A model generated the notes under the pieces. That model did not search any database. It saw nothing but the letters and a program-made list of their open reading frames with translations, and was not told where the DNA came from. Source: a virus (lineage: Duplodnaviria; Heunggongvirae; Uroviricota; Caudoviricetes). Taken from it: a stretch of 64,000 nt of DNA. The translations under genes were made by a program, and so were the position numbers. This document shows, piece after piece, positions 1 through 64,000 of this stretch (within the stretch, counting starts at the first letter, position 1; every line of letters starts with the position of its first letter). The stretch spans positions 133,424 through 197,423 of IMG/VR virus record IMGVR_UViG_3300021166_000052. The stretch is one strand, 5' to 3'.

Positions 1-2
1 AT

Positions 3-179
3 GATTAGAATGCAGGTTTAATTGAACAAATACCACCTAAATAGGAATAGCAGACATTATCTGATTATGCCAATGGTATTGGTGGAAATTTAAATTGTGT
101 AAAAGATTATTTACAAGTTCCAAGTATATTAGGTGATATACTCATAGATTAGAAGCGCGGTGTATTTATTAAAAGTTAA
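3..179 (+). CDS. 3' end of a TAG-recoded hypothetical protein upstream of the tape measure gene (partial)
   Basis: Frame 3 is open to TAA 177-179 apart from four TAGs: D*NAGLIEQIPPK*E*QTL...LID*KRGVFIKS. Confidence 0.6.
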
Positions 180-216
180 TTAATTTATAATAAATTACAT
201 TAATTGGTATTAACAC

Positions 217-3200
217 ATGGCGACAAATAATCAAAATACTCCCATTACGAATCAACCGATTCTTCCACATGATGATGCAATCGAGAATTTAGATCAATTT
301 AGTTCTCATTTAAATTCTGCTAATAGTGGATTTAATAATTTCATCGGACAAATAGGAAATTTATCTAGTACAATTCGTGGTTTAGATAGATCAATTCTTA
401 ATAATTCCTCATCATTAGGGAGTGGTTTATCTAATTTAGCAAATGCTAGTAGATTAGGTCCAAACCAACAACGTCAAAATATAAGACCAAATTACAATCC
501 TACAACTCCATTTATGCCAGATTTTGGAAATCTATTTCCTACAGATTTTCAACATCCTGCAATGGCAAAAGCATTACAAAGTAATTTCAGATCATCAAGG
601 CCCGATACATTAGGTGGACAAATTGGTCAAAGTTATACCGCAGATGCTAATAAAAATTTATTACAATTAGGTCATACATTAAATCCATTATCATTTATGC
701 AATATTCAATGATGTATGGTGCATCATTCCCAGTGCAGATGAAAATGGCCGAAACTATAACTCGCCCAGTTACAGATGTAAATCAACAATTTGATACAAT
801 GAAATCATTTACTGGTGGATTTACTGGCATTGGTGAAGCTATCAAAGGATTTTCATCTCAAATGAAATCACCATTTCAAATGTATGAAGGTTTATATCAA
901 TCTAAAATAATGTTATCTTCTGCATTAGGGGGTGATAAAGCATCAAATATGGCAGTAACTAATGCTATGAAAATGGCTCGGGAATATCCAGTTAAAACTG
1001 AGCAAGTATTATCATCATTATCTCGATTAGCAGTATACCCAGAAGTTAAACCAAATCTACAAAATTCTGATTTCCAAAAGAAACTAATGGAAACTGTATC
1101 AGGACTATCACTTATTGTACCTGAACAAGGTATGGAAGGTGCAATGTTTTCGTTAGTTGAAGCTATGTCAGGAAATTAGCGTTCTATGCAGATGAGATTT
1201 AATATTTCACCGGAAGTTGTTCAGTCTATGGCTGGAATGACTAAAGGTGAAATGTCATCAGATCCCGCTAAGTTGATTACTGGATTACATTCATTCGTAG
1301 GAAAAGCTGTCGGTCTTGATGTATTAGAAAAACAAAAATTTACATTTTCAAAACAAGTAGATAACTTTGGTGACTCGTTACAATTATTAACTAAAGAGGT
1401 ATTTGAAAAAACAGATTTATATAAATCTATTACAGGTGGAGCAGCAGTATTTCAAACAGGATTTTCATCACTTGCTAATAATAAAGATTTTACTAATTAT
1501 ATAGGTGGTATATTTCAACCATTTCAATCTAAATTTGATGGGGCTTTTGCTAAATTTTCTGGAGTAGGTATTGGTGCATATAAATCTATGCCCATGTCAG
1601 AAGTATTGGCAGCCATGGAAAAAAACTTTTCTAATTTATCAATGGATGATATTGGAGGACGATTTGATGTTCTAATTGGGGAAATTGGTGAAGTTTGGAA
1701 AGATACTACCATGAAACTAGATGATATTATGAATAGTAAAATGGGAAGTGTTCTTGGTAATATAGGTGGAGACATAGCCAGAGTTGCGAGTAATTCATTT
1801 AACGGTGTAGTGTCTGCTGTATTAACTGGAGTTAAGGATTCATTTATGGATAACCCAATGAATATTTTAGCACCAATTGCAATGATGACTGTACCATTAG
1901 GTGTTACATTAGGTGTAGCACAATTACTTCCTACATTAATGAGTAGAGCAATCGAAAATAATTCATTTGGTAAAATGGCAGGTAAAGCTGGTAATTTTAT
2001 GTAGGGAACCAGTAACACCCAAGCTGGTGATATGTTATCATCACAATATAGACAACAACTTAAAAGTGCTGCTAAAAATCATTCATATGGTAGCATGTCA
2101 AATCTACATCAAACTGATAGAATTGCAGGAGAACAATTTACTAAAGTAAAACCTTCTAATTTAAATAAAATGATTAACATCCATGGAACAGAATTAGATA
2201 AAGCTGCTGTATCACTAAGACAGGATATTATGAAGGATGTGGACATATCAATATTACGTGAACATGATAAACGTGCATCTTCTAGTGGATCTCCAAAAGA
2301 AGGCCGATCTACTAAAAGAGTAGTTGATGACACCATCAAACGGGCATATGATCCTGCTAATATGACCAATGCTGAACGCAATATATTAAATGCCCACACT
2401 GAAAAATTAAGAAAAGCTGGATTTAATGATACGCAAATTTCTAAAATGAGTCAGGCAAGAAATTTAGAAGCCGTCCGTATGATCGAAGATGAAAACTTTT
2501 TAGCGGGTAAAGGTAGACAATTATTACCAGAAGATCATATTAAGTTAAAACGTTTAGTTAATGTTCCTCAATATAAATATAGTATGGAACAAAATACTGC
2601 TGATAGAATTAGAAATTTGCAACAACAAGGTAGATTAGCACCGGGTGAATTGCCATTTCAAGCAGGCGATGAAGTTACAGCACGACGTGCTGGGGGATTA
2701 AATTCATATCAGAAAAGATTCAATGGTATTAATGATGATATGAAATTATCACAATTTTATAATGATGTTCAAAATAATAAATTCACACCTAGACAATTAC
2801 AAGAATTTGAAAAAGTATCTGGTGTAAATGTTACAGCTAGAAATGGATTGGGTCAACGTATATTTCAACAAACACATTTAGATGCTTTGAAAACAGAAGC
2901 ATCTGGAGCTAGATCTGCTTATGATGAAGCTAGAGTAATACGAAATGGAATAAGTGATCGTTCTATTAGATATACAAATCCTCAACAAGGTGCAGTAGCA
3001 GAAAGATTTCCATTAGTTAATAGAGTATTACAAATGGAAAATGCTAAGAAACTATTTGCTGATCTTGGAAATTATGATATGAATAAACTAATGGGAGCTA
3101 AAACAGCAAATAGAATGTCCCGTTTAATAAATCAAAATGAAGGAGCGTTAAAAAATTTCACAGTAGATATAACTGATCCTAGTATGGAAAAGGCTATTGG

Positions 3201-6200
3201 AACAAATAAAGTGAATTTAGTCGAAGCTGTTAATACCCCACAATTTCAACAATATCAACGAGGGGGTATCAATGCATTATCAACTATGGATGCATCAGAT
3301 GCCAAAATTGCATTACGTGGTGATGCTGCCCTAAGAACAATAAGTGGTGATAGACAACTATTAAATCAAGTAACAGATGTGATGTCAACTGGTGGAGCTA
3401 GATTTGCTGGCTTATCAAGGATGTCAGAATTTGCATCATCATTAAAAAATACTCCGATATTAAGTGGCGCTGCTAAAGCTGGTGGTTTTGCACTACAAGC
3501 TATTGATCCTATTATAGTAGGTTCACAAGTATATGAAATTGCTAAAGAAAAAGGAATGTCTACTCCTGCATCAGTTACAATGGCGGGGGGTGCTGCCGCT
3601 GCTGTCGGTGGGGGTATTTATGGAACATATAAAAACTTTTTAGGAAAAGCATTTACAAATTTAGCTGTAACACCGGCTACCGCCTCCGCAGCACAAACAG
3701 TTGCCGCAAAAGAAGCAGCAAAAGTAGCACTTCAGGGATCATTAATGAAAGCTGTTGGGTTGGGTGGTGCATTAACAGCATTAACAACAGGTTTAGAAAT
3801 TTATAAATCATCAGTCGCATCAGATAGTGCTATTAAAAAAGATAAAACTAAATATGATTCTGACTTAGAAATGTCATCTGGATTAACTGACACTCAGCGA
3901 AAAAGATTTTCAAAAATAAATAATGAAGTAACTGATACCGAACGGTCAAGTCAGGGAATGAAGTCACTTGCTAATTATGGTGCATTAAAAACAGGACTGA
4001 TTGTTGGTGGTTCATTGTTAGCTGGTTTAGCAACAGGTGGTATTGGTACAATGGCCGGCCTTGCTTTGGCTGGTGGTGGTGCTACATGGGCTGGGACCAG
4101 TTATTTTGGTGGTAGTGGTAAAACATCAGAAAATACTAAAGAAATGCAAAATACAATTAAAGGTGTTACTAATAGTGTTTCGTTCTATGAAAATAAAATA
4201 ACTGATTATGATAAAACCATTTCTACTTTAGAATATGCTAAACAATCAGGCGGTGGATTAACCGCTGCTGAATATTCTAAATTGGGTGACACTAAAGTAC
4301 AACGACAACTAGCATTAACTAATAAAAATTCACAATTGAGTCAAGTAAATACACTTGGTGATATTTATGATAATAAGCAGATACAAGAAACCCCTTAGTT
4401 TTTGAAAGTTGGTGGTGCTGAATCTAGTATTGATATGATAGATACTGAAAATGAACAAAAAAAACAATTAGGTAATACTAAATCATATCAACTTAATTCA
4501 TATTTAAAACAAGATAAACGAATTGCACCCCAATCTGCAATCGGAGATTATTTAGGAATTGCTACATTCGATGTAAGTGCTAAAGATGAACTCAATACTA
4601 AATTAAAAACTGCATCTGATAAGGGAGATAAACAAGAAGTTGGTGCAATATTAGATCGTGATCTTGATAATAATAAAAGAATTTCGAAACGTTTTGATTA
4701 TGCTGTTAATAATGCAGATATAAATAATGCAGACCAAATGGAAATATTACGTTCCTCTGAAGTTAATAGAGTTTCTAATATGGCGGTTCCATTAGGTAAT
4801 AAACAAGATATGGAAACGTTTAAAGGAAAGAATCAAGCATTTTTAGTTGGTGAAGCCATTAAATATAATGTACTTGGTTCTATATCTCCTAATAAAAATT
4901 CTCGTAACTTATATACATCATTAGAAACTGCATATGGTAATAAATTAAGTTCTATTGGTGTATCTAATCCATATGATGTTGTTAAACAAACACAGGATCA
5001 ATTTTTACAAACAGGACAACCTGAAAGAGATAAACTATTTAATACTATGGATTTTAGTTTACAAAATAAACTAAAATCTGCTGGTATAACTAATATGGAT
5101 CAATTAGGATCTATGGATTCAAAAGAAGTTGGGAAAAAACTACGAGCATCTGGATCTTCTATGTAGACGTGGGAAGAAGACGATATTAAAGAAGTTCAAG
5201 GTAAATATAATTCATCTAAAGGAGATGCTAAAGCACAATATAATGATATTCAAAATACAGCAGTGAGATCATTGTTTGGTGCTGTAGGTGGTGCTAGTGG
5301 TGTAAAAGCTACAGATGAATTAACTAAAAATCAAAAATTATATGAAGGTGTAAGTTTATCAAATTTATCACAAAACGAACAAGCTAATGTTGGTATACAA
5401 TTAAATCGACGCAGAGAAGCAATTGATTCCATTAAACAAACTGGTGGTAAAGATTTTGATGCACTTGTACAATCAGTATTTAAAGGAAAAGAAACTACTG
5501 AAAGTGTGTTGAAAGATGATGCCAAATTAACTCAATTACGTGAATCTGGTGAATATAAAGAAGTTAAATTTGATAATATTAGGAATGCGATGGATTCTGT
5601 TGCAGTAACATCGGTTGCCATGGACGCCGCAATGAATACCACTAAAGAAACAGTTGAGAAACGGTTTAATAATGCTCTTGAAAAAGCAAGTGATGCAGTG
5701 ACTAATTTTCAAGCTGGTGGTATCGAACCCGGTAAATTTGCACAAACAACCGGCCCATTATTTGAAGAAATGAAAAATTCTATTGGTTCATTAAAAAATA
5801 GTGGTATTTTAAAACAAAATATAGCCGGTCAAGATTTTAATACACTAATGAAAAATAATAAATCATTTGAAAATGTTGCAACATCATTAGGTATTACGTC
5901 AGCAGAAGGATTAACTCAACGAGATTCAAATGGATTAACTGGTTTGACACGTATTATGCAATCTGGTTTATCTGATACAGCTACAATGGTTAAATTGAGT
6001 GAGATATCTGGTGGTTATACAACAGGACAAAAGCAAATTAGTGAAGCTGGTGCATTAGGAATGGAAGCAGCTAAAAAAACAGGAGCATTATCATTTAAAG
6101 CATCAGCATCTGGATCAGAAGAATTTGATATTGCTACTCAACAAACTACATTTGATTTTAAAAATAGAAAAAAATTACGTGATGCAAATATGCAGGAAAT

Positions 6201-7857
6201 GAAATATTATGCATCAGCTTATGTAAATGCTCAAACACCAGAAGAAGCAAAAACAGCTCTTACTGCATATGAAATGGCTTCTCAACAAGGTAGTAAATTA
6301 GGAAATAATGAGTTAATGAAGAAGTATGGTATTGGTGCTGATTATAATAAATTAACGGATAAGGTAACTAACGCAGCGGTGGGACATACATTAAGTATAC
6401 CAACACAACTAGCAATTACTGGAGGCGTTCCACAAATACCAACTGCTATTAGTGATGATCCAGCTAAAGAAAAATTAAAAGAAACACTACAAGCAAAATA
6501 GAAAGAAGCAGGAACACAAATATCATCTCCACCAGAATCTATACAATCAGGTGGTGTAATATCAAAAATGTTACCAACTTCAATAACACCAATACCACAA
6601 GGTGAAACTATTGGATCAACTGGTAATATACCAACAATATTACCGGCTACTAAGAAAACAAAACCTGATGTATATGATGATAAAGTTGTTGATATTACTC
6701 CTTTTAATGTAAAAACTCCAGTTGGTGATAGTAGTAATAAACTACCAAATACACCAACAGGTGCATTTTCTGAAATAGGAAGTTGGGTCGATAAAGATAA
6801 TCAAAAACATTCAATTCATTCAAGTGAATTACAAAATACATCTGGTGGTCCTAGTATGACTAGAACCCCATGGAAAGATAAATTCGGAAGTGAATATAAA
6901 GAAGTTAATGGATCGTTTGTACCAGTATCAGAAAATAAATTTCCAGATAGTGGATATTTATCAAATGATGCAATTGGTAATCCAACCAACACAGTACCAT
7001 TGCCATTACGTAATTCTAAGTTAACACAGTTACCTAGCATGAATACTTAGAATAAAAATATAATTTCTGAAGAACAAAAACCAGAAGAAGGTGTTCCTAC
7101 CATAACACCAACTATGAAAAAAATTGATCCTAATATATATGAAGATAATGCTGCAAATTTATATCCATCTAGTGTTAAAACACCAATGACATCTAAACAA
7201 GATCAGAATGCAGCAGAACTACAAGAAAGAGTTCCCGGCCTGATAGGAAATGCTAGTGATTGGGTTGCTGGTAAAGTTGGAGGATTATTAGGGGGGGAAA
7301 ATCAATCACCTGATATACAAGCTAAAGTAATCCCTAATTTAGACGAGACACAGTTACAACCTATTGATATTCAAGGGAATGTAAAAGTTAATCAATCTAA
7401 TATGGACACTATACAAACTGATGTTATGTCAAATTTACCAGAAACAGGGAACCCTTATGCGGCTTTTGCTGATATAGCTCCGATATCACAACCACAATCA
7501 CCTGTTGGAAGTAATATTATAAATACTTTAGGTGATATGACACAACCTGATTTTAATGTTACTGGTATGAAATCTTTTACAGATGCAATTAATAAACAAA
7601 CATCTGCTATAACAGAAACTGTACCATCCGCTCAAAGTAATTTATTTAGCGCGGGTATAACAAGCGAAGCAACGTCGCAAGTAACACGGCCAGACGTGGC
7701 TACAACTTCACTTGCACCGTACTTTGATACTGGGAGTGGCGCGGTCGGAAGTCAAGCAGCAGCGGCCAATTTAGCGGCATTAGAGGCCCTAACCAACCAA
7801 GGCCCAGCGTTGGCCCCAGCGAGAGAAGATTTATTAAATTTTAACATCGGAGCATAA
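217..7857 (+). CDS. Tail tape measure protein, 2546 aa when six in-frame TAG codons are read through
   Basis: Seven ORF-track pieces (217, 1186, 2032, 4402, 5263, 6568, 7114) share one frame, are separated only by TAG, and end at TAA 7855-7857. Ala/Gly/Ser-rich helical composition; tape-measure-like segment AMKMAREYP...GAMFSLVEAMSGN*RSMQMRFNI; hydrophobic Gly/Ala stretches. Confidence 0.85.
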
Positions 7858-7869
7858 GGTATTTGAAAC

Positions 7870-8388
7870 ATGATTAAAAAAAGTTCTTCATTATATAAAA
7901 TGCCATATTTTAACGTTGAAACTCAATCATTGAAATCAATTGATAGATTGAAAGATGATTATCAAGAAGTGGTATGTGTATGTGGTAGTGAATGTAGTGG
8001 GAATTATGAAGGATATAAATATAGTTTTAAATATCAAGCAAGTCCTACAATTGAACCAATATCATATAAGTTAAAGGGGTAGACTTGGGATGCCTCTTTA
8101 AATTATAATGATATTGGTATTGATGCAGAATCTCAAATAATGAATGAAATTCAGGCAAAATTAGTTGCACTAGGAACTAATGGTATTGAAACAAACATAT
8201 TAAATTCTATGTAGAACAAATTTAATAATTGGCAATTATCTGATAAAATATTTTAGAGAGTAAATAATATTATATATAAACAAGAAACATATGATGAATT
8301 AAATTATTTTAATACATTTATTCCATCATTTACGATTTCTTCTGAAATTTATATAGTTAATATCAATTAGTCTGTAGTACATTGGTAA
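7870..8388 (+). CDS. Hypothetical tail-region protein, 172 aa (4 TAG)
   Basis: Frame stays open past TAG 8080-8082 to TAA 8386-8388 and abuts the convergent gene that ends at 8389. Confidence 0.7.
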
Positions 8389-9558
8389 TTAAAATAAATT
8401 ATCTAAATCTATTTTGTAAAATTGTTTTATATTATATGTTAATATCTTACAAATTTCTTTAATTACTGTTTGTAATGTTTCATTATTTAGCTTTAGTTCA
8501 TCCAAATAATCATATATTTCTAAAATAAGCTAAAAATCTTTTTCTGTTATATTATATTTTTTAAATATATAATAAAATGAATCGATACTTGTTATATATA
8601 CAACCACATCATCTGAACTAGTAAAATCATTTAATCGATCAGAATCCCATTGCCCTTTTAAATAGTCTGCTTGTATGTTTTGTAGTTTTAATGCATTAGC
8701 TTGGATAGTTAACATTTTAATACTATCTGGATCATTATGAACTTTAGTATGATTTGGAAATACCATTATATATTTATAAACATTTATTAATACGTTAATA
8801 AATGTTTGTTTATCATCATCAGATGTTAATACGGTATTACTTATATAATAATCATTAAAAAAGTCTTCAAAACTAACATTAATAAATTTTAAAAATGCAT
8901 ATAATTTATTATCTGGTGTATAATAAATACTATTTATATATTTTCGTAATTTATTAAATTTATTAAATTTAATATTATTATCTTTAGTTGTAAAAATATC
9001 AGTTATTAATGATTGCATTTTATCAACTTCATTAATAATAATATTTTCTTTTTGTGAAAATATAGTCTCTAGTAATGATTTTGAATAAATATTTTTCTAG
9101 TTAAGGCTTTTACCATCTTTACTAAATAAACAGTTAATAACATCTGTCATTTGATATTTTGAATTTAATAAAAATTCATATTCATAATATCTAAAAAACA
9201 TTGATATTAAAACAATCTGTCTTATTGTTAATCCTTCTAATTTAGTAGTTATGTTATTACAATCTAATGATGAGTTTGTTTTGATACAATTATGAAAATA
9301 TATACAGCCGCCCTAAAAACATTCATTATTAGTTTGTCCGCATATTTTTTTATAATCACCGAATATATAACCTATTTCCTATCCAGTTTTATAAATTATA
9401 AAAAGAATTAAATTTAAATAAATATATTTATTCCAAATAATATTATCATCAACTATTAGTTTGTCATCAGATTTAAGCCCAACATTTTCATCATCTGTGC
9501 GCTTGCGTTTCTCATTTCCAGATTCTTGATCTGATGACTTTTTGATAAAAAATTTAGT
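8389..9558 (-). CDS. Downstream (-1) frame of a tail assembly chaperone pair (gpGT-like extension)
   Basis: Frame is open 9558 to 8389 with only TAG interruptions. Its first ATG is far inside (9201). It overlaps the 9456-9914 gene starting at a T-TTT-TTA slippery site and contains KTG*EIGYI and LTIRQI motifs. Confidence 0.65.
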
Positions 9559-9914
9559 TTATATATCACCCCCAATAAATATTTTAATTGATCGAATGAT
9601 ATGATGTCAGAACCATCTGGTATTTCCGGGAATAATGTTTTCATGAATTCATCAATTAAACCAGTATCTAATAGTTGTTTTGAAAGACTACCGAAAAACT
9701 CAGTAATACCTTGGTCTTTTTTATTAGCAAACACTTCATTATATTCAGTAAAATATTTAGACATGAAATGAAGTAATTCGAAGTATTTTTTAACGGGAAA
9801 TGGTTTAAGATCATATATATTAGTACCAATCGGTATATATTCACCTTTATCTGGTATCAATAATTCTTTGATATCTTCTGGAACAATATCAATTTTATCT
9901 ACTTTTGTTAGCAT
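9456..9914 (-). CDS. Tail assembly chaperone (gpG-like), 152 aa
   Basis: AAGGAG Shine-Dalgarno (SD) site upstream. The KLNFL codons AAT TTT TTA near the C-terminus form a slippery heptamer. Confidence 0.65.
   Translation of the reverse strand: MLTKVDKIDIVPEDIKELLIPDKGEYIPIGTNIYDLKPFPVKKYFELLHFMSKYFTEYNEVFANKKDQGITEFFGSLSKQLLDTGLIDEFMKTLFPEIPDGSDIISFDQLKYLLGVIYKLNFLSKSHQIKNLEMRNASAQMMKMLGLNLMTN
9546..9552 (-). promoter_or_regulatory. -1 programmed ribosomal frameshift site U UUU UUA
   Basis: X XXY YYZ heptamer in the correct phase, located just after the last TAA (9559-9561) of the -1 frame. Confidence 0.65.
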
Positions 9915-9923
9915 TTAATCTCC

Positions 9924-10571
9924 TTATGTTAATGACGTTGCTTTTAATGTATATAATTTATCTTGGCATGAAATGGAAATGGAATATAATTTATCCTAAT
10001 TTATAATACTTTGATTTGTATTAGTTTGGTTAATGCCAACATCACCAGATCCACCACTACTTACTCTTGGAAAATATACCCTATAAGTATTACTTAAACT
10101 ATAAGATGTATTTTTATAAACTTCAATATAACCTTTATCATTTACTAATGTAGTTTCACCATCTTCATCTGAACTACGAGTGGTACTGATTAAGCTAATA
10201 TCATGAGGGGCTAGTATTCTATTAATTACATTTACAGAGAATCTATTTTTAATAATTTTAAAAAATTCCTCTTCCTAAAATAAACCATTATTTCCAAACT
10301 TTAATCCATCCGCGTTCACTGTTATAGATACATCAAATACGTTTGGTGCTGTACAAGATGAAAACTATTGATTGATCCCATCAATATTAGCAGCTATATT
10401 AAACATTGATCTTTTATACATTTTTGACTATCCCGCATTTTGAACATACATTTCCATATCACTATTAAACTTCATAGTTTTAGATCCATATGTTTTAAGT
10501 GTCCAATTGGGACCGAATGTATTTATATCAACAATTGGTGGGATCGTTGTAGCATCATCTAAAAGTGACAT
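9924..10571 (-). CDS. Putative tail tube-like/structural protein, 215 aa (4 TAG), absent from the ORF track
   Basis: ATG 10571 to TAA 9924 with only TAG interruptions. Lies directly upstream of the chaperone pair, the usual position of a tail tube gene (inference). Confidence 0.6.
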
Positions 10572-10575
10572 GTAA

Positions 10576-11763
10576 TTATCCTAAATTATTAACTGCTAAA
10601 TAATCTTCTGTTGTGAAAATCATATCATCTATAACAAATATGTTATTTTTAATAAGATTTTGTAAAACATTATTATTATAATTTATATTATTAAAATTTT
10701 CTAAATTTTTAACTTTATTAACAATATATTGATCCATGTTATTTATTTTATAAGGATTAGAACTATAATAATATTGTTTTAATATTGAAAATGTATTACT
10801 AGTTATATTCATAATTTTACCGATGAATATAACAGTATCATTATAGATATCCTTAATATAAATAATATCATTTACATTAAATATATTATCAATTTTTTCA
10901 TATAAATCTAAATCAAAAGTTCCTGTAGTTACCGTGCTATTACCAATAACATTGATATGATAATTTATATTAGAATCATTTATATCAATTAAATATTTAT
11001 TTTTATTAATATTTATATATAATTCAAATTCCATTACTATTGTAGAATCATTTATTACATTAAACGTTTTTGCGTATGAGGAATATTTATCATTACCCGG
11101 ATTAGAATCACTAAATAGTTTGATTGTATATTCATTATTTGTTATCGAATCTTTTAATTGATAATCAGCTTTATAATAATTTAAATTAGTATCTACAAAT
11201 GTAAATAATTCTAAATAGGTTGGATATAATATACTTTTTGACGATACTTTATTTTGAGTTGGTATCTAAAAGCCCCCTGACGTATTATATTCTACATTTA
11301 AAACTTTAGAATCTCGTAATATATCCTTTTCTTCCGTTGATAATATATTATCCAGATTTTTATTTTCATAATCTAAAAATAAATTAGGGTATAATGATAT
11401 ATAATTTATAGTTGAATTTAAATTGGTCCCACTTTCTTGATTAATAGATTGGGTTTCTTTATAAAATGAAAAACATCTCACAAACTTTTGAACTATATTT
11501 ACCTTAACCATATTATCGGATATAAATTCCATATTATATGATACACATTCAGAAGTTCCAGCGTCAGTCCAATCCATTTCAAATTGTGGTGAAAATTGAT
11601 CATATTTATAAAGAATATTTAACATCGAATCGTTCATACAAATTAACAAATTATTATAAGATGCTTTATTATCAGATTGTAATATGTATGAAATATCCAT
11701 CCAATCAATATCACCTAATAAATATTTTAATGCGTTATCCTTTTGTTTTAATTTATAAATCAT
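10576..11763 (-). CDS. Hypothetical structural protein, 395 aa (1 TAG)
   Basis: ORFs 11266-11763 and 10576-11034 are in frame and joined through TAG 11266-11268 (SGGF*IPTQ). Confidence 0.7.
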
Positions 11764-11776
11764 CTTTTAAATAACC

Positions 11777-12730
11777 TTATATAATGATGAATATAGAGTC
11801 ACTTTCAATATTATTATTTATGTCATATATTGAAAATTTATCCCGTAGTGATAATTGTAACACTATTAAAAGTTTTTCCCCCGTGTAAGTTTTGTTATAT
11901 GATGTATATTTATTTAAAATATTATCAGTGAATGTATAATTAGTATTTTTTTGTAATTTAAAAATTTTATGTGGAATTATTTTAGTATTTGATGTTTTAA
12001 TAACACCTATTAATTTATTAGCAGTAGTAAGTTTATAATTTAAATCATTAATATCACTAATTAAATCTTTCATATAAATATATTTATAATCATTATAATC
12101 GTATACATATAAATTCAAATAAAATTTATCAATTATATTAGATAATAACACATATGAATCGGCTACTGTTGTAAAATTGAAAGCAATGGTGTAGTCGTTA
12201 GTATAATCTGTTATGACTGACAAGCGTTCGCTTAGAAAATCACCTAACTGTTCTCCAGTATTTAAAATAGTTGTGAAATTATTATACTGATTAAGTATTT
12301 TATTTTTATTGGTATTTAAATTGAACTATTTTTCTTCTAATAATTTATTATAAATTATAGATTGTGTGTTATTTTTTAAAGTATAATTGATACCATTAGT
12401 GGTCCATACCAATCGTAATGCAAATTTATTATCAGATACATGATTAGTAATAATAAAAATTGAATTATTATCAACAGTTTGTATCATTTCACCAACCCCA
12501 AATGATACGTTAGTATTGGAAGTTGGGAATAGATATAAATCTACAATACCATTTAATGTTATAGTGATACCACTCGTACTATCAATTGGCTTAGTTTCTA
12601 AAATAAGATAAATTGAATTCAATGTCATATTATCAGATACTGTTAGAAAGACCCCATTATCATCACTGGAATCAAATGTGTATTTATCAAAGTTCTTATT
12701 TATGATTAGGTTTTGCTTTTTTATATCCAT
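11777..12730 (-). CDS. Hypothetical structural protein, 317 aa (1 TAG)
   Basis: ORFs 12326-12730 and 11777-12223 are in frame and joined through one TAG. Confidence 0.7.
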
Positions 12731-12789
12731 GAAATGATAACCATACTATATTATATTTGTTAAATTAATTAAAAAACTAGATATTAATA

Positions 12790-13770
12790 ATGGGTGGCAA
12801 AATAGTGATAGATGATATTATAAAAACGTTAAATAATAATAACGAGTCACAATTAGATTTTACCAAAGATGTTAGTTGGATATTAAATAATAATACCAAT
12901 ACAAAATTATCAAAATCTATCAATATCACAATCGAAGAACCGATAAATAATAATTCTCGTAATTATATAGTAGATGATACCATTCCATTTGTGAAATTAA
13001 ATAATACCATATCGACTAAAAATGATTTATTATTAGCTGAAAATAATGATGTATTTTTACAACAAAGTTTGGCCAAAATGAAATCCCGCCAAACATTCGA
13101 ACAAAATCTATATATAAATAAGAGATATAATTTAACTGATATTATTTATGAAGATAATCTTATTATTACATTAAATAAAACTACTGGATTTAATGGTGCT
13201 ATTAAAGAAGCTATAAATAGAAGTGGGTCATTTAATATATATGATAATAGTAATAATTTAATATTTACATCAAATTTAATAAAAAATTATTTATATAATT
13301 CAGATATCAAAACATTTGTTTTAAATAATTTAAATAATACAACTAGTAAACGAAAATTAAATATTTCATATATAAAAAATAATAATAATATACCGATAAA
13401 AGTTATTGATGGTGAGATTATTAAAACATTACCAGAATATAGTCTAAATAGTTTTATGGTTGATATTAAATTGATAAATAATAATATATTAAAATATATT
13501 ATACAACCAGCAAATAAAAGTGAATCTTTATCTACTACATATACTGATTATGTTTTAACATTGGGGTTTTTATTTGATGTAGTAACAAATGATAAATTTC
13601 CTATAAATTTTATTTAGAATAATAGTAACATAAACGTATCTAGTAATAGTAGAATGATAAATTCTAAATTAAAATATAAACTATATATTACTGGAAACCA
13701 ATCATCTAATGATTTTTATAATAATTGTATGAATGGTTATTATAAAAACATTTATTTTATTTTTATATAA
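12790..13770 (+). CDS. Hypothetical protein, 326 aa (1 TAG)
   Basis: Reads through TAG 13615-13617 to TAA 13768-13770, which overlaps the AAGGAG SD of the next gene. Confidence 0.7.
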
Positions 13771-13778
13771 GGAGTATA

Positions 13779-14198
13779 ATGATATTTTTTAATAATAGTT
13801 GTTATCGGGGATATGTATGTGGTAATGTAATTAAAACAAATTTAATATATAAGCTCACAGACTTTGAAGAAATATTAGTTCCTCATATAAGGAAAACTAT
13901 ATTAAATACTGAAATAATTTTAATATTAAATAAAATGTTTACACCTATTACTGGTAATGATCCAAATTACCCATATGAATGTGATACATATAATAAAGTA
14001 ATGTTTGATCATGTAAAAGGGGATGGTTGTATTTTATATAATAATGATAAATATATAGCGAATGATTTTATAGATTTATATAAAAGTTATAGTTTTACAA
14101 AAAATGATGTAATTTTATTCGAAGATTGTATTGAATATCATGAAGAATTTATAAAGGATACTGATAATGTCAAAAATGCTAACACAGATAATATATGA
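13779..14198 (+). CDS. Hypothetical protein, 139 aa
   Basis: SD AAGGAG upstream; ends in TGA. Confidence 0.65.
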   Translation: MIFFNNSCYRGYVCGNVIKTNLIYKLTDFEEILVPHIRKTILNTEIILILNKMFTPITGNDPNYPYECDTYNKVMFDHVKGDGCILYNNDKYIANDFIDLYKSYSFTKNDVILFEDCIEYHEEFIKDTDNVKNANTDNI

Positions 14199-15954
14199 TT
14201 TACAAAAAAATACTAAATTATCTATTTATACTATCGTCGGTGGTAGTAGAGTAGTGGATGGGCTTGGTTTTTCTTCATCAACAAATAGTTCTGTAGGTGG
14301 TATGATCAAGTTTTACCCAACTGGTTCTACTGAAGAGCTTGTATATGTAGTAGAAAAATTATCAAATACCGTTCCAGATTTACCAGCAGATAATATTACA
14401 TATCTTGGATATGAAAGTTCATAGCCTACATCACAAATTTATTCATTATTAAATGATAATGTATATTACAAACCATTTTATTATGACCCAACAAAAACAA
14501 TATCAGGTGTTTTACCTAATATAATTAGTGTAATGTATTCAGCAGCTAGTGAATTAACATTATCACAACAATTTGGAGTTGTTTCAAAAGATGAATATTA
14601 TGAAAATAAATATGAACGTGTTAAACATTTATTAAGTAATACTGTTACATTAGGAAGAAGATCATGTAGTACTTTAAATGGTATTAATAAAAATAAGTCC
14701 CAACAACGAACAACTATATACGCATCTGGATCAGTATTATGTGATTGGGATACGTATGCAGACGGAACACCTGATGCATTCATATACGGAATTAAATATT
14801 TATCAAGGGGATATTCAATTGATTATTATAATCAAAATATAGTCCCAATTAAAGTAACATCTTCTATAGATTCAACATCAACATCTCCTGTACATAATTC
14901 AATAATCGATACTAATGGTGACGGAGGTTATACTAAGAAAGCATTTACTACTAGTATATATTCAGTTACATATCATGACTATATGTATTTTGGTGAAGAT
15001 CCACTAGTTAATGAAATAGATGTGGAAACTACTATGTAGAGTGAATCATTAATAGATTTAAATAATTTTTTAGTATTAGCATATATAGATAAAAATAATC
15101 AATTTCAACGAGCTTTAATTGCTAACAAAGGATTAGGTGTTAATTCTACTTCATATTTAGAAAAAACACATAATAACTATGCATCTGTATACGTAGACCC
15201 TGCTATTTTTTATAGACCTACAACCATAGTTAAAGCTAGATAGGAAGATTGTTTAGTAGCTACTATTAACGATGATACTAGAGTTATTTATCCATGTACA
15301 AAGGGAGCTTCTACTTAGAATGGACTATCTACTCTTATTAGCTATATGACAATATTAGATAGAGAACAATTATTTGAAAAATGTACCCCCATTCAAGATG
15401 GTCAAGCCGATGGATATTATTCAAAAATGGGAATGGATATGAAACCCATTAAAGAAATTATAGCACAAGAAGGAAATTTACTAGTTCTTAATAATTTATT
15501 AAATATATTTGTTAAAAAAGAAAGATTAGAAAGATCGGTAACAAAGTGTGTTCCCATGGGAAGAAATTTATCTCATAGAACATTATATTCTGAAAGAGTA
15601 GGGGAACTTAATCAAGATTTCGATTCTAAAGAATTTACAGGTGGTGCCCTTCCTCTCAAAACCGAAACCCGCCCCGTATTTACTGCTAGAGCAACAGCGG
15701 GGGTGGGGGATGTTGCTCAAAATGTAGGGTATGGTAATGCTGTTTATTATGATGAAAGCGATGTTCAATTGATTGCTGATAATTTTGCAGCAATGAACAA
15801 AAATCTTAATAACCTAAGTATTACTTTTAGAGGAAAAGCCGATATATATGATTTAGAATCGGTTATTAACGTTGATTTTATTTTAGATAATGTAAACTAG
15901 GATATAGGAAGAAATACAACTACATTTACATGTCGTGCCGTACTTTTTAATTAA
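14167..15954 (+). CDS. Putative tail/baseplate protein, 595 aa (5 TAG)
   Basis: ORFs 14167, 14533 and 15346 are in frame with only TAG interruptions (AST*NG, NVN*DIG) and end at TAA 15952-15954. Confidence 0.7.
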
Positions 15955-15980
15955 TATAATAAAAAAAAGGATTATATAAT

Positions 15981-17117
15981 ATGTTAACAACACTACAAGG
16001 AAACTTGGGATCTAACTTAACAAACCCAGTATAGACTATATTTAATGATGTTATTTTTTGTAATGAAGGTGGTAAATCTACAATGTCATTAGTTGCTAAA
16101 AATATCCCTCCTATGCAACATAATGATATCCCAAATGAAATTTAGATCAGAGATTCTAAAACTACTACAAACTATTCCAAAATATCAAGTTATGTTAAAA
16201 CAGATTAGAATTCTGCTGGTAATCTAAATGAAATACCCCCATTCAGATTTCAAATCATTTATGATGGATATGATTTTTTGTATTATCCAGAATTTAAATT
16301 ATACGAACGTCCTTATTTATTATTAGAATATGACACTGAAGTTGGTAATAATGTAATTTACTTTGATAAAACAACGGGTAATGATTTAAAAAATTTAGCA
16401 TTTTTGAATGTAGGAGAAATTTTATATTTTAAAGATTATGATGTAGAATATAATATTTTTAGTATAACGGAATTAGTAAATTCATATGAAGTTTATCTTG
16501 ATAGAAACTTAGATGAGCCATATTTTAAAAATGATATTATTTTATTTAGAAATTTAAAATATGAATTACAAGCTAACTCTAATATTTTAAATGATTCTAC
16601 CGCTAGTACACTATCTCCGTTTAAAATTAAATTTATTGAAACATTTGATGCTAAATCATAGTTAATGAATGAATCATTAGGAAGTTCAACAAATTATACT
16701 CTATTAAACAATGACACCACCACAGTATTAGATATATGGGGTGATGATAAATTTGTTTCGTTGTCACAATATATGGATGTAACAGCATCATCAACTATAG
16801 CTTTAAATATAAACTTAACTGAACTAGATACAGTATTGGAATTAACCGATGAATATGATAAACTTGATATTCATTCATATGTCACTATTAAAAGTTCTAA
16901 TGGTATTGAAATAGTAAAAGTTACAGAAAAGATATCAAATATTAGATATACTATAGAACGAGGCCAATTTAATACATTATCAGTAGAACATAATAGTGCA
17001 GAGGCCGTTTTATATTTTCCTAAATTTGTATATTTTATATTATTACCATAGAATAAAGCCATTGATAAACGGTATGTTGTATATAGAAATATTGATTTTA
17101 TATTAACATGGGTTTAA
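15981..17117 (+). CDS. Putative structural protein, 378 aa (5 TAG)
   Basis: AAGGA SD, ATG 15981, TAG-only interruptions (NPV*TIF, EI*IRD, LP*NK). Contains a phage-tail-like TIERGQFNT segment. Confidence 0.7.
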
Positions 17118-17123
17118 TGTAAT

Positions 17124-18968
17124 ATGCTTAATAATATTTATTATAGTACTGATAATATTATCAATGGAATATCAATCAATACAGACTTAAATGATATTTT
17201 TGAATGTGCAAATATAACACAAACTATTTCACTTGATGCAACTACATTCAATATGTCATATCGTAGTATATATCCAACATTATTCGATAGTACTATAGAA
17301 CCATCTGAAAATGTTATAATAAATAGTTATTAGAAATATATAGAATTTAAACCTTTGACAACTACCCTAATTAGTATTGTTTTAGCTGATGATTATATGA
17401 ATTTATGTTGTGATAAATTATGCACCGATTCATATATTTATAAACTAAATGAATTTAATTTTACAATGGGTGGAGAAGTTAGTAATTATGATAATCCATC
17501 TGCCATTTTCTTATTTGAGCAAAAAAACCCATTAACAAATAATATTGTTTATGACTATATACTAAATTCATTAGGAGGAGAAACATATTATGGTGGGAAA
17601 CGATAGGATTTAGTTATTAAAAAGGAAATGGTTGGTTATGTTGAAGAACAATATATACCAGAGTATACTATAAAATGTATAGATGCCACTAATAATGTAA
17701 TTTATAAAAATATATTTTTAAAAGATTTAGGTTAGTCGAATAGTGAAGGTATTGTTACATCTACATTCTATGATATTGACACTACTTCATCATCTAATAT
17801 AGATGACACTTGGATATCAGGAAAAACATTATAGATCCTATTAAATACAAAAGCATTTTCAACTTATTTTACATCTTTAAGAGAACTATATAAAGAAATA
17901 TATCTAGTTTTGAAAATAAAAAATTAGTCGGATGATGTAAAGTTGCGTATTTATAATGATAAGTTTTATTTTAGATAGTACAGAGGATGTACATTTTATT
18001 ATAATACAGATATAAGAAATATAAACGAATTGGTGACATTTAATTCATAGTTTTTAAATAGAGGGGCATTCATAAAACACACTTCAAATGATATAATGAA
18101 AGCTACTAAAGTAGATGTTAATAATGTAGAATTTAGTTTAAATAATAATGTGTTTACTATAGTAGATGCTGATATGGATAGAAGATTATTAAATAGCACT
18201 AATTATATAGTAGAGAACGGGTTCAAAAGATATTCCCCATTAGAACTTTATAATGATTCTACAAATGTGTTGGCTATAACCATAAAAGATATGGTACAGG
18301 ATTCAATTTTCAAAATGAATAATGATTTATCATTTTCACTTATGAGAAACTATACCCCGACTAATATGACAACGTGTTAGTATAATCCAACTGATACAAC
18401 AACACTTATTTCTGATTTTAGATATAGTTATGCATCAGAAAGAACCGATTTTACTAATACCACAACAACTGGTGATATACTAAAAGCCTCTATATTTAAT
18501 TCAGAGAGAACCAATCCATTATCAATTAGTTATGATGATATTACTTCTATATTAGAAACATTATCAAATGATATTAAAGTAAATGTGTTTTAGAGAAAAA
18601 CATCTCAATTACAATCATATGTTTATGTACAATTTAAAAAAGATGGGGAATTAAATTATCTACGTAAATATATATCACCTGATATTATAGATTTGATTCT
18701 AAATAACATAATGCTAAGTATAACTAAAATTGAATTAGCTAATAACACCCCAATGTTGTCTATGTGGAAACCACCCCAACAGCATATAACTAGGTATGCA
18801 GATAAAGAAGGATCAGTGACATACATCTATTTAATAAATGATATGGAAATACTTAGTATAAATGGTATATATAATAAAACTGTCATAGAAAATAATTACG
18901 ATAATGAATACTCTAATGAACCTTCTTATTATATACCAACCGATGTTGTAGTTATAGACAGTAACTAA
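17124..18968 (+). CDS. Putative structural protein, 614 aa (multiple TAG)
   Basis: Four ORF pieces in one frame; the gaps contain only TAG. Confidence 0.7.
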
Positions 18969-19006
18969 ACACAAATTAATATAATAAATTACAAAGGCCA
19001 CTTAAT

Positions 19007-20251
19007 ATGAGAGTATTTTATGAAAATTTAATTACCGCTGTAGAGAATTCATATAATGATAAATCTACATTAGAGAATGTTCTATACCTTGAAGACATTA
19101 TCAAGAATACTACAACCGATATATATGTACAGTATAAAAAGAAAACAAACCGTAATATCAATTATAATCTAAGTTCCATTGATATAGGTGGTATAATAAA
19201 AATAAGAAACCATTTATATTTCATTAACAATAATAGATCAACTTATAATAACTATATTACATTTGAAACCACTAAGGATAATATAATTAAGATCGTAATA
19301 AGAAATCCACACATAACAAATGTTAATCCATATGTTGTGGAAATATATCTTAACGAAACATTGATAGAAACAATATCATATGAAGATGAATACTCTGCTA
19401 ATAATCAAAAAGTAATTCAGTTAGATTCTACCACATTAGGAACCATACTGAATATAACATAGCCTTTATATATAGCAGAAGATGAGTCAGTAGAATATAA
19501 CATATATACTATTAACGTAACAGAAGAACCATCATTACATAAATATTTATGTACATTAGATAGACAGAATAATGCTCTCATATTTGATAAGAAATATATA
19601 GAAGGACAACTAAATGTTCTATTACAATCAAGAGGTTCAATATTAAGAGCATCAACCATTAACGAACTATATAAAACCAATGCTAATAGCTTCGTTCAAT
19701 TTGACCCTAATACGAATAACATTTATATACCAATAAACCAGCTATTTAAAGATGGTACTAAATTAAGATACATAAAATCTCAATAGGTAACAGTTGATCC
19801 AGACCAGATACCAGTAGGTTATAATCTATTAGGTATTTATTTAGATGATGGTGGTATTATTATGTATGATAATATATTACATAATAGTAGTTATGGTAGT
19901 TTGCTTAATGTAGTAAATAATTATACATTAGATGTGGAACGAAAGACAAGACAATATTATGGTTTTATCATAGGGATAAATAATATAAATAAGTTTACTC
20001 CATTAGATGTTTTCTTTTATGGTTTAGGTTCAGGTGGTTCAGCAACAGGAGGAGCTAGTAAAATTTCAGATCAATTTGAATTAGCTACTGAAATGGAAGT
20101 AAATTATGCTGGTGGGACAGTAGTACCATTTGTAACAATATTCGATGATAATGGTAATCAGATAGTACCAGAAGAAGTACACTATAACTATAATAATAAG
20201 ATAACAATAACATTTGGAGAATTACTTTCAGGATAGGTTGCCGTTATATGA
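19007..20251 (+). CDS. Putative structural protein, 414 aa (3 TAG)
   Basis: In-frame pieces; C-terminal domain PFVTIFDDNGNQIVP...KITITFGELLSG*VAVI; TGA stop overlaps the next ATG (ATGA). Confidence 0.7.
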
Positions 20252-21885
20252 AACACTTAGGAACACAACATTTTAAAAATATTAATGCTTCTAACGAAGT
20301 AACAGCATTTACTGGTAATATACTAAATAAGTTAAATATTCCATTACATAGACCACTAGAAGGAGCAATATATGGAGATGTATTCTTTGAAGGTAGTCAA
20401 ATAAACATTACTAATAGTGATAATGAAATAGTATCCTTATTAGATATAAATAATCCAGATGTATTAAAGAGTTTATTATTATCAGAAATAGTATTCGATG
20501 AATTCTATAACCATGATAAAGAACAAGAAGCAAGTGGATCATTCCATACTAAGGTAGATACCACAACATTAGATCAGTTAGATATAAATTATACATTGGA
20601 TTGCACTACTGATTAGACTACTAATTCCATAGTAATAGATTTCACTAATTCAGTACAAGCAGAAATTCTATTCGATCTATTAATAAAAGCTAAAACATAT
20701 AACATTCCAATTTATACTATATTAACAGATAGTACATCTAATAACATTTATATGGTTTATTATGATAATCTAATCTATGATCAAGCCAATACACTATTAA
20801 CCATTAAATTAGATTCATTTATAAACAGTTCAATATTAGATGACGCAACAAACAAAGACATAGTAGAGATAACATTAAAAACATTTCTTTTCACTGATAC
20901 TACCGTAGTAGATAATTATATATCATTACCTAATCATTATCATACACTTAAAGATGTTAGTGATATAGAAGAGAAAACAAACACAGAAAATGGATTCGTT
21001 AGGTTAATTGATAATAATATAATTAAGATGGATTTCCCATAGTATCTTTATGTTGATAAATTTAAAGTAAACAATTCTTACTTAGAGAAAGATTAGAAAG
21101 ATTCAATCCTAAAGAAAAAAGTATTCGATGTAACTTTAAATAGAACTCAATTTGATGAAGATTTACAATATACTGACACTACTATTGACTTAGGAGGCGG
21201 GGACATTGTAATAGAATACACATTCAATCAATTAGTACTAAACATTACCGATACCATCGAACTATCAACAACAGACAATTAGGAATTGAACACCACACGA
21301 CAACACACCATCATAGATAACACAGCCTATGTAAATTCATATCTAGTGGAATTACTAAAATTCGATTATAATCAGCTAATTGCCCCAAATCCACAGGGGG
21401 TTATTTCCCTTTTAGATACCACTTTTATTTAGGTTGATAAAACTACCATAGACTCACAAAACTACCAAATATATCACTTACTCGACGGTACTGTCACCAC
21501 TATAAATTGCTACTACGACATTTCCATCACCCAACCAAACCAAACCACAGTACCGTTTATTACCATACAGACCCAAAATTTGTACAAAGATGATGATGGC
21601 TTAATACAAATATCGATCCCCCAAATCTACACCCACATCACTGGGACAAAACACATCTCTCTAAAAAATGACAGCAACTTCTATCTCACTTTTGATTCCA
21701 CTGCCATTCCCATTACCATAGAGATTTACATGTTAGATCTAATTACCAACACATAGGAACTAATAGACAGCCTTACCCTTACTGACCATAATAAAAGAAG
21801 AAATCTCCAGAGAGGTAGACTTAAATTTGTATCTTCTACAAATCTTAATCAATATAATCTAACCTTCTTTAATAGGACGCTCTAA
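20248..21885 (+). CDS. Putative structural protein, 545 aa (6 TAG)
   Basis: Single frame to TAA 21883-21885 with only TAG interruptions. Confidence 0.7.
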
Positions 21886-21968
21886 AATGGGCCTGATTTT
21901 CTAATTTTAAACTAATGTGAGTCCCACTATATAAAAAATAAAACTTATCAACACAGAGGCAAATAACC

Positions 21969-22814
21969 ATGAACACGACCCCAATTAAATATCCCATCAT
22001 AGTTCTTACTGGCCATTATGGATGTGGTAAATCTTACGCAGCTAAACTGGTTAAAAATGATCTATCTATTGCAGTTAATGTAAATAAATATGATTTTATT
22101 ACACGTTGGCTTATGTATATATTAGATATCAGTCCAGTATTTACTTCATATAATTAGATTGATAAAGATTTTATTGATTATCATCTATTAAATGATCCAT
22201 CTACCAAGCATACCCTAGATTATATTAAAGATTCTATGGCTCTTGCTAATGGAACTATGACTAGTGACATACTAGCATACACCCTACGTAATCTCTTTAA
22301 AATTGATAATATAACTATTAAAGATCTATTTTATACAGAGATCTATGAATACTTTGATACTGTAAAATTAGTATAGGACAATCGTAAGAATGCTGATATT
22401 TCACTTTTGTTTAAAATAACAATTGCTTTCTATGATCTATTACTTAGTAGATGGTTTGATTAGACTAATAAACATGATTGTTATCGTTACTTAGATACTG
22501 TATTAGAACCATATAAAAGTATATAGGAAACTAACCACAATAGAATCGTATTCTATGCATACTCTTTAAATGAGATTCTTTATTTTAAAGAAAAATATAA
22601 TAGTCCTGTTATCTAGTTAGATATGGATCATGCAATACGTTCTAATTGTTTAGCTGCATCAGATGATACTATGAAATTGGATATGTTAAATAACGATGCC
22701 TATAAAGTAGAAATGGCAGCGATGAAAGAATCATCTACTGCCATCGTTAAAAATGATTTTGATTTTAATTCTGCTATAAGTAATAAGATTAAATACGTTA
22801 TAGATTTCGAATAA
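21969..22814 (+). CDS. P-loop nucleoside-monophosphate-kinase-like protein, 281 aa (5 TAG)
   Basis: N-terminal Walker A IIVLTGHYGCGKS; later PVI*LD strand and IVKND motif typical of dNMP/dephospho-CoA kinase folds. Confidence 0.6.
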
Positions 22815-22832
22815 TTAAGTTAATCTTTTTTA

Positions 22833-25535
22833 TTATTCATAAAATAAAGCAGTGTTTCTCAGTCTATTTTGCTGGTAAAGCTGCTTTATTTTATTTAATC
22901 TCCACGTTGATAGCTTTTGTTCATATATCTGAATCATTCCAAAACTCATATACTCTTCGGTTTTATCATTATGAGCTTTATATCCTCTATCTTCAATATA
23001 TTTATCATAACCTAATGGCGATGGTAAGTCTCTCTAGTATTCTTCCTCGTAATTATCATCACTCTAAAAGTTAATAATTATATTAGCATCCCCTAAATTA
23101 AAATCATGTATACCTGTCCTATATGTTGGTAATATCACAATGTAGTATTTTTGTCCTTTAACAATAGGATATCTCATACTAACATTATCATCTATAATAG
23201 TATAACCAGAGTAATGAAGATTTTCACTATATGTCATATTATCAGGATACTCCCCTTCATACAATAACCACATAGTATTCCACCACCCTGCATTATTATC
23301 AGTATCAATATAAAACTGAGTTGCATCAGAAGTAAATTCTATAATTACCATATCATCAACTGGCCACGTTTCATACCAAGGAAATAATTTAGGTATATCA
23401 AGTCCCCATGCATAATAAGGTCTATTAGCATTCATTAACTACTTATTAACATCTAATGTATAATAATATACACCAGTAGTAGTATCAGCTTGATCCAATT
23501 TAACTGTATTTCTATAATACTTAATTGATTCTCTTGTTGGTAACTCTTGATTAGCTTCTTCTCTAGTAGTCTAATTAGGGGTTTTTTTATGTGTAATAAC
23601 ATTATACATTGTTAAATTACAATTACTAATATCAGTAGTTACATCTAAACTACAAAATAAAGTAGTATCATTCTAGCACTCATATGTTAAATGTCCATCT
23701 TTATGAGTAATAATATGGAATAAAGAATCATATATATCAGTGTTATCCCAACTATGTATATCTACATTCCACACCATATTATCTATAGAGTTGGTTATGT
23801 CATTACATACTATAATTTTTCCATATACATTCTGCTAAAAATCTCCAATCTTCATATAGTTATTCAAATATCCATACTTATTTGTCATGAAAGTAAAGGT
23901 AAACTCATTCCTATATTCATTTAAGTCTGTCAACATAACATTAGATATATTGGTGTTATTCATTGTATTATATGATATATAATCTTCTGGCTATATAGAC
24001 TCAGCACTACATACGGGAGCCAAACCTTCAAAACATGGAACAATTAAATCACCCGCCATGGTATCTAATTTCCGAGGGCTTCCGAAAAAATTTATTATCT
24101 GATCATTATAATTGTATAAATATGGACCATATGTGACAGAAAAAATCGAGTCAGAATCAAATTTAGGTTTATCATATTCATCTACTTCAGTATGTTGATA
24201 ACTACTTTGGAAATACTAGGAATCCGGCACTTGATAACATAATGGTACTGATGTACTACCATTATCAACATAATTCTAATCATTAAATGAATTGTTAATT
24301 GGGTCTAATGTTACTTCATATTTTTTAAATACATTAGCATTACCAATATAACGTCTAATATTATGTAAATGTGATGAATGTGGTAATACTGCGGTTATTT
24401 TAAATTTTTCTTCTAATGTATTAAATGGATATGAATGTACAAGTTTTGGAGTTCCTGTAAAATTAGACTATACTCTAACTACATTCAATCCTTCAGTGTC
24501 AATGGTTTCTATATAATATACATTGTTAAAATATTGATCTGTATAAAATTTAGAATTTATAATATCTCTTTTATCTGATAATTTATTTGAAGACTATAAA
24601 TTATATGCTTTAAAGAAATATTCATTACCCAACATCATAGAGTAATATTGATCCTCTATGTCTTTATTTATAACTGGAAATATTTTATCTAATAAACACA
24701 TATCATAAATCACTGATGTAGAATCATAACTTTTAATATAGATGATATTTTTATATAATGGAACCTGTGAAATATTTAAGTTAATGTTATTTAATATAGT
24801 CCCATCTATTTTATTTGTGATTTTAAATGAGTAAGCATCAATATCACCTTCAATATAAAAATCATTATCATTAATAGCGAAAATGAATTTATTTCTAAAT
24901 CCTCTTTCAGCTACTATTTTTATATCAGAACTATTTTCTACTATATCATATACTATAATATCATCAAACAATACACAATTCATATGACCCAATAAATCAG
25001 TTTGACCATTTATACTATTTATATAATCATCAAACTCCTGTAAATTTATAAAGTCCGTATCTCTAAATATAAATGTAATATTAACTGTATTATCTAAATT
25101 TAATGAAGAAATATAGTTAGTATCATATAGATAATTATTATTTAATAAGTTATGTTTTAGGTAATTATTATATATTAAATTATGTAAATTTAAAGTTATA
25201 TTAGCAGAATATCGGTTTTCAATTGAAGTGATATCATTAATATTATTTATGGTATAATAGTATTTTTTAGTTAATGGGATACCATCTAATAATTGATAGA
25301 ATTCAAATTCTTCTTCAGATGTTATTGTATGAATACCACAACATTTTATATATTTATCATATATACTAGAAACTTGTAATACTTTATTAACATTGCCATA
25401 ATATTTATTTATATATTCATTATTTATAAATTTACTATCATCAATTAAATTAGATATAATCAATTCATATTTAGTGTACTATGATTCAAATATATTAGAT
25501 TCTGGTAAATTTATAATTGTATTAGTGTTAAACAT
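22833..25535 (-). CDS. Large tail/structural protein, 900 aa (multiple TAG), with a possible LamG-like C-terminus
   Basis: ATG 25535 with GAAAGG SD; one frame to TAA 22833; ends ...QIYEQKLS...IKQLY. Confidence 0.65.
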
Positions 25536-25537
25536 AT

Positions 25538-27955
25538 TTAAACCTTTCTTGTGTAATATAATTTATAATGAAAAATGTTATTATTTGTGAGTATTGGTTC
25601 TAGTTCATTAATTCCAGCAACTTGATGTAGTGTAGCTGTCGCTGGAATGGTGTAGTTAAAATTAAAAGATGGACGTATATTATAATCAAAATCATTAGAT
25701 TGCTAATCATAAATATTATCAGTTATGAATACCATAATAAAGTCAGTTGATGGGTCCATATTTATGGTTGATAAATCTATACTATAATCAACATTTTCAG
25801 TTAATGTATCTATAGTTATGATATCATCAATTGTATCAACCTACCCATCTTCATTTTTAAATTTTTCCTATATAACAATACCATTACTTATTTGAGATAC
25901 CTGAATATAAACTGGAATCGACACATTAGTATTAACATTTATAGATTCAACATTTTTATGAAATAGACAATAATTAGTATTAGCTTTTTCAATAACTAAT
26001 TCATTGGTACTACTAGAATCATACTCATATGTTTTAATTTTAGTTACTATTTTAATATTATTTTTTTCAGGAACATTAAAATCATATTCATAATTATTAT
26101 AGTCAGTAATATATAAATTAAGTTCTGATAAAAATGATAATAATTTTTGATAGGTTAAATTAAAATTCATTTTTATATTTATAAAATGGTTAATATTATG
26201 TGCATTTAATAATTCTATCGATTGTCTATCTCCTATATTAGTTATATGATATTGCTCTACAATAGTGGCATCATCGGTTGCTTCATAATTATTATAATCA
26301 TATGTGAAAACCTGTACATCTAACGATTCTAGTGAATTATAACTTAATATGTCACTATGTTTATAACAAGTATTATTAATATCAAATTCAATCGTAGTAG
26401 AATCCACATTCATATTATATAAGTAAGGATAATAATTTAATTTATCTAAAATTACTCTACCTGATATAAATGTAGTAAATGGTATTTGTGTTAATATGGG
26501 TTTAAATTTATTAAAATTACGAGTGTCATATTGTGTCACGTATGCAGTTTTATTAGTAGTTACAAGTTCAGCGTTGTATCCCGGTAAAAAATTTGTCTAT
26601 GCAGTTAATCTTGGATATTGTATATCACCCATGATTGACTACAACCCATTAGACCCCTCTTCGCCAGTATCAAAAATACCACCAGTTAATTCATGGTGTA
26701 AGGTGTAATTGTTAAAAACCAAATTATCACCATCTTCATCCTTTTCTCCAACATTAGAAAGATTTAATTGTTGTTGAATGGAAACTTTAATCTTTGATAC
26801 AACCCGTGGGGTTATTGGGACCATTTTTTCAAAATCAATAATTGCTGGTCCTCGGAGTGATCTATATCCCATAACAATCTATTCATTTAATAATTCATCA
26901 AATCCATAAACTGTTATATAAACTATTCCATAATTATTAGCTGGTATATAATCAGAATACATTGAAAATGATGTATTAACTAATTCATGATTAAAACTTA
27001 TTTGAGTTATGCTTGGATCGCTTTGTAGTATATATCTACTAGAATAATATCCGCCATTGAAATTCTAATTTCTAAAGTTTATATTTTTAATATTAAAAAA
27101 ATAACCACTTATAGTATTTATAAGTTGTGATTCATTAAATGTATATTGTATTTCATATTCTAATAATTTATTATCTCGTACTAATTTTTTAGTATCGGGT
27201 AATTCATAACAAAACTAATGTTCATTATCATTTAAATTAGCATACATTCGTAAAGTATCTTGAAGTATCATATAATATTTAGTTAAAATATTAGTATCAT
27301 ATTGTACATAAGCTAATGGTATATCTGATGTATAATAGTCTACTGGTGCAATATCATAAAAACCAACATCCTACATTTTATCAAACTACCAACCTTCATT
27401 ATATTTTAAATAAGTATTAACATTTTTATATCGTGCCATCTTCTACAACTGATCAACATTAGTAGTTACAGTTTGAAAATTATAGGTTCGTAAGTAATCT
27501 TGATAGTTATAGTATGGATATATTGTTGAATAATTGGCAATTGCTACTTTCTTTAAATATAAATCACTTAGGGGCATTACTTCATAGTTTCTATTAAAAG
27601 AAATAGTACCATCGGGTCCAATTTCATCATCTAAATGTGTGCGCGGCCACCAATCAACTGATGGATAATTATTTTTTAAAAAAGGTTCCGATTTTAAAAC
27701 ATTACTCTCTTTATTATAAAATTTATAATAATTATTATAAGTTGTTTCATTTTGTTCTGGAATAAATCTATTAACTAAACATATATTATTTGTAAAATCA
27801 GATTGAGCATCAATTAAATCTTGTAAAGTAAAAACCAGATCAATAGAGTTTCCCCCTATGATTTCCATTGATGATGAATAGTCGGTAGTATTGATAATAT
27901 CATCATATACATCTTTAAAATATAATGAATTGGGTGTATTAATTAAATTTTGCAT
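25538..27955 (-). CDS. Large structural protein, 805 aa (multiple TAG)
   Basis: ORFs 27443-27955, 26639-26872 and 25868-26539 are in frame; gaps contain only TAG. Confidence 0.7.
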
Positions 27956-27965
27956 GTAAAAACCA

Positions 27966-30900
27966 TTATAGTATGTTTGTTATCTATTGTTTATTACCAT
28001 CCCAATTAACATTAATAGGGATATATAAATTATTAAAATCAGGACTAAGATTTTTTGCGTCTAATGTATATATTTTTAGATCAGTTTTAACTAATGATGT
28101 AGTGTCTCCAAATGATGGTCTATTAAATGTTTTGATGTTATAAATAAAGTCAACATCTGCAATAATATCATCGCTATCATTTGTCATTTGAATAGACTTA
28201 AATGTATAATTATTTCTATACAAATTTTGATATATTGCATATTTAGTATCATATAATGTATCCCATTCTAAAGAAAACTCTGATCTATTTTTACAATTTA
28301 TAGTAGGATATATATTCTATTCAATTATATTGTAACCATACTCATAATTCATCATTCTTGCTACATTCTATTTATAAATGGAATCTCCACTCGCACTATT
28401 AACAAAATCAAATGTTATTATAAGTTGATCACGTTCATCTATATTGGAATTATCATAATCAATTTGCTATGTATTAGAATTTATTTTATTTATAGTATAT
28501 CTAGTATTAAGTGATAAACTAGTATTTAAAGATGGATTAAATTCTTTAACTATAGATGTTTCAGCTTTTTTTGAAGTGGAATAGTTAATATAATAAAATT
28601 TATTTATATCCCATATGAATGGGGTGTTTACTGCTGTATTATCAAATAAATCATATTCAAACGAGCTGGGTAAATATCCATTATTATTAGTATTATCTGA
28701 GTAGGTATGAAAATCAACTTCTCTATATACAACTTTATCTTGATCAATTATTTGGATTTTATCATAATCTAATCGTTCAGTAACTAGACCAGTATCATAT
28801 GACCAACCACCATCACTAATGATAGGTATAATTCCTTTGATAATAATATCATATCTAAATTGTACTAAATCAGGTTGATAAAAATCCAATGTCTAACCAA
28901 TAAATGAGTCGTGATGGGTCGTATCATTTTGTTTGGTATAATGAAATCCATCTAAAAGAAAATGGCATGAATTATAAGGATTAGTTACAGTATCGTCCAT
29001 ATATGGTTCATGTAAATACATTGCATTATTACCAATCCCCTCTGCTTGATCTTGTAAGTTAGAATTCCATGGACTGGTTAATTTACTAAAATTAGCGTCT
29101 ATAGGATTTTCAAGATAATACGAGATTGTATTGGCATTATATTTAGTTACCACTTTTGTATCACTTTCACTCATTCTATTTTTAAGACAATATATAAATA
29201 AATTTCTAGCATCACGTAAACAATTTATATTAAATTTTGTCATATATAAATTGTTTTCTGTATTATAATGTGATTGAATATAATTGTTTAAACTATTTAT
29301 TATAAACTTTTTCTTTACACCAAATCTATTAAAATCAGTTGCTATTATGTAATTAGATGAATCATGTTTATTTATATAATCTTGATATGATAAATGTTCA
29401 TCATATATTTCAAATGTATAGTCACCTTTCATTAAAAGTTTTACTTGATCATATATTTCAGTTTTGCTTATATCCATTAAATCTGCGAAAATATCTAATG
29501 TAAAAATACAAAATGTAATATTACTAGAGTCTGGTATATTATTTCCTCTATATGGTTCCATAGAATCTAAAAATGGAAATTCCATTTGTGGAATTTTATA
29601 TGACGTATGTGGAATACTTCCAATTGTAGAAGTATTATCAAAATCATTAAGAACATCATTGTCAACTAAAATGATATCATCAATTATACAATTAGTAATA
29701 TATTTTAAGTTAGGGGATATTTGATCATTATTATCATCAACCCATTTCTATGTACTTGATTGATTAACTCTACTATTAGAACTAAATATAGTTTTACATG
29801 GTATTTTATTAATGTTTACAATGTTAGAAATTCTATCTATAGCAGTATCATATAAATCTTCATTAGGTGGCGTTCCACTGTCCACTAATGTATAAGCTGG
29901 GCTTATATTAAACCCAGTAGTAGAATCAACTTCAGTAGTTAACTAATCAAATGAATTATATTCTTTAATATTACCAAATTTACGAAAATATGGTTGATCT
30001 TTAATAAAAGAAAATTCAGAAATATATCCTTTAAATGAATTTTTAAATAGATATGGATCATTTGTTGAATTTCTAGGATGGCGTTCTAAATAACCCATAC
30101 AAATTGTAGAATCAACCCCAACACAATCAACCACATTTAAATTCTCATTTAATTGAACATAGTCGGTAACGTAATTATCATTCTAATCTAAGTATAATTT
30201 ATTAATATCAAAATTAGTATGAAGTATCATTGATGTATTTTTAATAAAATTATAGTATTGATTCTAATCTGATATATTATTTATTTCTAGTCTAGTCTTG
30301 AATGCCATTTTAGTATAATCTTCATCCTAAGCATCACTACTAGTAGTAAAAGTATATTCGCCTATTGGTAAGTTTTTATATATGCGATATTTACCAATTT
30401 CATCAGATGGGTAATAGCGTTGATATGTTTCTATGTTGCGTAATTCCTAATAAGGTTCATCCTATTGATCTACGCCACTAATTGCAACAGAACCTTCATT
30501 CCAATCAACTGTAGTAGATCCACCATTGGTTGTGGTTTCAACACCAACAATTTTTGCTTTTTCATCCAACACCAATTCTTGTACTATATCTTGAACTGTA
30601 GGATTCGTAAAATATAAAATTTTATTAGTATTATTATTATTGAATTCAATATTGTATTCAGTATTTAATTCAATATTTACTTCTTCGGTATCACCGCTTA
30701 TAAAATTAGGTAATTCTTTTATATTAGATGTTTCCATGAATGCTTTTTTATTACTAATGGTATTTAATATAGTGGGTTCATAATATGAAAAAATAGAAAA
30801 ATGATCCAATACTAAATGCATTATATAAATATCATCATTACGTGTTAATATTATATGATACTATCTATGTTTTTGTTTATCAATATCTGGTAAATCAATT

Positions 30901-31376
30901 GTACAATGTACTTTAGCTGGTTGTGAAGTAGCGTCATTTATAACCTAATGTATTTTATTACCATGAATAAATAATGCGAAACAGTTATAAAATTCACATG
31001 CATCTAATGATGTACTATCGAATTTACAAGTATCACCTAAACTTATAAGGGGATAAAAATCAGTAGTCGTATCTTTCTACTAATCAAACGCATCCAAATT
31101 TAAATAATAGGGATCATCTACACTTGTAAATGTAGATGGACATTTAACACCAAAAGATTGCTCAAAGTGTGACCCAGTAGAATCGGTTGCATCAAATGTA
31201 TATGGGCTGATAGGATGAAACGATACTACAAATGTAAAATTTTTATCTAATAGAGATAATTCATCTAAATTAGTATTTACTATACTTATTTTTCGTTTGG
31301 GTTTATATTTAAACAATTCATTTAAATTACATGCCCAAACCGCTTTATCGCGCTCTAAAAAATTTTCAATATCCAT
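27966..31376 (-). CDS. LamG/concanavalin-A-like domain tail protein, 1136 aa (multiple TAG)
   Basis: Six ORF pieces in one frame. LamG hallmarks NFTFVVSF, R*YHIILTR and FKGYISEFSF; tandem TAG-TAG at 31077-31082. Confidence 0.7.
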
Positions 31377-31394
31377 TATTTTATTAACCTAAAA

Positions 31395-34310
31395 TTATGC
31401 CCATCTTTTACTAAATAAACTATATGATCTACCATATATTCCATTATTATCACTTTGCATATATTCCACTACATCCCCGGTATACATAGATATTGTTGAA
31501 TATGATCCAGTTCCCATGTTTGTAAATGATCCCGCTCCATTCTTTTTATAATTTTTAGTAGCATTGGGGGTTCCATCACCTCGTCCTTGATTATTTCTAT
31601 ATAAATACCATGTAGAATATCCGGGATAATTATTTGAAAGTGTTCCCGGCATTAGTGATTGAGTATGATAATTTAATGGCGCTGACACTACCGATGATGC
31701 ATAATCGAGGCTCGCCCCTACACAGGAAAATTCAGTTCTTTCGTTTGGTCTTAAATATGATGACAAGAAGCCGTTTTGGAATTGTATCATAGCAACACTG
31801 GCTCCTGTATAAATTCTAAAATTTAAACCGGTATCAGGGTGGGTTATGTTAGATTGTGGAAAACTAGCATAACTTGGTTGGTGATGTATATGAACAAACC
31901 CCTCTGCTGAATTAGTATCCTAATCTGATCGAAATGCATAAGCTGGACGACAAGTTGAATCACACGTTATTGTATATACACCAGATACATCATCTCTTGA
32001 TACAATAGGAGCATTACAAATTCCCGATACAGTTTTAAAATATACACTATTAACAGGTGTTTGTGCTATTGATGTATCATCTGGTACTACATAATACTCT
32101 ACTTTATAATTTGTATTTATATCAAAACCAAAAACATGAATTATATCACCAATATTCAAATCTTGAACAGTTGTATAATCTGGTATTGTAGTGGAATCTT
32201 TTGGATATACTCTAAAATTTAAATCACATAATGTGTTCGTTGTATCGGCTACGAATTTAGACATGGTAAATTCAATATCACCATATGTGTTCATATTTTT
32301 ATCATATGAAACATTTGGTAATTGTGCTTGTGGTAAAGTATTTGTCTAGTTTAATATAGCAGACTGTTTAGAAGAACACCCATAATAACGTTGTGGTGCC
32401 ATACTATCCCCAATCAATCTAACCTATTCTATAGTCGCAGTTGAAGTTCCGTCCGGTCCCCAATCACCAATAAATTTATTTTTAGTACGATCTTTTAAAA
32501 CCCAAACATTTTTATCTTTAATTGGGCTAAACTATACATTTACAGAAATGGTTGACATCGTAGATGCATCTATAGTGGTAGAATCTAATACATGGATATA
32601 AATTCTCTAGTTATCATATCCATATGGATCAATCTAATGGTGTTTAGATTCTCTTATTTCTAATGGTACACCCGGTTCAACTATTTCATTTACAACTGCT
32701 TTATCAGACTATTCATCAGTTTCCTAAGTTATATAATTTCCACAATTCATAGGAGGTACAAGTAATATTCGTATTTTATGATTAGTTTCAACTCTCATCA
32801 TAAATGGTTTTGCTTCATTGGTATTATATTTATATATAGATCCTAATCTATTAAATCCAAAATATGCTTGCCCTACAAATCCATATGTATTCCATGTATC
32901 AAATGTAAAAATCAATTTCCTCTATTCATATAAATATGAATTATTATAATTACTAATATTATATGACATAACACTACTACTTGTGTAATCATCAAACTCT
33001 ATAATATTTAAATAGTATGGAGCAATAATTGCGTCATACCCATATTGAATATAATATGTATTTGTAGTATTAGCGTAATCTTGTGTGGAAAATTTATATA
33101 ATAACCAATCTACATAGAACTCATTTTTTTCTTTTGTAGTATTTTTATTATAAAATTTTAACTAAATAGAATCATTATCATATGGTTCTAATGATCTAGT
33201 TTCTATAAATTTATTATTATTATTAATAAATACGCTAGTAACATCTGTTTTTAATAATGGACCTCTATCATCAGGATTCTATGTATCAAGATTTGTCATA
33301 TTATCTAATGCAGTTGTTATTTGTGATACAATTTTATAGCTATATGTTGATGTTACTGTTAAATTACTTGTTCTATAATCTTGAAAAAAAATAGGCTAAT
33401 CCTAACTAGTTTGATCACTATCCCATGGTTTCATATATGATACAAATAATTGTCTATTTATTCCACTAAAACATGGGAGAGAAGTACCGCTCTCGTATAA
33501 ATAAGCGGAACCTTCCTATGTAGAAGATATAGCAGAATCAGTTTGGGTTGGTTTATGAATTGGAGCGATGCAATCTAAATGATTTACAGTGTAAACATTT
33601 GAATATGTTTCTGACATCTTGTTGTTATTTTGATCCAATAGATATAAATCTATTACATGTATCATTTTATATTTTCTATCATTATCAATTAAAAGATCAA
33701 AGTTAAAATCAGATGAATTATATGGAATACTAAATATCTCAGTTTTACTATATTCATATGCCATATCAGATACTAATCCTTTATTGTGTATACCTATCGT
33801 TTTTTCTAATATAACATTATAGTCGGTTGGTATAGTCGTACCATTTATACCATTATATGCAATATATCCACTCAGTATACTATTGGTTGCATCAGGTGTT
33901 ACGAAAAAACCTTCCAATGATAAGTTATGTAAGAAATTTAAATTTATAGATTTAGTAAATATAGATCCTATCTGATTTTTATTAGAATCAATTAAATGCG
34001 CTTGAAATTCAATACTACCGGTTGTATCATTATCTAAATATATAGTATAATCATACTATGAATATACAGTCATATCAATATCAATTCCATCTATTATAAT
34101 AAATTCAGTTTCGGTGGTATCATGATTTTCAATATAATCCCATCTGTTTAGTATAGGATTATATATCGCCATCCCATATAAATTTGATAAATTTAAAAAT
34201 TTTAAATTGAATGACTAATTACATGTGATATCCGAATTAGTGACATCAGAAATTATATTAGTTTGTGGATAAATTAGAATATCATAGGTATAGTTGATAT
34301 TATCTGACAT
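31395..34310 (-). CDS. Large tail/receptor-binding-type protein, 971 aa (multiple TAG)
   Basis: ATG 34310 with AAGAAGGA SD; single frame to TAA 31395; beta-rich, with a TIE*VRL lectin-like motif. Confidence 0.7.
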
Positions 34311-34342
34311 ATAGTATTTCCTTCTTTTTATTTATAAATTAA

Positions 34343-35527
34343 TTATAATTCTACAACTTCACTATAACCACTAAATTCAACAAGAAATTCGTTCATGGTA
34401 TTATTATCCATTGTTGCGTATTTTGATATATCATTATTATGTTTAGAACATGAATGATTATGTTGATTTATTTTTACATGGCGTAATCCGTTATAATTTC
34501 TAAAATTAACTACAGAGTTGTATACCATATCATCATAGATAAAAGAATCATTTGTATAAATATATCTGGGTGGGGGAACATTTTGTCTTATTATATAATA
34601 ATCTTCGTTTTCAATAATAACAGTCGAGTCATTATCTAGTAATATATTATTATAATTATTTATATTAGTATCAAGTAGTATAAATGAGTTAATATGTTGA
34701 TAAATGTTTATATTTTCTTCATCATCAACTATAGTAGTATCCTCTATTACATAATCTGTTTTTAAAACATCCCATGTAATATCGGTACTAGGTGGTCTAT
34801 TAGAAGAGGTCGGATCATATATAAATGAATTAGTAGGTCTGACACCAACTAAACTATTATCAAAAATAATTGAGCATTTGACATTTTTATTTAAATTAGG
34901 GAGGCCAATTTGATTTAGTGTCATTAAATCAAACGGTTGATTATATTCATAATTAGTTGTATCTGCTAAAGTTTTCTATACATTAGTAGCGAAATTAAAT
35001 AATTCAAATTGATACCGTATAGATTCAATTGGGAATATTACATATTCATTATATGTTGCATAATATGTTTTACAGGCCCCATAAAAATCCAATTTAATAA
35101 AATCTGTATGGGTAATAGTTGTGTCAGTATATGGTAATGAAAATGTGATAGTTGTTTGATCTAATGGTAGTTTGATTGCAATTGAATGAGTGGTTGGGTC
35201 ATCATCTTGATTCAGTATATATAAATTATCAAGTTTATATGGAGTATAATCAACTAACGTTGTACTGGATGAACTATTAGGTTTTGTAAAAATATAATCA
35301 TTTTTTTGTTTAAAAACTATTTGATGTGTTTCACCTTTCAGTTTTAAATCCATGTCGAAATATGCAGATACATTATCATATTCTATAGGCTCTGTACTAG
35401 GCCCATAATAAGTTTCGGGTTGACCCATATTAGCTTTAACTGATAATATATTAGTAGGGGTAGAAACACTTTTAATAGAATCCTACGTCAATTGTTTAAT
35501 TATTTCATTTAACGTTAAATTTTTCAT
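34343..35527 (-). CDS. Hypothetical structural protein, 394 aa (2 TAG)
   Basis: ATG 35527 lies immediately after the upstream TAA; in-frame pieces are joined through TAG. Confidence 0.7.
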
Positions 35528-35528
35528 A

Positions 35529-38500
35529 TTAACACCAAAACCCAGATTTTTTTGTTATTATATTTTCAACTTTATTTACAGTAATTTTTTTATTACCAAA
35601 CCACGATTTACAGTAATTTACTATGTCGGTTATTTTAACAAAATTATCAACAGTTTCGAACTCGACTGAAAGGATATCATTTATATACACAGACACGGTT
35701 CCATATTTTTTTATAAATTTTAAATTTATCGCACTTCTACTAATATTATAAATATATGATCCAGTGTCCATATATTTATAATTCCACTTTCCAACATCAG
35801 CTTTACCATTTTTTCGTTTTTCAGTGAATATTTGAGTTAGAATATCATGTCTATGTTCTTGAAAATATGAAATTTCATTTGATGATAATTGATAATCAAA
35901 ATCAATTAAATGATTGAATTTACAATTCGCGGTATATTGTTCTAATTCATAAAAATTTCCATAATCATTGATAGTTGGTGTCATATATATAACGCTGGTT
36001 TTTCGTGACATATAATCAGTATTATGTACTTTAGGTTCATTCATAGGATATGTAAATATAACGGGCTGGCCACCCCCTGCATCAAATTCTGTTCTCGATG
36101 ATACTACATCCAACCCAGTGGTTTCTGTTCCATCCTAATAAGTTTTTTCCATGCTAGTGGTTGTAGCATCCGTATATTTATTAAATATATAAAATAGTTG
36201 ATGATTATTAGCAGTTCCATATGGATCATATGATGTTTTATCTTCTTCAAAAAATCTCTAAACATCATAACCATTGCAATTTTGAATATTAAATAATGCC
36301 ACCCCGTCATTTGATGTAGGCGGTCTAACTGATAAACCAGTATAGCAATAATCATCAACTACTGTAAGCATCGCACAATAATTTAAACCATATCGAGCCA
36401 TATACATACCATATTGATCATCCCACCAAACATCACGAATATCTACCGAGTATGACATTGGTAAATCGCATACAAATGTATGACTTTCTCTAGTAGCAGG
36501 CTATATTTCTAATGATTCATTGGTTGTGTAATTATCATTAGAAGTATATCTAATGATGTTATATGCATGGCACGGTACATTATTAGCGTCAGCATGATTA
36601 AATGGATATTGACTTCTCTAACGCGGTAAAAAGTAATAATTAGAATTTTGTTCCATTAAATTATAGAATGTGTTCGCACTACCAATGCCGTAAAAGTTAT
36701 GCTGAGTTTCACCATCAGGATAATCATACTAGGTTGAAATCTATGATTTACATTTATGGGGTAAATTTCCTAATGTATAGAAATTTTTAATAGCGGTCAA
36801 ATACAATGAATACACATTGTTTGTTTTACCAGTAATATCAATATGTGAAATATAATAATAATCAGATGTTTTAATATGAACATCTATAAAATCATAATCA
36901 GTTATGCTACTGAATACATTTATATTATTTATATTTGGGCTGATGGTTGAATCTGTTAAAGATATATTGATATTAACTAATTCATCATTTCCAATTGTCA
37001 AATCTGTTAATATGAGTTCAGTATTATATGATGTAGCATCATCTAATGTAGATGTTATTAGTATTTCTGTACCATCTGTTATAGCGTTTGTGTTGGTAAA
37101 ATCTATAGTGTTTGATATTTGAAGATTTGTGACTGATACTATTTCATTTTTAGAATAATCCAATTCAGCACTAGTTAAATCAGTTACTATATATTGTACA
37201 TGTGTCAACGCATTATATTTTGTATCACTTAAATACTCAGTGTCAACCGTGCAAACAATTTTAAATGTATTTGCAGTATCAACATTTAGATTATATAATT
37301 TATAATTTACTGAAGTTGTATCTATAATTAAACCATCTTCATCTATGAAATAATCAATTTTGAAATTAGAAATTTGATTAGTGTGGTCGGTCGCTGTGTT
37401 TATAGTATCAATCACTGATATCATATTATAATCAATAGTGAATTGAGTATTTTCATTATATACTGCATTTAGTTTTTTATTAATGCTATTTTGTATAGCT
37501 ACGATACCATCTATATAGTTAACATTATTATCAGTAAAATCACTAAATGTGATTTCATCATATTTAAAATTAGTATCTAATATATCTATAAAATTATTCT
37601 TTAATTCAGTAAGTGAGTTAAATGTATAACCATTCTATGTGATATAATATTTATTATTAGAATTTAAAAATTTAATAAATTTATTATTTTTTATTAAACT
37701 ATTGATTTCATTTAAATTTACATTAAATTCAAATGAAAATCTATCCCAATTTAAATCATATTCAACTGGATCGATTTTTATAACTATTTCATTTGATGAA
37801 TCATATGAAATATTTTTTAAACCACCATTAATATCTCCTATATTATTGGTTATATGTAATATATATGGATCTTCTGTCAATTCTCTAAATGAAATAAATG
37901 ATTGTAATTTATAATATGAGCTATTTGCACTCTCTGATATTAAAATCGCATCACTATCTTCGATTATAACATTACTAGGATTATCAATTCTTAAAATAGA
38001 ATTTTCGTTTTTATTAACATAATATCCAGTGGTTTCTGTGTTATCACTAATTGTTTTTAAATAAGTGTCATTTGTTGTTATATCCGATGTTATAATTAGT
38101 GATTTACGGGGAATAATAATAAATCCATCAAATTCATAATATAGAGGTTGTGGCATGGGTAATAAATTTACATACGTAGAGGTGTACTATATATACTATG
38201 GAGTATCAACACTGGACCCATATAATTCTCGTCCTCGTTGATACTCCCTATCATCTATGATGGTAGTTGTATAATTATCAGTTGTTCCTTGTCTATATTG
38301 CTCTAGTTCAGAAAATATATAATTACCAACTTTTATAATTCTGGTATAGTTTTTTAATTTACCATTTTTATAAGTTATTAAATTTTCTATTTGTTTTAGA
38401 TTGTAGAAAACACCAGTATCCTAACTTAAATTACATTCATATAAAATATAATCTTTAACAATTTGAAAAATGTTATCAGTTACCTATTGTATAGATGTTA

Positions 38501-39359
38501 CTCCAAATTTTTGATAGGTGGTACATACTCCATTATTATGTATATCTAATTTCATATTATAATCGCCAACATAATCACAATATGGAATCGCTATATAATT
38601 TTGATCAGTTGGGTGTAATATAAAGTGATCAAAAATTTCAGAACTATAACGCTTTGTTATAACAATAGAATTTATAAAATTATCAGTGCTATAACAAAAT
38701 GCATTGGAACTAGTGTAATCTTTCTAAAAATAATTACTATCAAATGAATGAGTTCCGTTCATATCATCTGCCATAGCATAATACTATACAAATTTTATAT
38801 CAACGTGGTCTACACTATTTTGCATATATCCATTATGAGGCCATTTATATTTTTTATTTAACTATACATTACTAACATTATTCTGTGTATATTCAATCTC
38901 TGCTCTAAAAATATTTTTAAAATTATATGATCTTATATAACTACTATTAGTAGTTATACCCGTAACACCTACCACATTTATTCCATCTAAAATTAAATTT
39001 TGTTTAGTTTCCAAATTTATTGGGAAATATATATAACCATTAGCATGTACAATATCAACGAAATTTAATTTATTATCTTCAATCAAAAATACAATGAACG
39101 ATGGGTTGGTTGCATAAAAGGCCATTTGAAGATTTGATAAAAATGGTTTCATGAAACCTGCTAATTGTGAATCAACAGTGAACCCTAGACGACAGTGAAT
39201 TAACATCTAATATTTATTATTAACTGTATTATAATGAGGATTGTTTTCGTTGTATATAGTAGGGACCATTAGTAAACTAGTGGTTTTTTCAAAAACTTGT
39301 TCTTGGGTAAAATTGGTAAAGTCGGTTATATTTTTCAATTTAGATACATGAGGGATCAT
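35529..39359 (-). CDS. Large structural protein, 1276 aa (multiple TAG)
   Basis: Five ORF pieces in one frame from ATG 39359 to TAA 35529; gaps contain only TAG. Confidence 0.7.
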
Positions 39360-39430
39360 TGGGCAAACCTAATTTATTTTAGAAAATTAATTTAATAAAT
39401 TAATTTAAATAATGTATTAGGTACTATTTA

Positions 39431-40717
39431 ATGGAAAATTTTTCACTGTCGTATATAACAAATAAATTTGTTTTAAGTAATTATGATAATAATTAGCCTA
39501 CTCTTGATAGATTAGCAGATGATATTTTTATAACAACTATAGTCTCTAAATTTACATATCATCCAACTGATAATACAAACTTTGTTGCAGAAGATGTATT
39601 CCCTACAAAAGTAGGATCAACTGACACAACTGCCATTTATATAAATAGTTCAATCACTTTTAATTCTACAGATTATTCAGATTATATAAAAAAATTCGAT
39701 TATAAAAATACATTTTCAAAAACATTTACTAAAACTAATAGAATAATAAATTTAGATTATATATTTAAATCTATTGATCTTAGTAACTAGAAAACTGATA
39801 TAATGTCGGATAAATATCGATTAAATAAAAAGAAAATTGAGTCATTTTTAATTAAAAATGATGCTATGCAATTAGTAACTTTAACTAATTTAGATAGTGA
39901 TATATTTATGGATGATGATATGGTTATCGATGATTCCACCCATGTATTTATGTGGCCTAATTATAATTCATACCAAGAAAATATAGAATTTCCTAAACCT
40001 TTCATAGGTACACAAAAGCGTATTGATTGTTATTTAACTTTCAATCCACTCGGCCCACGATCTTCGTTTAATGGGGATGCTGTATATAGAGATATTATAT
40101 TCACTCCAAATTTAAGTGGATAGTATTCACTTACCCCCACCCATAATTACACTAGTATATATTCTACTGATATATTTCAGGGATAGATAGCTGCATAGGA
40201 CAATGTATCTATTAAAGTATATCCTGACGCAAATAATATGGGTAGCTATTTAACTGGAGGTGATTTACATGAAACTATATACAATAGACATGTTTATTTA
40301 AATGCATACCAACCTGCTAGAATTCATTATATACATTCTAGGTATGGCACTGGTAATACTGGTGAATTGACAAATACTAATTTTATTGAACATTTACAAA
40401 TTGCTTATGCAGATGTTAATGAAACCATTAATTTAACCGAATGCTCAATTATTTTCGAGAATTCTACAGGAGAACCCATTATTGATTTTATATATAATGG
40501 AGAAACTTATCTTATTGAACCTATAAAGGAAAAATTAATAGTTCAGATTTTAAATATACAAAAGCAACTAATATTATTTAATACCAAACAAATAATATTC
40601 ACGGAATATGAAAAACATGCAATAAATAAATATTGTCTTGTTAAATTTAAATTTGTAAATTCATTATATGCATCATTAACAAAAACAATATATAAATCAT
40701 TAGAAATAAAGGATTAA
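39431..40717 (+). CDS. Hypothetical structural protein, 428 aa (5 TAG)
   Basis: ATG 39431, divergent from 39359; TAG-only interruptions. Confidence 0.7.
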
Positions 40718-40719
40718 AA

Positions 40720-43347
40720 ATGAATACATTATTATATCTTACTTACGTACCCGATACAACATCAGAATTTTCTAAATATTTATATTTTGATTTTGGTGAT
40801 TATTTATCTGGGGTTCATACATCTCAAACTAACTATGTTGATATTTATAGAATACATTCATATAGTCAACCAGAGATATAGAATGAAAATACAAATGAAT
40901 AGGTGGATGCACCACTTCAACATTTATACAATGACACTTAGTATGTACTTCCTGCTTATGATGAGTATGGTGGTGTAGATGATAATACAGAAACCACTAA
41001 TATGTGTTATTTTACATTACTTGCTCCATCAACTATATATTTCACACAAGAAATGATGAGTGAAGATCACGATGATTCTTTTCAAATATCAATAGCTAAG
41101 GCCAGTGATAGTTCAAATACAGAAGCCGAAACAACTATATAGTCTAGCGGAGCTTATATAAAAACAGATTTAATTCATGCTGATCTCGAAGCGGGCCTAT
41201 ATCGTATAGACTTTTTATACTATGGAGATGCTATGTATAAAAGTAAATTCAAATTTACTGCGCCGGGTGGCATGGGGATTCCTGAAGATAATAGTAGTGA
41301 TAATACTAATTTAATGCCTATTAAAGAGACTGTTTAGAATGATTTTTTAGTATCAGGAAAGCAATTACATGTAATGTATGATAATACTCAACATGAATTA
41401 CAATATTTTATAGAATATGTTTCGATATTAGGTTCTAAATATTATAATATATATTATGCATATATAAAATTTCCCGATAATGTTCCGATGACAGAGGGCG
41501 CTCTATATCCAGTAATTGTTAGTGATCTTAATAAAAATATACCATTAGAACTAGATCTAATAACCGAACTAAATAATTTTACTGATGAAAATGAGTACAA
41601 TACATGTTCACTAGGAGCTATAAACTTAATAACAGGGGAAGTTTCACTAGCAGACGCGCAACAATATGTTCAATATAAAAATAAACATGTTTATTATAAT
41701 TAGGATTGCTTAAAACAAATATTATTTACTCACAATCAATATAATCATTTTCAGTTTAATAAATTGATATCTTATTGTGATGTTTATTATGATTCTACAT
41801 TAATAAGAGAACACCTTGAAATTGGTGATATTTATTAGCCTAAATATAATTTATATTTATGTTCATTATATGATACATCTAAAATCTATTATAATTTATA
41901 TTTTGAGCAACCATATAATCCCCGTTTTGGTATTACTAATAAACAAACACAATATCTTCTGGAGTTTATTGACGATGGTGTAATACCATTTTCAAATGCG
42001 ATAGTTGCTATAAATAGTGGACAATTGGCGAAATGGAATCATATAATGTATAATTATAATATATCACCAACTGAAATTTCAAGCGCAAATTTATTTTAGC
42101 AGACACCTTTTAGATGGTATTATGATTTAATCGATTATTCTCAAATAGCTAATAGTGCCACATTAGTAACAACATTTACCGGTTTTGATTATAGTGATAT
42201 TGGATATAATTATAATAAAGCTAAAGAATATATATTTTCAGAAAATGGTTATTTTAATAAACCCAATAGTAGAGTATAGACACTTGTTCAATTCATAGAC
42301 GAAGATAATACATCAGAGCTATCAAAATCTACATATTTATTTGATTTATTTTTTGATGGAACAAATATTAGTGTCAATGATTATATTGGGTTGCCGATAA
42401 ATTTAATTGGTACTGAAATAAGTGATGTTGTTTATTATAATGATAATAAATGGTATATTGAACTTTTAAAAGATAATTTATTATATAGTGTATTGGTTGA
42501 TATAACCAATAATACATATCATTATCAAGGCAATGTTAATTATTTAGATATCAATGGTATAAGCATCACTGGTTTAAAATATTATCCAGTATTATCAAAA
42601 AAAGATAACATAATAACACTTAATAAATTACCAGTTGATATGGTATATCAAACTGAATACCAAACAGAAGTAGATCTAACGAAAAAAACAAAACTATATA
42701 ATTATGATATGTTGCAGGTTCTTTATAATGGTTCATCTTACTTAAATCTAGCAGAAGATGTAATATGTCCATATACAAATATATCAACATTTAATAATAA
42801 TGGTTGGTTATATATTGAATTAAATCCAGATGTATAGTTGCATAATAAAAACAATAAAACATTAGTTAATTTATGTGAACATAATTCAACGTTTTTAAAT
42901 TTTAATAATTCTTCGAATTTTTATGAAGGCCCCGTTGATATGGTTAAATATGGTAACAATTTTATATCAATGTCACATTTTAATTCAGATGAAATTATTG
43001 CAGAAAATAACTAGAGAGTTGATGGTACGGTAGCAACTCCTATAATAGCATATGATTCATATGACTCAAATAAATAGTTTTCTGATTTATCTATAATGGA
43101 ACAACAAATCCCAATAATTAATGAAGTTTACCTATTGTTAACTATCAAGGAAGATGCAACTGAACTTATAAATAGTAATTATCCATATGATATTATGATT
43201 TAGAAAAAAACCAATGAACTAACATTTACATTACCAATGATAATCAATAATATGAGTGTAAGTATGCTAAATAAATATTATACCGTTAAACGATTTATTA
43301 TGAAAAGGCCCACCACTCAACTTAGTAAAGTGGTTGAACGATTATAA
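40720..43347 (+). CDS. Large structural protein, 875 aa (multiple TAG)
   Basis: AAGGA SD, ATG 40720; the ORF pieces at 41374 and 42391 are in frame; EI*NENTNE*VD motif; ends at TAA just before the terminator hairpin. Confidence 0.68.
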
Positions 43348-43378
43348 AAAAACGGGGTTCCTTTCGGTTCCCCGTTTC
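43345..43378 (-). terminator. Intrinsic terminator between convergent genes
   Basis: AAACGGGG...CCCCGTTT stem followed by a T-run on the minus strand, downstream of the helicase stop. Confidence 0.75.
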
Positions 43379-43396
43379 CATAAATTTAAGCTACCG

Positions 43397-46384
43397 TCAT
43401 TTACCTTTGGTGGCCCTGTGTTCAATTAACATTGAATCTATGGCATCATGTGTCAACCCGAAGATATTTGAATTAGGGAGGCTAATATGCACCTTCAGAG
43501 TGGCCCTTGTAATTGCAACATAGAATAGATTAAATTCCTCAATGACTTTCTGGATACCAGTGGCGCTAACACCGCTTTTATCTTTTATTTGCCTTTGAAA
43601 ATCTTCCATGGTTTTAGCTACAAAAGAAATGCGCTGGATCAAATCAGGAAAATCATCATTAATAAACACTTCATCCCATTCTAAACCTTTACATGTATGC
43701 GCCGTTGTTAATAAAATGTCGCATTTTTTCTTACGGCGGTTGGCTTTAGCTTGTTCATATATAGCAATTAAATTTTCCCAATATTCGTCAACGATACGTA
43801 GTGATGTTAGCATCTCAATATCATTTGACTCTTGAGCATATTCAAGAATATCATTTCGACCCCGGAAGTTGAATAACCATTTAACTTCAATTTTACTTTT
43901 ATTTTTATTTCTATCACTTAAAAAATAAAATAATGACAGGGGTAATCTAAAAATATCATCGGGATTACGGACTGTTTTAACAACTTTACCATCTGCTGTA
44001 AAGTTTGAAAAGAGACTAATTACTCCTGCATTAGTCCGGGTGATATGACAGATACTTTTAACTTCACCAGTTTTATTAGGGAAATGTGAAATAATAGATT
44101 CTGGTTCACCTAAAATATTATTTAAAATATAATTGGCCTTTTGGGCAATTTCATCATTAAACCTGAATGTTCTGGATAAATATAACTGATCATGGGCGTT
44201 AATAAATTTATCCATTGCATTAACAGTTCCCCTAAATCCATAAATTTGTTGCCATTTATCACCTACAATAATTTTGGTTCCCCCTAACGAATTAAAAATA
44301 TCCAATGTGATACTATTTGTATCTTGGCAATTATGAACAATTATACCAGTTGAATCATATGATAGGGATGTAATAAAATTATGATTATCTTCAACTTCAA
44401 TATCATAAACATCCTCATTTCCAATGTATTCAATAGATTTAATATAATCACCATTGTGATTTTTAGGATCATCTAAAATCATCATATCTTGACCAATTAT
44501 AATATCACTTATTTTAACATATCCTCGTTGGGTGAGAATAATTTCATTCGATGTACATTTTAGTTTATTCAACCCTTCTGATTGAACTAAAAAGATTTCC
44601 CTATTCTCACTTTTTTTAGACCATATGATTGGTTTATATTCATATTCATTAGTTTCAATATTAAAACTTTTAGCTAATGGTAAAGTTTCTTTATTTATAA
44701 ATTTTTTATACAACGATTTTATTTTTACTTTACCATTGTCAGTATGAACATAATGATTCCCGATTAAACATTCATCTAAAAGAACATAGTTATAGTTAAT
44801 TTTTTCTTTAAGTCTATCAATGGCTAAATGAAAATATTTTAAATAAAATGAATGTACAACATCTAATTTTTTATTATAAATATCATTCCACATACCCAGC
44901 ACACCATTAATAATCATTTTCAATGATGGGTTTTTTTGATGCATAATAATTGATAATTCTTCATTTTCATCAATCAAATCATTAATAACTTTTTCATTGA
45001 TATCTTTATATGCGGAATTACAAAACGCATCAAATAATCTAATTATCATCAATGCTACATTATAATCTGAAATATTAAAATGTTGTTTGATCTCGACAAC
45101 TTTATAGTTTTGTCTGACATTATAAATATTTAATTCATCTCTGGTATATGCATATGCCAACCCATTAATAGTGCTAACTTTAGTATTATCCCCAAACCGT
45201 TTTTTAGCTTCCTCGGCCATTGCTTTATTAAAAACTAAATATAAAAATGTTTTATCGGGACAAGTTTTGGTTAATTTTTCTAATGTAGTAGTGTTATGAG
45301 TGACTATATAGTCTTTAGTTATATATAATCCATCAGCATTATTAACTGATATACATCTACTATTTTCCTCACCAATATTACTTACATTAACTATTCTTTT
45401 ATATTTTTTAGAATTTATATAAATTCTATATGATAATTCACCTGTTAATGATTTATCTTTATATTTATATATTGGTCGTCTGGTTTTATATGTAACATAA
45501 TATCCTAAACTCCGGGATAATTCAATGAAATCAAAAGCCAGCTTTGATGAACTTGTAGAATATTCAATATGAGATGAACTTGATTTATGACCATCAGTAT
45601 CAACCAATCCTTGATATAACTCATTTCTAATATCTAATGAATTGTAAAGATATTCTCGTGGTATATGTTTATTGATTGATAACTCACCGTATAGATTATA
45701 GTCAATCAGTGCTTTTTTTAAATTTGATGTTTTATACTTTATTTTATTTTGAATATAATACTCATTAGTTGTATTTGCGATAGGATTTAAATAATCACCA
45801 GTGTATGACAATAATTGGTTGATTTTTTCAATTACGGTAGCATTGCTATTAGTTAATCGAATATTGCCATTTGTAAATCCACCATCACCTAACAACACAC
45901 CCAATAGATATGGATGAATTTTAACTTCTGATCCATTAAATTCAACTCCATCCGTTAGCGGGATTGCGAAATTATAGCGAGTATATTGTTTATTGGTCCG
46001 TTTGTCTAAAATTTTACGACTGATACCCTTGGTAATAATATCATGTAGTGATAAAACTTCCAATTTATTAGAATGTTCATTAAAAACTTTCCAAAGATGA
46101 TCAATTCCACATCTTGTATATGTACCATCGGCAAATTCAATTTTGTAAATGGGTTTAATTCCTTGTTCGAAAATACCAGATAAAGTAGCCGGTTTTCCAG
46201 TTTGTGTCATAACTAATGAATCAATGGTTAAATCTCCCATAGTTACCCATCCAGTAGGGGTAAGCACCGGCTCGCTATAAGGTTGATCTTTACCAGTACC
46301 TGCAAACGCATTTACCCGTAAATATGAACTTTTTTTATTTTTAGCGATATCAATAATATTGGATTGCTGCTCAGTATCTTTCAT
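43397..46384 (-). CDS. UvrD-like superfamily 1 helicase containing two inteins
   Basis: AFAGTGK|T Walker A, LLDE|CQD Walker B, VGDKWQQIYGFRG, LSRTFRF, TAHTCKGLEWD and FYVAITRA motifs; no in-frame TAG. Confidence 0.92.
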   Translation of the reverse strand: MKDTEQQSNIIDIAKNKKSSYLRVNAFAGTGKDQPYSEPVLTPTGWVTMGDLTIDSLVMTQTGKPATLSGIFEQGIKPIYKIEFADGTYTRCGIDHLWKVFNEHSNKLEVLSLHDIITKGISRKILDKRTNKQYTRYNFAIPLTDGVEFNGSEVKIHPYLLGVLLGDGGFTNGNIRLTNSNATVIEKINQLLSYTGDYLNPIANTTNEYYIQNKIKYKTSNLKKALIDYNLYGELSINKHIPREYLYNSLDIRNELYQGLVDTDGHKSSSSHIEYSTSSSKLAFDFIELSRSLGYYVTYKTRRPIYKYKDKSLTGELSYRIYINSKKYKRIVNVSNIGEENSRCISVNNADGLYITKDYIVTHNTTTLEKLTKTCPDKTFLYLVFNKAMAEEAKKRFGDNTKVSTINGLAYAYTRDELNIYNVRQNYKVVEIKQHFNISDYNVALMIIRLFDAFCNSAYKDINEKVINDLIDENEELSIIMHQKNPSLKMIINGVLGMWNDIYNKKLDVVHSFYLKYFHLAIDRLKEKINYNYVLLDECLIGNHYVHTDNGKVKIKSLYKKFINKETLPLAKSFNIETNEYEYKPIIWSKKSENREIFLVQSEGLNKLKCTSNEIILTQRGYVKISDIIIGQDMMILDDPKNHNGDYIKSIEYIGNEDVYDIEVEDNHNFITSLSYDSTGIIVHNCQDTNSITLDIFNSLGGTKIIVGDKWQQIYGFRGTVNAMDKFINAHDQLYLSRTFRFNDEIAQKANYILNNILGEPESIISHFPNKTGEVKSICHITRTNAGVISLFSNFTADGKVVKTVRNPDDIFRLPLSLFYFLSDRNKNKSKIEVKWLFNFRGRNDILEYAQESNDIEMLTSLRIVDEYWENLIAIYEQAKANRRKKKCDILLTTAHTCKGLEWDEVFINDDFPDLIQRISFVAKTMEDFQRQIKDKSGVSATGIQKVIEEFNLFYVAITRATLKVHISLPNSNIFGLTHDAIDSMLIEHRATKGK
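44330..44770 (-). mobile_element. Mini-intein (147 aa) in Walker B
   Basis: Starts CLIGNHYV and ends VYDIEVEDNHNF...IIVHN/C; no endonuclease domain. Confidence 0.85.
45293..46288 (-). mobile_element. Class 3-type intein with LAGLIDADG homing endonuclease (332 aa) in Walker A
   Basis: Starts DQPYSEPVLTPTGW and ends IVTHN/T. W-C-T triad (DHLW, SRCISV, VTHN); LLGVLLGDGG and QGLVDTDG motifs. Confidence 0.85.
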
Positions 46385-46455
46385 GTGTATGAAAATCTCC
46401 GAATAAAATTAAGATGTTGGGTATAAAACTTATACAATATAGTCAATTGGTGTAA

Positions 46456-46485
46456 ACTATATAGTCGATGGGGTGGGATTGTCAA
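46456..46485 (-). promoter_or_regulatory. Sigma70-like promoter upstream of the helicase
   Basis: TTGACA-18 nt-TATAGT on the minus strand. Confidence 0.55.
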
Positions 46486-46495
46486 TAATAAATTT

Positions 46496-46954
46496 TTACT
46501 CAGATCCAATTTCGTCTTTGATTAAATTATGTAACGTTGCAAAAAACATGGCGGTAAGATTAATCAAATCATCATCTTTAATCATATCCTTCTCGGCTTC
46601 GTCGCTATAATATTTAAGAATATCATGTACTTTGACGTATGAACAATTATTTAATATTTTTTTAAGATTGATTTGTAAATCAATATCATCTTGTAAATTT
46701 TTCCATGACATACTTTTTTTATAAATTTCAGAATATACCGCTCCCAGTGCGGCCTTAAAATATGCAGCCGCCATGGTTCGATTGGTCTTGACACAATTTA
46801 AATATGCATTATGTATATCATTTTGAATATTAGTTCGTGTTGTGGTATTAGCGTCTTCCCTGTCAACGGAACCTAAAAACTTTTTATTTATGTCTTCGCT
46901 TTCATTATTAATTTTGTTTTCTTGGGAATAATCTTGAGAAATACGTATTGCCAT
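46496..46954 (-). CDS. Hypothetical protein, 152 aa
   Basis: AAGGA SD; intact ORF. Confidence 0.7.
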   Translation of the reverse strand: MAIRISQDYSQENKINNESEDINKKFLGSVDREDANTTTRTNIQNDIHNAYLNCVKTNRTMAAAYFKAALGAVYSEIYKKSMSWKNLQDDIDLQINLKKILNNCSYVKVHDILKYYSDEAEKDMIKDDDLINLTAMFFATLHNLIKDEIGSE

Positions 46955-46983
46955 AAGGGTAATCCTTTTTATTATAATTTAAA

Positions 46984-47160
46984 TATATTATATAAAATAA
47001 AAAATAAATTTTTTATTTTATATAATATAAATAGTATCGTTTCACGATACTATTTTATATAATATCATATTTTTTATTTTTTGTAAAATAAAAAATAAAT
47101 AGTATCGTGAAACGATACTATTTTATATAATATCATAAAAATTTATTTTTATGATATTAT
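46984..47160. repeat. Cluster of four inverted repeats, including two copies of a 23-bp palindrome
   Basis: 21-bp perfect inverted repeat (46984-47004/47009-47029); ATAGTATCGT-NNN-ACGATACTAT at 47031-47053 and 47099-47121; 16-bp inverted repeat (47127-47142/47145-47160). Confidence 0.85.
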
Positions 47161-48233
47161 GTCATAAATTTTTCTTTTCTATAACCAACATCTTTAGTGG
47201 TACGTGCCGTACCACTAATTATTTTATTTTTTATTAATAATATTCGTTCTTTAAATGCATCAGATTCTTTTTTTCCGATATTTGTTTCTATTAAAGAAAC
47301 TATATTATTAAACGAATCTCCGTTAATAAATTTTTTAATATTATCAACCATTTGGTCCGTAAATTTGACATTTTTCATAGCATTGTCAAATTTTTCTTGG
47401 TTATGATAATCCATAAATTGATATATTGAGTTCGATGATGGGAAAGTAAACCCGTGATCAAACGCTAACATTTCGGAATTACCATCTTTTTTTATTTTAT
47501 GTAAAAAATTACCACCATGTCGGTCTGCGTTCCCAATTATAAAATCAAATAGAGCTTTGTCACCTGCTTCTTTATCGGTTTTGGCAATAGCTTCAAACGC
47601 GGCATCGCCTGTAGTTAATTCATATTTACTAATTTGATTAATATCATCGCCTTTATGTTTTTCTATTAAATTTTCTGAAATAGATCCAAATGTACCATTT
47701 ATATCTTTTATATTTGTCTCTGGTAAATGATTCATTCCTAATTCTTTTGCAATTGCATAAGTTGCTACTTCTCTATCTATCATGTGACCCTTAACTTCAC
47801 CTCTACCTGAGTTAGTTTTATTCTGGTATATGATATGATCTTCTAATGATAGTTTTTCATTATTTTTATTATTTAAATGATAGCTATTAAAATTTAAATT
47901 AGGTTGGTCCTATGGTGATGATATTTTTCTAACAAATGGCTCTCCGGTGACAGGTTTAAAATAACCAGTACTACCATCTTTGAATTTAATAAATTGAACC
48001 CCATTTGAAATTCCACCTTCATTAGCATCAAGTGGTTTAGATGATTCAATATCTTTATCATTTATAGATTTTTTTGTATGTTTTATGTTTTTATTATCAA
48101 CATTAACTCTCATTTGCTTATCATATGATTTACGAAAATGTGTACCATCTTTACTTTGTACAACAGTTCCTTTTACATTAATATTTTTGAGTTGTTTATG
48201 TTTTTCTTGAACAGGTTTCATTATAACGTCCAA
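47157..48233 (-). CDS. PI3/PI4-kinase-like (atypical kinase) protein, 358 aa (1 TAG)
   Basis: GGI Gly-loop, YFKP, REVATY, FDFIIGNADRHGGN and AFDHGFTFP motifs; two ORF pieces in frame joined at TAG 47910-47912. Confidence 0.8.
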
Positions 48234-49303
48234 CCATGTTTTCTAAAGTTCATATCACTTAAACTTGTTTTTTTATTTTTAAATATTTGTTCTGCAAAAT
48301 AACCAACTCGTTCTTTAAATGATTCTGCTTCTTTTGTTCCAATATTTTCGTTTACATATCTATGGAATTGTTCAAAGTCACCACTTGTAAGAAATTTACC
48401 AAAATTTTCAATAAAATCTGGAGTAAATTCTTTTTTACCAGCACCCATTAGAAAATCATATTGATTACCAAAATCATAACTTGCGTAATTTCTATTACTG
48501 TTTGGAAATGATAATCCTTGATCAAATGCTAACATTTCAGCTTTATTTTTACCATCGGTTTTCACCATCTAATTACCACGGTGTCTATCAGTATTACCGA
48601 TTAATAAATCGAAAGCTAATTTATCTCCAATTTTAGGATCATAATCAGCTATAGAATCAAAGTCATTATATTTATAATCAGCATGTTTAGCTTTAGTGAT
48701 GGTATATCCCGGTTCTTTAAACTGATCATGTATATTTCTGATCATAATACCCAATTTTTTTTCACCATCGATTTCTAACCGCCGTACCGATGCTTCTGGT
48801 AAATGGTCCATACCAAGAGCTTGCCCCAGTGTGAACGTGGCAACTTCACGGTCTAGCATGTGGCCTTTAACTTTAGCCCTACCGTGATCCTTTTCTTGTT
48901 TTAAATCACGATATGCATCCCTGTCGTTGATGGTGTCGCCGGTCTTTTTGTCATTTAAACGGATAGTATCTCGAATGAACCCGCCCAGTGTGAACGGTTC
49001 ACTATCGATATCTTTAAAGAATCCGGTAGTGGTCTGCCCTTCGGGGGTTTTAATTTCGATAACCTTAACACCGGGAGTGATACCACCCTCACCAATTTTT
49101 AAATCACTTATAGATTGAACTTCCCCGGCCCGCATGGTATTATTCAACTTGGAGGTTATCCATGGATGTTTCGTAGGTTGTTGATTTACCATTTGATTTC
49201 TCTGATGTTGCTTACGGAAATATGCACCATCTTGGTCGTTCACAACTGTGCCCTTCACATCAACTAGTTTTTTATGTTTTGAATTAGTTTTATTACTTTT
49301 CAT
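48221..49303 (-). CDS. PI3/PI4-kinase-like protein, paralog, 360 aa (1 TAG)
   Basis: FFKD, REVATF, FDLLIGNTDRHRGN*MV and AFDQGLSFP; the TAG at 48569-48571 lies between the catalytic loop and the Mg-binding motif. Confidence 0.8.
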
Positions 49304-49330
49304 AGTGTTTATTCCTTGACACGTTGGTTA

Positions 49331-49801
49331 TTATGGTTTATAGTCGTAATGCATAGTAGCTTCTGATATAATAAATTTATCGGTCACTATCACAATAATT
49401 TCACCTTGGCAATCTGCTGCCATTGTAAAATATATACGTTTTATTCGATTGTTATTATTAATATTAAAATTTGAATTACCAATTGGTAGAGATGGTAAAT
49501 TTGTCAAACTATTGAATGCAACTTCAATTGATGCCATCGATGGATTACTTGATATTGTTTGTATGTATAAAAAGCAATTTTGCCCAATGGCGGAATTCGG
49601 TAAAGTTATTTCATGTGTTTCACCACCTGTAAAATAAAAGATATCTTTATATAATACGGGATTATAATAAGGCTCAGTATCTGTTGTATCAAATGAATCT
49701 TCGTAATAAAAAAAGATGCTAGGAACATTTTTTGCTCGGGGTTGTAATTTTAAAAATTCATTACCAGCATGTATGTTTGTTTTGTTGGTATATAATGGCA
49801 T
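49331..49801 (-). CDS. Hypothetical protein, 156 aa
   Basis: GAGGA SD; intact ORF. Confidence 0.7.
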   Translation of the reverse strand: MPLYTNKTNIHAGNEFLKLQPRAKNVPSIFFYYEDSFDTTDTEPYYNPVLYKDIFYFTGGETHEITLPNSAIGQNCFLYIQTISSNPSMASIEVAFNSLTNLPSLPIGNSNFNINNNNRIKRIYFTMAADCQGEIIVIVTDKFIISEATMHYDYKP

Positions 49802-49862
49802 ATAAAAATATCCTCTTAATTGATAGTTTTATATATTAATTTATTTTAAAGGTGTTATACTT

Positions 49863-50624
49863 ATGAAAATTTTCCCTATATCTGATATTCATAACGAATT
49901 TAGAAATGCTAATAGTTTATTCAATGATATTCCATCATGTGATATCATTGTTATTGCAGGTGATTTGAATGTTGGGGCACGTAGTGTTATTAAAGATTTA
50001 TTAGAAATCCATAATATTACCCAAAAAGTAATTTTATATGTACCGGGTAATCATGAATATTATGACAGTATGTTTAAATTAGAAGAAAAGATTTTTCAGG
50101 AAAATATAGATCTATTATGTAAAAATGATATTTATTATTTAAATAATAACTATTTTATTCAAGATGATGTAAAATTCATTGGCACCACTGGTTGGGTAGA
50201 TGGTAGTTATCGGAAGATTGACCCATATGTAGTAAAAAGTTATTATGCGGACCCCCGTTATATTTATGATTTTAATGAGTTAATTAATGAACAAAAAAAA
50301 GATGAAGGTATCCGTTTTATAATAGATAATTTATCAACATCTTATAAAAATGTAATTATTACACATTGGCTACCCAATCCTGAATGCATCTCCCCTAGAT
50401 ACTATGGAGATACTGGGAATGTTTGTTTCGCCAATGATTGGTTAGCTGCTATTAATGGTAGACGTAATAAAAAAAATAAAAAGATACCATATTGGATTCA
50501 TGGTCATTCACATGATGCAATTAATTATTTAAAATCTGGAATCAGATACATACGAAATCCAGTAGGATATCCCCGTGAATGCACAGAAACCCAATTTAAT
50601 ATAAATCAGATACTTGAAATATGA
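49863..50624 (+). CDS. Calcineurin-like metallophosphoesterase
   Basis: SDIH, AGDL, VPGNHE, ITHW and WIHGHSH motifs. Confidence 0.9.
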   Translation: MKIFPISDIHNEFRNANSLFNDIPSCDIIVIAGDLNVGARSVIKDLLEIHNITQKVILYVPGNHEYYDSMFKLEEKIFQENIDLLCKNDIYYLNNNYFIQDDVKFIGTTGWVDGSYRKIDPYVVKSYYADPRYIYDFNELINEQKKDEGIRFIIDNLSTSYKNVIITHWLPNPECISPRYYGDTGNVCFANDWLAAINGRRNKKNKKIPYWIHGHSHDAINYLKSGIRYIRNPVGYPRECTETQFNINQILEI

Positions 50625-50795
50625 CAACAATTGAATTAGATACAACTATTGGTAAATTTAAATTTAATTTACTTGACGCAAAAATTCTTAAACGAATTAA
50701 CACTCTAAAGTTTTTTAGTTTTGTTCATAATAATAAAAATATTACATTATTTAGTAATGTTCTTAAAACAGCGAAAACAACTATATTGAGGTGAC

Positions 50796-51344
50796 ATGAA
50801 TAATTTAAAACAAGTTATCGTGATGCGGAAAGATCTGAATATGCGAAAAGGAAAAATTGCAGCGCAATCAGGTCACGCTGTCATGAAGACAGCTTTTTCT
50901 GCAATGAATCATGTACATTTTGATTTTAATGATAATATCAATGGATCATCTTCAATTATTAATAAATTACGAGTTGGTATTTTTAATGGATTAACCAAAT
51001 TGGCATTCAAAATAATAGGATGTAAACTGGATGTAAATTTGACAACGTGGTATTATTTATTCAATTCTGATTCGAATATAGGACAATGGTTATCTGGTAT
51101 TTTTACTAAAATATGTGTCAGCGTTAATTCAGAAAAAGAATTATATGATATATATACAGCAGTTGAAAATTATAACGCATTACAAAACCAAAAAAAAGGT
51201 GATCCTGATTATTTGGCATGTGAAATTATAATTGATTCTGGTTTAACTGAATTTAATGGTAAAAAAACTATGACATGTTTGGCAATAGGACCGGGGCCAT
51301 CTGATATCATTAATATGTTCACTGGGGATTTACCCTTATTATAA
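50796..51344 (+). CDS. pth2: Peptidyl-tRNA hydrolase, Pth2 family
   Basis: KQVIVMRKDLNMRKGKIAAQSGHA, KICVSV, IIDSGLTEF, TCLAIGP and TGDLPLL. Confidence 0.9.
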   Translation: MNNLKQVIVMRKDLNMRKGKIAAQSGHAVMKTAFSAMNHVHFDFNDNINGSSSIINKLRVGIFNGLTKLAFKIIGCKLDVNLTTWYYLFNSDSNIGQWLSGIFTKICVSVNSEKELYDIYTAVENYNALQNQKKGDPDYLACEIIIDSGLTEFNGKKTMTCLAIGPGPSDIINMFTGDLPLL

Positions 51345-51351
51345 ATTATAT

Positions 51352-51437
51352 GGGCCATGCTCTACACAAGACTCTTCTAAAGTCTTGCCATTAATGGTGT
51401 AGCGGAGGCAAAGGTTCAACTCCTTCATGGCCTACCA
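51352..51437 (+). ncRNA. Atypical tRNA-like RNA (8/4 fold, no canonical D arm, UCU in a 7-nt loop, encoded CCA)
   Basis: GGGCCATG/CATGGCCT-A-CCA acceptor; AAGG-TTCAACT-CCTT T arm; CAAGACT-CTTCTAA-AGTCTTG arm. Confidence 0.7.
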
Positions 51438-51452
51438 ATAAAATATTATATA

Positions 51453-51920
51453 TTGAATATTATGAAAAGTAATAAAAAAATAAATCACGCTAATTATTTA
51501 CGTGTAATTTCTGATAAGACATATCATGAAACAAGAGGGACTGGTGGTGATGAAAGTTGGTCTTCTGTTAGTGATATCAAACCGACAAAATTAGAATTAG
51601 TTACATTAAATGATAAATATTGGGACATCGTAACTGATTTTGAAGTCGAGCCGGGTGATGATCTTTATTTAGTTTGGATAGTTTATTCACAGGGTGATTC
51701 ATTTGGTCGAGCAACTGGTTTAGTTGATTATATTGGTGTTTATAATCATATTGCTGACGCTCTTCATGTTGTGAATGTTATTAGAGATAGCGAGGAAGAT
51801 CAAACTAATATTGATACACGACTACCATCGGGATCAATTGAAATATTATATATCGGTGAATGTAAAGGATATTTCAATTATTTAGAATCTGTACATTATG
51901 AACATTTACATGTTTATTAA
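51453..51920 (+). CDS. Hypothetical protein (start probably ATG 51462)
   Basis: Intact acidic ORF with a YSQGDSFG motif. Confidence 0.7.
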   Translation: MNIMKSNKKINHANYLRVISDKTYHETRGTGGDESWSSVSDIKPTKLELVTLNDKYWDIVTDFEVEPGDDLYLVWIVYSQGDSFGRATGLVDYIGVYNHIADALHVVNVIRDSEEDQTNIDTRLPSGSIEILYIGECKGYFNYLESVHYEHLHVY

Positions 51921-51929
51921 TAAAATTTG

Positions 51930-51958
51930 TTTACAATTATAAATAAATATAGTATAAT
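51930..51958 (+). promoter_or_regulatory. Sigma70-like promoter upstream of tRNA-Gln
   Basis: TTTACA-17 nt-TATAAT. Confidence 0.6.
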
Positions 51959-51996
51959 TTGATTTAATTACAAGCAGTTAAGAGTTGAGTAAATAT

Positions 51997-52070
51997 AGCG
52001 GTTTAGCTTAGTGGTAAAGCACACGACTTTGAATCGTGGCACGATTTTTCGATTAAATCAACCGCTGCCA
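51997..52070 (+). tRNA. tRNA-Gln(UUG)
   Basis: AGCGGTT/AACCGCT acceptor, GCTT/AAGC D stem, CACGA-CTTTGAA-TCGTG anticodon arm, TTCGATT T loop, GCCA end. Confidence 0.9.
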
Positions 52071-52073
52071 ATT

Positions 52074-52128
52074 ATTTATTCGAACCCAATTAATATGTAT
52101 ATAAGTATTAAATTGGGTTCGAATAAAT
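52074..52128 (+). promoter_or_regulatory. 18-bp perfect hairpin ending immediately before the HNH start codon
   Basis: ATTTATTCGAACCCAATT (52074-52091) pairs with AATTGGGTTCGAATAAAT (52111-52128); ATG at 52129. Confidence 0.75.
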
Positions 52129-52752
52129 ATGAAATGTAAAAAATGTAATAAAGATCACGATGGTTCATATGGGTCGGGTGTGTTCTGTACACAAAAGTGT
52201 TCACGATCATATTCTACCAGCAAGGATAATAATAATGTTTTAAAAGAATCTAAGTGTGTTATATGTGAAAAAGATATTGTTGTAAAAAAACGATCAAGTA
52301 ATCATAAATGTGTTGATTGTAAAAAAACAAATAGGTCAACAATTCATAAAAATATATTTGAAAATAAGTGTGATTTTTGTGGAAAAGAAATATCACCGTC
52401 ATCACAAAAAAAATCATTTTGTGACCATAATTGTTAGCATGAATATAAATATTTATTGTATATTAACAAATAGTTATTAAAATTAGAAACAGGATATCGA
52501 GGAAATCTCGGAACATCTAATTACATTAAAAAGTATTTAATATAGTTACATGGTAATAAGTGCATCAAATGTGGTTAGTCAAAAAGTAATCCGGTTACAT
52601 TAACGACACCAATTCATTTACACCACATGGACGGAGATTTTAAAAATAATGATATTACTAATTTAGAATTATTATGTCCATGTTGCCATAGTATTACTCC
52701 TAATTTTGGGAGTCTAAATAATGGCAAAAGTACTAGAATTTTTAATAAATAA
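52129..52752 (+). CDS. Zn-finger HNH endonuclease, 207 aa (4 TAG)
   Basis: Several CxxC pairs, then KCIKCG*S...HLHHMDGDFKNNDITNLELLCPCCHS. The HNH core lies entirely downstream of four TAGs. Confidence 0.85.
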
Positions 52753-52757
52753 AATTT

Positions 52758-53339
52758 ATGAGAACTCTCGTTTCTAATACATTTATCTTCAAAAAGAAGA
52801 AACCTAAAAAATTAACGAATAAATCGTTTATATCTATTACACAATCCCCTCAATTTATAACAGGTGCTACAACGGAGAGTACGGGAGTAGAACCTATATA
52901 TCAACCAACGTGTTGTTATTGGTTGGATTGGGATATACGAGATAATTTAGATGATTTAAATGATGAGTTATCTAATATAATAAATAAATTAACAATTGAT
53001 TTATATACAATTAAACAAAATGTTTTCATTAGAGATTTAACTATTTACAATGAAAATCTTCAATACTTAGAAGATTTAGCTATATTAGATACAATCGAAA
53101 TCGATAATATATACTATCTTAAAATTGGGGGTCATGATAATGATGGTGATTGTATTGAATTTGTTAATATGGAAACGGGATATACAATTGGACATTATTC
53201 AAAATTAGCCCCATATTATTATAGATTAAAACCAATTTCTATACCAGTAGAAATAAAATTAACACGTTTGAAAAAAATTATCATATTTATGAAAAATATT
53301 TATCAAACATTATATAGGATGTGCAGACATGAAAAATAA
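52758..53339 (+). CDS. Hypothetical protein, 193 aa
   Basis: Intact ORF in the operon. Confidence 0.65.
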   Translation: MRTLVSNTFIFKKKKPKKLTNKSFISITQSPQFITGATTESTGVEPIYQPTCCYWLDWDIRDNLDDLNDELSNIINKLTIDLYTIKQNVFIRDLTIYNENLQYLEDLAILDTIEIDNIYYLKIGGHDNDGDCIEFVNMETGYTIGHYSKLAPYYYRLKPISIPVEIKLTRLKKIIIFMKNIYQTLYRMCRHEK

Positions 53340-53628
53340 AGGTTGGTCCGCTGAAATACCAAATGAAAGCGGTAAATTTTGGTTTTATGGAGATCCATTT
53401 AAGGGGATCAATGGATTTATGGTTAGAAATCAACATCAGTCTCAAAATAAGTTGTATATGGTTGATGTTATAAAAAATAAATATAATTTATTGATTATAG
53501 TTGATGGTAAAACCATAACTGCTAATATATATAATCAAGAACAAGAAAAACAGGGAGTCGTTGGTTATTTTAAAAAAGCGGTCGTTCCCGATGTCCCTGA
53601 TGATTTTTTAAATATGTTTTCTGTTTAA
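53329..53628 (+). CDS. Hypothetical protein, 99 aa
   Basis: Intact ORF with a WSAEIPNESGKFWFY phage-type motif. Confidence 0.7.
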   Translation: MKNKGWSAEIPNESGKFWFYGDPFKGINGFMVRNQHQSQNKLYMVDVIKNKYNLLIIVDGKTITANIYNQEQEKQGVVGYFKKAVVPDVPDDFLNMFSV

Positions 53629-53680
53629 ATAAAAAATAGCCTAGTAATTGAAAAATCATTACTAGGCTATTTTTTATTTT
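53626..53680. terminator. Bidirectional intrinsic terminator
   Basis: AAAAAATAGCCTAGTAAT...ATTACTAGGCTATTTTTT between convergent genes. Confidence 0.8.
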
Positions 53681-53811
53681 ATTTTTTTCAATCTATGAAC
53701 TGGATATACTTTTTTGCATTTCTTACAGAAATACTGATTAGATTTACTTCACCCAATTTTTTTCATTTCAATCGTTTCATTACACGTCGGACATAAAAAT
53801 TTTTGGATCAT
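53674..53811 (-). CDS. Small Zn-ribbon protein with an in-frame TGA (45 aa if read through)
   Basis: AAGGA SD; MIQKFLCPTC...KIG(TGA)SKSNQYFCKKCKK; CxxC spacing is identical to the upstream neighbour. Confidence 0.5.
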
Positions 53812-53814
53812 ATA

Positions 53815-53949
53815 TTATTCCTTTTTTAAATCTTCGATGAGAAATTTCTTTTTACATTTCATACAATATAACCACTTCGGTGTTTTGCTGCAACAGGTGA
53901 CAGCCTTGAGTTTTTCACCACACACAGGGCACTTTTCTAAATTATCCAT
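53815..53949 (-). CDS. Small Zn-ribbon protein, 44 aa
   Basis: MDNLEKCPVC...TCCSK...YCMKCKK; AAGG SD. Confidence 0.65.
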   Translation of the reverse strand: MDNLEKCPVCGEKLKAVTCCSKTPKWLYCMKCKKKFLIEDLKKE

Positions 53950-53958
53950 ATAATAACC

Positions 53959-54987
53959 TTATATTTTGTTGTTAATTATTAATTGCTTGATTTCCCGTAA
54001 AACAATTTCATGTTTATTCAGGGTAGCAACACATTCTTCGAGTGACCCATAGTGCATTTCTAAACAATTTAGAAGCAAGTTTCGTACACCCTCAACATCT
54101 GGCTTATCACGAAGAGTACTTTCATCATACATCTTTTTAAGGCGTTTTTCATTAACATTGAAATGATCGACAACCTGTTCCTTTGTCCATTCACCGCGCC
54201 GAATAGCTTTATAAATTTCACGGTCACGGTTTAGGACCAATGTATGATCAGTTAAAATTTGAGCGCACTCGGCTTGTAATCTAACTAGGTGGTACGCAAA
54301 TTTTAGATCATATCCATATTTAGCGATTGAATGAACACGTTTTGTACGTTCACCATCTTTATCAATTTCTAAAATCAATTTTCTGAGTTTATCAATCTCA
54401 AACAAAGGGATATGACCCCCAATCGGGAGGTCGCACACTTTAGTATCATATGACAATTCATATTTTTTACACATTGCAATAAATTCATTTATTTTTTTAG
54501 ACTGCATCTTCCCTAATTGAGAATGAGCATATCCATTGAATTTATGAAAAGCGTGACGTGTAAGAAACATTTCTGCGTTTTCTCGTACATGCTCTCCTAC
54601 CCGAGTAGTAAATAATACACACTCTCTTGAAGGAAATAATGCATCGATCATATTCGGGTTATTTTCCATACATAGATGAAAAAACTGTACAATATTATAT
54701 ATTGTAATATCATACTCAATACCAGAACTATGATTGATATGATGTTGTTGAAATTGATTAAACACAGGAATCACATCAAATCCATGAACTAGTCCCTTTA
54801 AATGGGGAAAGATTACGTCCTTGGGAGGAATAGCGAACCCATATACATCGATATCAGATTTCCCCGGATTTTCGCACCCATATGCTTTCGATCCAGTAAT
54901 AACCTCATAATGAATGTTATTTTTTAAAAAATATGGCGGTGTATTAAGTAAATTTTCACTTAATAGTTTATCGAACGTAGAACCCAT
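53959..54987 (-). CDS. Pol-beta-superfamily nucleotidyltransferase (YcgL/RlaP-like)
   Basis: GSKAYG...SDIDVYG, NNPNMIDALF and YDLKFAYHLVRL motifs. Confidence 0.8.
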   Translation of the reverse strand: MGSTFDKLLSENLLNTPPYFLKNNIHYEVITGSKAYGCENPGKSDIDVYGFAIPPKDVIFPHLKGLVHGFDVIPVFNQFQQHHINHSSGIEYDITIYNIVQFFHLCMENNPNMIDALFPSRECVLFTTRVGEHVRENAEMFLTRHAFHKFNGYAHSQLGKMQSKKINEFIAMCKKYELSYDTKVCDLPIGGHIPLFEIDKLRKLILEIDKDGERTKRVHSIAKYGYDLKFAYHLVRLQAECAQILTDHTLVLNRDREIYKAIRRGEWTKEQVVDHFNVNEKRLKKMYDESTLRDKPDVEGVRNLLLNCLEMHYGSLEECVATLNKHEIVLREIKQLIINNKI

Positions 54988-55008
54988 TGTATCTCTCCAT
55001 CTATGATT

Positions 55009-55167
55009 TTAACCAGCAATTGTAGCGTCTTTCTATTTATTTTTATTTAATATTTCACGTTTTAGACATCGTTCACAAATACGATATCTTTCAGTGTTAA
55101 GATCATATTCCATCTATTTATGAAAACATAATACCATATCCAACTATACAAGTAAAGACTTTTTCAT
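55009..55167 (-). CDS. Small Cys/His protein, 52 aa (3 TAG), absent from the ORF track
   Basis: MKKSLLV*LDMVLCFHK*MEY...RICERCLKRE...K*KD; C-x-H-x-W plus CxxC small phage-protein pattern; AAGGG SD. Confidence 0.65.
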
Positions 55168-55275
55168 ATAAAATTACCCTTTTATATATATTAATAAAAA
55201 ACCTTGTGATATGTAATGATATGTATTATATTTTGTATAATCGACCCTATAAATAGTTTAAATAGAGATGAAAAT

Positions 55276-57432
55276 ATGAAAAATTATAAGTATTATCCAG
55301 TAGATGCATTTTATTCGTATAAAGATAAGAAGTTATTTTATATAGTTAAGCAAGTGGACGAAGCTGGTAAAGTTACTAAGATGGCCAATTTTAAATTGGA
55401 CCCAGAAATTGAGATTAAACTTGCACCTTTTACTAAAAAAATCAAGTATTTGGAGCATATACCACCGGATGTTAAAAAACTGAAAGTTAAGTATAGTCAA
55501 TATTCTAAAATGAAAAAGGCATTGATGGGGGTTTTTGAAGGTAAAAACGATGCCGCTAAGAATTTTATGAATAAATATCCTACTATCATGACTCTTAAAG
55601 AGGATATTTATGATGATTATAAAATGGAAACTCAGTTTTTACAACAGGATATTTTTTTATATGATGATGACTATATAAATAATATTGTGATAGGCATTTG
55701 GGATATTGAGGTTTATCACGATGATAAAGAATTCCCATCCCCCGAATATGCTAAATATCCAGTTAATGCAATATCATATTATAATTTAAGTGATGATAAA
55801 ATTAGTATTTTTGTTTTACGAAATAATAGTAATCATAAAGAACCAGATGCACTTAGACAAGATATTTTAACAAAACTTCATAAAGAATATGGCACACTAT
55901 ATCAATTCGAAATTTTTATATTTGAAACCGAGGTATCATTATTATCAGACTATTTAAAATTTATATCTAATGTAGATGTATTGGTAGGTTGGAATAGTAT
56001 TGATTTCGATACATTATATGTGTGTAATAGATGTAAAAAGCTAAACATATCAACTGCATTTGAAGAATCATTTGGTGAAATGTATGAAACTATGAATATT
56101 GTTGATAGTAAACAGGGCGTTGAATCATTCACACATTATACTACTAAAATCTTATCATTAGACTATGTACATTTAATTAAATTTTATAGTTTAACTAATT
56201 ATCCATCATATGCTTTAAATCGGATGGCGGCTAAATTATTATCATCTGATGATGTTATTTCCGCTAAAGTTGAGATTCCAAACTTAAATTTTGAATACCT
56301 TCAAGATCCAGCAAATTTTATAAATTATAATGTAGGTGATATTTTATTAAATAAATTTATTGATGATAAATTACTATTTATTAAATTATTATTTAAACAA
56401 AAAATGATGACACGTGGATTCGGTGCATCAACCTTATCAGTTAATAATATTCTTGATAGTTATATTGCATTAAAGTGTAAAGAAGAAAATTTAATGTGTA
56501 TTTCTGCGGCTAAAGTGACCACATATTATACTAAAAAAGTATGGGCAATTTATCGAAGAATAAATTTATTACATCAAGAACGGCTGGATTTAATTACTGC
56601 ATTACGGGAAAATAATAAAACATTTACATTATTTAGTAATGTTGAAGATTTAGATAATCATAGATATGATATAATTTCAGAATTTACTGAAGAGGATTTA
56701 GAAGATAAACAACATGTAAAATTAACAAAGGCCCAAATTCCTTTTATATGGGACGCTGCAAAATATCCGGGGGCATATGTAAAGATACCTCGTAAAGGTA
56801 TATATTTAAATGTAGTAGACTTGGACGCGACTGGGATGTATCCCACATCCATATACACAACAAATAATAGTGCTGATACATGGATATATCTAATTCCAGA
56901 AAATATTGCTCTTAAATATATTTATGAACGTGATGATTTAATACAATATATTAGTTCCAATGAAAATTTTTATATGGAAGTATATGATGTAGTTAATGAT
57001 GTGTTTAAAAAATTTATACATACAGATGCTATCACATTATTAGAAACAATATATAAAAAGGACTTGGTTTTGGTTGAAACGGGTGCTGTTTTTATCCCTG
57101 CTCACATTAAGGAAGGGTTTTTCAGAAAGCTAATTAAATATCCAATTTCAGAACGAAAGAAAGTTAAAAAGCAGATGAAGGTATTAGCGGAAACAAGAGG
57201 ATTAACGAAAGATCACCCTGATATAAAGAATTTAGATATTACACAAACAGTATTAAAAATTATCGCCAACTCAGTTTATGGTTATCTGGGATTCAGGAAA
57301 AGCCGATTATTTAATATTATTTTAGCTAGTTCGATCACCGTAAATTGCCAGTTTATGATTCGGTATGTCGCATATAATTGTGAAACTATTATGAAGAAAA
57401 ATGTTGACAAGCATAATGAAAGTATTGTATAA
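55276..57432 (+). CDS. Family B DNA polymerase, N-terminal part (exonuclease plus motifs A and B, no motif C)
   Basis: ExoI WDIE, ExoII GWNSIDFD, ExoIII YNVGD, motif A DLDATGMYPT, motif B KIIANSVYG; ends at TAA without YGDTDS. An alternative upstream ATG exists at 55216. Confidence 0.88.
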   Translation: MKNYKYYPVDAFYSYKDKKLFYIVKQVDEAGKVTKMANFKLDPEIEIKLAPFTKKIKYLEHIPPDVKKLKVKYSQYSKMKKALMGVFEGKNDAAKNFMNKYPTIMTLKEDIYDDYKMETQFLQQDIFLYDDDYINNIVIGIWDIEVYHDDKEFPSPEYAKYPVNAISYYNLSDDKISIFVLRNNSNHKEPDALRQDILTKLHKEYGTLYQFEIFIFETEVSLLSDYLKFISNVDVLVGWNSIDFDTLYVCNRCKKLNISTAFEESFGEMYETMNIVDSKQGVESFTHYTTKILSLDYVHLIKFYSLTNYPSYALNRMAAKLLSSDDVISAKVEIPNLNFEYLQDPANFINYNVGDILLNKFIDDKLLFIKLLFKQKMMTRGFGASTLSVNNILDSYIALKCKEENLMCISAAKVTTYYTKKVWAIYRRINLLHQERLDLITALRENNKTFTLFSNVEDLDNHRYDIISEFTEEDLEDKQHVKLTKAQIPFIWDAAKYPGAYVKIPRKGIYLNVVDLDATGMYPTSIYTTNNSADTWIYLIPENIALKYIYERDDLIQYISSNENFYMEVYDVVNDVFKKFIHTDAITLLETIYKKDLVLVETGAVFIPAHIKEGFFRKLIKYPISERKKVKKQMKVLAETRGLTKDHPDIKNLDITQTVLKIIANSVYGYLGFRKSRLFNIILASSITVNCQFMIRYVAYNCETIMKKNVDKHNESIV

Positions 57433-57433
57433 T
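57404..57433 (+). promoter_or_regulatory. Sigma70-like promoter embedded in the end of the polymerase gene
   Basis: TTGACA-18 nt-TATAAT, 24 nt upstream of a tRNA. Confidence 0.7.
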
Positions 57434-57457
57434 AAATATGATATATATAATACAACT

Positions 57458-57532
57458 GCCTAATTACTTCAGCGGTAGAAGGACCGGCTCATATCCGGTT
57501 AGTCAGTAGTTCGAATCTACTATTAGGCACCA
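57458..57532 (+). tRNA. tRNA with CAU anticodon (elongator Met or Ile2)
   Basis: GCCTAAT/ATTAGGC acceptor, ACCGG-CTCATAT-CCGGT, AGTAG-TTCGAAT-CTACT, ACCA end. Confidence 0.9.
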
Positions 57533-57550
57533 CTTTTAATTAGTAAGAGG

Positions 57551-58120
57551 TTGATAATGATTTTTTTCGTCGGGCTTGGAAGAGGTGATATTGAATTATA
57601 TGATAATCAAACAGTCTCTAATGGGTTGGAATATATAAGGCAGATTATTGAAGATTTTAATTTACCGAAAGATATAAATCTTCAAAAGATTGGGATTGAA
57701 ACTAGTTGTAGATATGAAAAACGGGTGGATATTAATTTATGTCAAGTTAGAACAATTATTGATAATCAAATTGTCCATCATGATATGACACATATATTAT
57801 CGGATGATAAATTAAATACTAAAGATTATTTTAAATTAAGTAATACAACTCAAGTAATGCTCCGCCCCGGTTTATTATCTAAATATATTAGACCGTTTGT
57901 GGTTATTCGTAAAGTTGATAGATTCAGTATATTTAATTATATATGGAAACGAAATAACAATTCAAAATCATTGTCAAATAAACAAATCGAGTCTGTAACG
58001 GTTTATTATGATACAGATTTTGTAGCATTTATTAATGATTGGAAAAATGCTGGATATCCTTTATATTTTGGAATTACTGAAGATGAATATAATCAGATTA
58101 AAAAAAAAGACCACGATTAA
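57551..58120 (+). CDS. Hypothetical protein
   Basis: GAGG SD; intact ORF. Confidence 0.7.
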   Translation: MIMIFFVGLGRGDIELYDNQTVSNGLEYIRQIIEDFNLPKDINLQKIGIETSCRYEKRVDINLCQVRTIIDNQIVHHDMTHILSDDKLNTKDYFKLSNTTQVMLRPGLLSKYIRPFVVIRKVDRFSIFNYIWKRNNNSKSLSNKQIESVTVYYDTDFVAFINDWKNAGYPLYFGITEDEYNQIKKKDHD

Positions 58121-58138
58121 ATAAATAAATTAATATAT

Positions 58139-58212
58139 TGCGGGATAGAGAAAATGGTATCTCACCACTCTCATAAGGTGGAATCTTGGCCGTTCGATCC
58201 GGCCTCCCGCTA
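58139..58212 (+). tRNA. tRNA-Met(CAU) with an initiator-like 1:72 mismatch and no encoded CCA
   Basis: TGCGGGA/TCCCGCT acceptor, GAGA/TCTC D stem, CCACT-CTCATAA-GGTGG, GGCCG-TTCGATC-CGGCC. Confidence 0.88.
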
Positions 58213-58213
58213 C

Positions 58214-58286
58214 GGTTTACATGTCAATTACTTCCACGTAGTGTAAACTGGTAACGGTTATTAAATAACCGGCTAAAAATTGACGT
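58214..58286 (+). ncRNA. HDV-like (theta-type) self-cleaving ribozyme at the tRNA 3' end
   Basis: P1 GGTTTAC/GTAAACT with a G1-U wobble; P2 GTCAATT/AATTGAC; P3 ACT/AGT; L3 TCCACGT; P1.1 CC/GG; P4 CGGTTAT/ATAACCG; J4/2 GCTAAA. Confidence 0.88.
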
Positions 58287-58301
58287 TGATAAGTATACAC
58301 C

Positions 58302-58550
58302 ATGGGTTATATTACATTGAATAATGGTAAAATGTTACGAAGTACAAAACGTTTTGGACGATGTGGATTGTGTCAAGGGAACCATGAAGGTCATGGTGAA
58401 TGTGAAGTAACACATGAAATTCAATCTGTTGCAATAACACGAACTGAAGATAAACGTAAAAGTAGAAAAGAAATTATCGATCAATTAAATGATCAAGTTG
58501 AAGAATATGAAGGAAATGGGTAGCTTTATGATCAAGATTATATTAAATAA
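58302..58550 (+). CDS. Small Cys/His protein, 82 aa if TAG 58521-58523 is read through
   Basis: CGLC..H..H..C motif; continues G*LYDQDYIK to TAA. Confidence 0.55.
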
Positions 58551-58593
58551 TGGCGGTGTCACTTTTTTGTAAATTATTAACAATTAACAATGG

Positions 58594-58923
58594 GTGATAC
58601 AAATGAGTAGAACAAAAAGAAGAAAACGTGGTAAAGTGAGATCGTGGTTATTTTACGAGTATGATTATGTTTGGTACGGGGAAGCATTGATTTATAAAAA
58701 AACCCCATTAACAGGCCAAGAACTCAAAGTACAATTAGCTAAATTTCATTCAGATAAAGGGGGTAGATGGTTATCAAATGCCCCGAAACATTTTAGACAA
58801 GCTATAGAAGCAGTAAAACGAGCGAAAGATAAACATGAAATTAATCGCATCAATAAACAGGGTGATTATGATAATTACAATTTTAATCCTCGACGTTCGG
58901 ATATAAACTGGTTATGGTGGTGA
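58594..58923 (+). CDS. Basic hypothetical phage protein (probable start ATG 58603, MSRTKRRK)
   Basis: Intact ORF with a GGGTG SD before 58603. Confidence 0.7.
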   Translation: MIQMSRTKRRKRGKVRSWLFYEYDYVWYGEALIYKKTPLTGQELKVQLAKFHSDKGGRWLSNAPKHFRQAIEAVKRAKDKHEINRINKQGDYDNYNFNPRRSDINWLWW

Positions 58924-59163
58924 TTACTCACCATATATAATAATGAAAATAGTAGTGTTCGCTAGATAGTGAGGGAACTGACCTTATATACCGTTGGGGA
59001 ACGGATACCCTATATGAGTAAGTTAGTAGAAGCTAAAAAATATGAGATAATATAGATGCCCTTTAAATAGGAGTCACGGCGCACATGCATGGTGTCCGTG
59101 ACCTCATATAATATGTAAATCATATCGCTGCTATTTTCATTAATTTATTTAAAATAAAATCAT

Positions 59164-59433
59164 ATGAGTTATTCAAAACGAGAGTGGTTAAATAAACCAG
59201 AGTCACGTTCAACTGGTTCTGTTGTTGCATTTGATGGATATGTTGATTATGGTGATGGTAATGGGTTGGAACGCACAATGTTTTTGGAGATAGCCGATTG
59301 CCATTGTAAGACCAAACTTCATAAAACAAATTATGATACTGTTGATGATTTCATTCAAAAAATTGAATTATTACAGGAAAATATAGAACAATTTATAAAT
59401 TATCTTAAATTAAATCGAGATTCAAAACCATGA
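59164..59433 (+). CDS. Hypothetical protein, 89 aa
   Basis: Intact ORF with an ATGA overlap with the next gene. Confidence 0.7.
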   Translation: MSYSKREWLNKPESRSTGSVVAFDGYVDYGDGNGLERTMFLEIADCHCKTKLHKTNYDTVDDFIQKIELLQENIEQFINYLKLNRDSKP

Positions 59434-59792
59434 TTTATATTTCATCACCATATACTCACAAAGATCAACATGTAATCGATCTAAGAATTCATCAAACTGA
59501 AAATTTTATTATATGGGTGATGGAAAAGGGATATTATCCTATTTCGATCCCAATTCAATTTCATAAATTGGTAAAAGAAAAGCGATTACCTATTGACAAT
59601 TTGTATTGGGAGAATTATTATAAGAATATTATTCCTAAAGCATCGGAAGTTTTTGTTTTGATGTTGGATGGATGGGATATATCGGTTGGTATCCAAAATG
59701 AAATTAAACAAGCGACCGATCTTGAAATACGAATATTATTTTTTAAACCTTACAATGGAGATTATATATGGTATCCGTCATTAAGTCTATAA
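59430..59792 (+). CDS. DUF1937/nucleoside-deoxyribosyltransferase-like fold protein
   Basis: IYISSPYTH and VLMLDGWDISVGIQNEI motifs. Confidence 0.7.
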   Translation: MIYISSPYTHKDQHVIDLRIHQTENFIIWVMEKGYYPISIPIQFHKLVKEKRLPIDNLYWENYYKNIIPKASEVFVLMLDGWDISVGIQNEIKQATDLEIRILFFKPYNGDYIWYPSLSL

Positions 59793-60100
59793 TAGTTGTA
59801 TTGTTTATTTCGTCAATTGCAATTGCCAATGATAATAAAAATATGACCCGATCAGTTGAAGATGATTATTCAACTGGAGTTTTACAATATCGAGCGGGTG
59901 ATGTAACATATGGTGTGACGGATTGCGGTCACTTATCAAAATATGTTTTACAGAATGTATTAGATGATGCGATTGCCGGTGAATTTGACTGGAATAATAT
60001 GAACCAGTCGCATTTTAAAAATAATAAATTATCAGATGAATGTACTCGTTTGAAAAATGAAATAATTTATAGACAAACTGGCATTGATAATAATAAATGA
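59768..60100 (+). CDS. Hypothetical exported protein
   Basis: N-terminal signal-peptide-like segment ending in AIA. Confidence 0.6.
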   Translation: MVSVIKSIIVVLFISSIAIANDNKNMTRSVEDDYSTGVLQYRAGDVTYGVTDCGHLSKYVLQNVLDDAIAGEFDWNNMNQSHFKNNKLSDECTRLKNEIIYRQTGIDNNK

Positions 60101-60107
60101 GATTTAA

Positions 60108-60290
60108 TTGATTATGTTTTTACCACAGTGGTTATTATGGCTTTTATTTGTTATTATTGTATTATATTTGGCTAATAAATATGGTACTCCCCGTGGACAA
60201 TATGATTGTGTTTCTCCCTTAATAGGGCTCAGTATTATCTTGATTGCAGTGGCTTTTGGGGCCGGATTTTTATTAGCACATTTATTATAA
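60108..60290 (+). CDS. Small two-TM membrane protein
   Basis: Two hydrophobic segments. Confidence 0.6.
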   Translation: MIMFLPQWLLWLLFVIIVLYLANKYGTPRGQYDCVSPLIGLSIILIAVAFGAGFLLAHLL

Positions 60291-60326
60291 ATAATATATA
60301 ATTAACAAATAAAAAAGGTAATAACT

Positions 60327-61079
60327 ATGGTTTGTGAAATATGTGGTGGACAATTGGTAATATGTCCTACAAATAATGATTATCATAAATGTGAAAATTG
60401 TAAAACACAGGTGCTCATTAATAGGGAGTCATTCGAAAGTGAGTTTTATGAAGGATTTTATTTAAAAGATGATGATCAAGGCGTGTTGACGTTTTTAAAA
60501 AATAATAAAAATCATTATACTGGTATGATTAATAATCAACTATCAAGAAATACTGAATTTAATGCATTTTTAAAGGAAATTATTGAGAATAAAGTAACTG
60601 ATTGTTATTGTTATGGGGGCGGGTTCCCCCATTTTGAAAATTTCTTACCTATTGACAATGTTCATATATATGACTTTATTGCAGATAAATATGAAGAGAA
60701 GATAGATTTATATTTTAGTGTATATGATAAAAAAAATATAATGTATATACCTTATGATATCAAAAAAGGTATTGAAAAAGTTGCAGGAAAAACAATCACT
60801 ACATTCATTCATATATTGGAACATTTTCCAGTTAAAGATATTAAAGATATTTTAAAAGATGCAGTTGACGTAATTGATGATGGTAGTTATATAATTATAT
60901 ATCAACCTAATGCAGATATGGCGAGAAATAGTAGTTGGTGTCATTATATTAATCAACATGTTACATTTTTAACACTGAGTACATTTATTAAACTAATTGA
61001 AGACAATCATCCAAATATGAAAGTTATGTATAAAAATACATATAGTGATGATTTAATGATTATTTTAAAAAAATGTTGA
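60327..61079 (+). CDS. Zn-finger plus class I SAM-methyltransferase-like protein
   Basis: CEIC...CENC, YCYGGG, HILEHF and IIIYQPN...H motifs. Confidence 0.6.
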   Translation: MVCEICGGQLVICPTNNDYHKCENCKTQVLINRESFESEFYEGFYLKDDDQGVLTFLKNNKNHYTGMINNQLSRNTEFNAFLKEIIENKVTDCYCYGGGFPHFENFLPIDNVHIYDFIADKYEEKIDLYFSVYDKKNIMYIPYDIKKGIEKVAGKTITTFIHILEHFPVKDIKDILKDAVDVIDDGSYIIIYQPNADMARNSSWCHYINQHVTFLTLSTFIKLIEDNHPNMKVMYKNTYSDDLMIILKKC

Positions 61080-61116
61080 TATAATATAATATTATCTAAA
61101 AAAATAAAAAAAGGAT

Positions 61117-61776
61117 GTGGGTATGAAAAAAGGTTATTGTGATATTACGTTACTTATTGACAGATCGGGTTCAATGTGTAGTGTACGAGAAGATGTTATT
61201 GGTGGAGTTAATACTTTTATTGAAGATCAAAAAAATTCACCCGGTGTAGCTACATTTTCATTGATTCAGTTTGATGATCAGTATGAAGTAAATTATATTG
61301 CCAAAAATATCAATGAAGTTGATCCACTTTGTCATTTGTCGTATCAACCACGTGGAATGACAGCGATGTATGATGCAATTGGTAAAACTATCACTGCAAT
61401 GGGCCAACGATTTAGTCAAATGCAGGAAGATGAACGGCCTGAAAAAATTATTTTTTTGATTCAAACCGATGGTTTTGAAAATGCATCAAAAGAATATAAA
61501 CATAACACTATACATGATATGATTGTTCATCAGACGGATGTATATTCATGGGATTTTGTATTTATGGGTGCTAATATTAATGCAAAACAGACAGCAGTTG
61601 ATATTGGTGTAAAAAGTGCTAATGCAATGACATATGCGGCATCAAGTGCAGGAACTACCAATGTTTTTTGTTCGGTATCGAGTAACTTACGCGATGTTCG
61701 CTGTGGTTCAAAACTGGATATGTCATATACTTTAAAAGACTATGCAGACCAATCAGATTTAGGTATTGATCAGTGA
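61117..61776 (+). CDS. von Willebrand factor A (MIDAS) domain protein
   Basis: LLIDRSGSM, PRGMTAMYDAIG, IQTDGFENAS and WDFVFMGAN. Confidence 0.88.
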   Translation: MGMKKGYCDITLLIDRSGSMCSVREDVIGGVNTFIEDQKNSPGVATFSLIQFDDQYEVNYIAKNINEVDPLCHLSYQPRGMTAMYDAIGKTITAMGQRFSQMQEDERPEKIIFLIQTDGFENASKEYKHNTIHDMIVHQTDVYSWDFVFMGANINAKQTAVDIGVKSANAMTYAASSAGTTNVFCSVSSNLRDVRCGSKLDMSYTLKDYADQSDLGIDQ

Positions 61777-61967
61777 TTAACGACATAAAATCAATGTATT
61801 TTAATGATTCCACGGATGGAATAGTTATGTACATTGATTTTATAGTCGTTGAAGATATTAAGTCAAAAAAAGAGAAAGAACTTTTTACCATTTACCGTAG
61901 CACTAAGCAAAAAGTACATACTACTGTAAATGGTAATGGTTTGATATCTCGTCTAAGAAATAAATAA
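61773..61967 (+). CDS. Hypothetical protein, 64 aa
   Basis: GTGA overlap with the upstream stop. Confidence 0.5.
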   Translation: MINDIKSMYFNDSTDGIVMYIDFIVVEDIKSKKEKELFTIYRSTKQKVHTTVNGNGLISRLRNK

Positions 61968-62039
61968 GCCACTATTCTATGATTAGGTGACAGGATTGCA
62001 AACCCTGTAATTAGAGTTTGATTCTCTATAGTGGCTCCA
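61968..62039 (+). tRNA. tRNA-Cys(GCA) with a reduced D arm
   Basis: GCCACTA/TAGTGGC acceptor, U73 plus CCA, TTGCAAA loop, TAGAG-TTTGATT-CTCTA T arm. Confidence 0.75.
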
Positions 62040-62049
62040 CTTATAATAT

Positions 62050-62547
62050 ATGGAGTTAAAATCAATGTTTTTTATTAAAATGCATAGTTTTGTTGATGTT
62101 ATTACCAATTCATCTACTGTAATTTATACGAATAGTAATGGGTGTGTAGAACCTATTAAAGAAATGCTCGCAGAAATGTTGCGTGTTTTTAATGTAGATG
62201 AAAATGTTGATGATATTTTTGATGTTTATATTGTTGTTGATAATAATCGATATGCAGATATATATGAGACTATTTATGATCAAATGGAAGACGATTCGCC
62301 TGAAAAATATCCAGAATATGGTATTTTATTAGATCATAGTGAAAGATGGTCTTATATTACGAGCTTAATGAATAATGCGTTTAATGGACTACAACCGATG
62401 CCAGAATGGGCAAAAAACATTAAGGTTGGAGATGAAGATGAAACATATGTTGTGGTTTTTGCAAAAGATCAAAAATATAAAAAATTATGTGAATTGATAC
62501 ATGATGTAGTGTATTCAACTGATCATGATGCGGAATATGATGGGTGA
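62050..62547 (+). CDS. Acidic protein with N-terminal HSFVDVITNSST motif
   Basis: Paralog of the next gene. Confidence 0.75.
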   Translation: MELKSMFFIKMHSFVDVITNSSTVIYTNSNGCVEPIKEMLAEMLRVFNVDENVDDIFDVYIVVDNNRYADIYETIYDQMEDDSPEKYPEYGILLDHSERWSYITSLMNNAFNGLQPMPEWAKNIKVGDEDETYVVVFAKDQKYKKLCELIHDVVYSTDHDAEYDG

Positions 62548-62553
62548 TTAAAT

Positions 62554-63039
62554 ATGAAAATTAAAGTACATAGTTTTGTTGATGTTATTACAAATTCGTC
62601 TACTGTAATTTATACAAGTAGTGCAAATTGTATTGGACCGGTTCGTGAGTTGATTGCCGAAATTTTTAAATTTAATAATATTACTGATAATATTGACGAC
62701 ATTTTTGATATTAAATTAAATGTTGATGCTGATCAATATATGGATCGGTATGAAGATGAAGTTGAGGATTATGATGAAAATGATCCTGAACGATATGTAG
62801 AATACTTTTCATTACCAGAAGATGATTGGTCCGCTAAGGGAAAATTTATTGACAATATCGTTCAAGCGGTATATAATGATAAATTACCAAAGCCCAGATG
62901 GATGGAGTCGATGGAAAATGAGATGCAGTGTAGTTCACGTGTTTCAATTGTTGCCAAAGATGTTAAATATGAAAATATTGCAAAATTGATTCATAAAGTT
63001 TTATATTCAACGTCATGTGACGCTTATTATAACGGTTAA
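62554..63039 (+). CDS. Acidic protein with N-terminal HSFVDVITNSST motif (paralog)
   Basis: Shares HSFVDVITNSSTVIYT, DDIFD and C-terminal LIH..YST...Y.G with the preceding gene. Confidence 0.75.
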   Translation: MKIKVHSFVDVITNSSTVIYTSSANCIGPVRELIAEIFKFNNITDNIDDIFDIKLNVDADQYMDRYEDEVEDYDENDPERYVEYFSLPEDDWSAKGKFIDNIVQAVYNDKLPKPRWMESMENEMQCSSRVSIVAKDVKYENIAKLIHKVLYSTSCDAYYNG

Positions 63040-63055
63040 AGGAGATTAACTAAAA

Positions 63056-63919
63056 ATGTTGAAAACAAGATGTTTCCCTGATAAAAATTACAAAGGTATT
63101 TATTTTAATGGAAAAACGATTCGTATTGCATTGGATGAAACCAAGCCAATTCTGGAACTTGATTACCCAGAATTTTATGATGTAAAAATTACAGGGAAAT
63201 GTTCTGGTAAGTGTCCATATTGTTACATGGATAGTAAAGAAACGGATTATCATTATGAAAATATTATCGATAAGGTTATCTCGTTTTTCGGTAGAATGAC
63301 ATTGAATGAGCGTTGTTTTCAAGTCGCTATCGGCGGTGGCGAGCCAACCCAACATCCTGATTTTTGTGAACTATTAAAAACGTTCCATAAAATGGGTATC
63401 ACTCCAAATTATACCACAAATGGTATGTTTATCGATGATCCCCGTAAAATGGAAATCATTCATGCTACTCAATTATATTCTGGGGGAGTGGCTGTAAGCT
63501 GTCATGATCATTTAAAATATTACTGGGGAAAGGCAGCAGACCTATTATATATCAACCGGATTAAATTGAATTTTCATATTATTATTTCTGATAGAAAATC
63601 AATTGATGATTTTATGGAAATTTTCAGAAATTGGTATGATAAGGTTGATTATTTTGTTCTTCTTCCTTATGGTGTCCAAGGACGGGCCGATAATAAGGAA
63701 ATTGATTGGGAATATTTTATTAAAATGTTACCCAATGATATTTCCAAATTGGCGTTCGGTGCGAATTTTTATTCAAATTTGGTCGAAGATGCTGGTAAAA
63801 ATATTAAAGTAAGTTTATATGAACCAGAATCAATGTCTAAATTTTTATCACTAGAAGGAACTGGTTCAGTTTATTCAAGTTCTTTCAATTTGACCCCATT
63901 AAAAACGGGCGTATTTTAA
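63056..63919 (+). CDS. Radical SAM enzyme
   Basis: CSGKCPYC (CxxxCxxC), IGGGEPTQHP and YTTNG; AAGGAG SD. Confidence 0.9.
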   Translation: MLKTRCFPDKNYKGIYFNGKTIRIALDETKPILELDYPEFYDVKITGKCSGKCPYCYMDSKETDYHYENIIDKVISFFGRMTLNERCFQVAIGGGEPTQHPDFCELLKTFHKMGITPNYTTNGMFIDDPRKMEIIHATQLYSGGVAVSCHDHLKYYWGKAADLLYINRIKLNFHIIISDRKSIDDFMEIFRNWYDKVDYFVLLPYGVQGRADNKEIDWEYFIKMLPNDISKLAFGANFYSNLVEDAGKNIKVSLYEPESMSKFLSLEGTGSVYSSSFNLTPLKTGVF

Positions 63920-64000
63920 AGTTAACTGAATTAATAATATATTATTAAGGAGAATTAATAATCATGAGTATATATGAAAGAATTCATGAGCATATGCTGA

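Follow-up and report, generated by a model that had tools for sequence, protein, structure and literature searches.

We found that in-frame TAG in an AT-rich jumbo phage is very probably read as tryptophan, by a tRNA(CUA) of the phage that would probably be charged by its own tryptophanyl-tRNA synthetase (TrpRS)-like enzyme. This reading, which the original prediction had drawn from the letters of the DNA alone, was supported by three independent routes: the columns of outside homologs, the exchange of TAG and TGG with two relatives, and internal repeats.

Coding cover and distribution of TAG

The window, i.e. the whole stretch of 64,000 bases that was analyzed, comprises bases 133,424-197,423 of a 276,095-base virus record (positions 133424-197423 of the genome contig, C1) and has a GC content of 28% (29.5% for the whole genome). 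Analysis of open reading frames (ORFs) of at least 100 aa revealed that the gain in cover was large only when TAG was taken as a sense codon, which raised it from 0.640 under table 11 to 0.933, compared with 0.664 for TGA and 0.758 for TAA as sense. The number of ORFs of at least 300 aa rose from 6 under table 11 to 22 with TAG as sense (9 with TGA and 11 with TAA), and genome-wide cover was 0.688 under table 11, 0.875 with TAG and 0.733 with TGA as sense. Such an increase in coding density by a TAG sense codon is shared with the recoded phages of table 15. The main features of the window are as follows:

3..179, plus strand: 3' end of a 577-aa gene that starts upstream of the window; four in-frame TAG in this part
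217..7857, plus strand: 2546-aa gene, putative tape measure; six TAG, six TGG, no PHROG
7870..43347, both strands: 22 long, packed genes, 20 of them with in-frame TAG
43397..46384, minus strand: UvrD-like helicase with a homing-endonuclease domain; no TAG, eight TGG, readable under either code
47157..49303, minus strand: two tandem PI3/PI4-kinase-like paralogs with one TAG each, the one at 48569-48571 lying in DRHRGNx
52129..52752, plus strand: HNH endonuclease; four TAG
55216..57432, plus strand: family B DNA polymerase; no TAG, five TGG

All ten TAG contexts quoted in the original prediction were located as described, those on the minus strand with an offset of two bases that reflects a codon-end convention. 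It had also held that nearly all structural genes are split by TAG alone; the frames were indeed broken at TAG and not at TAA or TGA, whereas the word structural proved to be a label drawn from position and size. After readthrough, the 23 long genes lying from 217 to 43347 tiled as claimed, the gaps ranging from -32 to 83 bases except for one of 254 bases that contains a small TAG-bearing frame, and 21 of the 23 had in-frame TAG. From their position and size, the genes of block 7870..43347 are probably virion genes. Scanning of 13 window proteins (the 2546-aa protein and 12 of this block) gave no named PHROG for any of them, including none for the labels tape measure, LamG and chaperone. Among the recognizable late genes outside the window, those for terminase, transglycosylase and major capsid protein were broken by 10, 6 and 1 TAG, respectively.

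The frequency of TAG was also Trp-like, as had been noted from the similar TAG and TGG counts of the 2546-aa gene. More than half of the window genes of at least 100 aa (24 of 45) carried TAG, with 148 TAG and 65 TGG per 14,778 codons. In these genes TGG alone accounted for 0.44% of codons and TAG plus TGG for 1.44%, and TGG made up 0.97% of codons in the TAG-free genes.

Amino acids facing TAG in homologs and relatives

For outside homologs, column likelihoods were calculated over 20 TAG columns of the papain-like protease, transglycosylase and terminase, using 120, 120 and 150 homologs, respectively. The summed log-odds pointed to tryptophan (W +40.2, Y -14.1, F -18.2 and Q -19.2), and as a control the same procedure recovered the standard meaning of 46 out of 46 codons having at least five columns. 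At the four TAG columns of the papain-like protease, one of which belongs to the motif NSWG, W was present in 118, 116, 120 and 120 of the 120 homologs. W led half of the 20 columns; the other ten were variable, or led by F, K or L (two each) or by Q, Y or E (one each), with one tie, and none of the 20 was an invariant-Tyr column. For the terminases of the two relatives introduced below, W reached +10.5 over four TAG columns in G001 (controls 30/33) and +21.0 over nine in G002 (controls 31/32). The HNH endonuclease of the window was compared with 10 phage homologs taken from 47 matches, and codons 115 and 150 corresponded to W in all ten, codon 103 to Q in six and codon 139 to E in eight. The last two codons count against a clean picture of TAG as Trp; we took their Gln and Glu partners as ordinary replacements because a single base change turns TAG into CAG or GAG. 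In the kinase example of the original prediction, DRHRGNx, the TAG is present as described and the site does not separate Trp from Phe, the tandem paralog having Phe. Within the phage itself, RCC1-like repeats (GSLTxWK) share one position that is coded TGG, TGG and TAG.

Searching with the phage synthetase yielded two additional phage records, G001 (232,818 bases, with direct terminal repeats) and G002 (180,374 bases), whose coding cover rose with TAG as sense from 0.728 to 0.901 and from 0.654 to 0.891, respectively. Orthologs of most genes of block 7870..43347 were found in G001, and 235 TAGs over 46 genes lie inside homolog alignments. When well-aligned columns of TAG-bearing genes were pooled over both relatives, TAG was faced by 43 of 97 TGG columns (44%), 24 of 1458 Tyr columns (1.6%), 12 of 1209 Phe columns and 1 of 636 Gln columns. 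Viewed from the other side, the partners at 209 TAG columns were TAG (86), Tyr (47, compared with 14 at 97 TGG columns), TGG (27), Phe (9) and Gln (1). Columns dominated by Gln, which the original prediction had named as the sign that it was wrong, were therefore not seen at the DNA level, nor was the exchange with CAA or CAG that marks table 15. Profile likelihood at TAG was best for W both in the pooled comparison (Y -164, Q -634) and for the window genes alone (Y -63, Q -227). In the major capsid proteins, which are 69% identical, TAG and TGG are swapped reciprocally at two sites, and one TAG of the 2546-aa gene stands opposite a TGG of G002 (SGNxRSMQ / SGSWRSMQ). A 10.7-kb metagenome contig that carries the synthetase has six aligned TAGs, which face TGG three times, Tyr twice and TAG once. 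Another TAG-recoded record with tRNA(CUA) and TrpRS, G004 (126,535 bp), offered one informative column, with W in two of three. No relatives of the capsid protein, synthetase or kinase-like protein were present among 50,697 GenBank phage records, and scans of viral contigs with terminase and HNH gave distant matches or none.

Candidate decoding machinery and competing readings of TAG

The search of the rest of the genome proposed in the original prediction was successful, in that a tRNA(CUA), a TrpRS-like enzyme and an RF2 were all found upstream of the window:

C1 75287-76282, plus strand: class Ic TrpRS-like synthetase
C1 111431-112543, plus strand: RF2 gene, with SPF and GGQ
C1 112953-113043, plus strand: tRNA(CUA), detected by ARAGORN, with a cloverleaf

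The tRNA lies about 410 bases after the RF2 gene and the synthetase about 35 kb from that pair, so the three genes do not form the single operon of a code-change module. In other respects such a module could be recognized: ARAGORN found a suppressor tRNA matching the recoded stop in the present phage (G000), G001 and G002, and a release factor blind to that stop is indicated by SPF in G000 (TIGR00020 357.5 bits, compared with 221 for prfA) and by a match in G001. No release factor match was obtained in G002. G001 and G002 have one tRNA(CUA) and one synthetase apiece, and both of their tRNAs are short-armed. The tRNA(CUA) of G000 has a long variable arm and a fold z of -1.5, and had no Rfam match at E 0.1. 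A long variable arm is a feature of bacterial tRNA-Tyr.

All three tRNAs share the pair C1:G72 and the base U73. We rejected this combination as a Trp signature, as it also occurs in a crAss-like contig whose TAGs face CAA and CAG. A tRNA pattern scan built from these three known tRNA(CUA), which selects U73 for that very reason, gave 41 matches, 34 of which were not tRNA(CUA). A weak tRNA-Trp(CCA) at C1 6884-6955, seen with a relaxed setting, was discarded as it had no Rfam support. The tRNA-Trp of E. coli relies on G73, and with an amber (CUA) anticodon it receives Gln from GlnRS, as described in the accessible text of PMC2965240; the phage tRNAs, having U73, would thus likely need another synthetase, and a dedicated one.

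The synthetase has 19 close homologs with 42-56% identity. Its model (pLDDT 89) found T. maritima TrpRS 2g36 as the best fold match (Z 25.5, rmsd 3.1, 294 aligned), and the first TyrRS appeared at rank 42 (Z 21.6, rmsd 2.9, 264 aligned). The Thermotoga enzyme is also the top sequence match and shares GxRPTG, HxGH, YPxLQxxD, DQ, KMSKS and a four-Cys C-terminal motif, although identity is about 20% and the phage family falls into a separate clade with a long branch. Profiles were built from 41 cellular TrpRS and 42 TyrRS, with identity verified for six of each, and the TrpRS profile scored higher than the TyrRS profile in all 22 phage-type sequences. The phage family, which has four C-terminal Cys, shows the TrpRS state at R8, A44, H47, Q96, V147, V159 and V161, is TyrRS-like at F145 and N168, and departs from cellular TrpRS at the near-invariant sites E45 (for D), F160 (for P) and N168 (for H). 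In NCBIfam the enzyme fell under every cut-off (58.7 of 176.75 bits for trpS, TIGR00233; 44.1 of 113.8 for tyrS). It has the class Ic fold nearest TrpRS, HIGH and KMSKS and the separating columns expected for TIGR00233, two columns being TyrRS-like, and in place of the GxDPT and GGxDQ of TIGR00234 the phage family has GxRPT and VFVxxDQ. In a FastTree phylogeny, which carried long-branch warnings, the clade lay about midway between TrpRS and TyrRS. Because of these sub-threshold scores and the long branch, Trp specificity is what we infer for the enzyme, mainly from the codon evidence.

Such a position raises the question of whether a TrpRS/TyrRS intermediate might give TAG the meaning tyrosine, or an ambiguous Trp/Tyr meaning. 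Over 236 TAG columns Tyr partners (71) were as numerous as Trp partners (70), and the long variable arm of the G000 tRNA, the intermediate place of the enzyme in the tree and the Tyr that 17 of 21 synthetase family members have at position 4 agree with this idea. However, the per-site rates given above strongly favor TGG over Tyr, no TAG column is invariant for Tyr, the tRNAs of G001 and G002 are short-armed, and both fold and profile favor TrpRS. We attribute the Tyr excess to the fact that TAG is one base from TAT and TAC, and consider a tyrosine or mixed reading improbable.

Glutamine, the meaning of table 15, would be inserted by the host GlnRS as in crAss-like and Lak phages, and is what published surveys assign to TAG in phages. 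In the accessible parts of these sources, Borges et al. (10.1101/2021.08.26.457843) list Gln for TAG and Trp for TGA as the only phage recodings, Cook et al. (PMC11210395) treat TAG as Gln, a jumbo-phage survey of 2026 takes it as Gln, and a screen of phage suppressor tRNAs (PMC12636597) obtained Gln from 28 of 29 tRNA(CUA) and Ala from one. HNH codon 103 faces Gln more often than not, and the nearest database proteins also show Gln at TAG columns: at four of six for the transglycosylase (P0143-5) and at four of nine for the terminase (P0263, P0271). Yet this database Gln is confined to the closest matches. All 12 Gln residues at near-invariant Trp columns were in top-ranked matches, eight of eight within the top 3 of 120 for the transglycosylase and four of four at ranks 1, 7 and 9 of 150 for the terminase, and database Gln was also found at a column where the phage itself has TGG. 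Four terminase matches start no more than two residues from position 388, shortly after the TAG at 384, which fits what table-11 fragments of recoded relatives would look like. The database Gln thus probably reflects machine translation of relatives under code 15; scanning for the DNA behind the Gln-bearing terminases gave no match. Glutamine would moreover occupy four near-invariant Trp sites of the papain-like protease, and it scored far below Trp (-19 vs +40) and was almost absent opposite TAG in the DNA of relatives. We regard it as a highly unlikely meaning of TAG in this phage.

It is about as hard to credit that TAG stands for a modified tryptophan or another indole amino acid chosen by the divergent synthetase. 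Sequence comparison is blind to Trp versus a derivative, and the departures at E45, F160 and N168 would suit an altered substrate, but TAG and TGG exchange freely at shared sites and no modifying pathway was found among the Pfam matches. Finally, the TAGs are extremely unlikely to stem from errors of assembly, or from nonsense mutations in genes undergoing decay, because the pattern is common to three independent assemblies that share TAG sites (85 of 219 aligned sites are also TAG in G002), and because TAGs spread over 46 genes lie within homolog alignments and the frames break at TAG rather than TAA or TGA.

Relation to known codes and timing of TAG-bearing genes

With TAG read as tryptophan, we compared the phage with known recoded systems. 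The table 15 phages (crAss-like, Lak and Agate) are alike in using TAG as sense in structural as well as lysis genes, in their low GC content, in having a phage tRNA(CUA) and in some genomes an RF2, and in keeping code-change genes in the standard code, whereas their residue is Gln and here it is Trp, with a phage TrpRS-like enzyme in addition. The Jade phages, in which TGA is recoded, likewise combine a TrpRS, a suppressor tRNA and a release factor for the remaining stops, according to the available text of Borges et al.; they look like a mirror image (UGA, tRNA-UCA and RF1 there, UAG, CUA and RF2 here), with the synthetase of the present phage standing apart from its tRNA and RF2. A phage TrpRS with a suppressor tRNA is also known from the AP1/HF2 TrpRS:tRNA-UCA pairs examined in PMC12636597, where, in the sections available, TrpRS partners are given only for UCA and not for CUA. 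The codon table itself, TAG plus TGG for Trp, is identical to NCBI table 32 of the AT-rich plastids of Balanophoraceae, reported for Balanophora and Thonningia in the accessible part of PMC10268348, and the in-frame TAGs at conserved Trp sites that exchange with TGG are as expected for that table. However, the plastids have one fixed organelle code, whereas here a virus probably imposes the code on its host, with early genes free of TAG. On sequence grounds, the phage is of the code-change-module type with the table 32 code, and not a table 15 phage.

The claim that this phage code was previously undescribed holds within the literature searched, which largely lacked subscription papers and in which no phage with TAG as Trp was found; in the portion of Al-Shayeb et al. 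(PMC7162821) at hand, one phage was left as 'TAG to X'. We consider it likely, with less certainty than the codon assignment itself, that this AT-rich jumbo phage lineage has a complete natural amber-to-tryptophan system, consisting of a tRNA(CUA) ignored by the synthetases of the host, a remodelled TrpRS that accepts CUA, and RF2. It would represent the first viral TAG=Trp code, as well as the first TrpRS:tRNA(CUA) pair of natural origin, would act as a gate for late genes, and would be masked in databases by Gln translation. Annotation pipelines in the phage recoding papers use tables 15 and 4, as far as their accessible text goes, and since published TAG-recoded phages are read as Gln, current tools likely mistranslate the present phage. 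If the Trp reading is true, a share of the 'code 15' phages is given the wrong residue at the best conserved aromatic positions. It also suggests that a phage with its own synthetase could escape the default set by the host GlnRS, which would make viral switching of the host code directly testable with three genes. For work on genetic code expansion, where PMC12636597, to judge from its available sections, looks for orthogonal systems of this type, a natural TrpRS:tRNA(CUA) pair would be a candidate.

The distribution of TAG among genes is in line with the gating of late genes that Borges et al. proposed. The TAG-free set includes polymerase, helicases, ligase, RecA, RNR, TrpRS, RF2, CCA enzyme and Pth2, and no such replication or translation enzymes were detected by Pfam among the TAG-bearing proteins (60 of 87 scanned). 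A Fisher test of virion versus replication genes (281 TAG/145 TGG vs 0/92) was set aside as circular, because the replication set had been picked from TAG-free genes. Under the proposed mechanism, the TAG-free early genes (replication enzymes, synthetase and RF2) would be made with the standard code of the host, and their products would supply Trp-tRNA(CUA) that outcompetes host RF1 at UAG, with the extra RF2 sustaining termination at UAA and UGA. The TAG-rich packaging, capsid, putative tail and lysis genes would then become translatable. TAG probably spread in these genes because the genome is AT-rich and a change from TGG to TAG is silent after the code change.

As a stop codon, TAG appears to be rare at most in a gene set that assumes readthrough. 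Gene calling was based on this assumption, on which TAG stop counts depend, so the counts leave room for some TAG stops. Of the 110 table-11 frames that end in TAG, 4 run into the following gene on readthrough, and in the frame at C1 16762-17103 the TAG seems to be a genuine stop.

Tryptophan content of the phage TrpRS family

Tryptophan residues were nearly absent from the phage TrpRS family, to which the synthetase at C1 75287-76282 of G000 belongs: 17 of the 20 proteins (P0001-P0020) had none, nor did the copy of the related TAG-recoded phage G001, and among the cellular TrpRS and TyrRS proteins used for comparison only 7 of 83 lacked this residue. Synthesis of the phage TrpRS could be feasible even when charged Trp-tRNA is in short supply.

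tRNA(CUA) genes on other viral contigs

Genes for tRNA(CUA) carrying the C1:G72 pair and U73 also occurred on other viral contigs:

L056 6227-6300, L063 9971-10044 and L076 601-674: tRNA(CUA), identical on the three viral fragments
L078 2649-2739: long-armed tRNA(CUA) of 91 nt

Genes near the tRNA(CUA) of L056, L063 and L076 gained little when TAG was taken as sense, and this identical tRNA is possibly a suppressor that was gained ahead of recoding. Contig L078 was crAss-like, with Gln codons opposite its TAGs.

The more distant phage G004 (L176-L182; 36.6% GC; 26 of 134 genes shared) was also TAG-recoded, its coding cover rising from 0.813 under table 11 to 0.938 with TAG as sense.

G004 31729-35501: four adjoining genes, each with 24-29 Trp
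G004 37499-38725: synthetase, TrpRS of a more canonical type
G004 69063-69139: tRNA(CUA)

Other genes of the window and its genome

Several further features were located in the window and elsewhere on contig C1 of G000, the phage genome under study:

Window 43397-46384: UvrD-like helicase that also carries a LAGLIDADG domain
Window 47157-49303 and C1 109959-111068: three PI3/PI4-kinase-like paralogs in total
Window 50796-51344: Pth2-type peptidyl-tRNA hydrolase with an insertion in its central part
C1 88433-89854: TnpB/Cas12f-like gene with six TAGs

The helicase contains what look like two intein insertions, and the hydrolase could serve to remove peptidyl-tRNA from UAG-stalled ribosomes. A basic N-terminal stretch was common to all three kinase-like paralogs, one of which found no match when searched against GenBank phages. 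The TnpB/Cas12f-like gene was conserved in G001. Finally, the opening bases of C1 recurred at position 67 and near the contig end, which suggests a repeat at a circular junction.
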